Shown: positions 1 to 64,000 of the stretch, piece after piece
How the letters are laid out: the number at the start of each line of letters is the position of its first letter
Position numbering within the stretch: position 1 is the first letter of the stretch
NCBI GenBank assembly: GCA_051362555.1
Contig: CM120647.1
Span: 12,934,651-12,998,650, forward strand
Direction: 5' to 3'
DNA from: Lingula anatina
Taxonomy: Eukaryota > Animalia > Brachiopoda
DNA length: 64,000 bases
Notes under the pieces: model-generated
What the model saw: only the letters and a program-made list of their open reading frames with translations
The model's database searches: none
What the model was told of the DNA's origin: nothing
Program-made: the position numbers and the translations under genes

Positions 1-1940
1 TATCTCTATAAGAGAACATGTTATCTTAGGTTATCTCTATAGGTTATCTTAGGTTATCTTAATGGGTTATCTCTATAAGATCAAAGGTTATCTCAGGTTA
101 TCTCTATAGGTTATCTTAAGTTATCTTAACAGGTTATCTCTATAAGAGAACATGTTATCTTAGGTTATCTCTATAGGTTATCTTAGGTTATCTTAATGGG
201 TTATCTCTATAAGATCAAAGGTTATCTCAGGTTATCTCTATAGGTTATCTTAAGTTATCTTAACAGGTTATCTCTATAAGAGAACATGTTATCTTAGGTT
301 ATCTCTACAGGTTATCCTAGGTTATCTTAATGGGTTATCTCTATAAGATCAAAGGTTATCCCAGGTTATCTTCATGGGTTATCTCTATAAGATCAAAGGT
401 TATCTCAGGTTATCTCTATAGGTTATCTTAAGTTATCTTAACAGGTTATCTCTATAAGAGAACATGTTATCTTAGGTTATCTCTATAGGTTATCTTTGGT
501 TATCTTAATGGGTTATCTCTATAAGATCAAAGGTTATCTCAGGTTATCTCTATAGGTTATCTTAAGTTATCTTAACAGGTTATCTCTATAAAAGAACATA
601 TTATCTTAGGTTATCTCTATAGGTTATCTTAGGTTATCTTAATGGGTTATCTCTATAAGATCAAAGGTTATCTCAGGTTATCTCTATAGGTTATCTTAAG
701 TTATCTTAACAGGTTATCTCTATAAGAGAACATGTTATCTTAGGTTATCTCTACAGGTTATCCTAGGTTATCTTAATGGGTTATCTCTATAAGATCAAAG
801 GTTATCCCAGGTTATCTTCATGGGTTATCTCTATAAGATCAAAGGTTATCTCAGGTTATCTCTACAGGTTATCCTAGGTTATCTTAATGGGTTATCTCTA
901 TAAGATCAAAGGTTATCCCAGGTTATCTTCATGGGTTATCTCTATAAGATCAAAGGTTATCTCAGGTTATCTCTATAGGTTATCTTAAGTTATCTTAACA
1001 GGTTATCTCTATAAGAGAACATGTTATCTTAGGTTATCTCTATAGGTTATCTTAGGTTATCTTAATGGGTTATCTCTATAAGATCAAAGGTTATCCCAGG
1101 TTATCTTCATGGGTTATCTCTATAAGATCAAAGGTTATCTCAGGTTATCTCTATAGGTTATCTTAAGTTATCTTAACAGGTTATCTCTATAAGAGAACAT
1201 GTTATCTTAGGTTATCTCTATAGGTTATCTTTGGTTATCTTAATGGGTTATCTCTATAAGATCAAAGGTTATCTCAGGTTATCTCTATAGGTTATCTTAA
1301 GTTATCTTAACAGGTTATCTCTATAAAAGAACATATTATCTTAGGTTATCTCTATAGGTTATCTTAGGTTATCTTAATGGGTTATCTCTATAAGATCAAA
1401 GGTTATCTCAGGTTATCTCTATAGGTTATCTTAAGTTATCTTAACAGGTTATCTCTATAAGAGAACATGTTATCTTAGGTTATCTCTACAGGTTATCCTA
1501 GGTTATCTTAATGGGTTATCTCTATAAGATCAAAGGTTATCCCAGGTTATCTTCATGGGTTATCTCTATAAGATCAAAGGTTATCTCAGGTTATCTCTAC
1601 AGGTTATCCTAGGTTATCTTAATGGGTTATCTCTATAAGATCAAAGGTTATCCCAGGTTATCTCTATAGGTTATCTTAGGTTATCTTAATGGGTTATCTC
1701 TATAAGATCAAAGGTTATCTTAGGTTATCTCTATAGGTTATCTTAAGTTATCTTAACAGGTTATCTCTATAAGAGAACATGTTATCCTAGGTTATCTCTA
1801 TAGGTTATCTCAGTTTATCTTAATGGGTTATCTCTATGAGATCAAAGCTTATCTTAGGTTATCTCTGTAGGTTATCTTAAGTTATCTTAAGGGGTTATAT
1901 CTATAAGAGGACAAGTTATCTCGAGTTACCTTAAGGGGTT
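1..1940. repeat. GGTTATCT-based satellite array with hierarchical periodicity (10/13-mers > 67 bp > 134 bp > ~735 bp); runs off the window start
   Basis: tatctctataagagaacatg recurs at 1, 135, 269 (period 134). Each unit is two 67-bp halves (21+10+13+10+13). Rare variants tatctttgg (491/1226) and aaagaacata (591/1326) recur 735 bp apart. Array degenerates after ~1800. Confidence 0.97.
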
Positions 1941-2034
1941 ATTACTATATGGAAACCGATTATCTTTAATGTTTGGGTCATTTAAAATTTACCGGCATGT
2001 GCTTGTTAGATTAATTACCACTAGTTTCTGAGTT

Positions 2035-2450
2035 TTAAACAAGTAAGGCGACTGGCAAGCTTATTTAACTATGGTCATACAAGGTTAGATTTGTGAGCTT
2101 TTCAGAGAGTGGCACCCTCTCTTTAATAAAGTGCTAAGGTCAGAGAATTCATTAAGTTACCTAATTAGAAGGGTGGACTTATACCGCCAAGTTTATGTCT
2201 TTATCAAGTAAGGCGACTGGCAAGCTTATGTAACTATGGTCATACAAGGTTAGATTTGTGAGCTTTTCAGAGAGTGGCACCCTCTCTTTAATAAAGTGCT
2301 AAGGTCAGAGAATTCGTTAAGTTACCTTAGTCAAGTGGTTTATGCTTTTAACAAATAAGGTGATTGGCAAGCTTATTTAGCTATGGTTTTACAAAGTTAG
2401 ATCAGTGAGTTTTTTAGAGGGCAGCACCCTCTCTTTAATATAAGTGCTCC
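2035..2450. repeat. ~150-165 bp tandem repeat, 3 copies
   Basis: aagtaaggcgactggcaagctta...ggcaccctctctttaat at 2041 and 2206, with a diverged copy at 2353. Confidence 0.9.
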
Positions 2451-2865
2451 TAGCAATTATTATGTTTTTAAGTGGACAGTTGGCTGACTGAATATGGAGG
2501 TGTTTTTCCTGGTGAGGAGGGGTTCCAGCATGTAGGAATTGGTCCCTTGGCTGCAGTTGACAAGTTCCTGGCCAAGACCTTGGGGTGCAGTTGACAGGTT
2601 CCTGGCCAAGGTTGCTGCTGGTTTTGATGGCGAAGAGAAGTGCACATCTCATCCTCGGGTGAAAGGCCGTACGGGTCCGGGGCGCCATCGGCGCAGACGT
2701 CAACTTGGTGCTGTTGATGATGTTCCAGTCCAAGTGCGCGGTGAAATCCTCCATGAGACTTGGGGGTAGTTTTTATTTTAGTTTCCTTAGTTATCCCATT
2801 GGGAACACCAGATACCTTATTCAGCCAGCTGATACCAAGAAGAAACAAAGGGAGGGTCAACGACG

Positions 2866-3115
2866 TCCATCAACGATGCCATCCAACGTGGTGCCGTCAA
2901 CGAGGCCGTCCTTAGCGTAGTTACCACCAGAGATACCAGATGTCGTCGCACGCTTCCCAATTCCATCAACGGAGCCATCTAACGCGAACCGTCAACGAGG
3001 CCGTCCTACGCATGGTTACCACTAGAGATGCCTGATGTCATCGCACGCTACCCGATTCCATTAACGATGCCATCCAACGCAGTGCCGTCAACGAGGTCGA
3101 CTCCATCTCGGATGT
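2866..3115. repeat. ~96 bp tandem repeat, ~2.5 copies (plus a ~33 bp pair at 2546-2611)
   Basis: caacga/ggagccatc..aacg..ccgtcaacgagg at 2871, 2967 and 3062. Confidence 0.85.
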
Positions 3116-3359
3116 CATCTCACACTACGCGCAACGCCAACTTCTCAATTTTATAGACATTTATGACAATAAGTCATGTGATAGTCACCACTGACTTGAG
3201 AATTTTATGGTCGATTTATCCGTTTAATAAAATTTATTAAAACATAAATCTGCCTCTTTATTTCTGAAGGACAGGGATATACTTTCCCTAAGAAACACCC
3301 AAGTTCCCACGCCGCGCATGGGTGTCGCGGTCGCTCGGGCCCGACCCCTCGCGTTACAA

Positions 3360-3700
3360 TAGCAAAATTATGTCCACTTTTAAATGGCGGATGGCGGCCA
3401 TCTTGGATTTGAGGCGTATAATGGCCGCCAATTGCTTCCATAATATCAAAAATGGGTTCCTTGTCCCTAATTTAGTCAGGTTTGGTAATCTTTACATGTT
3501 TTTAGGCTGAAAACTGATAGAAATATGAAATATTGTCTATTTTGTTAACTAATTTGCATAATTTGTGCTTATTTATGCATTGATAGAGCGTGTCTCTACG
3601 GACAAAAAATTTGTTTTTTGCCCAAGGAACATTCATGCCAAGTAAACACTACAAAATGCAGCGTTTGGCTATTTTTTGGTTCTTAACAAGCCTGCTATAG
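3360..3700. mobile_element. Probable non-autonomous interspersed repeat (possibly Helentron/HINE-like)
   Basis: Contains atggcggccatcttggattt, aatttgcataat and ggaacattcatgccaagt blocks, which I recall from invertebrate non-autonomous repeats. No coding signal; ends not defined. Confidence 0.35.
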
Positions 3701-4033
3701 GTAAAACGTCATTCGTGTCTGAGACTGTCTTCTACAAAATATCAATTTGAGGTAATTAACAGGCAAACAGAAAGGGTTTTTATTAAGCACTGCTTTATAT
3801 TTATAATAATTGGAGAATTTATAAATAACTAAGAGACATCTTATGTTTGCCAGGTTATAAACTTTTTATTTTGTTTCTATCGCCTTTTTGCTTATTTCAA
3901 AAAGCGCGCTTTCTCCACATGAGCAATCACTGTTCTATTAAAATAGCGTGGAAATAATGACACAGACAAACACAGAAAGTTTGTCCAATATGCCATTTGA
4001 TATAAAGACACAGAGATAACTTTAAATGCTTAC

Positions 4034-4065
4034 CTTGGCAGTTTTTCCCGTAGTACCCGGCAGAT
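4034..4065 (-). pseudogene. 3' fragment of a type B EGF exon at a deletion junction
   Basis: SAGYYGKNCQ G|GTAAGC is joined directly to intron sequence homologous to 7130-7260. Confidence 0.75.
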
Positions 4066-4253
4066 ATTTGATACCTGGTATAATTAACATCACCGACTAT
4101 CTGGTCTTTCCAAAAAAAAAAGGCAGACAAACACGCATATATGCTCGCAAAAACATAAATCCTAGAAAACGCTCGCAATCACATTAACTCATACACAGTG
4201 ATTTTCTCAATGTGTTATTTAAAAAAAACGCAGGGAGAACGTTGGATACCTAC

Positions 4254-4364
4254 CTTGGCAGTTTGTACCATAGTACCTGGCAGAACACAAACATCGATAG
4301 GAATTCACCAGGTCAACACACGTCCCACCATTCTGACAAGGACGACTGGAGCATTCACTGATTT
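4254..4364 (-). CDS. Copy B EGF exon type B (second)
   Basis: [37 protein letters not shown], 111 nt. Confidence 0.9.
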
Positions 4365-7300
4365 CTAAAAAGTTAATATGAATTACAATAACGGAAGCTG
4401 GTAAAAAGGGTAATTTATTTTAATCGTAAAACCAAAACAGCTTATAAATAACACAGAAAACGGTGTACTGACTTTGTTAAGTTGACAAGTTAAAAATTTC
4501 ACTCCATATGTTTTCCTTCCATTGATCAGTATACTCTATTTATATAAGCTATTAAAGTCAAATACCAAGTTGACACAATTTGCCAGTGAAACCAGGAAGG
4601 CAATGGCAGTCAAACCCGCCATGATTATTTATACAGGTGGCGCCCCTAGCACATGGGTTGTTCATGCATTCATTGATGTCTGCAAAAGAAACAAAATATA
4701 TTTGTACCTTTAACTGATAATTTTACTTTTTACTTTAAACTTTTTCAAATGTGTAATAATTATTATGCCCTGGATAATCATTTTGCAAACAAAGGTAATC
4801 AAAAGAAAAAAATTATACAAATATTTTGATAGTATGAAAGAGTTCGATGCGTTCAAAAAATAATCATATCAACTTAAAGCGCGAGAGAGTATCCATGCAG
4901 TTTTATATAGGCTTTATACAAAAAGTAATGAAAAACTTTTCATTAGTCTCACATATTACAAAGACTTATAGTTTACTATCTACCGTTTTCACACAATGTG
5001 CCTTGGAAACCGGAAGAACAAGAACATTGGAACGACTCTACAGTGATCTCACAATGGGCACCATTTCTGCAAGGTTTACCTAGGCAATGGTTGGTCACTA
5101 GAATGAATACATGTGTTCACACCCCATTAAACTTCTTCAGACTTACAAGTACCTCCTCGTCCAACAGCCATGAAATGGGGTAAAAGATTTGCCACGGAAT
5201 TGACTTTCTTTAAATTTTTATTATTCTCGATTATACATACTTGACATTTAATATGGAATATTTCAGTTTCGAAGGTATGCCTAGGTAAAAATGCGTTCTT
5301 TTTTCAAAAACACTCCGATCTGTATAAGATATGTGAATGGAGAAGTGTGTAGTCAGGTGTGTCGCTACCAATTAACTGAATACCAGGTTTGTTGCGCTGC
5401 TGCATTATGTAATATGCAGTGATTTAATTGGGTAGTGCTCCTTTGGGGAGGTCAAAGCTTGGCTTTGGCAAAGCATGGTTCTGAGAAAAAAGTTTCCATA
5501 CACTGTATGTCGGCAACTACTGCATAGAAGAATTTGAAATTTTGCATGCAAGTGGTCGGTATTGCAGTGTGTAAAATGAGCTATGTAGTGCTTTACAAAT
5601 TTGCTAATCTGTCCCAGAATGGCGTGAAAAAAACAGGCATTGCCGGACAGATAATTGCGCCGAATGAAGCGGTCTGCACAGTTTTATAGAGTAATGCCCT
5701 GACTGATGTACCTACACAGAGGCCACACCCAATGTATTGAAATCTTACCTAAAGGGCACAGGACCCACTGTCTTTTGGGATATGCTGTTGCAAGTAAACA
5801 GAAAAATAAAACATCCAGTCCGTTCAGAATGAGGGGAAAACTGCCACCAAAACGCATTTTCAAGGCCCTTAGCGAACACCAAACTGGTTTTAGCAGGTTA
5901 GAATACCAGACGACCACCAAGGAACCCACTGTAAACAGCAAAACATCGTTGTATGTTTCTCTGATGAATTGGAGACCTTGACCGTTTCTGGGTTGAACAC
6001 TGAAACCTCGTGGCTTTCTTTATTAAGGTCAGATTTCACCTGTACCGCTCAACTATAGTCAAAACAGAGTTTACAGACATCCAGAAGAGGCCAACGACGA
6101 AGCGTGTGCTGCGTCTAAAGTGACTAAGGTCATTAACAGCGTCAGTATTTGGAGCGGAGTACCAAAACACCAATGGTAGTCATCGACGGAAACCTGAACC
6201 AGATCAAATAAAGGAATAATCTGGGAACCACTTGACTATCATTTGATAGGGGGCACCTTAGGAACAATTTTAGGTTGCACAGTGAAAATGCCAGTTCATA
6301 CAGAGCACTTTTAATAGCAAATTACTTACAGAACCAAGGGAATGAACAGCTACCTTGGTCATCAAAATCGCCATATTTGAACTACATAGACAATGTGTGG
6401 GTAGGCCATTACTCGCCACATCAATATCCTACATGTCCTGTAACAAAACTGGACCAAATTGGACAGATTTTGACTGATGCCTGGAATGTTATTCCAGGTT
6501 GAACTCTTAAAAACCTAATCCAAGGAATGCCTTGACATTTGAGAGCGCTTGCAGCAACCAGAATATGTCAGGCGTAACAGCAACCGTTACTGTGACTAGA
6601 CACTTACATGAGGGTCCTTTGTGGAGCATGTAACTCTTTTACAGACAATAATTTAGAAAATATGGAGATCCAAAATATCTCTTTTAATGGTTGTCGTATG
6701 ACATAGAATAGGCAATGTGTTTTTGTTTGCTTCTCTGGCGAATTACATTAATGAACTGATGTCATAATGACATCAAAGAGATTATAAAGACGTTATTAAA
6801 ACGATTTTAATTCTTATTTCCATCTATCAGTCAGCAAAATAGGGAAAAATGATGAAAATGATTTGGAAAAAATAGTCCATATTAAATGTCAAATCTTTAG
6901 AAGAATAACAGATTTTTTATGTGAGACATCTGCAAAAATATAAAATGTTTAAAAAGTTTTTAACTGACTTAGTGACAGTCACGGCTGTTCTTACTTGTTT
7001 CACATATTTTGCCGGTATATCCAAACGGACAAGTGCAAGAATACGTATCATTTTGATTCCTGCAGGTAGCACCATTTTGACACGGGCTGCTGCGACAGGG
7101 ATCTCTCTCTGTAACGTAATTTAAACGGCTGTTGATACCTGATATAATTAACATAACACTCGTCTTTCCCAAAAGAGGCAGACACACACACGCAAATAAG
7201 CTCGAAAACAGAAAACACGCACGAACATATAAACACACATTGATTTGCTCAATTTGGTATTTCAAAAAAGAAGCGCAGGGAGAACGTTGAATACCTACCT

Positions 7301-8738
7301 TGGCAGTTTGTCCCTTGGTACCCGGCAGAACACAAACACCGATAAGAATTCACCATGTCAACACACGTCCCACCATTCTGACAAGGACGACTTGAACATT
7401 CACTTATTTCTTAAAAAGTAAATATTGATAAAACGTGATAAAATCTTCACTTGTAAAAGGGCCAAATTTATTTTATCGTAAAAAAACAAAAACAAAACAA
7501 ATTATAAATACCACGGAATACTTTGCACTGACTTTGTTTGATTCAGAAATGAAAGTTAGATATTTTAAAAATTCAAAATTAAACTTCATATTTGCACTGA
7601 TCAATACACTATTTTTTTACTATTAGCTAAATTTATTATCATACCAAGCTGACATAATTTGCCAGTAAAACCAGGAAGGCAATCGCAGTCAAAACTGCCA
7701 TGATTATTTCTACAGGTGGCGCCCCTGGCACACGGGTTGTTCATGCATTCATTGATGTCTGCCAAAGAAAAATATTTGTATCTTTAACTTATTTTCTGTC
7801 TATTTTCCAATTGCATTTCTTTGTACTTATTCCAGCCGTTATTATAGCATTTCTTCAAAGGTTTGCTTAGGCACTGGATGGTCACTGTAATAAATAGGCA
7901 TCTCTGTGGCCACACTCCATTAGATTTCGTCATGCCTACATTTCGGGCTGATATCTCGTTTTTTATTATTTTTAAAGTTGGATTTTCACTTTTATGGAAT
8001 GGCAAATTTTGAATATTTTCACCATATTTATCTAGAGATCCAATATAAAACCAAGCGTCTTCCTTCGCGTACTTACCATTTGACTCATTGTTTGTTGAAA
8101 CCAAATTATTGTTGAGTTGATCACTATTTTCTTTTGGGGTGAAGGCTAGCGACCATACAACAACAGCAACCAAGGCAGCGCATATGATTCCCGCCAACAC
8201 CAATGCTATTTGTAGCCGTCTATTCACGTTTGTCTTTGGTAGCTGTGCAAACCTTAGTTTGGGATCATTGGCATTTGCGGTTGGATGAGGAATCCTTAAA
8301 CTCTCATAAACATTTGATTCCTCCACTAAAGCATGATCAGCATCCGACGACGTTTCATATGTTGCATTCACATATGCGGCACTTTGGTTTTGGGGAGTAG
8401 TGAATAACTTGATACCTAAAAGTAGTTTTTGCTTGATTTCATCATGGAATCGACAACTTCAGTATTCTATTTGTATTGAATTTAAATGTTTTAAAAAGAT
8501 GAAATATATTTTATGGAAAGTGGTATTCTCAGATCACCTGAATATCATGGTCATATCCAAATAAATAAGTAAAGGTGAGAAACCAATATATTTACGCTGA
8601 GCAAACATTCAGCAAGTACTCTCCCTTTACATATTTTATAGCTTGAATTTAAAACAAATTTATGAAATAAACTCTAACTTATTCAAATTGAGTAAATTAA
8701 ACCTAAATCCCTGGATGCATACCTCTTTTGTCTGCCAT
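4254..8738 (-). CDS. Receptor copy B: type II TM protein with one Tyr-motif tail unit and 6 intact EGF repeats; 3' end unresolved (no SRCR exon in window)
   Basis: Exons 8738-8723 (MADKR), 8415-8077, 7758-7645, 7409-7299, 7108-6995, 5097-4984, 4679-4566, 4364-4254. All have AG/GT sites and phase-1 junctions, open for 344 codons. Confidence 0.85.
4566..4679 (-). CDS. Copy B EGF exon type A (second)
   Basis: [38 protein letters not shown], 114 nt. Confidence 0.92.
4984..5097 (-). CDS. Copy B EGF exon type D
   Basis: [38 protein letters not shown], 114 nt. Confidence 0.92.
5750..6600 (+). mobile_element. Degenerate Tc1/mariner transposase remnant in an intron of copy B
   Basis: 6275-6400 reads [10 protein letters not shown]...[26 protein letters not shown], matching the Tc1 motif DNA.PH...LPWPSxSPDLNPIENVW. 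Frameshifts and stops elsewhere; ends approximate. Confidence 0.8.
6995..7108 (-). CDS. Copy B EGF exon type C
   Basis: [38 protein letters not shown], 114 nt. Confidence 0.92.
7299..7409 (-). CDS. Copy B EGF exon type B
   Basis: [37 protein letters not shown], 111 nt. Confidence 0.92.
7645..7758 (-). CDS. Copy B EGF exon type A (Ca-binding EGF)
   Basis: [38 protein letters not shown], 114 nt, phase 1-1. Confidence 0.92.
8077..8415 (-). CDS. Copy B exon: cytoplasmic Tyr-motif tail + TM helix
   Basis: [21 protein letters not shown]...SNVYESL...[32 protein letters not shown]; acceptor ttttag, donor G|GTAAGT. Confidence 0.88.
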
Positions 8739-10200
8739 GTTTACTTTCTTCCAAAATTCAAGAGCTGTGGAATGATAAAATGCTGTACTGCCACATCTGG
8801 CAAAGAAAGAATATAAAGGTGTATTTTGCAATTACGTCGCATTTCACAATATATTGGTTCCTCAACACGTTTCAGTGGATTACAAAAATTTGGTTGTAAA
8901 ATGCGCCGTGGTTGCATGGTGCTTAAATAACGTTTTTTTTTTCCTTTGATTACAAAAGGCGGTGAGCTTGCAGTAGTGAGAGTGCTCAAAATGTATTATC
9001 TGAGCGACATCAAGCCCGGTGTTACAGGGGCTTAAGATAAAGAAGCATGAAATATTACGATTTGCCACCCACCGCGTTTTCTATAGCTGACATGTTGGTA
9101 AATATGTGTTATCTATAATCCCTGTACATTAGCAACGAGACCTAACTGTAATGTAAACTTTCCTATCGATTTTTTCACTTACACTAGACCAAAGGATATT
9201 TTGAAAAATGGTTGTTTGTGTTAAACATTTTCAGCTCTTATCATGTTCAGTTTTAGGTCGTTATTTAGCTAAATATTTCCGTTGTAAAGTTGCAATAATA
9301 CAACTGCAAACAGAACCTACCGCAAACTTAAAACTGTGGAGGTACTTATTGTACACTTTGCCACTGTATATTTTGCCATTTATATCACATTATCATCATT
9401 TGATGGAAATAGACATGTACTTATTGATAAGTAAACAAGACTCGTAACCAAAAGATCATAATGTTTCTGATTCTTAAATGTTTAATAAGGAAAAGACATT
9501 ATCGCCAAGGTCACTATGATAAGCACAACCATTGTATCTACACTCACTAACATTTAATTCATTTCAACATTTTAACTTTGCAACGCAGTGCGACAACTGT
9601 GAGATGAGATGACTTATGTTTAGAAGTATAAACGTAAAATTTCCAAACCTAGAATACATAATTATTGTACTTACCAGTGTGTTTGCATAGTGGTGTTTTC
9701 AAGCAGCCTTTTTACTAATGTGACACTGCGCACGTTTGTTGACAACAACGCCTTCGCTCCCACGCTAAAACTAATCAATATTGCTTCCTGGTTCACAAAC
9801 GAGTTCAACACGTGACAGGACAAATACGTCGCTGCAAAATGTTTGCCTCTAAAAGTGGTTGCTTTTTTATTTATTTGAGCTCCATTCATAGGGACGAGGT
9901 AGTACTTCTAAATTGTCGACTTTGAAGGTAGGTCCTGATATTTTTATTCCAATTGTAAAGACAAAGTACACCCCACAAATAAAATATGCACTGAGGTACT
10001 TCATAGCTTTACTTTTTCGTCCCAAATATGCTCATAAAATACGATCCAGATACTAAATCCCCATATTCCTAAGTTAAAACCTCCATAGTTACTTGACGGT
10101 TGCAATAAAGTTCTAGTTAGAGTAGCTTCACGGATAGAGGTCATAATGTTTACACAACATAGCATCTTTGGTAGAGATAAAAAAATTATCATTAGGTTGC
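8590..10200. repeat. Paralogous 5' region of copy B, homologous to 23620-26045 of copy A
   Basis: Colinear shared blocks, e.g. ccctggatgcatacctct, cactagaccaaag, gtcactatgataagcacaacc, aaacctagaatacataattatt, ggtcataatgtttacacaac. Confidence 0.93.
9675..9850 (-). promoter_or_regulatory. Putative non-coding first exon and promoter of copy B (ETS site, GTCACGTG E-box)
   Basis: GTAAGT donor at 9674; CCAGGAAG at 9784-9791 and GTCACGTG at 9809-9816; all three conserved in copy A. Confidence 0.5.
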
Positions 10201-11639
10201 GGTAGTGAGGCGCCTTTAGCAGTATACAACTAAAACAATACATGTGAGGACGTGTGGCGGGATTAAACTGTTCACTTCTGCTTGGGATGGCCCCACTTCG
10301 CACCTAACACTTAAAATGTATTATCTAAATTTTCAGCAGGGCCCGAATTTCATCAACACTGGAGAGCGCTGTCCTTTGGATACCGTGTACCTGAACTATC
10401 CATTTATCACTGTGTCACTGCTGTTACATCATATACATACTGATACAGGGTCGCTTGTCACCTTTATTGGTTGATGAGTCAAGAACCATAGAAAACAATT
10501 TTGAAATGCGATGCTTCAGTCCAACATAATGGAAACAACATCAGCGTCGGTTTAGTACTTAAAAAAACACTCATATTACAGTAGATTATATGTAGATGTA
10601 GGTAAATAGTATTTTCCTAATTTTTTAACAGTTTCCCCTTAACCAAATACATATATGTACAGTTTACATTATCTTGGAAGACAGTAACTGAAAATACATT
10701 TTAATGAACGATCTCGTGCTATTCACATTTCATTCAAGCAATTTTCCAAAGAGAATTGGAATAAAGTTAATAATAATCATAATAATTAATACACAATAAA
10801 TAGCTTTTCACTACAAATATTTCAATGCAATTAAGTTATGTGCAGTGCTTAAGATATAACCGTATGCTATACTAAAAGGATGCATTCTACTCTAAACTTA
10901 TTACAAAATACGAAGTTGAAAACATGTACCGCAAAAACTATAAGTGCGGTTTTCAAACTGTCTTAAAAATCTGTGATTGAATATTATTTCTCATTCCAGA
11001 CAATAACAGGTTTACTAAAGTATATTTGGAGGAGCCCCGGTGAGACGCCTTAAAAAAGAAGAATTAAAAAACCAATGTGCTGGTCATGTAACTGGTAAAG
11101 GGGGGCACCGAAGTCACCGGGGAGAGAGTTGAGAACCCGCCACTGAACCGTGAAAAAGATCTGTGATTTCTTATCTCTCCATTTAACCAGCTCAGTGGGT
11201 TACTGAAATTAATTTCCTTGTTGAAGATTAATGGCACCGATCACAACGTCTGACCGTTCGGTTATTTTCTTTGCATTTACAACATAATCTTTCCTCCTCT
11301 TATGTGAAATCACACTACTAGATGAATCAGATCATTTACTCTCTAATCAAGAGTGTCTTTCATGGCTGGACCAATATAGCCTACCATACCAATATAGCCT
11401 ACTATACATTCTTGAGTCAATGTACGAAGGATATGGTGGCCATTATAACCTATCGACACTGATATAACATTGTAAGGTAAAGCGCTGGTCTGTAAATCTG
11501 TGTTGAATTTTATTTTGTTGGCATGACAAAATATCAACAAATTACAGAATTTAAAAAATCAACACTTGTTAAATAATAGGGTGTTCATATGGCACTTTTG
11601 TCTTCCCGTAGGAGGTTTACTAAGTTCTAAGATGCACAG

Positions 11640-11973
11640 CCAAAAATAAAGAACGCCAGCATCTTCAGCGTGATTACAGTTTTCAACTGCCCAACCATTG
11701 TGACCACATGACCCAATATTGGATTCTGAGCCTGTGCATCCGACATCGTCCAACCATATGGTTCCTTTGCCTTGTCCAAAATATGCACTCTCTACAGCAA
11801 GTGCGTTGGAATATGGAAGACTTAAGGACTTGCAGAAAACTCTGGCATCAGTGTTATCCCAGTTGTCATCGCAACTGTTCCCCAGCCTCCATTATGGTAC
11901 ACTTCTACCCTACCACCGTATTTGCCATTGATATTTATTCCAGTAAGACGGTACGGGTGACTGGACACAAAAG
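11640..11973 (-). pseudogene. Frameshifted SRCR terminal exon of the headless block
   Basis: YRLTG...[29 protein letters not shown]...NCNHAEDAGVLY. 1-nt deletion at ~11873 (gcaac vs gcaaac in copy A), last Cys is Tyr, and TGG stands where copy A has TGA. Confidence 0.85.
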
Positions 11974-12216
11974 CTGGAATGTTAAAACAAAAGATAAAGA
12001 CAGAGTGTTTCATTTATGATCCATTCATATTGCTTTATCTTTTTTCTTTCTTTCTTTCTTTTGTGTAAGTTATATTCTGTCATGATATGTCTGAATTATA
12101 TTGTTTTATCATGTTGTATTTTACACATTATTCCTTCAGAATTTTATCTCTTTCCAGCTACAGTCTAGCGAGCTATATCAAATTATTTCTATGTTCGTCT
12201 ATTTTAAGCTTTTTAC

Positions 12217-12330
12217 CTGATTCACAATTCCTGCCTGTATATCTGTAAGGACAGCTGCAGGAATACGATAAAGTTTCATTCCTACAAATGGCGCCATTCT
12301 GACAGGGTGTGCTGCGACAGTGATCTGCTT
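12217..12330 (-). CDS. Headless block EGF exon type C
   Basis: EADHCRSTPCQNGAICRNETLSYSCSCPYRYTGRNCES, 114 nt, intact splice sites. Confidence 0.75.
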
Positions 12331-12499
12331 CTGTAGCAAATATGGCGAATTTTCTAAGCATGTTCTTGTTAGTTTTCTTTTTATTGAGTTTAACTACGCA
12401 GGCAATTCATATAATACATTTTCTTTATATATGGATTTCATGTACAAATTATATTTATCATAATCCAAACATATTTGCTCATATATTTTCAAGTTTCAC

Positions 12500-12610
12500 C
12501 TTGGCAGTTTGTCCCGTAGTACCCGGCAGAACACAAACATTGATAAAAATTCACCATGTCAACACACGTCTCACCATTCTGACAAGGATGGCTGGAACAT
12601 TCACTGATTT
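12500..12610 (-). CDS. Headless block EGF exon type B
   Basis: [37 protein letters not shown], 111 nt. Confidence 0.75.
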
Positions 12611-12810
12611 CTAAAAAAAAAAGAGTATATTAATAAAACATTATTTCATTTTAAAAGCAAAACATCTTATAAATACCGCAGAAAATGTGTACTGACTGTT
12701 AATTTTAGAATTTAATGTTAGAGATTTCGAAAATTAAAAAATTCACTTGGTATTTAAGTTTTCTTTGCAATGACCTGTATACCACCCTTTTACTGGCTAA
12801 AGTAACATAC

Positions 12811-12924
12811 CAAGCTGACATAATTTGCCAGTAAAACCAGGAAGGCAATCGCAGTCAAAACTGCCATGATTATTTCTACAGGTGGCGCCCCTGGCACATG
12901 GGTTGTTCATGCATTCGTTGACGT
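12811..12924 (-). CDS. Headless block EGF exon type A
   Basis: [38 protein letters not shown], 114 nt, nearly identical to 7645-7758. Confidence 0.75.
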
Positions 12925-13273
12925 CTACAAAAGAAACAAAATATATTTGTACCTTTCTTTTTCCATTGATTTTCTTATTGCAGTTCTTTGAACTTATCCC
13001 AGTCGTTATTATAGCAAATATATAATATTCACTATATTCTGCACAAACAGATTGCGTTACAAAGTTATAGAAAAGAAAGAACCATTACAAAACATGTAAT
13101 TTGATAATAAAAAAATTGCTTGATGCGTTCAAAATGGGAACATAATATTTTAATGTGTATGAGAGCTAATTAAATCAGTCTTATATTAACTTGTGATGGA
13201 CCCAAAGTAATGAAAAACTTTCATTGGTCTACCAGGTCATTCAAATTACACAAACTTATGGTTTGGTACCTAC

Positions 13274-13387
13274 CGTTGTCACACCATGTCCCTTGGTAAC
13301 CGGAAGAGCAAGAACATCGGAACGAGGCCACCGAGTTCTCACACTTGGCACCATTTTTGCAAGGGTTGCTTATGCAGTGATTGGTAA
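13274..13387 (-). pseudogene. Headless block EGF exon type D lacking its normal acceptor
   Basis: TNHCISNPCKNGAKCENSVASFRCSCSSGYQGTWCDN G|GTAGGT; the expected AG|TG is replaced by TCTT. Confidence 0.7.
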
Positions 13388-13989
13388 GAACAACATTACA
13401 CCGGTATTTAGACAGTCCTTGTCAATTTCCACTTGCAGAAACATTTCTCTTTTTATTTGCCACACTAAATGAAAAAAATACATTACAAAATTGCTTTGAG
13501 TAAAAATATTTTGACTAATGTTGAGATAGCATCCTGCTGACTTCAATAAGAATAATTAGCTGATTTGCTGAGTAGGGGATACCCTAATGCCGGTAAGGAA
13601 GTCATACTACTCAGAACACATTCAATCAACCTACAGGTATGTTACTACCACATCTGTGTATATAACAAAATCCACACAAACACTTTGTTAATATATGTAT
13701 AAAATGATATCGACAGAATTCTTTTGATTTCCGAAATACCCGAAAATTGTAACAGTCAAAATGAGAGACCCAGTTATGAGAACAAGTTCCTACAAAGCTA
13801 CTGAAATTAGATTCAGCGATGCACTATTAGGTACACTTCAAGCACAATCTTTACAAACCACTTATTTGTGCCTATGTTATGGGCACACTGGCTGGTTGCA
13901 TGAAGTACATGCATGTGGCATTTTCCTGTCAGTGTTGCATGGGCAAAACATTTGAATTAAATTTAAAAACTAATATTTAACAACCAATG

Positions 13990-14204
13990 CTTCTCTTTGG
14001 GGTCATTAATGACCCCACAAGAGTTTGTGCTGTATGCGCCACACTAATTGGTTGATCCCTACAAAAAAACTGTGAAAGTGTGTAGGATTAGTAGACTGAC
14101 AAACTCATGCAAGGAAAGAAAGTTGGAATAAAAAATAAAGAGATGGCACATTAAATCATATGGCTGGGGTCGTAAATGACCCCACTCGGTCACTTGAGGG
14201 TTAA
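13990..14204. mobile_element. piggyBac-like non-autonomous element end
   Basis: Two ggggtc.taatgacccc-type palindromes and a terminal AGGG followed by TTAA (14201-14204); other end not found. Confidence 0.55.
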
Positions 14205-14424
14205 GACTCAATATTGGGTTCTGATCACGTGCAGTTGACAGCCGTATGGTTCCACCACCTTATCCGAAATAGGCTTCTGTACAGCAAATTCCCTTAATAA
14301 CTGAAGTATATTTTTAGCAAAATCGAAGTTACTGAAAATATATTTAAATAGAAAGAAACTTCATTAAGATTAATAATAATAAAAATAATTAAATGTCAAA
14401 TGTTATTTATAGCACTCCATTTCA

Positions 14425-14925
14425 TAAATTTCAATGCTACTGACGGATATGTCTGTTTAATATACTATACTATACTATACTATACTATACTATACTATAC
14501 TATACTATTCTATACTATACTATACCAAAAGCATGTATTCTAACTCTTACCTTGACTTATAACAACTGAATAGATTTCAATGCTACTGACAGTTATGTCT
14601 GTTTAATCCACTATACTATACTATACTATACTATACTATACTATACTATACTATACTATACTATACTATACTATACAAAAAGCATGTATTCTAACTCTAA
14701 CCTTGACTTATAACAACTGAATAGATTTCAGTGCTACTGACAGTCATGTCTGTTTAATCTATTACTCTATACTATACTATACTGTACTGTACTGTACTGT
14801 ACTGTACTGTACCGTGCCGTGCCGTGCCGTGCCGTACCGTACCGTACCGTACCGTGCCGTGCCGTACCGTACTATACTAAAAGCATGTATTCTAACCATA
14901 ACCTTGGCTTAAAACAACTGAATAA
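14425..14925. repeat. Three tandem units, each containing a (CTATA)n-type microsatellite
   Basis: atttcaatgctactgac...(ctata)n...aaaagcatgtattctaac x3; the third shifts to ctgta/ccgtg/ccgta. Confidence 0.92.
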
Positions 14926-15108
14926 TGCAAGAGTAATGTACTGATTTTTAAACCTGACAAAAGCTACTCATCTTACATAACCGAATATCAACAGATCAGT
15001 GCTATTCATTTGATAGCAATATGGTGCCAAACCTTTGTCTCTCCCTGTATTGGTTCACTATGCTGAAAGAGGTAGCACATTTTCAACAGCATGTTCTAAG
15101 ATGTATCT

Positions 15109-15443
15109 TCAATAACAAATAACTCCAGCATCTTCATCGTGACCACAGTTATGAATCCCCCAACCTCTGTGAGTACATGATGCAATGTTGGGTTCCCACC
15201 CTGTGCAGTCAATATCGTCCAACCATATAGTTCCATTACCTTGCCCGAAATACGCACTCTGTATGCTAAGTGCTCTGGAAAAGGGAAGACCCAAGGACCT
15301 GCAGAATACTTGAGCATCAGTATTATCCCAGCTGTCATCGCAAACTGATCCCCAACTTCCATTATGATACACTTCAACTCTGCCACTATAGTTTCCAATG
15401 GTAATTGATCCAACAAGACGGTACAGGGGACGGTACAGCAAAT
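15109..15443 (-). CDS. Copy A terminal exon: intact group A (6-Cys) SRCR domain
   Basis: YRLVGS...[33 protein letters not shown]...[46 protein letters not shown]; phase-1 acceptor tttcag. Confidence 0.93.
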
Positions 15444-18400
15444 CTGAAATGTTCAATGAAAACATGTTCAAAGAGAAAAACAACTTACAGGTACAACTAA
15501 TACCTCAATATCACTTTAAAATAACGCAAAATAATATTGTACCCAAAAGGGTTTGCCTAAAGGGTCAATGACCCATGAATGCACACCCCCCAATACAAAT
15601 AATAAAAACTCTACTTAGTACTAAAAACGACACTGTGTACATCTAAAAACGACAATGTGTACATCTGCAACGACCCACCCAAGTGCAAACGTTCTCGGGG
15701 TCAAAGCGCTCCGCCAGAAGAGCACCATAGTGCTCTCTGACGGATCGTCTAAACATTGATCTACCAGCCCTTGAACGAGTGCAAATGGGAAGGGCGTTCC
15801 AGATGGGAACATTACGATTGAAATATGACCGGCTACACGTTTCGGTTCTACAGAAGTTGGCACTATGGATGATAAAATGATCCCCTTCTTTCTCTAAAAT
15901 ACAAATACTTCGAATGATCAAGGTCAGCCCTGCCAATAAAACAATTATACAGAAAGGTAACGTCTAAAATTTCTCTTCTATAAGCTAAAGGCAGCAAGTT
16001 TAAAGCGATTAGTCTATCTTTATAATTCATTAGGTTACCCAGAATATGCCTTGTGGCAGATCACTGCACCCTTTCTAGTCTTATCAAATTTTCTTTTGTA
16101 ATGTGATCCCAAAATACAGAATTAAACTCAAGCTTTGAGCGTACTAACGAATCAAAAAGAGGCTGTATTAACCTTGGGTTCCTATTTCTATCAAACATTC
16201 GCCTAATAGTTGCCCATGTCTGATTTGCACTTTTAACAATGTTATTTACATGTGGATTAAAAGTCAGCTCGCTGCTAACGGTAACTCCTAAATCCCTTCG
16301 TGTACCTTTGTCAAGAGATGTCCAGAGATGTTATAATAAAATACAGTTGGATTTACCTTCCGTGTGTCACTTAGCAGCATACATTTTTTAGCATTCAATA
16401 TCATTCCCCACCGGTTACACCACTCTACTACTTTCTCAAGATCCCCCTGGGGGCCAAACAATCAGCCAAAGAGCTAATTAATGTATGCATTTTTGAGTCA
16501 TCAGCAAAAAGAGACGTGTATTTAATTTAAAGAGAGAGTCATATTCTGTCAATGAATAATTGAAATGAAGTTTCAAATTTTGTACAGAATGTTTACACTT
16601 AGAATTAACTCACATTTTATTGTATTTTCTTCGACACTTATTCTCATTTTACCTACAGTCTTGCAAAACTGATTATATCAACATTTTTTCATGACACGGC
16701 TTTAACCTGATTCACAATCCCTGTTGGTATATCTAGAATGCTAGCTGCAAGAAAAGGTGTTACCACAACTACTGCACGTGGCACCTTTTGTAGCATGTTA
16801 ACATTAAGTATTATTGTCAGCAGTAAGACATGATATGATTTCAGCAATATTCAGTGAGATGAAATCGATTATGTCTATGTCTCTGTAAATAACGCCCCAG
16901 CTTTATTCTGTAATTTACTGTTTTGTCACCAGGCCTCTGTCTGACACATATAATTCGTTCTTGTAAGAACGTACCAGAACATATTATCTAGTTCATAATC
17001 AGAAACATTTTTGCATATTATTTTTCATCTTATATTTATTATTTTTTCTCACCTTGACAGTTTATCCCGTAGTATCCGACAGAACACAAACATTGATAAG
17101 AATTCACCATGTCAACACACGTCCCACCATTCTGACAAGGACGACTGGAACATTCACTGATTTCTAAAATAAGAAACATGAATAGATGTCAACTGAAAAA
17201 AGAGCAGAGTCATCATTCACCGACTTCTAAAGTGGTAATATATTCGGTAAATTAATGTCAGGATACAGGAATTATCCAATCGTAAAAGAAGCAACACGCC
17301 ATCCAGGTATCTTAAAATAAAACTTTGCAAAATCTGTTATCCTGTAATGGCATTTAAAAAGGTCGTTTATTCAAAACAAAAACACTTGTAATGTATGTTC
17401 TAACTAACTTACAGGAGATAATTCTACGTGGTTTTGTTAAAAATTTAAATTCTGCATAATTTTAACGGATATCCTACCTAGCTGGCAGTATGTTCCTGTA
17501 AAACCACCTGGACAACTGCAGTGAAATCCGCCATAACTGTTTTGACAGGTGGCGCCACTGACACACGGGTTATTCAAACATTCATTTATATCTGAAAAGA
17601 AACAAAATATGCACCAAAGACTTAATTTTAAAGTTCAATTAAGTTAAGAGTTTTTTTTTCACCTTAAACATGTAATTGTGAAACTGTTTTTACATCATTC
17701 ATGTGCTGCTTGATAAATGTGCCTTTTCTGTTGAACGCATTTACAAGATTAGAGTTTTTAATGATTTTGAAAGAAAGTCAACGAGAATAAATGGTGTGAT
17801 CCAGAGTGCAAATAACGTTTATGAAAACTTGTGTTAACTGTGGCATCGAATGTCACATATTTTTCTTCAGATGAGTTCAACCGGGTATAGTGAAAATTGT
17901 ACTGCCACAAACAACAATGTGTGTGCATGAAGACTTACCGTCTTTGCACCTAGGTCCTTGGAAACCGGAAGTACAAGAACATAGAAACGAAGCTGCCAGG
18001 TTTACACACGAGGCACCATTTTTACAGGGTAGGCTAAGACAATGGTTGGTCACTTTGGTAAAGTATGGATAAATATGATTAGATTTCATAACAGAAATAT
18101 CTTGCTAACAATGCAGTTACACCCATAACACTGGGGATTAATATGTGTGAGTTATGGAATGCGTGAGAAAATTATATATAACTTCTTGACAGTTATTTGT
18201 CGATTTCTCTACTTCATGCTGAAACATTCTAAAATACAGTTTATCATAATGAACGTTTCGTGTAACAATTTAACCATTTTTCAAAATTTTCCCAATTTAC
18301 AACTATCCTTAAATTATTCTTTTACTTGAACCTGTCCTAGACGCATGGCCGTTTTTGTGCTAGAACATCGCAAGAATACAAAATGTTTTCCAATAGATTG

Positions 18401-19448
18401 ATTACTTGTTAATTAGGTTTAACCACAGCCACAGCTGAAGTTCTTACTTGTTTCACAATTTCTACCCGTATATCCAGACGGGCAGCTGCATATATACGTC
18501 TCAGATTGATTCCTGCAGACTGCACCATTTTGGCAAGGCTGGCTGCGACAGGGATCTCTAGCTGTAACACAAGTTTCAGGTGTGCTAATGGTACTTTCTA
18601 TAGCTTAAATCACCCTCTCGTTCTTTTCAACAAACACAATGGAAACACCTGCTCAAAAATACTGAAACCAATACTGAAAAATACAAACCAATGTGGGTTG
18701 GCAAACACGCACACACTTTTTTTCAATATGATATTTGATATAAACACACAGAGAGAACGTTTAATACCTACCTTGACAGTTTGTCCCATAGTACCCTGCA
18801 GAACACAAGCATCTATAAGAATTCACCATGTCAACACACGTCCCACCATTCTGACAAGGATTGCTGGAACATTCACCGACTCCTGCAATTGTATCACAAA
18901 AGTTTCAGTAAAATGCATAAAAATGCATAAAATGTTTTGTCCGCTGGCTTGAGAACTCTCAACAATCATTTTTATATCAGACAAAGCTTATATTCCCAAT
19001 TCAGACCTCAAAATGGATCAAAACCTAAAAAAATAAAGTAGCGTGTAACGTGCCTACACCTGTAGTGTCGTTTTTATCTTTCTAGCTTTCTCGGCTGTCT
19101 TCTAATGTTGCTCACATTGTTTGATTTACACACGACAAAGAATCGCTATTCAAAGCATGCGCCACTGTCTTGTGTAAAAACGAGTCCATGCTCGTAAAGA
19201 CAGATGTCGTTCTAACTGACAGGCAAGTCATTCACAATCAACATATTATATTAAAAAGGGAGTAAGACATCGAATACTAGTAGAGGAACGTGTCGAGCAA
19301 TAATTCGTTACCAGGAGATAGCATTTTACTTCAGGGAAATCTCGTACCTTTAAGAGGAAAAAGAAGCAGAAAAAATAGCTTACAAACACCACAGAAGACT
19401 ATGTTAATTTTGTAATTCAGTAACAATGTCAACATTTCACAGGTACTT

Positions 19449-19504
<56 letters not shown>

Positions 19505-20364
19505 TTCTCATTTATCAGTATAGTGTTTTTTGTCTTAATTAAAGTACAATACCAAGTTGACACAATTTGGCGGTGTGAAAGAAATGGTAGTCCTAGTAAC
19601 GCAAGTCTGACCGGACACTAAGTCCTGGGAATGCAAGTCCTAGGTCTAGCGTTTCTAGGAATTGATGTCCTAGGACATATGTTACTATGTCCGTGGGACA
19701 ACAGTTACCAAGGAATGCAAGACCCATTGCAAGAAATGCCAGTCCGGATGGGACCTCTTTTCCTGATTTATATTAGGACTATATGTCCGGTTTGACCTCT
19801 TTCTCGCACTTAAATGTATGTTACATATATTTCATAATAATATGTGTGTATTAAAATGACATTTGTCGTTACCTTTATTACTTTAATATTCACAAACTGA
19901 ATGAAAAAATTTAATAATGAAAAATAACACATAAGAAGTTGTAATGAATTTATTTTCATTTTATTAGACCTATTCATTTGTCTGATAAATTTCAAATTGG
20001 AGCCGTTGACTGCACATTTAAGGGTGCATCCTCCTTCTATTTGCAAGATGTACGGTCCAGATTTTGATATTCCTTTTATTAAATAAAGCCCTAGCCAGGG
20101 ATCTTCGTGCTTTCCACCTTATCTGTCTGAACTTCTTAGATTGCGTTTTAGAACCGTTGTACCTATGGTAAGCACCTGTGTAAAAGAATTAATTATGATA
20201 AGTCTTTTTCACATAATTTATAATAATTCAACAAAAATTTATAGAAATGGAAATTGAGCAAGAAATAAGCATACGTACACACCGCAGCAACAGCAATACA
20301 AAATAACCTCAGGCAAACAATGTACTTATAACGGTCATAATATGTGAAAGAAAAGTTTTATTGG

Positions 20365-20437
<73 letters not shown>

Positions 20438-23400
20438 GAATGCAATGATGACTCACTAAAATGTATTACCTCATCTGTAGAATGGCGAGCATCATATCTC
20501 TTCTTTTGCTCTTGTTGAGCCTTTCTCATGTTTTTCAGTACTGCCTCTCCTACTGTCTTGTTCATAGTGACCACCCTATTTTCCACTTCTTTTTGACAAT
20601 CTGCAACAGTCGGCATATGTATGCCACTGGGCCCTGGCACTTCTTCACCATCTTCTCCATCACTTTTGCACACATCTGTTGGTAGTACAGGTTCTCTACA
20701 GACAAAATAAATTTAATTGTATGCACAGTTACCCATTCCTTAAATTTTATTTATTATAATCATCCGATATAACATATAATAAAAAGACGACATTGTTAAA
20801 TATCACTTACATCATTGAAGAAAATGTGTGGAAATATATATATTTTTATTTATTTTATTTTATTATTATTATTATTATTTTTTTTTTTGATAAAAAGCCA
20901 AAGAATCCAATATTTATGGTGAAGAAAAGTTCAAATTCCTCTTTACCTCCAAAACATCAGATAAAAAGGGGAAAACCCAGTCGATGCATTGATGGACGTA
21001 TTATACGCAAAGACAACATCCCCAAAAACTTCGTCCCATTGGTGATCATCCTGGTACTTTAACAGCATGTCCTTCAGGGTTTGGTTAAAAAGTTGTGGAA
21101 AAAAGGATAAATAGTAAAATTCATCCAATACATAAATGTTATAGAAGAATATGTACTCATCTCACCAAACTAATAACTTGTATAGATAGCATTATATAGT
21201 ATGTATTATATAAAATGGCCAATCTAACCCTTAACTAAAATGTGGGCTAAAATTACTGACAATATATGGCATACAAACATGTATAAAATGTGTTTATTAA
21301 AGAATAAAACATACCCGTGAGACCATTGCATTGAGGATGGTAAGCTGTGGTTCTTGTGTTTAATTTTGAGGGATGTGGTTATGGAATGTAACAAATTGTT
21401 GTTATGAAAATTAACTGTAAATGAACGCTTACTTTATAATTCGACTTGTTAGTTCTTCGAATTACTCTTTTCTGGGTCGGTGTTGTGCCTATCGGATATG
21501 TGCCCTCTTGAAGATATTGAAATATAACCTCTATGTTGGGTCTATCACGGGTGCTGCTCGTCCCTTCCATATCCAAAGTCAAGTGAGGGTGTGGTATAAG
21601 AAAATGAGCGTATTTATAGTAGTGCAAGAAAGCGCGTGGCATCTGTAACCAACCAAAATCATCTGACGTGGCAAAGTAAAATGACCAGCAAACATGACAA
21701 AGACATAAAAATTACGAAAATCACACCGGTAAAACGAGGAGGACAATTGCAGTCAAAACCATCATGGTTCTTTCGACAGGTGGCGCCTCTGGCACATTGG
21801 TTGTTCGAGCATCCATTCCTATCTGGAAATGAACAAGTATCAAATATTCTGTCAATTTCCACGGTACAGTTCTTTATTCTATTCCAGTGCATAGTATATA
21901 TTTAATGATATACTTTATACTTGTACAATTACAAAATGACGGGTTTTGTACCCACAGTTTCGCCACCAGATGGACATTGTGCCTTGGTAAGTGGAAGATA
22001 TATATCATTATGTCTCAGCGATCAGTTTTATTTGCTTTATTGAACAACACAAGAGTCAGATCTGAAAATGTAAAGAATTGTCTCATTTCAAGACAAGAAT
22101 CTGGACAAGAAAGGCCACGTCTTTCCTATGCCGCGACTTGCGAACGACTCATAGTAATAACAACATCAACTTAAAAGCAACTCAATCACACGAATAAAAA
22201 CATGAATAACTATACAACAAAATTACTTAACTAACAAAATAACTTAACTTATAAAACGAAATGTATCAAAAATAAACAATTTATGTGAAGTAGGAATGGA
22301 ATGATAAAGGAGGAATAATAAGAAACCAAAAGTTGAATACCAAATGAAACATAAGAAAGAAAAACAGAAATAAAACTCACGCCTACCTGAAAATATAAAA
22401 GAAGTGTCTCATTTCAAGACAACAAACTGGACAAGAAAGACCACGTCTTTCCTATGGCGCGACTTGCGAACGACTGATCTCTTTCCCTCGCGCGAAACAG
22501 ACTTTGGACAAAGAAAAACACACACAAGAGTAAACGAAAATACACGAATGAAGACGAACGAAAACGAACACAAGGAGAACACAATGACAGCACAAGGAGA
22601 GCGAAACTAAAGTATTTCGCCTGTCAAAAGTACACCAAAAAGGCCACATAGTTCTCGCACTTGATACTATTTCAACAAAGTTTCCCAAACCAATGATTGG
22701 TCAGTGTCATACATATCTACGGTCAAGCACCTTAATAGTCTGCCATGCCAAAGCTTTGGAGTAATATATGGTAATTAGTAATCGATAAAAATTTGGACTT
22801 TCACATGATTAACAGAACCCTTTATTTAATTAAATATATAATTATTTTATAAATTTATTTGTCTATATTTTCTATTTTCTATTTGTCTTCCGCCATTTAT
22901 TTTCAAATTAAACCTATTGTTTACAGAATTAAAACTTTTACAATTATGGCTGAGTTGCTCACTTTTTTCTTCTTGGGTATGCACAAGTGACCATACAACA
23001 GTAACAACCAGTGCAGCGCATATGATTCCAATTAACACCAATGCTATTTGTAACCGTCTATTGACTTTTGTCTTTGGTGGCTGTGTAATGCTTGGATTGG
23101 TGTCAATGACATTGTTGGTAGGACCACAAATCCTAATACTCTCGTAAACACTTGACGTCTCCTCTGGAGCACAATTCACATCTGATGACGTTTGATTTCT
23201 ATTAACTTTTGTCTTTGGTGGCTGTGTAATCTTTGGATTGGGGTCGGTGATATTGTCGGTAGGACCACAAATCCTCATACTTTTGTAAACACTTGGCGTC
23301 TCCTCTGGAGCAAAATTTACATCCGATGACATTTCATATGTTGCGTTTACATACCCGGCGCTTTGGTTTCTATTAACATTAGTCTTTGATGGCTGTGTAA

Positions 23401-23767
23401 TCCTTGGCTTGGGGTCAGTGACATTGTCGGTAGGACTTAAAATCATCATACTCTCGTAGACATTTGGCGTCTCCTCTGGAGCAAAATTCATATCTGTTGA
23501 CGTTTCATATGTTGAGTTTACATACGCGGCGCTTTGGTTTGGAGGAGTAGTAAATAACTCGATACCTAAAAGCAGTAGTGAGAAACCAACACATTTATTT
23601 AAAAATATTATGTTGGACACTGGGCAAGCATTTCTTCGCGTACTCTCCCATCACATATTTATTTTTATAGCTTAAATTTTAGACAGATTAGTAGAATTAA
23701 ATCTTATTTGTACAAAATGATTAAATTAAACATTCATCCCTGGATGCATACCTCTTGTGTCTGCCAT
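15109..23767 (-). CDS. Receptor copy A: type II TM protein, 3 Tyr-motif tail repeats, 5 intact EGF exons (+1 transposon-split, +1 decayed), C-terminal group A SRCR; functional status uncertain
   Basis: Exons 23767-23752 (MADTR), 23565-~22942, [21822-21726+19569-19553 split], 18882-18772, 18561-18448, 18052-17939, 17591-17478, 17163-17053, 15443-15109 (TGA). Confidence 0.75.
15540..16530 (-). mobile_element. 5'-truncated CR1/L2-group LINE (RT C-terminus and 3' end)
   Basis: [58 protein letters not shown], then [21 protein letters not shown]...[12 protein letters not shown]; stops and frameshifts present. Confidence 0.88.
16707..16790 (-). pseudogene. Decayed type C EGF exon of copy A
   Basis: [27 protein letters not shown]|GT; in-frame TAG at a Cys position and 5' part lost. 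Confidence 0.8.
17053..17163 (-). CDS. Copy A EGF exon type B
   Basis: [37 protein letters not shown], donor GTGAG. Confidence 0.88.
17478..17591 (-). CDS. Copy A EGF exon type A
   Basis: [38 protein letters not shown]. Confidence 0.88.
17939..18052 (-). CDS. Copy A EGF exon type D
   Basis: [38 protein letters not shown], donor GTAAGT. Confidence 0.88.
18448..18561 (-). CDS. Copy A EGF exon type C
   Basis: [38 protein letters not shown]. Confidence 0.88.
18772..18882 (-). CDS. Copy A EGF exon type B
   Basis: [37 protein letters not shown]. Confidence 0.88.
19574..21725 (-). mobile_element. Ginger1-like (Gypsy-integrase-related) DNA transposon; intron-containing, internally deleted
   Basis: TGTGA...TCACA termini; flanks gcgg (19570-73) and ccgg (21726-29). 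Spliced integrase pieces: [11 protein letters not shown]...[18 protein letters not shown]|gt, [55 protein letters not shown] (GPY/F-like). No LTRs, gag or RT seen. Confidence 0.85.
21726..21822 (-). pseudogene. 5' part of a type A EGF exon split by the Ginger insertion (3' part at 19553-19569)
   Basis: Removing the element and one TSD restores exactly 114 nt: [33 protein letters not shown]+KLCQL G|GT. Confidence 0.9.
22062..22475. repeat. ~88 bp direct repeat pair (22062-22149, 22388-22475) in sequence absent from copy B
   Basis: ctgaaaat..aa..gtctcatttcaagacaa...ccacgtctttcctatg.cgcgacttgcgaacgact occurs twice. Confidence 0.8.
22942..23565 (-). CDS. Copy A exon: three Tyr-motif repeats (57, 57, 47 aa) + TM helix
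   Basis: [12 protein letters not shown]...NVYESM; [12 protein letters not shown]...SVYKSM; NQ-TSSD...SVYESI; then [31 protein letters not shown]. The only phase-1 donor I found is a weak T|GTAAAA, so the 3' boundary is uncertain. Confidence 0.8.
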
Positions 23768-23894
23768 GTTTACTTTCTTCGAAATTCAAGAGCTGTGGAA
23801 TAGTAAAATGTTATATTGCAACATGTGGAAATTTTTTAAGCATATTGCAAACGAAGAAAATGTAAATTTGCATTTTGCAATTACGACGCTTTTT

Positions 23895-24635
23895 ACCTTT
23901 TTGTAAATAACTGAACGGTTTGAAAAACATCTTTAGCATAGGTCCACATTTATTCTCTTTTAGCTGATTCTGAAAATTAGGATGGGCCCCAAAATACTAC
24001 ATTGCATTTATTAAATTGGGGTCCTGAGAGGAATTTCATTTTATTTTTATTCCAATTAAACGTCGTTGCTAAACGCATGGCGTTTAAAGCAAAATGCAGC
24101 GGATTTCGGCTGGACAAGGGCGTTAAACGAGATAAATAGCGTTTTACTGGATTGAACGGCGCTGAGTTAACCGTTTAGCACAAGTGTAACGAAACTGATG
24201 GCCCGTGTTACAGAAACCCATTTAGTTATTATGGTTAGGGTTAGTCTCCATTTAGTTATAATGGTTAGGGTTAGCCTGACCTAAGTGGGTCAAAATCCTG
24301 TACAAGTGAATGGAAAGCGGACTCTTTACCATGAGACTCTGACATGTTACATCGGCGCTTAATTTGATGTGAACTTGCTCTCTATTGTGCTTGTTGGAAC
24401 TACATGTAGATGACGTCAAAATAAATAACCCACCTGTTATTGCATAAGACTGTCCTAATAACAGGACTCCTAAGGAGACTAGTGCAAATCACCTCAATTC
24501 TTTTTTTAATATTAATAAAAATATCAAAATATTTATTGAAACTGGAACTGTTACAACTGAGAGATCGCTTACGCCCACACCCTGCCCACCTCAGTCTCAA
24601 ACACGTTATCGGGAACCAACACAGACTTAGATCTC
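23895..24635. mobile_element. Insertion specific to copy A's 5' intron (repeat containing ggttagggttag)
   Basis: Homology to copy B stops after gcaattacg.cgc and resumes at ttggttcctcaacac; internal atggttagggttag duplication. Confidence 0.6.
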
Positions 24636-25550
24636 TTTGGTTCCTCAACACTTTTCAGTGGCGTACATGTACAAACGTTGGCTGTAAAATGTGCCGTGGT
24701 TGCAGGTTACATAAATAATGTTTTTCTATGGTTGCAAACGGCGTTGAGTCTGTAGTAGTGACAATGCCCACAATTTATTCTCTGAGCGATCGCAAGTCCG
24801 GTGTTATAGGAGTTTAATATTAAAAACAGCAGGGAATATTACGATAAGCGACCCCCCGGGCTTTCTGTAACTGATATGATGGTAAATATGGTATCTATGG
24901 TGGTAAATATGATATCTATAACCTCTATACATAATCGATAAGACCTTACCGAAATGTAGACTTTCTTATCGATTTTGTCACTTCCACTAGACCAAAGAAT
25001 ATTGCAAAAAAATTGTTGTTCGTATTAAACATCTTTTCACTCCTTATTTTTATTAATTAATTTATTTTATTTTATTTATTTATTTATTTATTTTTATTTA
25101 TTTATTATTATTATTACTTTTTTTTATTTTGCTGAATGTCTCCGTTGTAAAGTATCAATAATAAAACTACAAACAGAACCTACGCCGAACTTAAGATCAG
25201 GTACGCGTTCATTACACTTTGTCAGTTCACACTGTCATTTATTTATTATCATTTGATGCAATTATACATGTACTTTTTGATGAGTAAAACAAGACAAGTT
25301 ACCAAAAGATCCTAATGTTTCAGGTTGAAAACCGCCTGATTCTAAAACGTTTAACAAAGAAAAGACACCATCGCTGAAGTCACTATGATAAGCACAACCA
25401 TTTCATCTACACTCACGAACATTTAATTCCCTTCAACATTTTTACTTTTAAATGTGGAGCACCATAGTTGCACAACTGTGAGATGAGATAACTCATCTAT
25501 AGAAGTATGTAAAATATTCAAAACCTAGAATACATAATTATTATACTTAC

Positions 25551-25730
25551 TAGTGCGTTTGCAAAATTGTGTTTTCGAACAGCCTTTATACTAATGTGAC
25601 TCTGCGCACGTATGTTAACAGCAACGCGTCAGCTCCAACGCTGAAACTAAGCAATACTACTTCCTGGTTCAGAAACGAGTTCAACACGTGACGGGGAAAA
25701 TATACGTCACTGCAAAACGTTTGCATCTAA
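25551..25730 (-). promoter_or_regulatory. Putative non-coding first exon and promoter of copy A
   Basis: GTAAGT donor at 25550, CCAGGAAGT at 25659-25667, GTCACGTG at 25685-25692; paralogous to 9675-9850. Confidence 0.5.
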
Positions 25731-27016
25731 AAGTGGTTGCTTTTTTTTATTTATTTGAGCTTCATTCATATAGACGGGGTTATACATTTACTCCTTTGAA
25801 GGCAGGTCCTGATTTTTTTTCTTTTTCCATTTGTCTAGACAAAAAGTACACCCACAAATAAAATGTGCACTGTGTTATTTCATAGCTTTACTTTTTTCGT
25901 CATAAAATACGAACCAGATACTAAATCCCAATATTCCTAAATTAAAACGTCCATAGTCACTTGACGATTGCAATAAATTTCTAGTTTAAGAGGTCATAAT
26001 GTTTACACAACGTAGCATCTTTGGTAGACATAAAAAGTTATCATCAGGTTGAAGAAGTGTACCCTAGGTTCTAGATTTCCGTATTGCCAGCTCGATCTTG
26101 ATTTCATACATAACCCATATCAGCAATACGAAACTCTAGCCACTAGCGGCAGATTGAGGGCGTGTTTGTCAAAATGTTGCCTGGGGCGCTTCCATATTTG
26201 GAAGTCGCAAGTCTCGTACGTCACAGCTGTATTCGCCTGAGAGCTCCATTTTTGGAAGTCACAAGTCTCGTACGTCATAGGTTTGGCCGCCTGAGCTGAC
26301 TTTCCCGCCCTTCGGTGACTTTATCTCGTGCAAACGAGACAAGAAGCAAAGTGGCTGATACGGAGTTTGAAGTTTGAACTAAGAATATCTTGTAGTCGTA
26401 GGTCAGTGCAACAACACAAGCAACATTCTGCTTTAAAAACTGATTTTGGTCTAGCCATTGCGCAGCCCTTATAGTGGTGTCGGGCATACAGTGTAGCTGT
26501 CAAACTTGGCACACGGTAAGCACGTGTGTTGTGTTTATATATTCAGGAGTAAATGTTATTTGATAAGCAAAAAATACAAAAACATTGGATATTGGATATA
26601 TCTTTTTCTTTTAGGAGAATATTATTCATTTTTCACTTTACATCTTAAATACAGTAAATGAAATTAAATAAAGCATAATTTTAAAAATCTGTTTTACGTT
26701 TCATTTTGGTTTAATGACATTCAACTGCAGACTCACTGTGCAAATTGTAAACAGTTCTTTTTATTCTTAACTCGGTTCTTTTATTCCAAAGTGACATAAG
26801 GCTGATCTCACCAACATCAAAACATCTTATAAAATCAATTGTAAAAATCGAGAACATTACATTAACCACTGCCGTCGTCCTAATATTTTCTTATGAAGGC
26901 TCCATTTTAGTTTAATAAAATTTCGTAAACGTATGAGTATTATATGACGAAGTAGATTATAACGTTTGTTGATACGAGAGGTAGTAAATACAAGAACGGT
27001 ATATTCTTTCATATAA

Positions 27017-27228
27017 TTTATTACTATTTTCCCGTTGTTTCCCCCGCCGTTTTTTCTCCATTTTTATTTCTACATGAACTTCATCCAATATCTAAAGGCC
27101 TTCTCTCCGCTTACATTACACGCAGTTTGCAAGCATCATAAGAACAAACCAATCTACCCTGGATGCAGTTACTGTACAAGCACTCCCCGATCCTTATTCA
27201 CTCATGGCTGTCAATTACTAACATTACA
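27017..27228. repeat. Dispersed ~210 bp repeat, second copy at ~39283-39487
   Basis: Shared ggccttct..c.cttacattacac.cagtt..aag.atcataaga and cactcccc..tccttattca.tcat.gctgtcaattactaacattac. Confidence 0.75.
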
Positions 27229-27625
27229 AATGTATCTTTCACAGTTCACAAGATTCTGAATGAATTTTATCACATAAATGACACATCATGACTAATACGA
27301 GGGGCGGTTACTGTAGCTGAAAACGGTAAAAATAAAATCATTTGTGCGGCCACCACTTCCATTTTTGCCTTCCCTGGATAAATGTGGCTTTAATATTTAC
27401 AGGTTGGAGACAGATTGACGAGCACAAGATCGGTTTGGCTAATAAACCGGTCAGCATAAATGGAGCGATTGTTACATTGTACCTGTTCCAAGCTGAGTAT
27501 CTGTCGTGTTAAGTTAATGCTCTTCAACGACGAAAGTTTTGTCGACGGGCATCACAATCTTGGGCGTTAATAATAATAGTGCCGTACATAACGCTTAATT
27601 GTCAAATTCCTTTCTTGTATGTGAA

Positions 27626-31135
<3,510 letters not shown>

Positions 31136-31846
31136 TGCGGTACCGCAACTCCTAGCAGTTATCTCAGACTTGTTCTGGTAGCACACAATCTTAATAAATT
31201 CACGCAGCTATGGGTGGCTTAGTGGTGGATCCTTGCAAACAGATGCACTAGTAGTTCTAGCGTGCAATATCGTTAACTTTGCCTTCATTAGTTATAGATC
31301 TGGTGACATTCTACTGCGGCATCCGCTTTCATTGTGCTGATCACACCGAGGACAACTCCATGTAGCTAAAATGAAGAAATAAAAATCTAATAAATGAATT
31401 ACTTTGAAAATCGTCCAGTAAATTAAGTTCATAATATTAAGAATAATAATGTGCGGTATCGATACACTCCTTGTCACGGGGAGAAGATTGAAGCACTGAA
31501 GTCATTTGGTATGTAACTTGGTCGGTTATCAATAATAATAATAATATACTGCAAGGACAGCGATGAAGAGGCAGACCCAGAACAAGCCGGATGGGAAATC
31601 TGAAAAAAATTTGTTAAAAGGCGAAGAACCAGGATAGCTGCTAATTCGTGGGTGCTTCCACGACCTAATTGCCTACGGACCTAGTGATGAGTGGTTCTGG
31701 GTCCACTCTTTTCTGGCGGGGATCAATATGCAATATGTGACATATACAACTCTATGTTACGCCACGGAACTTAGCTTACTCAGCCTCCCTGCCTAACAAA
31801 ACTTGATTACCAACATTACGTGGTCACATGCACACATACACACATA

Positions 31847-32087
31847 CACACACTGGACAATAGAAGTGTCAACCCTACTGAACCAATACTTTGGGGGAGA
31901 TAAATGACTGTGGAATGATATATGCTCCTGGTATAATTTTATTAACATCAAATTACACAAAAGAAACGGTTCTGGCTGAACAATTCAACTGTATCGATAT
32001 CCTGACATTGCTTAAATTCCTCCTCTTCCGGTTTATAACCTTGATTACTCTGATTCAGGGGGTGACACTTTTATTGTCCAGTGTGTG
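31847..32087. mobile_element. Tc1/mariner-type MITE (TA-flanked, ~27 bp TIR)
   Basis: ta|cacacactggacaatagaagtgtcaaccc ... gggtgacacttttattgtccagtgtgtg|ta. Confidence 0.85.
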
Positions 32088-32153
32088 TATAACCCTAAGA
32101 ACAATGTTACTGTCATGGAAATCCTGGTCAACGAAGCCAAGGAACTGATCCTG

Positions 32154-32204
<51 letters not shown>

Positions 32205-32237
32205 TATTTACTTATTATTTTATTTTTATTTTTATTT

Positions 32238-32276
<39 letters not shown>

Positions 32277-32711
32277 TTTTTTTTTTTGTGAAACCAGGCC
32301 AGAAAAGCCCCCCGACCCTTTCTGTACAGCCATAATGCAACCACGGCTTTGTTATGATGTCCGACATTGGAGACATTTTAGGGAAAACTACCAAGATAAC
32401 AGTAACTGAATTAATCCCACACAAACCGAAGTTTAAGTCCAGCAAATGTCTTGTACCAGTAAGATTTAATAAAAAAATTTATGGGCTGTGTTTATCATGG
32501 CATAAATGCTGTTCCACCAAGACATTTAGAATAATTCTCACTAACCTTGCAGACTTTTTTACATAGTGGGCAAAATTTTCACTAGTAGGCACATTATGTT
32601 TAAAGAATGTTAAAATCAGTACACATACTGAAACAGGTGCGTGGCATAAACATATCAGAAGAACGATACCTGCGTATATAGGCCTACTGGGCACACGCCT
32701 TATGATATAGT

Positions 32712-35700
32712 TATTTTCATTTGCAGTGTCGATAAATTGATTTCCCAACAGAGACTGCGTGAAGCACCAAGTTATATATATCATATAATATACACCCATA
32801 GCGTTTTGAATGACACACATTCGATTCCCACTCAGTCCTTTTTTTATTTATTTATTGTTTTAATTGTTATTATTGTTAAAGTCACAAAATATTTTACTCG
32901 GGGCAAGTTTGGAAATAAGACTTTCACGCAGAATATAGTATATAAAGAGATTCTATAAATCATGTATAGGCCTACTAATCTCTTATCACGTTTCAATCTA
33001 TTACCATGTGACGGGTATCAGCTAGAAAGCTGTATAAAGAAGTCTTCATCGTCACAAAAACTAGTACCAGTACCTAGTGTATACGCCCTGAAATACCAAC
33101 TTAACTCAGGTGACACCTTATTGCTGGTGGCCTAGTTCTTTATTTAAAGAATTGAACGAGTGTCTTTCAAACAACTTGGCTTACGGTTGACCTCACGCAT
33201 TGTTATTCGTTACAAAGGTTTGACTAACAACAAGCGCGTCCATGTTGAGAACAACATTCGTTATAATCAAGACATATATAGCACACAGAGATTGTCTGGT
33301 TTCAGTACGTTTAACATGGAAATGGCTTGATCACGAAAATAACAATGCTAACCACATACGTGTACACATTCAATCTACTCGATAAATTTACACCTGACCC
33401 TGTAGAATATAAACAGACCAGAAGACAGCAAATTCAAAAGGGGAGTCTGTTTCTGAAAAAAGTAGACCTTTTACCATGAAACCTTCCAGTATCAGGATAA
33501 AAATTTACCCGGAGGGGACCTGTTCCTAGATATTTTTCGAACCCCCAAACCCCCCACCCCGCGACTACGGGCCTGATAAATCAACCTACATGTAGATGCA
33601 TATATATATATAATTTTTTTTTTCTGTACCAAGTACCAGTAGGCTTACATGTACATACAACCCTTAACTATCCAAAATCATATAAATTTAAGCTACTCGA
33701 TCAACTCACCAGCGTATTCATAGAAAGAACACCTTTGACCAGCTTGCATGTATGTGCCACCAAACACTACAGGAGCTCTATAGGTATATGAACGTGTTTG
33801 TTTTACCTGTCCTCCCGGTCGATGAAACGATCATATCACGTGATATGAAAAAATATGAAGAAAATAGACACGAGCTCACGAGGTGAATGTCAAGGTTGTC
33901 CGACTGAAAAGGCCTCTTACCAACATGAGCAAAATTGAAACATATCCGAAACTTAAATTCTCCCGTATTTAGGTCACGATCTAAAGCAAAATTGGCCTTT
34001 GGGGTGGACGACAATTAAAAAAATGAATTGTTACAAATTTGAGTCCATATTGGAGAACGTCCTCTCCCCAAAATAGAGAAGACGTCAACCGCAGGTGTTC
34101 TCACGGTGTTAGCCAGACAGAGTGTGCTGCCTAAATTAGCACTCGTACAAGGAGAAACAAATATGGCGGAGGAGTTCCAAGTAAGTCGTTTACAAATGCA
34201 CGTTAGTTACAACACTCTCCTTTCATTGTCCGTAGACATGTTTGTGCCTTTTAGCATTGAAAGAATTTATTTAACTGACAATGGTGCATGGAACTTCTAG
34301 GTCCAGTGGTACACGACTTGGAAGAGGTGGGAGATCAGGAGGACTGGCCCAAGATCATGAAGAGAGAATTCAGTAGTTGAGAAGAGAACTTGAGGTATAA
34401 AAAATCATTAAAACTTATATTGAACAGACAAATTGTAATTAAGCTTCTCGCTGTACATGGAGGTTTTGTCAGGTGATTATGAGCATGGTGGTCTTTAGAT
34501 GCTAAATATGTCTGACTTAATAACATCTCTCAAATGTACCTGATTAAGAAGAATCTATTTTAGAAGTAACATATATGCTCCACTTCTTCAAGCTAAATAT
34601 GGTTTTGATGTATTTAAGTACATGTGCGATTTCGGAAACGCTTACTTACCTAAACTTATTAATTGTTGCAGTAATTACTTTTGGAAAGATGTCATCATCT
34701 CTTGGAAAAACGTAACCACATGCCTTTATGATAAAAAGAGCATAATCACACTGGAGCCTATATGGTACAACGATAATTTAGTGTTGGGTGTAATCCTGTG
34801 TTTATAAAGCACTGGTATACCAAAGGTGTAAAAATTGTTGGAATTATTATTATTATTTTTTTTTATTTATTTTTTTTTTTTATTATTTTTTTTTTTTTTG
34901 ACGAAGACAGGATTTTATCGAAGGAGAAATTCGAAAATAAATTAACATTACAAAGCTGCAGTGAACTCAGATTCTACGGTTATTTCCGTTTGCAGAGTCG
35001 ATAAATTGATTTCCCAACAGAGACTGCGTGAAGCACCAAGTTATATAATTCATATAATATACACCTATAGTATTTTGAATGACACACATTCGATTCCCAC
35101 TCAGTCCTTTTTTTTCTTTTATTTATTTTTTTAATTGTTATTATTGTTTAAGTCACAAAATATTTTACTCGGGGCAAGTTTGGAAATAAGACTTTCACGC
35201 AGAATATAGTATATAAAGAGATTCTATAAATCATGTATACTAATCTCTTGTCACGTTTCAATCTATTACCATGTGACGGGTATCAGCTAGAAAGCTGTAT
35301 AAAGAAGTCTTCGTCGTCACAACAACTAGTACCAGTACCTAGTGTATACGCCCTGAAATACCAACTTAACTCAGGTGACACCTTATTGCTGGTGGCCTAG
35401 TTCTTTATTTAAAGAATTGAACGAGTGTCTTTCAAACAACTTGGCTTACGGTTGACCTCACGCATTGTTATTCGTTACAAAGGTTTGACTAACAACAAGC
35501 GCGTCCATGTTGAGAACAACATTCGTTATAATCAAGACACATATAGCACACAGAGATTGTCTGGCTTTAACGCGGAAATGGCTTGATCACGAAAATAACA
35601 ATGCTAACCACATACGTGTACACATTCAATCTACTCGATAAATTTACACCTGACCCTGTAGAATATAAACAGACCCGAAGACAGCAAATTCAAAAGGGGA

Positions 35701-37093
35701 GTCTGTTTCTGAAAAAAGTAGACCTTTTACCATGAAACCTTCCAGTATCAGGATAAAAATTTACCAAGAGGGGACCTGTTCCTAGATATTTTTCGAACCC
35801 CCAAACCCCCCACCCCGCGACTACGGGCCTGATAAATCAACCTACATGTAGATGCATATATATATATAATTTTTTTTTCTGTACCAAGTACCAGTAGGCT
35901 TACATGTACATACAACCCTTAACTATCCAAAATCATATAAATTTAAGCTACTCGATCAACTCACCAGCGTATTCATAGAAAGAACACCTTTGACCAGCTT
36001 GCATGTATGTGCCACCAAACACTACAGGAGCTCTATAGGTATATGAACGTGTTTGTTTTACCTGTCCTCCCGGGCGATGAAACGATCATATCACGTGATA
36101 TGAAAAAATATGAAGACAATAGACACGAGCTCACGAGGTGAATGTCAAGGTTGTCCGACTGAAAAGGCCTCTTACCAACATGAGCAAAATTGAAACATAT
36201 CCGAAACTTAAATTCTCCCGTATTTAGGTCACGATCTAAAGCAAAATTGGCCTTTGGGGTGGACGACAATTAAAAAAATGAATTGTTACAAATTTGAGTC
36301 CATATTGGAGAACGTCCTCTCCCCAAAATAGAGAAGACGTCAACCGCAGGTGTTCTCACGGTGTTAGCCAGACAGAGTGTGCTGCCTAAATTAGCACTCG
36401 TACAAGGAGAAACAAATATGGCGGAGGAGTTCCAAGAAAGTCGTTTACAAATGCACGTTAGTTACAACACTCTCCTTTCATTGTCCGTAGACATGTTTGT
36501 GCCTTTTAGCATTGAAAGAATTTATTTAACTGACAATGGTGCATGGAACTTCTAGGTCCAGTGGTACACGACTTGGAAGAGGTGGGAGATCAGGAGGACT
36601 GGCCCAAGATCATGAAGAGAGAATTCAGTACTTGAGAAGAGAACTTGAGGTATAAAAAATCATTAAAACTTATATTGAACAGACAAATTGTAATTAAGCT
36701 TCTCGCTGTACATGGAGGTTTTGTCAGGTGATTATGAGCATGGTGGTCTTAAGATGCTAAATATGTCTGACTTAATAACATCTCTCAAATGTACCTGATT
36801 AAGAAGAATCTATTTTAAAAGTAACATATATGCTCCACTTCTTCAAGCTAAATATGGTTTTGATGTATTTAAGTACATGAGCGATTTCGGAAACGCTTAC
36901 TTACCTAAACTTAATAATTGTTGCAGTAATTACTTTTGGAAAGATGTCATCATCTCTTGGAAAAACGTAACCACATGCCTTTATGATAAAAAGAGCATAA
37001 TCACACTGGAGCCTATATGGTATGGTAATTTAGTGTTGGGTATAATCCTGTGTTTATTAAGCACTGGTATACCAAAGGTGTAAAAATTGTTGG

Positions 37094-37136
<43 letters not shown>

Positions 37137-37216
37137 ACGAAGACAGGATTTTATGGAAGGAGAAATTCGAAAATAAATTAACATTACAAAGATGCAGTGA
37201 ACTCAGATTCTACGGT
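32712..37216. repeat. Near-identical tandem duplication, units 32712-34980 and 34981-37216
   Basis: Colinear with only scattered SNPs and small indels; junction ...ttctacggt|tatttccgtttgcag; duplicated ORF-track entries (33778/36033, 34106/36361). Confidence 0.96.
34400..34980 (+). mobile_element. Duplicated 5' part of the Tx1/L1 LINE fragment
   Basis: FGNAY...NYFWKDVIISW...EPIWYN...HWYTKGV; cut at the duplication junction. Confidence 0.7.
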
Positions 37217-37900
37217 ATACGAAACTGTATCAGGCACAAAACACAAACTGATGTTACTGAGAATACCCCCTGTCCATTTACCCCACAATCTGTAGAACTA
37301 CTCCTTGAAAGCAGAAAGGGCAGCAAAGACGTTTACCAAACTCTCTATAAACCGGCTAAGAATAGAAAAATTGAAAAAAGGTGGAACTTGAAATTAAACA
37401 CTGATACAAAGTATGAAATTGTAAATAGTAACTGTTTTAGGTCTACAAATGACACCAAACTCCAATGATTTCAGTATCGGACAATACACAGAATCTTGCC
37501 GGTAAAATCATACTTGAAAACTATTGGTGTGGAAGAGGACGATGACTGCCCATATTGTGGTGAAGATAAGGAGAATATTTCACATATTTTGTTTCATTGT
37601 GCAAGAAGTAAAGACATCTGGTGGGACTTTAAAAAATCATATCTTTACCAGAACGGGTAATGAGGTCATTCTTTAGGGAGAAAATACCCTTTTTGGTTTT
37701 CCTTCTAACTTTGTTAGTCCAATAACCTTTATTATAATAGCTACTAAATTTTATATTAACCGGTGCACAAAAAGAAAGAGAATATGCAGCTTTCATCGCT
37801 TCTCAATTTTTTGAAAGAAAAATATACCATAGGGAGATACATCTCATCAGAAAAATTATGGTGTATTTAGAGCAACATTCTTCAATGACCAAATTATGAA
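36655..37900 (+). mobile_element. Tx1/L1-clade LINE ORF2 C-terminal remnant
   Basis: FWKDVIISW, EPIWY, KGSKDVY, NDTKLQ*FQYRTIHRILP, and CCHC finger CPYCGEDKENISHILFHC (~37547-37600); stops and frameshifts. Confidence 0.85.
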
Positions 37901-39010
37901 AATTGTGGTGTTCATACATTTTCAAATATTTTATTTTGGCAGTAAGCTATTGCACATATCAATGCAGAAATGACAGACATAAAAGCGAACATTTTTTTTT
38001 TCATTACCAGAGCATGCATGCTGGTGTTGCCAGACAGTGCTGGATACATTGTGACCAGTGTGACAAAAATCCTGCCCTTGCACCGGATATGAAGATGCTT
38101 CTGCTAGTAATTTTTTTCCGGGCAGTGACCCAGCACCAGTGGAGATGGCCCATTCTCATTTCCCACTCACTGTTATGTCCCCTTCATTTCGGCTGCTGGT
38201 GTTTTTGTTTGATCATTTATCTCTGAAGAAAATCAAAGAAAAACTACATGTATTACCCTTTTTGTACCGTGAGTATCTGTTTACAGACTAAACATTATTT
38301 TCATAGTTTATTTTATATGACTTTCAAATTCCTTGTGGATATTCACTTTTCAATATTAAAATCTAGTAGGAAAAAACAGTTGTTTATTACTTGTAATTTA
38401 GAACATACATAATTGTTTTAAAGGTATCTTTCAAGACTGATTAAATGTGTTGAATATTTGTGCTGTAACATGCATTCCAATAAAGATCTAATCGGTTTAA
38501 CATTCTTATTCCATTCTTCTTCCCACAAAGCTTGAGGTCATAAGACCTCTTTCATGCAAGTCGTTGTGTAAAAGGATTCTTTTCATTCTACTGTAATCTG
38601 TGCAACAATTTGGCAAATGTAGTAAATAAAGGTATGGAAAAATAAGGTGCTTTCATTTATCAGTTCCTCATACCAAAAGAAAAATATAACACTTCATATA
38701 TTCTGGTCATATTTCCAACTAAAATCAATAATTTTAAACGGAAACAATTAATGTATGTCTGGATGGATTTATCAACATTTTGGGGTTCAGGAGAAAATAG
38801 GCAAAGTTTCAGAATAAATCTATTGTATGCTATATAAGCGTCTATATCGGTAAGAGTCCCATTAAAAGTGTTTGCCTGGTCTTTATGGCTCTGTTTGATC
38901 AAGTTACGACCTCACCCCTTTAAGGTATACATACAGCCTATTCATTTAAGCAGTCGCATTTCTGGCCTCACGGAATTGTCATCTGTCGCTGTCGTTATCT
39001 TTTGCAGGTA

Positions 39011-39248
39011 CACACAATGGACAATAGAAGTGTCACCCCTACTGAACCAATACTATGGGGGAGATAAATGACTGTGGGATGATATGCTCCTGGTATCATT
39101 TTGTTAACATCAAATTTCACAAAAAGACCAACAATACAATTACATGGTACAGCGGTTTTATACTCATTAGTCACATTATAAGTAGACCAGGCATTATAAC
39201 TTTGATTACTCTGATTCAGGGGGTGACACTTCTATTCTCCAGTGTGTG
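39011..39248. mobile_element. Second copy of the Tc1/mariner-type MITE
   Basis: ta|cacacaatggacaatagaagtgtcacccc ... ggggtgacacttctattctccagtgtgtg|ta; homologous to 31847-32087. Confidence 0.85.
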
Positions 39249-39499
39249 TAGTATACACAACTCTGTTGTAATCTTTCATGTTATTTATTAGCTACTTTCC
39301 AGTTGGTTCCCGCGCCGCTTTCTTACCATTTCTATCTCTACCTATCTCTGCAATTTCCAGCGGCCTTCTTTCGTTTACATTACACACAGTTGTGTAAGTA
39401 TCATAAGAGCATGTCAAACAACTCAGTTACTCTACAAAACACTCCCCACTCCTTATTCAATCATAGCTGTCAATTACTAACATTACGCATCGTTCAGTC

Positions 39500-39855
39500 T
39501 TTTCTCTTCTCCCTGCTTCATCCCTCTATATTCAGCTAGTTTAGCGAGGGGACAGTGCAAACCATTAATTGTTATATTAGTGTTTGGTACGATCCGGAGT
39601 GACAGGAATGGTAGTCCTCGGAATGGAAGTCCGGGGTCCCATATATATACTAAGTACAGGTTAGGGATAGTCAGAGTATTGGGGTTAGTATATGGTACGA
39701 ATATCACCTTTAAAATGTTATGGGGAACGGACTACGGTTCCCTAGCTGAATACCATTCCTGACACACGGGCCGTGGGTACGAACCCATAACATCCTGCTC
39801 CGGAGGCGACAACTCAACCAGGACTAGATCAAATAACGCCATCCCCTTGCGGCCG
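39500..39855 (-). mobile_element. tRNA-derived SINE (possibly Meta-domain type) interrupted by a MITE
   Basis: Minus strand has a B-box-like gggttcgtaccc, then after the MITE ccggatcgtaccaaacact...aatggtttgcactgtcccctcgctaa, resembling my recollection of Meta-SINE cores. Confidence 0.55.
39598..39766. mobile_element. Ginger-related MITE
   Basis: TIRs agtgacaggaatggta / taccattcctgacaca (14/16); flanks ccgg/cggg; left end resembles tgtgaaagaaatggtagtcct at 19574. Confidence 0.7.
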
Positions 39856-40462
39856 TAAAGATTTTTGTTTACATTCGGAGAGTAAAGTACACACAATGAA
39901 ATGTGTTCATATAGGTAGATATAAGCCAAGCCCCGTTGGGTGTTTTTAAACGTCAAAACAATAAAAACCACCTGCGAAATTACACTGCTCCTTTTCGAGT
40001 GCGAGCTACTTTGCCAATCGATTGCGTTAGTTTAGCCGCCGCAATGTACAACAGTAGCAACACAAATGATATTACGCGAATGCAGCAGCTGGTTTATCAA
40101 TTGTGACTAATTCAGTACAATATAAGATGAAAAACGAGATTAACAGAAAAGGCGACGACCTATTATGTTTTTGGTGATTTGTAAAAACAGATTTTACGAC
40201 CAAGATAGGCATACTAGGGATGAAATGTAGGTAAAACTATGACGGAATTTGAACATTTCAAGAATAGACATGGTCTTAATTTGAGCTCTTATTTTTTTAA
40301 TTGATATGATTACTTATTGATCTAAATATGAAACAGATTTATGAAATATTCGTCAAAGTGCATGGGTACAAGAAGGCCCAATATGCACACACATAACTCC
40401 TACAATAATGCCATATGAATGCATATGTGTGAGCTCAACACACGCGCATGTGCTCGCACACA

Positions 40463-40499
<37 letters not shown>

Positions 40500-43400
40500 T
40501 CTAATGTAAGAATGACGTTTGCATTTTTGTTAACTACGACTCCGCAGCTCGAAAGAAATTAAATATCTACTCTCATGCCACAAATTTATTTCTACTAAAG
40601 AAAAGAAGCTTCTATTTATGTGCATTTATTTGTTCTCTGTTCACGAGGAGTTTCTTAACGAACCTAAAATGGTCGGTAAATAGTGCAATTTATCCAAAGG
40701 ATTACGTCGTCAAAATAAAACAAGCATTGTGCGTGTTTTTATCAAAGGTACTTGAAAGTATTCGCTGACCCAGACGGCTTGAAGAGTTCCCTCAAATATT
40801 AAAATAGCTTTAAACCAGCAAAATAAAGTTAGTTCGGCTTTCAATAGGAACCTTTTCATTGTCTTCGGACATAGTGTAACACTATTTCTGTACCACTTGA
40901 AATTCTGTATTGGTTTTTAAAAGTTCCAGGTGCGGTGCACTTTTTATATTGTGACAAACTTCTGGTAATTTTTTAACCGAATTTTAGATGTTTTCAGTAG
41001 GCCTTTTTTATGTTTTACACTCCTGCGTAGGTTGTAATTGGTTATATGCCATGATTATTCTGGATTTCGTTTCCATGAGTATTTGATACATGTAAATTAA
41101 TTCCTTACGCCGGTAGAATTTATTAAAAACACGAAAGCTGTATTTTGTTAACATAATTTGTCTTCCTCTTCAGCTTAGAAAAAAACTAGACATATACATA
41201 CGTGCGTACACACACACACATTCACACACAAACATACACACACACACACATCCATCTATTTCGTCCTAATTATAACCATCTCATACCCCCGAACATATAA
41301 AATTCGTCTACAACATAAAAAACTTCATATTTACATCATTAATCTATAATAAAGACAAAATCCACGAAGTAAACCAATAAAAAAATCACGTGCGTTGACT
41401 TTCAGTCTCAAATGGTCAGGGGGTGTAATGGATCCCCTGTATGGCTGACCGCTGGCTGATTCAGGTGACGGTCAAGATACCCCCCAGGCTATGCCATGTT
41501 TCACCATCAGCGGTTAAGAGGTCTGGTGTCCACAGTATTGAAGTGGTAACAATGATTTGTTTAAAGCAGTTTTCTATACGGATTCGGAATTTTGAGTATT
41601 TTTTACTGTAAAGTTGCAGAAATGGGCATGTTGACTTTTTTTTTTTTTTTTTTTTTTTTTTTGAGAGGAGGTTACTTCCAAAGCTAAATGGGGATCACAT
41701 CAAATACTTTCTTTATAAATGTTTGGTTTAAAGAAGGCAAAAACATCGGTGATTTCATATTTGGCTGCCCTACGGTGTATAATGGCGCTTTCTCAATAAA
41801 TAACCTCAAGTATGCAATTGATTATTTGATATCTTTGGAAAGTACTGGGTACACGTATGTTTATGATTGAATTGTTGATAAATCGGAATTAAATAAATCA
41901 GAATGTGGTGAAAAGCTTCAGATTATTATAGATACTAGCAAAAAAAGCATCGAAAATGGTAAAACTGGATTGTTGTTAATATATTGCATATCAAAGTAGT
42001 ATTTGATGAATACATAACGGACGAAAACGAAAATCGTCGCTTTACCTATCAGATTTGCACATGATTTAGAAGAAGAACGTTTTTAAAAAGTTTTTTAAAA
42101 AAATATTTAGTTTACAGACTTTAGGAGGGGTGGGCATTATGGAACTATGTAAAGTAGAGCTGTCTAATTGATATCCCAGTCAAGTAAAAAAAAAAACTGA
42201 GCTCATATAACCCCGAGCAGTGAGAAAATAGGACGCGACATGTGTACCCATGATAAACAGAAACGCCGGGGGTCGTTTGCTGTGTTAACAAAACCCACGC
42301 ACGCGAGCACTTCGATCCTTAACTATCGGTGCCTCAAGGTAGATCGTTTACGCAACAGGGTATTGTATAATGGGTACTGTAGAGTGAAGGCTACTGATTT
42401 CTTACGGTTACTAACAAGAACCAGATTCCTTGTTAAATCGTGTCATCCTTGTACCCTCTTTCTCCTCCCAGTATTCATGAACTTTGGTCAACCAGTTGGC
42501 ACTGACACGGGTCTACCTGATGATCTGACCCTGTTAGAGTTTGAAAGGGGGCAGGTAACCCTCCCCCCTCCCATCCTGTGTACCGCGCGCACACACACAC
42601 GCACACACACACGCACACGCACTCGCACACACACACACACACACACACGGGACACACACACACACGCGAGAGTTCAACAGCAAGCTGCAGAACACTGATG
42701 GTGTTCGACAATTAGCAAAGTCAAAGTAAAAAATGTCAAATATTGTGAGAAAAACACGCGTGCTTTCGATTTTGCAGGGGCAGTGATTATAAAATTTGTG
42801 ATTAAAACAGCTATTAATTATGGGGAAAATAGCAAAATATTTGCAGTTAAGGCGTTTGTAGCCTACTGTTCGCACCCAAACCATTTTTTTATTATTGTCC
42901 CTTTTTTTACTTTGACACGTTTTCTTGATGGTTAGCATGAGGTCGATGTAAATGACGTCGTCATTTTTTTTTTGTATTTTATGTCATTTATTATTTTTTA
43001 TTTCTTTTTTTGTGGCGCACGACCCATTAGCTGTGCCACAAACGATTAAATGACTGTCGATAAAGAATCGAACTTAAAGGCCAGAACATGATAACCTTGA
43101 CTTTGTATGACGTCGCTAACAATCGCGCAAACGATACCAATATATACCAATATATTCACCCTTTTTTAACTACCATATATTATAACCTCGGATGAGAAAG
43201 TTGTTTTACACACTATCCTAAAAAATCCCCGTATAATTAAACTGGAAAGAAATAAGGATCAGAAAGTCGTTTTGAAATTACAACACACGAGAATGAATAT
43301 ATGTGAAAACGCGAAAACAGATGCCCGTTTTACGTTTAAATATTTGATAATAATGAACGGGCTTGATGACAATACTATACACTATAATCCAGTAAAAAAG

Positions 43401-44723
43401 CGACTACAAATTTTTCAATTTCAGTAGAAAGTAATCTGTCTTTTTTCTATTAAATAATATTCCCTTTTCAATTGATTAACATTTTACAATAATTATAGAT
43501 AAAATGAAAGCCGTTTACAAATTCAGAATAAAAATTAACAAATATAAACGCTACAAGTGACCAGTATTTAGCGGTCACTATTCAGGATTCGATTGCTTCG
43601 TGTTCTTGTTTACAGACGCGCCAATCAATAGTAATGCTGATCAATGAAGTGGCTAATTTTTAATTACTTCATCGATGTTTACTTAGTTTCAACTCCAAAA
43701 ATGTAGTACGGCTGAATGACCTGTCGATTTTGCAATAATCATGTTAATAAGGTGCAGGTGACCGCAAAGTCGTTAAATGAAGTAAGCAAAAAAACAGGCC
43801 GATTCTTTGAAAAGAGAAGCTCCATGTTTTAGAAACAACCTGGAAATATTTAGATATAATTTTTGCTTGTGTGAAAAAAATGAATAGGAATTTGAAAGTT
43901 GCAATAAGAGAATTAATAAAAGCGTTTAGATATCCCTGCCAACTGAACGATTTTTATCGTACGCGTGGATGAAAATGATCACCATCTTTCATTCTCAGCT
44001 CCTAGAATGCAGTCCTTGCTTTCCTTTGAAAAATGGAGGAAATCAATTATAAAAAATGTCTATTTTGTCAAAGATAGAAATCGATTCCGATATCAAGAAA
44101 ATACACATTGTTGTAGTATAACAAAAATATCTGCGCAAGTCTTTGCACTAGGCCGCTTTTCTATATATTTTGCTCATAGCACTGGTGACTTCATAAAGAA
44201 AAATCAATACTGTGTTATGAAACAAAACCTTTACCATTTAAGATTATATTGATAAAACGTGCCAATCAAACATCGTATTTATTTAACCAACGCGACATGA
44301 CTTCACGGCGAGAAATTAAGATGAATGACTCCAGGAATTAACCTACTCGGTAGACGGAATAGTTGAAGAAAATTAGATAAACTTAGAATAAAAAAAAACA
44401 GCACAAAATAACTTTCAAGCATTCGTGGATGATTCGATTTCTTGTAGATGCTGATGAAACACACATTAAAATCAATGTACGGGAAATTGTAAATGTAGAT
44501 AGATATTTCAAGTTAACAGATCCTCGTTTTTGCCGGGGCGGGGAGGGTATGGTATTTATTTATAATTCATAGTTAACAAGACTCCACGTGACGGTAATTG
44601 TACAGACGCGTATCCCAATATAATGCATCTCTTTAATACGAAGGAATTTAACCTGGATATCTACTTGATCTGAATAATAATAACAATAATAATAAGAATA
44701 ATAAGAATAATAATTTTATGATG

Positions 44724-44947
44724 ACAAGAAAAGCACTCAGAGGACACCAACCTTCGCCAAGACAAATAATAAACTAGTAACTAACAATTTTTAATTAATT
44801 ACTTCCCCGCCTTAATCTAATCACCTTTAAAAAAGCCCCCTTGTGAGCTATCCTGAATATTTCATCAAATGTCCGTCCATGATTTTTAGTGATAAACAAA
44901 CAGACAAACAAAAAGAGAAGAAAACATACATTCCTTGGCGGAGGCAA
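44724..44947. mobile_element. Helentron-associated (HINE/DINE-like) non-autonomous element
   Basis: Internal inverted pair ccttcgccaag / cttggcggagg, tttcatcaaat..gtcca block and acagacaaac microsatellite. Confidence 0.6.
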
Positions 44948-47900
44948 AAATAATTATAAAAACAATAATAAAGAAAATCTTTTCATTTTATCACCGTTCT
45001 TGTTACTGTGCTGGATTGGTAAAAGATCTGAATACTGATAACAACTGTGAAAGCTGGACCGCGAAATTTCTAATTCCCCTGTGTTCGTGTATCTGTAGAT
45101 CTGTTAACGTGTCCCACTCAGCCGTCTTTTCCCAGGCCGTGTCAACCACTCCCAGGGGATAGGTAAGCCATTCAGCCTGTATCTATATACACACGAACGG
45201 GGCCCTGGATCTGATAACAAGATAACAGCCAGGAAAAAAGGGAGCAAAATTAATTTTCAGAGAGACAATAATGAGGTCATTTGTGGCTTGGGTTTGTTCA
45301 GTACAGATCACGATTTCGTGTACAGAAGCGTTCACACGGGCAGGGAGGGAACGGGTGCTCTGTTAATACCGGTATAACGTGACACAGAGACCCCCATGTT
45401 AGAGACTCCGCTTCCCATTCATTTGTACGTGTAACACGTGTAAGCCTCGAAGGTGGAATCCTGAAGGCCAGATCCGCGTATATTCATATTATGTATATTG
45501 GAGTTACCTTTTTCAGCAATAAGGGTAAACTCCTTGCGCGGGGATGTCATCTTAAAGAGCAATGAAAAGGGACGTGCATAACGTGGAGAAGTCTTACTTG
45601 TGTGCAACAGACTGTAATTCGCGAAAGAACTTTGGGGAAAAAACAGAAAAACAAATTCTGTCAGTGTTTATTAGTTGCCGCACTATCTTATCTGCCATTA
45701 TTTCTGACGCCACTCTCTTCCGATTTCTACGAGATCTCGCTTAGTGCGAGACTTTCTGCTATCTCGGAAGATTCTCATTCGCATCGCTCATCAGGTGACA
45801 GGTCTAACCTACATGTGCAAGAGCCCGTGTGAACGGATCTTGGGACTGTTGACTTACTATGATCCCCATGGGGCTCTCTAACTTCTGGCTACCGGTGTTT
45901 CGTTTTTCAAACAGCGGAAATTAATATCCAGCCTTATGCCTGGTTGGCCTTGTGTTATGTAGGCCTATTTTATACTAGCCTACTATTTATTGTGCAAAAT
46001 TTGATTGAAATATGATTACTTTAATTTATTGAAATGGGCATTTGTGACCATTCAAAACTGATTAATCTGTCTTTGTTTCCCCCCTGGTTACTAAGCCAAC
46101 ATGAGATCGGATCAGTCCATAAACTTCACAAATATTATATAGCACAAGGTAAAATAGATCAAAGAAAGCGCTACACAAAATGTAAAACAAAATAAAACCC
46201 AAGAATAAACACACTTTGTTTTCATTCAGGCTATTAAAATATCGAACTAGTAAATCAGATCTTTTGATTATGAGCATTTCAGTAAATATTGATTTCTTTA
46301 TCTCCACTCAGCACTATCTAATACTATAATCTCAGCTATCAATTACTGCAATCATGCTTTCATTTAATCGATTTTATATCACGCGCAGGGTTTTTCTAGG
46401 CCTTGTTGAAATCCCCCGGCAATGGCCATTCAAGGCAAATCAGGGGAATCCTTTTTCTAAATCCCATGCTGATTATACTGATTGACTGTGTGACAAAGCT
46501 GGCTTGTCTGTCGCGAAACATCCCTGGAATATCCAAGCAGTGCGCGTCCTAAAGAAAACGGTATCTTTTTTCGCTGGGACTTTTGACGGCAAGGGTACTT
46601 TGCATTTCAACGGCGGTGCATCGCGCTGCGAAAAACACCCCAAAGGATAAGCTACCCCCCTTCCACCCCCCCCCCCCCCCACCGCAAACTATGGCGAAAA
46701 AAATTGTGCATTGAACACATTAGAAAAATGTTGATAAAGTTCAGTTAAAAAGACTTTTTGTATTGTTACGGTGCATCTCGATTGCGCATTTAACATAAAG
46801 AGATGAATAGAAAAATACTATAATGAGAAGAAGAAATACTGGCGAACCCCGTAAACTGACAACGTTGAGCTCGTTTAGTTTTAAGGGAGCGATTTAACGT
46901 TATGATAAAAACAACTTTTTAAGGTCCGATGTGCTCGCTCTGAAGTAAGATTGATTTCAATAATACTAAGATCAAGCGAGAAGGTTTTATAGGCAAACGG
47001 GTGAAGCTTGTCTTCTGCTAATAGCGTATGATTGTCGGTTGGAAGTCTTTTTAAGCTGAAAAAAATGATAAATGAGCCTAAATTACATCACATTATTCAG
47101 GCAGTGAGATATGTGACCTGGCCATAGTGACTTTTACAAGGGTATTTATTTCGGTGTTCTTTTCAAGTTGAAGAATATGTCGCCTATACACAAAAGATTT
47201 TTAAGCCAAGCTTTACTTGATGGCGAAGACCGCGGTGTTTTTCTCTTTTTTTTTTTTTTTTTTTTTTCGTTGAACGGAGCGGTATACACTGTCGCGTGAT
47301 AATACACGTATCTGTAATACAGACCAAAGTGGTAAGTTTATGTTTAAAATATAAAAAGCGCCGCTGATGAGATTGCACTTTAATGGAACTTACTATCCTA
47401 GAATGTTGGTTTGTATTGCATTAACCAGACCTCCTACTTGTATTCTGGTCGTCCTTATTTTAGATATACATGTACCAGTCTGACAGTGTTTCATATTTTA
47501 ATAAGGAAAAATTATCGGTTCTCAGGCCGACAGTTCGATAATGCGTTTAAGACCTATTTCCAGACCAACTGGTTTTTACGTGGATGTGAACGTCAACAAA
47601 AAGATTTTACGTCTGTGTTGGGCGATTATCAAAAGGAAGTGACATGAAAATTTAATGAAATCAAGCTCCTTAACTAACCTTAGTTCATTAAAATACACAA
47701 AAACAGTCTTGTCTTGCAAACTCAAATAGCCTACACTCACATCTAAGTTGATGGCATAATTCATAAGTAACTTATGGATTGACCTTGGTAGAAAAAAAAA
47801 CACCTGTCATCGAAAGATTTGAAATGAAATCAAACTAATTAAATCCAATCCTGTCAGAAATCGGGACAATAAACACAAGATTGAATAACAATAACGTCTA

Positions 47901-48308
47901 GTCTTTGCTCTACATGCAGACATCACTCAAGGGGGTAAACGTGTCGTAATCAAAAGGAACATACCCCACTTGAAGCCGTATAAATTGTTAACGGAATCAC
48001 GCCATATGTGCCCGGCGTGTCAAGCAGTGAACCGTTGCCGATGTTTTTAGACCCCCTTAAGCAAGAATGACGGTTTTGAGCACACGTGTGTAAAATATGT
48101 AATGATATGTATATTCTTTACAACTCATAGCAGTTGGATTGTAACGTACAATTTGAAGTTTTGTCTCATAATTCCCTTTCTTAATGCAAAATATCTGGTC
48201 TATACATAGGCCTACATTTATATAAAAGTGTGCCTAGTATAATATGATATAATATGATTGTATTATTATTATTATTATTATCTAAGACGTTTTTAAAAAG
48301 AATAGGAG

Positions 48309-48400
<92 letters not shown>

Positions 48401-50100
48401 TACAGTAACTGTGCAAGATAGATAATTACACCACAATATCCCATGCTTACGATATAGCGGAAGTGTTATTGACAGTTCCCTGAGAATGGGGTGCTGGCGA
48501 AGACACATTTACAATGCTACTGTCACTGCGGAGTCACCGTCTGCTCTCTGATTTTCAGGGTTACGACGAATATATAATGGCCAACAGTGGATCTGTGCTT
48601 TTCAGGGTGTTACTTTGCATGTCTAGGATACAGACTGTAAACAAACGCGTTGTATATGGAGACGTACCGTCACCAGACACGTGTCAAACAGCGAAATGTC
48701 TTAACCAATTGTCTTTCCTTCTTGACTGCTTGGTTTGAAAAAGAAGAAATATATTTTAAAGAAGGAATATATTTTCGTTTTTATAACATACTTCAACTCA
48801 GAATTCAGAAAATAAAATATCAATCCACCCAAATGTGATTCTATATCTATACGTTGTAATGATCAGCACGTGACGTTCACGTGATTCATAAATGGCATAT
48901 GTTTCAATAGTTATAATACTGGATCTTATACCTCCCTGGTCGGAGGGAATTTCAGGGTTGGAGGTACTATATTTTATTTCCAAGTTCTGCAATTTCTTCC
49001 TTTGTTCTATTCATTGGTCATAATTTCAAGAACAATCAGTTATTCAATTTTCATTTTTCTTTTGCACAATTCTATCTGTTAATTTATTCAGCTATTTATC
49101 TTCTTTTTTTTTTCAGTTTTGTTTATATATTCATTTATTTTTGAAATTGTTCTGGTTCAATCGTTGGAACCCTGTATAAGTTACGCCCAATCCATCCCCG
49201 CCCCGACCCCTTTTCCTTGCCCTTGTCTTCGCCACTGACCCCCAATCCCCCCCCCCCAATTACCCCCGCCCCCACCCCGCCTCCCCCCGATAAGGAAACT
49301 TGCAACTCTACTTAATTAAACATTTTAAAGTGACGGGCCACTTGAAGCTCCCTGATAACTTTCCGCGACCCCAGTCTCCAATTTAGGCCAAACTGAAAGA
49401 TCCATCACGTACACGCTAAGGACTCCGAAGAAGTCGCAAACCCTTTGCCCGAATAGTGCAAGTGTACCAGTTGGAATCTTAGACATGTGTATGATGGATC
49501 AAAGTTGAAACGAAGCAAATTTACGTCACCTTTTTGGCAGGGTTTTTTGTAAGATTAATCGCTTTTGTGACTGCCAAACCACGTGTACAAGCGAGGCACA
49601 TCAGAAAAGGTCTTGGCTTTTAGGGGCGATAAACTGTTGACTTGATTTCTATCTCAGCTGCAATCGGGATGGATATGATTGAGTTTAGATCATAAGCCTA
49701 GCTATATCTTCTATATTCTGTCTGTGATAAAAACTTCCAAAATGCCTCATGTTAGTAAGGCGAGGTGTTACAGCACATGTAACCCACGAGTTGAGACAAC
49801 ACTTAAACGTAAGCTTTGTTCTTTCCGGTTCAACGACTTAGATCGTTTTTATCAGATTTGATTCAAAAGATTTAAGCTTTACATCATGAACTTTTGATCT
49901 CTCATTCAAAAGGTTTTTGAAAACTAAAAACAAAACTGATTTGTTGAAGTTTGTTGTTGAATGATATCTTAAATCTCGTGTCTAGACGGTTAAATCCACT
50001 GATACAATGTATATGCTCTTTACACGTAGAGAATATTATTTAATTGCGTAAGGAAGTATCTCTTTTCAGCCCCCGCTTTTTTACTGCACCCCCCCCCCCC

Positions 50101-50159
<59 letters not shown>

Positions 50160-50749
50160 AGAACTGTAAAAATATCAAAAATCCAAAAGGAACACCAATC
50201 TGTTCTCTTTATTTCGGGGTCTCTTTACAATCTGCCAATAGATCATTGCTTTTGAAATACGACCCTGGGTGTTTGTAAACTTCCTTATTAGAAATAATTA
50301 CCTTATAGACCCCGGCTGTATATAAACTATAAAACTGTAACTGTAATGTAAACATATACCAAGGATGACGTCATAAATGCTGACACTTCGTAGTGGTCGC
50401 ATAACAAAAATTCTCTTTTATTGCTTCCTTGTTCAGTGTTTACTAATTTGTGATGCGGCGGTGTTAAATAGTATGCATATCTTGAAAAGTATTTATTATG
50501 AATTATTTAAGAACTGATAACATGTTTAACCTTAGTTTATGATCGGTATAAGCAATGAAATGCTATGAAGTATGAAGGCGAAATTACGACGAAGTAAGAA
50601 ATGGCTGTAGAGAAAATTGGATGAAAGATGACCACGGATACAAATAATCTTTTTGAAATTCAGCTTCATCTACATGCACCCTCCCCCCCTTCCTCCCCAC
50701 CGCCCCGTAGCCAGTCTTTCTCACACGCATACATTCTTTCTTTCTCTCT

Positions 50750-50793
<44 letters not shown>

Positions 50794-53700
50794 AGGGCGT
50801 ACTTTACTTACGGACAGTTATCGAGTAGTTTTCAACAATGTTTGCTCTACCCAAGGGTCTCCTTATCGTCCAGATTTAATATTTAATGAGCCCGGATCGT
50901 TCCAACATTTATTTCTGATAAAGTAAATATCCCGGACGGTGCTGGGTTATTGAATAGCGCGGTGACTGTGATTATCCGTGGTTTATTGGCCTCGAACGGT
51001 ACTGGGTCGTCTTGGTTAATTGGTCCGGACAAGACGTTGTGGAGTAAGCGAAATGCAGGAGGGGGCGGGGGGAGGGGCGAAAGCACTGATTTCACACACA
51101 TGCATGCACGCGCACGTGCAAACACCTCACACGCCTACCCCTCCACACACGCACACTCACACAAGCGCGCGTGCACACACATAGCCCCCAAGTTCTAATT
51201 CCGTCTGAATTTGTTTCTTTTATCATGAGACCTTGATTCTTTTTTCTATGGGCATTTTATACGTCAAACCAATAACTTCCCAGTCGAATAGATTCTTAAA
51301 CGATGTTCGTTGCTTGCTTCAGCTACCGTCTATCAGAGGATTACGTATATTGAGCTAATATCCTCACAGAACAGCCAGTGTTGAGTCAGGGAGATTTCTG
51401 TGAATATCTTATGAAAAAAACTCTCTGTGGCCCTGGCTGAGGGTATGTTTCTGTTAGAAAATCAATTTCTCTCTATTTGTTAGTGGCGTTTTTATCCAAA
51501 CTCTGTCCTAAAAAAATTAATTTCTGAAAAGTGTCTCACAGTTTTGCAATAATTAGAGAAAATTGATAAATAGAATGAATGGTGTATTTTTGATGACCGG
51601 AAGATCTCCCTTATCTTAAAGTGTAGATAGGGGTAAGCCCTGTCTGGCCAAAGTTGAAAATAATCGCGTCAAATTAACTCCGTTGTAGATACTTTCCTGA
51701 CCGACCCTTAAATGATTTCAGTTTGGCATCCACTTAAACACCTGAGAAAATAGATTACTTGGGGACATGGCTAAAGCCGCCACTATAAAGCCTCGTAACC
51801 AGTGTATGATGTAACACTACTCTTACATACAACTGGGTGTGATAACGAGGCTCTTGTGTGGAGTGGAGGCGCGGCACAGGGGGTCGTAGTGACCCTCTCA
51901 AGGACTGTACGCAAACCTCGAGAGTTTTTAAATAGCACTCGGACGCGGCGTGCTTTCAGCATGAAAGGCGCGTGTTTAATACTTGAAATCGTTTTGGCTC
52001 ATTATTTGCCAAGTCATACCTTAATTGACGCACTGTGAATCTAATTTCTTTGCTATTCTTACGCATAAGATGACATTTTAGCTTATTCCTTCTGCTTCAC
52101 ACACTTGTTGACTACTACCGTTTAGATATCTCTGAATTTGTATTTGTGGTGTTTACCATCTGATTAAATGAAAACAAATGAAAGATAAAAATAGCAAACA
52201 GATCATTTACTTTTTTAATTGGGTGGATTTTTCTGGCGGTGGAGGTTTTGTTACTTTGCCAGTACTACTCAAGGCAGGGGTCAGGGCCATTAAAAAAAAC
52301 TTGTCTTTCAGCTGTTTACCGCCTATATTTGAATATTCAACAAAATATCAATGTAAGCTTAAAATGTTATGTCTTTATTATTTTTCAATTGCAAAAAATA
52401 TATTTTTATCTATTTGTTTATTCCCTGTTGGTCACATTCAGGTGTCTTTTGGGGAAAACCCAGATTAGTAAAACAAACATTCAAAATGTTAATGAAAAAT
52501 TTTTCAAAATGGCTGTTCAAGCATTCTTAACAACAAACGTTTCACTGACACATTAAAGGAAATGGGACAGTGAATAACTGAAAAAAAATCAATCAAATTC
52601 AATAACCGTTATCGGTATTTGCTGTAAAGAAATTCTATAGGCTACAGATGGTACTAAGAAATACAAAATAAACAAAAAGTTCAATTTTCAGTTAAAACGC
52701 TGCAACAATTCGCACAGAATAGTGTTCATCAATGCCCTTATCATCTGTAAGCTAAAAAACGGCAGTTTTGCTGCGAGTCAAATTTTTCATTAACAGGGAC
52801 GCTCAAAATTGTCTAAAGTCAATGCATCATACATGTACCAAACCCTACACGCTGTCTAATATCAAATACCAGCCATTCACACCAAATTGATACAAATGAC
52901 ATATCTATAAGGTTGGCAAACGTCGGCTGTTCTCAGGCGCGGATTTATCTCCAGTAAAAGTAAACGAAGTCTCTTTGTTTCGTGGCGTATTGGTTGTGGC
53001 GTGGTGTTGACACGGTGATACCCCGGCTATTCAGAGTGTAGAATTAGAACTTCGTCTTATCACAGATCTGCTCATTTTTGTCCTCAATTTTCGCCAGTTC
53101 TCCTGCACTGCAGGCGCACTCATTGACAGGCTGGCTGTCTCAGATATTTCTCCTTTATATAATAATAATAATAATAATAATAATATTTTTAAAAACAGGA
53201 AAGGAATCCCATTTTTCAAAATAACTATTAAAAAAAAAATATATCCCCTCCCCCGTTCTTATTACTGATCTAATCAGACTAAAGTGATTTTAATTATGCT
53301 CACTTTCAGGAAGAAAGCAGGACAAAGAGAGGACCTTCTACTTAAAACTTAAAACAAGGTTTGTCTAACGCCCCCCCCCCCCAACCAAATTAAAAAAACT
53401 AGAAAAAAAGCCTGCCTAACTGAGAGCTCTTGTGTAGCTTTTTTCACTAACTTGGATCTCTTTAATCCTTCTCTAAATCCCACACTACCCTCCCGCCTTT
53501 CAATCTGGAAGTCTTATCTAATCGCACGCTTGCTGTTATACATATCAAAATTGCCTGATGTCAGCATAAAAACTACCAGCAAAAAACGCAGCTCTATTTT
53601 TTTTTCTAAAGAAATCCCGGAGCCTTTTAAATTAAATTATATCATGTAACTCTAGTCAGCAGCTTGTAATGACTGGCTTTTACCTTATTTTTCACAGCTT

Positions 53701-55014
53701 CTCTATGCTGGGGGTTAAATGGAATAAAAGCTGCATATTTCTTTAAGTGAATTGCACTAAGAGATGCCCATAATGGTGTAACACAAGGAGAATAGAACGC
53801 AGAGTAGAACTGTAGTGGTTCAAAACTGTTTTGGATGAGATGATTGATACAATGGGCTGTGAGTGCTTTAGATGCAGTGCGTGCGTGTGTTGGTTTGTAT
53901 GTGTGCGTGTTTGTAAGTGTGTGTGTGTGTGTGTGTGCTTTCGTGCATGCGTGATGAAGTACGCCCTTGCGCACGTACTTAAGATAGTAAGGAAGTAAAA
54001 GGCGGAGGGGGCTAGAGTCAGGCAGAGCTACTGGGGTTGGTGGAGGGGGAGGGTTTCGCCCAAACATGTCGAAAGCTGCGCTGTGGCATGTTGAATCACG
54101 CCGTCAAGGTAACAAAACCCATCACAGATAAACAAAATACATAAGCACCTTCTGCTTCAAAGTTAAAGCTTCCACACAAAACCAGAAGCTGGCGTTTTAC
54201 TTCTGTATAAAAGAAGACAGTGAACCTTACCAAAGTCGCACTAAAAACCCATCGTTGTGATACGATAAGGATATCAGTGTCCCAAGTTCATATAATATAC
54301 ATAACCCCTATATATGCATGCTATCGTTTAATGAATATGGCATTTCACATTGATTTTGTCTGCTAGTGAGCGTTCAATGTATATACCCTTTCAGAAAATA
54401 ATCCATCAATGCTATGAATTGAGACGACTGTCAGGCATTTTAAATGTCGTGAGTTAAGGCTGTCTCAAGTCAGTCAGACATATGTAGTTAAGCTATCCCC
54501 ATAATGGAGGCGTTAATATTGTATCATTATGGGATGGCACCTTAGAATCTAGATCTACACTTCTCCGTTTCTTGCTAAAATTCCAAAATCGAAATAGATT
54601 TGTCCCTTTCACGAATAATCCTTAAGAAAATGCCAAACCCTGTTCCGAGCATTGACGTTCAATGTCTGTAATATGTTGATTATCAGGTTTTCATCACTGT
54701 TTGTGTCTTGTCCGCGATGTAGAAAAGGATTGTAACAAAGCCATCGTATGCGGAATTGACGGACGTTGGAAATAATCGATGTTGTTTTGTGTCCAATCTA
54801 CAGTGAAACAACAATTCCTTTCAATCTCTATTGATCCCAAGTGGAACCTTGACTATAAAAAGGTCGTACATAAAACCATTAGGACTGATGTCAAAACTCA
54901 ATTATGTCCGTAGTTTTGATAACACATGACAGCTTAAGTCTAGGCAGTGTCTGATGAGTACAATTGTCTCGTCGGATATTTCACTAGATATTTGCTGATG
55001 CGGTTATCCTGGGA

Positions 55015-55015
<1 letters not shown>

Positions 55016-55062
<47 letters not shown>
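55016..55062. repeat. Poly-G tract
   Basis: About 47 consecutive G. Confidence 0.9.
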
Positions 55063-55063
<1 letters not shown>

Positions 55064-55452
55064 GGTCCGGTTGAACTGTACTCTAGTAGTACAATCTATG
55101 GGTACGGGTCTGGTATATTAGAGCAACTCCAAAGTCAATATCACACTAAGCTCAACTGATTCACAGTGGACAAGGGGGTTATTAATGAAGTCATTAGTGA
55201 AGAAAATCATAGAGTTCCCGTGCCAAAATGTGCCTTTTAAAGTTTATCTGGAAATATGTCACTGAAGATTCACTCCATATTTTGTATCTAAATCACTTGT
55301 GTAAAAGATGGCTTTCGTAAAACAAACAAAAAAATCAATCAAAAAATATTTCTTGGTGGATTTATTCCAGATTTGGAATAACTGTCCCCGTAGTTGGCTC
55401 ATAGCCTGTATATCCAGAACTGCTTAGCTATTCCTGCGAGGAGAATTTATTT

Positions 55453-56679
55453 TCAATCCCCCTGGTACACGATGTGTATAGCGGTGTCAGTTTGACTCGG
55501 TTCCTCGTCAATAATAACAGGTTCCGGTGGATGTTCAGCACTTTCCACCCCTAGCAACCACTGAATTATGCGTTCATCTTGTTCCCCTTCCTCTCCCGCG
55601 CTATCCCCTTGCGCGCTGTCGTCTGCCTTTGAGTTCGGATGTCTGCTTAAGACGTCCCTCATGTACAAGCGTTCCTGACTTAAACTGGATGATTTAGAAG
55701 AATTGGAATTGGTAGGGTTCGCCTTTCCGTTCGTTTTAACTTTCACGTGGTTGGTTTTCTTGTTGTCTGACTTTTTGGCACTTTGTGAGATTTTGAGCTT
55801 ACGATTTTTGTTCATATCACTTATGAAAGGTTCTGATTGGGTCCTAGACATCCCTTTCAGGTCCGATCTGGTGGTCCCTTTCAGGTCGGTTTGGGTGTAA
55901 TTTCTCCTCATTCCGGGGATAGGTGGCTTTGCGCCACCCCTCGGTAAACGTACTTTCATATTAATACCACTTTTAGAAATTTCATTCTGACTAGACAACA
56001 ACTGCTTCTCAAACAGCGTTTCAAGTTTTGGCGACGCAAGGCCGCCATTGTCATTTCCCGGACACCATGACTTTGTTCTTGCCAACCTCAGCTCCGTAGA
56101 GAGGGGTAACTGGCGATGTCCCGGGGACTTGGGGGTTGGGGGCAGGGCGCTCCTGGGACTGTCATACCCTGAGGACATTGAGCCGGGGCTCAGCTGAGGG
56201 TGCCGTACACCGTTTGTTGTCGATTCAGGCGACGTGTTACTGTCTACAAGCATGGGCGACTTAGACGTACGTAACTGCACATCGACTGGAGAGTTAAGAG
56301 AAATTCTTTCAGGTTTGTGTTTTCTTTTAATGACAGGGTAACTCACGGCGCCGCCATTGTTTCCATTGAAAAGCGGCACAGGTGACGTCCCGTCAGAAGA
56401 ACGTGGCGTCGACAGCGGCGTTCCGCCGTTGACGTACCCTGGAGTTGGGGACTTAGGGCCTCCCATGATCGGTGGGAGTTCGGGTGCACTCAAACGTCTG
56501 TCGCTGAGATCATGCTGAATATCAGTTTTAACTGGCGATCCACTGTGCGTTCGAAGTCTTGCTGATTGCTGCTCCCCCGATGACGCGCTCTGCCGGCTGC
56601 CGCTGAAGGAGGACGCTGAACGAGCCGTGTGAGGTGTACGCGTTTCTGTGCGTAATTTGTCCGTCTCAGAGTTTCGCAT
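55453..56679 (-). CDS. Intronless ORF, ~408 aa Ser/Pro-rich disordered protein with a distinctive C-terminal motif; function unknown
   Basis: 1.3 kb open frame, GC-richer than its flanks. First ATG at 56679 (MRNSETDKL); the track start at 56751 is GTG. Ends QDERIIQWLLGVESAEHPPEPVIIDEEPSQTDTAIHIVYQGD*. Confidence 0.82.
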   Translation of the reverse strand: MRNSETDKLRTETRTPHTARSASSFSGSRQSASSGEQQSARLRTHSGSPVKTDIQHDLSDRRLSAPELPPIMGGPKSPTPGYVNGGTPLSTPRSSDGTSPVPLFNGNNGGAVSYPVIKRKHKPERISLNSPVDVQLRTSKSPMLVDSNTSPESTTNGVRHPQLSPGSMSSGYDSPRSALPPTPKSPGHRQLPLSTELRLARTKSWCPGNDNGGLASPKLETLFEKQLLSSQNEISKSGINMKVRLPRGGAKPPIPGMRRNYTQTDLKGTTRSDLKGMSRTQSEPFISDMNKNRKLKISQSAKKSDNKKTNHVKVKTNGKANPTNSNSSKSSSLSQERLYMRDVLSRHPNSKADDSAQGDSAGEEGEQDERIIQWLLGVESAEHPPEPVIIDEEPSQTDTAIHIVYQGD

Positions 56680-57489
56680 CGTACCCCCTAGCAAGAATGT
56701 ATGTGCGTTTCTCTTCGATGATTTTGATTTTGATATTTTTTTTAAAATCACGACTTGTTAATCCTCGCTTCGTTCATTTTAGGTTTAAATAAAAATGTCT
56801 TTCTTTCCGTAAGATGTCAAGTATTAGCTGTGAACAGCACTGTATGTATATATTAAATCCAGGTTCCATTTTGTTGTTGCTATTAATTCCTGTCTCGGCG
56901 GTTTCAGAAATTTAATGAACAGGTGACATCATTCCCGGATAATTACATTTTGTTGAATGAATTCTTGCCTTTTTGGTTCCGCACACACAGTGGCGAGTGT
57001 GCTTTCGTACCGATGTAAATATCCTAAAGCAAAAGCTCCCGTTTTTGCAGAGAGGATGTCGAAAACGTCCCCAAGCAAAAATCGCTTCTGTTTCCAACTG
57101 ACAATGTCACCGGTGTTGTCTCAACTTTGCCAGTTAGTAAACTGTATCGCCGTTATCAATGAGCCGGCTATGAGTTTGTGTAACTAGCCTGGATTGACGA
57201 TAATAAGTCAGCTGTTTGCTCGGTCCTACCAGTAGCAATGAAGCGGACGGGCGAGAGAGCGTTCTTCCTCTCTTCGCTTCACAGGCTCTGAAAAAAATTC
57301 GAGATGGTGATTAAAAAACACCCAGATGCGTGTTATCTTGCATTAGAAATTCTCACGAGCTTTTGTAAAAGGTAAATATTTCTGATCGGATGTTTGAGTA
57401 TTACCATGCGTTCTATAACGCTTCCGGCTCTAAGCTAGTAGTTTCTATGCCGCCGTGTGTGTCGCGACTGGAAGAGAGATCGAAGAGAG

Positions 57490-57515
57490 GATGGCAACAC
57501 GGCGTGACGTCAGCG
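57490..57515. promoter_or_regulatory. Full CRE (TGACGTCA) beside an RFX-like half site, upstream of the intronless ORF
   Basis: tgacgtca at 57505-57512; atggcaac at 57491-57498; CpG-rich context. Confidence 0.35.
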
Positions 57516-59135
57516 CGTATGGGCAGACGATCGTTACTCTCTTGAAAACAACTCATGTAAGGGATTTCCTTTTGGAAGGAAGATAATTGTCACATCGTGA
57601 GAAAGGATGTCCGTAGACTCGAATTACACTTTGGTATAATATTCTCCCATTAAACTCAGCATTTGGAAAAGTGTCGTCTGTCTACCTTGACCTCGTGCAA
57701 GACGGGACCAAACGATATCGATTATTTCCCTCTTCACCTTCTGAAAGCTTTCCTTTCAATTTAAATGGGCCGTGTTATCGTTGACAAATACCTCTATAAA
57801 TATTTCACGACTTCAGTCATGAAAAGGCTAGTCTTAGATACGTGCTAAGTGGGCATTACGCCGGCTCAGAGCTGGGATTAAGAGTTGAAATTCAATAAAA
57901 AAGAGTCCGCTGATTGAAGGCCCGTTGAGGTTTTTTTTTTCAAGAGGTTCCTTGATTTTGAAATAAAACATGTTTGGTGGAAACCGGGTGATTGACCAAT
58001 GTTAACAATGATGTATTGTTATATTGGTGTGCCCATTATTTAAGCTTGACCTAAAATATTGTAAATCATTTCATCGCAAACGCTTCTGTATGCGAGTAGT
58101 TTTTGGCTTTATTTCTCAGTACCAAAACATCAAATATTCGATTAGTTTTTGCGTTCAAAAAGCTTCTCTGCAGTGCCCCTACTTCACAAATTTGATGGTT
58201 ACAAATAATTTTGTTAATTTCTCAATTTCCTTCGGAAAAAGATAAAAAATCATGTAAATTCCAAGCCAATAGTCGACACATTTCAAAATGTCAATTTTGT
58301 AATTTTGTTAGGCCTATATCACAACGTCACATAATTAAAAGATCAAATTTGGTCTTCAATTATTTACTTTTAGATTGTACCCTATCAATCGACTTTTTTA
58401 TGAAAAGAAAAACCAATATGAAAGATTATGACAACGTATTGGCGTTGCGCAATCATGTCTACGCAATGGCAGAGTTAAGATATTGACACCTGTATCAACA
58501 TAAATCATAAATGAAAAACGGAAACAGAAGCACTGAAAGCATATGTTCGGCCGATCTTGACAAAACTCGATCAGTTCTAACTCCAGATCTTAGATTTGAC
58601 TTGATTAAGATCCCCGTTTTGTTATAAACTGTCATACATGTAAGTCTCTCTCTGTTCTTCGTCCGCTCAATTCAATAATTACAGAGTGGGGGTTCAAACG
58701 TCCACATTCAGAAATCAGAGCTGAAATATTTTAGCTAAATCAAACTGAGCGCGACTTGGTCGTGAATTATGAACAGGCAATAATTCACTCCTCCATGTTT
58801 AAGTGAAATCCCACGCTGTTAACAAGTTGAAACATAAACAGAATGAAGTGAGAGTGAAAAATGTTGGGATTTTTATCACGTAGCGAATATAAGTTTTCCT
58901 TTGTGTTTGCTTTATGGAAAGATTCAGCACGTTTGGTGTCGTATTTCAATGTCAAAAAGAGGGCGTTTGGGATATTTTATTACAATTTTCTATGTAATAT
59001 CTAGCTTTTTAAGCAGCATAGTTTTCTTTCACAAAAAGCTATGCTTTTCCATCTTATGTTCAGTAGAACGATATCTGACTGCGGTTTTATTTAATACATT
59101 TAGATTGAAAGCCGAAATTGCTAGTCATATAAAAG

Positions 59136-59297
59136 CAGGGGCGGATGAGGCTGTCTTCTTCCGGAAGACAGTCAGAATTTTTCAAATTTACATTGAAAGT
59201 CATCTAATTTTTCTGTCGGAAGACGGTCAAAAATGGAGAATGGATTAACAAAGATAGTTGCGAAGACTGTCAGAAAGTATCTCTGGATCCGCCCCCG
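59136..59297. mobile_element. MITE with CAGGGGCGGAT-type TIRs and a 6-bp TSD
   Basis: taaaag|caggggcggat ... atccgcccccg|taaaag; internal gaagac.gtca repeats. Confidence 0.8.
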
Positions 59298-61833
59298 TAA
59301 AAGTACAAAATTCAGACCACGTAACAGAATTAATAATTGACCATAAGAAAGAGGAATTAGTCATATGTTTATCTCTGTTTGGGTAACACGTTTTACTACA
59401 AACATAAACAGAATACCAGAACTAACCACTACCCACGTGCGTAAGGACGAACAAAGGCCTAACTTCATTCTCAATCATTTCAGTGTATTTTCACAACCGC
59501 CTGCACAATTCTAAAGCCATTTTGTCTGAACTTTATGTAAAGTGCCACTTGGCAATATGACCCTTTGTGTTAAAACATTGTGGTTAAATAGGAATGACTC
59601 TACTTCTAACCTCTCTCTCTCTCTCTCTCTCTCTCGGTAAGAAAACTCATAAGTTCTTAAGTCATCCCATCACATCCCATCACACCTTATCTAACCCCTC
59701 CATGACACTCAAACATTTTTTTTTTCTAAATGACACACTTGAAGAGAAGAGAGGGAAGATAAGTCCGTCTACTTTGGAATTGACCTTTAATTTCGATCAT
59801 TATGACACCGGGACAACGCTTCTCTTTGGGGCGTATTTTAATGGCTTACCAATGTGGAATTAGAGGGAATATATCACTTTAACGTCAAAGCGTTCGTTGC
59901 GTAAGTATACTTAATCTACCGAACGGCTCGGTCGTGTTGATACTACGTCGATCGTGATAGAATGTTAAGCCTCATGTTTGGGTTTTATCCCCTTGGGGTT
60001 AGTGGGATGATTCGGCAAAATATCTTATTTATCGGTTGCGAGTGTGTTTAATGGAAATTATCTAGGTTTCAAGGGTGTGGTTTGCGGAAAGTAACGAAGA
60101 GAGAGAGAGAGAGAAGCATGATGGTGAAGATGATAATGATATTGATGATAATAAAGGAAAGCGAGCAAGGGAGAGAGCGAGAGAAGAACGCCATCTCATA
60201 ACAAAAAGGGCATTGCGTATGTTCAAGTTATCGTGATGTTTTTCGCCCTTCTTATGAAAAAATCTGTTGCGTTCGTTTAATAATGGTAATTTTTTCTTTC
60301 TCAAAAATAAAGATATAAGTTAAGAAAGAAAGCTATAAATAGTTGGCTGGACAAAGAAAACAGTCAACCACATCTACGCGTTCTGTGTATTTCGACACAT
60401 AATTATTCTTCATAACTCAGCGGAACTGATGTTGCAAGAACGTGTTTATTATAGATATAGAAGGCGGAACAAAAATAATACAATTATATAAAATACCTGA
60501 CAGACAGAAAGACGACACCAACTGTTTACGGGCATTTTGTCATATAATGACTTTAGAACTCATGCATGGCGGAACTGATAACTTTTGAAGACGACTCGCA
60601 TATATCTGTAAATCGGTGTCACGAGGAATTATTGCAATTTGGGGTGATTTTTGCACAAAGCTTGCTGTAATACAGGACGGGATGAAAATAATAAAATTTG
60701 ATAAATTAATTTAATTTGTTTTAATATTTTAAAAAATAGAATCCAATTAAAACCAATTTAAATAAAAGACACTTTAAATTTTAATAAAAGACACTAACAC
60801 GGGTATTTTTAAATGTAATAATTACTTAAAACCCCTGCACTCGATATCCTTAAAAAATAGGCCCGCTTATTGTTCAATGTCACGAGAGATTGTAGCAATT
60901 TGGGGTGATTTTCTCCACAGGGCTCACAATTATCGTGTGTTTTCTTTAGCAACCAACAAACACGACTTCAGTGTCAGTGTCGTAAATGAGTCAGGTGTTC
61001 AACATAAAACAGTAATGGATACAGTTATGATCGTAACTACAGCTACTGTGGAAATGCGGTAGAGTATGACATAATTGTATTTGATTCCCCAATTAGGAAT
61101 GAACCAACCGATAAGATAGACATCTGTGCTTTGTTTTCTTTTTTTTTTCTTTCTTTCTTTTTTTTAAGGGTTCAGACTGACGTCTGACTAAACATGAGGA
61201 CATTCAGTGTAATTCACTCAGCACCTGACAAGGTAGAATTTTTTTTTCATTCAAGCTGACCTCTGACTACAGTTAAGGTCGATATGCACCGCACGAACGC
61301 ATGATATCTGGTGATTGAACGAAGAACAGCACCACATTATAGACAGTGGTAGGTTTAGTACACCTTCTCCAAGCTGTGTCTGTAGTAGCGTTCTCCTGAG
61401 AACGGGGGAAGGAGACTCCCCCCTCCCCACCCCTTTACCCACCATCCCTCTCCCATCCACATCCCCAACTTTCTCCAAAACAAGAAAAAGAGAGAGAGAG
61501 AGAGAGCGAAAGAAAGAAAGAAAGAAAGAAAGAAAGAACAGATAAAAATATGAAAAAGATATCCCTTATTTGAGTACTACTGTATAAATGATTGCCGTGT
61601 TTTCATTAGCTAGGAGTCAAAACATCTATTTTATGTGAAGCACCCTGAGTTTCTGATGAGAGTATTCACCACGTCCATCGTCATCCACATGCCCCTTCAC
61701 TGAGTCAGCTCCCAGTAACCTGTGATACTCAGGTTTATGTGGAGAGACACGGTGTTTTCAGTCATAGAACCCTGAGATTCAAAGATTACTGGGAACTCAC
61801 CGCTTCTCCCTGAGTCAAGCTAACCACGACAAT

Positions 61834-61932
61834 CACAGAACGTTATTATAACATTACCATAACGTTTATATAACCAATAAAAACGTCATGGTAAAGTTAT
61901 GACAACGTTATAAAACGTTCTGTGTTTGCTGG
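61834..61932. mobile_element. Small palindromic MITE-like element
   Basis: cacagaacgtta.tataac ... gttataaaacgttctgtgtttgctgg. Confidence 0.6.
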
Positions 61933-62099
61933 AATTATAGATGTGACATTTTGGTTACCCCTGAGAGTCAAGGTGCTGGGAATGACAGAGGCGTGTTGAG
62001 GAGAGATTTTATTAATCTGTGAATCTCGGGGTGATTTTGTAAGGGTCGTCACACCAACAGGGAAGTTGAAACAGCTTCATGTCTGTCACTCATGTTTAA

Positions 62100-62131
<32 letters not shown>

Positions 62132-63069
62132 TTCTCTTGAGGGGTGGGGTGGGGTGAGGGAAGGGGGGGTATTCAGGAAACCGCAACTTATAAAGCATAT
62201 GATATTAAATCTATTAAAACTTCAAAGGGGGTTATTAGTATACAAAGCACGAATCTTGTTAACGTGTAACAGCTCGCCTTGAATATTTTCACTTTGTACT
62301 GTGCTCTAGCTCTCTTGTTTACTTTGAAATCTTATTTACGTTTATCATTCTACAAGCTGTATCCTTTGTCTTAATAATCCTATTTAACGGCTCACATTGA
62401 AATCCATGGCCAGACTTTGATTTGCTCGTTGCCATGCCAACGCCACCTTTGATAAACCCGTTAGCTCGCACAAATCCCATTTTGTAATCCGCTTTGCTGT
62501 GTACAAAACAAACGCTTGGTATTTACCTGGCCCGTTGCCACGGTAACCGCCGTCTAGATCGGTTTTGCCAGCACTCGGCTGCTGCATGAACACGGTATAG
62601 CATGTGCTGGGTCTCAGACTGCATAGAAAATAATAACAGAAAAAAAGCACTATTCTAAAGTGAAACTGTCCATTGTTGAAATATCATGTTATTTCCTGAA
62701 TAAATTACGCCTTTCTTCCCCAGTGTAGTCAAGCGTTGACTGAATTTTGAAAAAATATATGAAAGCATATCTGGTGCTATAATTAGATGATTTACAAAGT
62801 AACAGGAAGGTAGGACCCCAAGTCCTGCTTGTGAGAGGGCTGCTCCCTCCTCCCCATCAAAAAAGAGGGGGGGGGGGGTTTGCCATTTCCTGAATCCACC
62901 AATACTTATGTTACTATTGACCTCAAAGACCACAGGGACGTGCATAATCTCGCTGTTTGGGAGGATGTTTAGGACTAATCCGAAGTATTTTATCCTCAGG
63001 AATTTGAGCGTGCATGTACGTCTTTTTCGCACTGTACTATCTATTTCATAACGCTATTGTGCACTACTG

Positions 63070-63185
63070 CAGTTACGTTACACTACGTTACGAAATGTTA
63101 TGTTACGCTATGTTACGCTACATTTCGTTACGTTACGTTACATTACGTTACGTTATGTCATATTATGTTCTGTTATATTATGTAA
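63070..63185. repeat. Degenerate (TTACG/TTATG)n pentanucleotide microsatellite
   Basis: cgttacgttacgttacattacgttacgttatg. Other simple repeats: (TA)n 20367, 29288, 48311; (CT)n 29204, 50105, 50752; (ATT)n 29731, 32160; (CA)n 40467, 42590; (GT)n(GA)n 63386. Confidence 0.9.
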
Positions 63186-63382
63186 GTCATGATACGCTAT
63201 GTATTGCTAAACGTTCATTGATATTCTACACGTTGCTCTTTGTCGTCGCGTTATTGCACCTTTAATCATCTTGTTAAAAACACATCCTGGTAACCACGTG
63301 TTCTTCCTTGAATAATCTTATACATGTTTGCGTTGCATGTTTTATGGCTAAGTTCATTTACAGCAGTCAATAATGATTAACA

Positions 63383-63470
<88 letters not shown>

Positions 63471-64000
63471 TTTAAAAGCAAAGCAAAAAAGGATCCAAAA
63501 CAAGATAAACATTTTAACCAAATCCCTGTAACGTATACCCCCAAATGCTGTTTAATTCACACCATATTTCCCTCGCCCTGAACTAAACTTATTTCAACGA
63601 TTTCTAACCAGGTATGTTACAACAAATTACCAGTAAAGGCTGTTTTAACCTACCTGTCGCTCTGTCACTTCACACCGACCTCCTGATTAAGTTTCCCTAG
63701 CTGTTCCAGCGTCACAGTGCTTTAACCGGCACGGGAATGCCGTCAAGAAATGTCAACTGCCGCTGACGACCTCGTGTCGAAGGTTATCCTTCTCGTTCTA
63801 AAAGACGGCCTGATTCTCCCTAAGGAGTAATAAGGAAGAAGTCACAAAACTAGAACGCTGCGTCCCTGACCCTGTCTTTTTCTCCAGGCTTAGAATCGCA
63901 GAACGTTTAGCATAATTCAGTCGGGTAAAATAAATTTATCTTTCCTTCAGAAAATGTTTTCCCTCTCTCTGTTTTTGGCGTTACAAAAACGTGCCTTTCA

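What the first reader, a model, noticed from the sequence alone, without database searches (positions are those of the whole stretch)
4034..26045. Tandem family of type II EGF-stalk/SRCR receptors with Tyr-based signalling tails
Seen: no signal peptide, an N-terminal tail with Tyr motifs, basic residues (KTxVNRR) just before a single TM helix, then EGF exons and a terminal 6-Cys SRCR ending in a stop. Known: type II topology with one C-terminal group A SRCR defines class A scavenger receptors (MSR1, MARCO, SCARA5), but these use coiled-coil/collagen stalks and short tails. Inference: this is an SR-A-like pattern-recognition receptor with an EGF stalk and SH2-docking tail, diversifying by local duplication. 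I do not recognise the architecture as a named family. Automatic annotation would probably call it fibropellin-like or Notch-like and miss it.
Basis: partly seen in the sequence, partly recalled or inferred. Interest (0 to 1): 0.85.

Follow-up and report, generated by a model that had tools for sequence, protein, structure and literature searches.

The report
Brachiopod EGF-stalk scavenger receptor cluster
This stretch of lamp-shell (Lingula) DNA holds one complete gene, one broken copy and one incomplete copy of a family of membrane proteins, mislabelled Notch- or fibropellin-like in public annotation, that are predicted to hold a scavenger-receptor domain outside the cell on a stalk of EGF repeats and likely capture and take up microbes or debris; signalling through their tyrosine-bearing inner tail is possible but untested.

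Summary
The minus strand holds one complete 505-aa gene: Tyr tail, one TM helix, 5 EGF, 6-Cys SRCR, stop. It is 467/505 identical to Lingula anatina XP_013397944.1, named 'Notch homolog'. The second SRCR belongs to a headless, frameshifted pseudogene. The second TM gene has six EGF exons and no SRCR in the window. RefSeq holds 9 TM-bearing units with 2-9 EGFs. Their SRCRs form one clade, and true tail homologues were found only in Lingula. RNA reads, probably from paralogs or other alleles, join TM to EGF (7 reads) and EGF to SRCR (5). Type II topology is well supported by prediction. The SRCR keeps the cation site needed for ligand binding in SALSA, MARCO and SCARA5. It has no collagen, so it is not a class A scavenger receptor, but it likely works like one. 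SH2 signalling is unproven: YxNxTY is invariant in 8 of 8 tail units, but such short motifs are common by chance and could be endocytic signals. No dN/dS above 1. I found no description in print, but could not read the main Lingula immunity paper.

The parts
23752..23792 (-). Gene A first coding exon: 25 nt of predicted 5' UTR with an in-frame stop, then ATG at 23767 and 16 coding bases
   Evidence: same start as RefSeq P0122
22963..23565 (-). Gene A tail/TM exon: three tandem tail units (171- and 141-bp internal repeats), 7 Tyr, basic flank, TM helix at residues 177-200
   Evidence: donor at 22963 used by 7 reads
21726..21822 (-). 5' part (97 bp) of an EGF exon split by an insertion; absent from the RefSeq ortholog model
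19574..21725 (-). 2,152-bp insertion with TGTGA...TCACA ends and a 4-bp CCGG/CCGC flank; Ginger1-like by ends and target site only
   Evidence: no long inverted repeat and no Pfam hit
19553..19573 (-). 3' part of the split EGF exon with its donor; 97+21-4 = 114 bp, the size of the intact paralogous exons
18772..18882 (-). Gene A EGF exon 1 (type S)
18448..18561 (-). Gene A EGF exon 2 (type R)
17939..18052 (-). Gene A EGF exon 3 (type L)
17478..17591 (-). Gene A EGF exon 4 (type N, starts with a calcium-binding-EGF-like D-x-N-E-C)
17053..17163 (-). Gene A EGF exon 5 (type S)
   Evidence: joined to the SRCR exon in 5 reads
16707..16810 (-). Dead EGF exon (type R) with stops and no acceptor (approximate bounds)
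15109..15443 (-). Gene A terminal exon: group A SRCR (6 Cys, all cation-site residues) and stop
14200..14280 (-). Short decayed SRCR remnant with a stop
   Evidence: (E 0.46, weak)
12217..13385 (-). Headless module: EGF exons 13385-13274 (usual acceptor lost), 12924-12811, 12610-12500, 12330-12217; matches the 3' part of the first unit of XP_023931956.1
11640..11973 (-). Broken SRCR of the headless module: 1-bp frameshift, sixth Cys lost, stop lost
9261..10207 (-). Upstream non-coding region, 78% identical to 25124-26059 upstream of gene A; marks the duplication unit
8723..8764 (-). Gene B first coding exon, ATG at 8738
8077..8415 (-). Gene B tail/TM exon: one tail unit, 3 Tyr, TM helix at residues 73-96, short neck
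4254..7758 (-). Gene B six EGF exons (7758-7645, 7409-7299, 7108-6995, 5097-4984, 4679-4566, 4364-4254), open in frame; no SRCR downstream in the window
4034..4064 (-). 3' remnant of a duplicated type S EGF exon

Best explanation
The window holds one complete gene and two damaged or incomplete copies of a Lingula family of single-pass membrane proteins, predicted to be type II, that likely act as cell-surface scavenger or pattern-recognition receptors. SHOWN: exon structure; family-level splicing of TM to EGF and EGF to SRCR; a cluster of paralogs with 2-9 EGFs; an SRCR that keeps the metal-ligand residues while the positions next to them vary. INFERRED: the uncleaved TM helix anchors the protein with its N-terminus inside. 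The EGF rod holds the single SRCR away from the membrane at a member-specific height. The SRCR binds polyanionic surfaces (microbial walls, debris, matrix) through a Ca2+ bridge. The tail then drives uptake through a YxxPhi motif and probably also recruits an SH2 adaptor after phosphorylation of the invariant YxNxTY. The family turns over by tandem duplication, EGF exon gain and loss, exchange of heads and 3' ends between copies, and pseudogenisation.
For: Model A: open 505 aa, 467/505 identical to XP_013397944.1. Reads join 22963 to 21817 (7 reads) and 17058 to 15444 (5 reads) in 2 of 4 runs. The charge bias before the helix holds in 7 of 7 helices checked; each unit has one TM peak and no signal stretch. 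Gene A has an in-frame stop before its ATG, and the leader differs by one base between A and B (25 vs 26 nt). SALSA site 2 (D1019, D1020, E1086), whose disruption abolishes binding (PMC7043408, passages), corresponds to an Asp-Asp pair and a Glu present in 9 of 9 complete family SRCRs; the residue just before that Glu takes 6 states. The same site is essential in SCARA1, SCARA5 and MARCO (PMC11525585, passages). Family SRCRs form one clade, 13 rows at 100/96, apart from 16 other SRCRs including 4 from Lingula DMBT1-like proteins. YxNxTY is invariant in 8 of 8 non-orthologous full tail units and the third Tyr is kept in 7 of 8; gene A tripled the unit. Mosaic evidence: gene B's head matches P0121b (102/112) but its R and L EGF exons match P0124 (35/37, 32/37). 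SRCR genes across invertebrates, Lingula included in the panel, are reported as enriched in digestive and immune tissue (PMC10855680 section 2.3; genes not resolved).
Against: No ligand, cell type or challenge response is known. Depth on the exons was 1.7 or less. The reads differ from the window at 4-7 places, and 3 of 4 decoded changes in the first EGF exon match the paralog XP_013397971, so gene A's own transcript and its 22963-to-18882 junction were not seen. In shuffles of the first tail unit YxN appears in 27%, YxxPhi in 51% and an ITIM-like motif in 7%. 15 of 63 tail columns are invariant anyway, and the units are close relatives. The RefSeq ortholog of gene A has lost the Asn in its first unit, and P0127 has Phe for the third Tyr. 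All 28 dN/dS values are below 1. The cation site is a general SRCR feature, not specific to immune receptors. A single SRCR binds weakly, and the protein has no collagen to trimerise it.
Confidence: 0.55

Rival explanations
1. A purely endocytic uptake receptor (nutrient particles, debris, matrix) whose tail tyrosines are sorting signals, not phospho-docking sites.
For: Every tail unit has a YxxPhi. SR-A1 internalises through a tail sorting motif (PMC4493455, passages). SRCR genes are enriched in digestive tissue. Only purifying selection was seen.
Against: The best-conserved element is YxNxTY, not the YxxPhi, whose Tyr is Phe in 1 of 8 units. Gene A carries three tail units with 7 Tyr. Gene turnover and variable residues beside the metal site fit recognition better than housekeeping uptake (inference).
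Confidence: 0.2
2. An adhesion or shell-matrix anchor of the mantle epithelium, binding apatite or matrix through the SRCR cation site.
For: Lingula shells are calcium phosphate, and EGF shuffling is frequent in its matrix proteins (PMC4595640, passages). SALSA binds hydroxyapatite and matrix proteins.
Against: 'SRCR' occurs 0 times in that paper's main text and once in its supplement, in a table of collagen partner domains. Birth-and-death turnover is not expected for a structural anchor (inference).
Confidence: 0.12
3. A cell-cell or self/non-self recognition family (allorecognition or gamete recognition), binding a protein ligand on another cell.
For: The window differs from the RefSeq models in gene content and head/stalk pairing, and tail/TM exons are about 91% identical to their orthologs. 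CD6 uses the same SRCR face for a protein ligand.
Against: No dN/dS above 1. The ortholog SRCR is 94% identical. Assembly differences or a cryptic species could explain the differences.
Confidence: 0.08
4. Opposite topology: the tail is a glycosylated or sulfated ectodomain, and the conserved N-x-T is a glycosylation site.
For: The N-x-T within YxNxTY is invariant in 8 of 8 units.
Against: It would put disulfide-dependent EGF and SRCR domains in the cytosol. The basic residues lie before the helix; there is no signal peptide and only one TM per unit.
Confidence: 0.03

Closest known systems
Class A scavenger receptors (SR-A1/MSR1, MARCO, SCARA5)
   Same: Type II orientation (predicted here), about 300-560 residues, one C-terminal group A SRCR with the ligand-binding cation site; best single-SRCR structure hits include 7bzz, 2oy3 and 7dpx at E about 1e-29.
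   Different: No collagen; stalk of 2-9 EGFs; tail of 72-176 residues with Tyr motifs instead of a short tail; multi-gene tandem cluster. The SRCR matches DMBT1 domains equally well, so descent from SR-A is not shown. Lingula has 5 separate collagen+SRCR proteins.
Class F scavenger receptors (SREC-I/II)
   Same: EGF-repeat ectodomain, single TM, sizeable cytoplasmic domain (PMC4493455).
   Different: Type I, no SRCR, C-terminal tail.
Type II C-type lectin receptors (LOX-1/SR-E1; Dectin-1, Ly49 and CD72 recalled)
   Same: N-terminal tail, TM, stalk, one C-terminal recognition domain (LOX-1); tandem clusters with Tyr-motif tails (recalled).
   Different: The recognition domain here is an SRCR and the stalk is EGF; no consistent ITIM or hemITAM across members.
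Invertebrate EGF+SRCR proteins (sea urchin, sponge, cnidarian, annelid, placozoan)
   Same: The domain pair is common: EGF-like is among the top partners of SRCR in 29 genomes (PMC10855680); ESM Atlas leads at 0.84 and 0.79 are mostly cnidarian SRCR+EGF clusters.
   Different: The usual layout is signal peptide, SRCRs, TM, C-terminal tail. No type II, single-terminal-SRCR form was described in the passages I read; the topology of the Atlas clusters was not checked.
RefSeq names 'fibropellin', 'Notch homolog', 'DMBT1-like', 'galectin-3-binding protein B-like' given to these Lingula models
   Same: They are the same genes or their paralogs.
   Different: The names come from EGF or SRCR similarity only; Pfam finds no CUB, avidin, LNR or ankyrin domain. 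Two models fuse two genes each (P0121, P0128).

Membership tests
Class A scavenger receptor | Type II membrane protein, N-terminus inside, single TM | tested here: met
   By prediction only: hydropathy, charge bias, upstream stop
Class A scavenger receptor | C-terminal group A (6-Cys) SRCR or C-type lectin domain | tested here: met
   PF00530 111.6 bits, 6 Cys, then stop
Class A scavenger receptor | Collagen domain (PMC4493455, PMC5119243, PMC7663992) | tested here: not met
   No run of 4 or more Gly-X-Y in 3 of 3 proteins checked; no collagen Pfam hit in P0121-P0124, P0127, P0128
Class A scavenger receptor | Coiled-coil stalk (absent in MARCO) | tested here: inconclusive
   Gene A goes from TM to EGF within about 8 residues; some members have a neck of about 20 residues, helical in a low-confidence model
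Class A scavenger receptor | Short cytoplasmic tail | tested here: not met
   72 residues in single-unit members, 176 in gene A
Class A scavenger receptor | Homotrimer at the surface | not tested
Class A scavenger receptor | Binding and uptake of polyanionic ligands | not testable with these tools
   Only the cation-site residues were checked
Class F scavenger receptor (SREC) | Type I topology, EGF-only ectodomain, C-terminal tail | tested here: not met
   TM precedes the EGFs; the protein ends in an SRCR
Class I / DMBT1-like SRCR proteins | Multiple SRCR repeats, no other ectodomain (SR-I) | tested here: not met
   One SRCR per unit; the family clade is separate from Lingula DMBT1-like SRCRs
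Notch / fibropellin | LNR and ankyrin repeats (Notch); signal peptide, CUB and avidin-like domain (fibropellin) (features recalled) | tested here: not met
   Pfam shows only EGF-type and SRCR domains above cut-off
Tyr-based immunoreceptors (ITIM/ITAM/hemITAM) | Consensus motif kept across members (consensus recalled) | tested here: inconclusive
   ITIM-like match in gene A's third unit, P0122, P0123 and P0124, not in gene B or P0121's first unit; chance rate 7% per unit; YxNxTY invariant instead
Ginger1 DNA transposon (the insertion) | TGTNR ends, 4-bp CCGG target duplication, 40-270 bp inverted repeats, integrase-like transposase | tested here: inconclusive
   Ends and target site fit; long inverted repeats and a transposase hit were not found

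The most novel reading that the evidence does not exclude
A haplotype-variable cluster of germline-encoded recognition receptors in a brachiopod, in which phosphotyrosine signalling heads, EGF stalks of 2-9 units and SRCR tips with different specificities are reshuffled by recombination. It would be an SRCR-based counterpart of the vertebrate type II lectin clusters (Ly49/Dectin), coupling scavenger-type binding directly to SH2 signalling.
Probability: 0.2. Interest if true: 0.8.

Novelty: new variant of a known kind. Interest (0 to 1): 0.52.

Why it matters
It would show that the class A scavenger-receptor layout (inside-anchored, one SRCR at the tip) was rebuilt in a lophotrochozoan with an EGF stalk and a Tyr-bearing tail, and then expanded. 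Name-based and collagen-based screens for such receptors in invertebrates miss it. It gives a concrete, testable candidate family for non-self recognition in brachiopods and corrects about a dozen misnamed or fused RefSeq models. The limits: it is made of common domains, looks confined to Lingula, and has no functional data.

Tried and rejected
No whole genome was held for this window, so family size comes from RefSeq proteins, not a genome scan. The run finder listed no indexed RNA holder, only 9 same-label raw-read runs; 4 of the 9 were laid on 14950-26100. There are no read data for 3300-14400, so the frameshift in the second SRCR, gene B's splicing and any splicing from gene A into the headless module remain unchecked against RNA. 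An SRCR-only search for long proteins listed 120 of 1,461 hits, dominated by multi-SRCR arrays. The search of short proteins listed 120 of 1,044; the 3 annotated with both EGF and SRCR were all Lingula. Both are crowded by repeats and are weak evidence of absence elsewhere. In the tail profile search, 2 of 5 hits (P0126, P0129) were rejected as repeat-inflated: no EGF, no SRCR. ESM Atlas gave leads under 0.9 only. The AlphaFold model had mean pLDDT 45.7 and was not used for a fold search. An upstream signal-peptide exon was rejected. The two-TM RefSeq models P0121 and P0128 were read as fusions of neighbouring genes, because both EGF arrays could not face outward. Positive selection was not supported (crude pairwise counts on 26-76 codons). 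Supplementary tables of PMC10855680, which list architectures and tissue expression of 113 Lingula SRCR genes, could not be read. Gerdol et al. 2018 (pmid 29278680, Lingula immune genes) is not held. Either may already mention this family.
Full report
1. What is in the window. Everything lies on the minus strand. In the direction of transcription there are three units. Gene A has an ATG mini-exon at 23767, a 603-bp tail/TM exon, five EGF exons and a terminal SRCR exon. All seven introns are phase 1 with AG/GT ends, and the frame is open for 505 codons up to the stop. It matches Lingula anatina XP_013397944.1 at 467 of 505 residues with no gaps, so the DNA is from Lingula. Two further EGF exons inside gene A are dead. 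One is split by a 2,152-bp insertion, and its halves add up to the normal 114 bp once a 4-bp duplication is removed. The other has stops.

Next comes a module of four EGF exons and a second SRCR. It has no tail/TM exon (tblastn at E<=1). Its first exon has lost the usual acceptor. Its SRCR has a 1-bp deletion, Tyr in place of the last Cys, and no stop. In RefSeq the matching unit (first half of XP_023931956.1) has a head and six Cys, so this copy is a pseudogene in this sequence, although the deletion alone could be an assembly error. Gene B has a head and six open EGF exons but no SRCR in the remaining 4.2 kb; it may be truncated or may continue beyond the window.

2. Splicing. Four of nine listed RNA runs were laid on 14950-26100 at 93% likeness. 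Two runs gave joints: TM exon to an EGF exon (22963/21817; 6+1 reads) and EGF to SRCR (17058/15444; 2+3 reads). The other two gave none. Depth on the exons was 1.7 or less. The reads differ from the window at 4-7 places, and 3 of 4 decoded residue changes in the first EGF exon match the paralog XP_013397971. The architecture is therefore transcribed in the family, but gene A's own transcript was not seen. No reads were obtained for 3300-14400.

3. Topology. Each unit has one hydrophobic peak (mean hydropathy 2.8-3.0 over 19 residues). In 7 of 7 helices checked, the 15 residues before it hold 4-5 Lys/Arg and no Asp/Glu; the 15 after are mixed or acidic. No signal-like stretch lies in the first 37 residues. 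The leader in the ATG exon is 25 nt in A, with an in-frame stop, and 26 nt in B, so it is not a conserved coding extension (this assumes the nearest CACAG is the acceptor). EGF and SRCR domains need disulfides. Type II orientation follows, by inference.

4. The family. Searches returned nine TM-bearing units in L. anatina RefSeq models, two pairs of them fused into single models, with 2, 3, 4, 5, 6, 7, 8 and 9 EGFs (the ninth is partial), plus three headless EGF-SRCR models. They lie on contigs of three lengths (459,621; 110,504; 195,260), and some may be alleles. Names are fibropellin, Notch homolog, DMBT1-like and galectin-3-binding protein-like. The 13 family SRCRs, the window's two included, form one clade (100/96) among 29 rows; the window's SRCRs pair with P0122 and P0121a. 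Heads and 3' parts do not travel together. Gene B's head is closest to P0121b (102 of 112) but its diagnostic EGF exons are closest to P0124. P0124 shares its head with P0251 while their SRCRs fall in different subgroups. This suggests recombination between copies, with misassembly as an alternative. A profile of four window tail segments against 1.84 billion representatives gave 5 hits: 3 Lingula family members and 2 repeat artefacts. The tail is thus Lingula-specific as far as this search sees. Whether the same layout exists elsewhere with an unrelated tail is not settled.

5. The SRCR. It is a group A domain, about equally similar to DMBT1, SCARA5, MARCO and MSR1 domains (E about 1e-29). 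Gene A has residues matching all three SALSA cation sites (PMC7043408). The site whose loss abolishes binding is kept in 9 of 9 complete family SRCRs, while neighbouring positions take 4-6 states and the overall mean identity is 73%. That fits a constant calcium bridge with variable surroundings, but these loops may simply tolerate change, and EGF types L, N and R are just as divergent (70-72%).

6. The tail. A unit of about 57 residues carries YxNxTY and, about 17 residues on, Y-x-S-hydrophobic. Across 8 non-orthologous full units the first motif is invariant and the third Tyr is kept in 7 (gene A's truncated third unit and the two RefSeq orthologs P0122 and P0121b were left out, as were P0124 and P0128a, whose tails are partial). 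Gene A has three units. pY-x-N is the Grb2 SH2 consensus and YxxPhi the AP-2 sorting signal (both recalled). Against over-reading: such motifs arise in 27% and 51% of shuffles, 15 of 63 columns are invariant anyway, and P0122's first unit has lost the Asn. dN/dS is 0.11-0.37 for 20 EGF pairs, 0.29 for the TM, 0.30-0.86 for 5 tail pairs, and 0.71 and 0.33 for two parts of the SRCR. This is purifying selection; no value exceeds 1.

7. Mechanism. Most likely (0.55) a surface scavenger or pattern receptor: Ca2+-dependent capture by the terminal SRCR, reach set by EGF number, uptake through YxxPhi, and probable SH2 recruitment. Rivals are pure endocytosis (0.2), shell-matrix adhesion (0.12), cell-cell recognition (0.08) and reversed topology (0.03). 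Only the gene structure, family-level splicing and residue conservation are shown.

8. Known families and literature. It works like a class A scavenger receptor by layout but fails membership: collagen is defining (PMC4493455, PMC5119243, PMC7663992; passages) and absent. EGF with SRCR is a common pair in invertebrates (PMC10855680, passages and section 2.3; PMC5117596, passages), usually in type I or secreted form. Ten full-text searches (two of them on side questions) and passages of PMC6321704, PMC9334734, PMC11525585, PMC7043408, PMC2836005 and PMC4595640 (with part 10 of 24 of its supplement) showed no description of this family. I saw nothing of Gerdol et al. 2018 beyond its citation, and none of the PMC10855680 tables. 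Two earlier scan notes describe placozoan EGF-SRCR receptors, one with an NPVY tail after the TM, a different layout (not checked).

9. Verdict. A real, probably undescribed, lineage-specific receptor family with an unusual layout, already in RefSeq under misleading names. New variant of a known kind; interest 0.52.

Noticed in passing
window 19574-21725 (-): 2,152-bp insertion with TGTGA...TCACA ends and a CCGG/CCGC target duplication inside an EGF exon of gene A; fits Ginger1 ends and target site, but no long inverted repeat or Pfam hit. The RefSeq ortholog model also lacks this exon.
   Followed up: partly
RefSeq XP_023931956.1 (P0121) and XP_013397947.1 (P0128): Each model fuses two neighbouring family genes into one two-TM protein.
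   Followed up: partly
window 27629-31207 (-): Gene with a FkbM/Methyltransf_21-22 last exon and a first exon with an N-terminal hydrophobic stretch and a 30-bp tandem repeat.
   Followed up: no
window 55456-56757 (-): Open frame of 434 codons, Ser/Pro-rich, no Pfam match; probably a large last exon of an unrelated gene.
   Followed up: no
window 32710-37216: Head-to-tail duplication of 2.27 kb at 96.7% identity; a recent duplication or an assembly artefact.
   Followed up: no
window 1-1950: Satellite of 67-bp units with higher-order periods, just downstream of where gene B's exons end.
   Followed up: no
window 5400-6600: Decayed piece in a gene B intron that resembles a Tc1/mariner transposase by recalled motifs; no Pfam hit.
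   Followed up: partly
window 14424-14924: 151-bp tandem repeat with internal 5-bp microsatellites, between gene A's SRCR and an SRCR remnant.
   Followed up: no
window 24246-24297 and 26056-26100: Short dispersed repeats that attract most RNA reads, with many different loose ends; not part of the genes.
   Followed up: no
TM helices of the family: A Cys is kept within the helix in 8 of 9 units; a possible dimer or acylation site.
   Followed up: no
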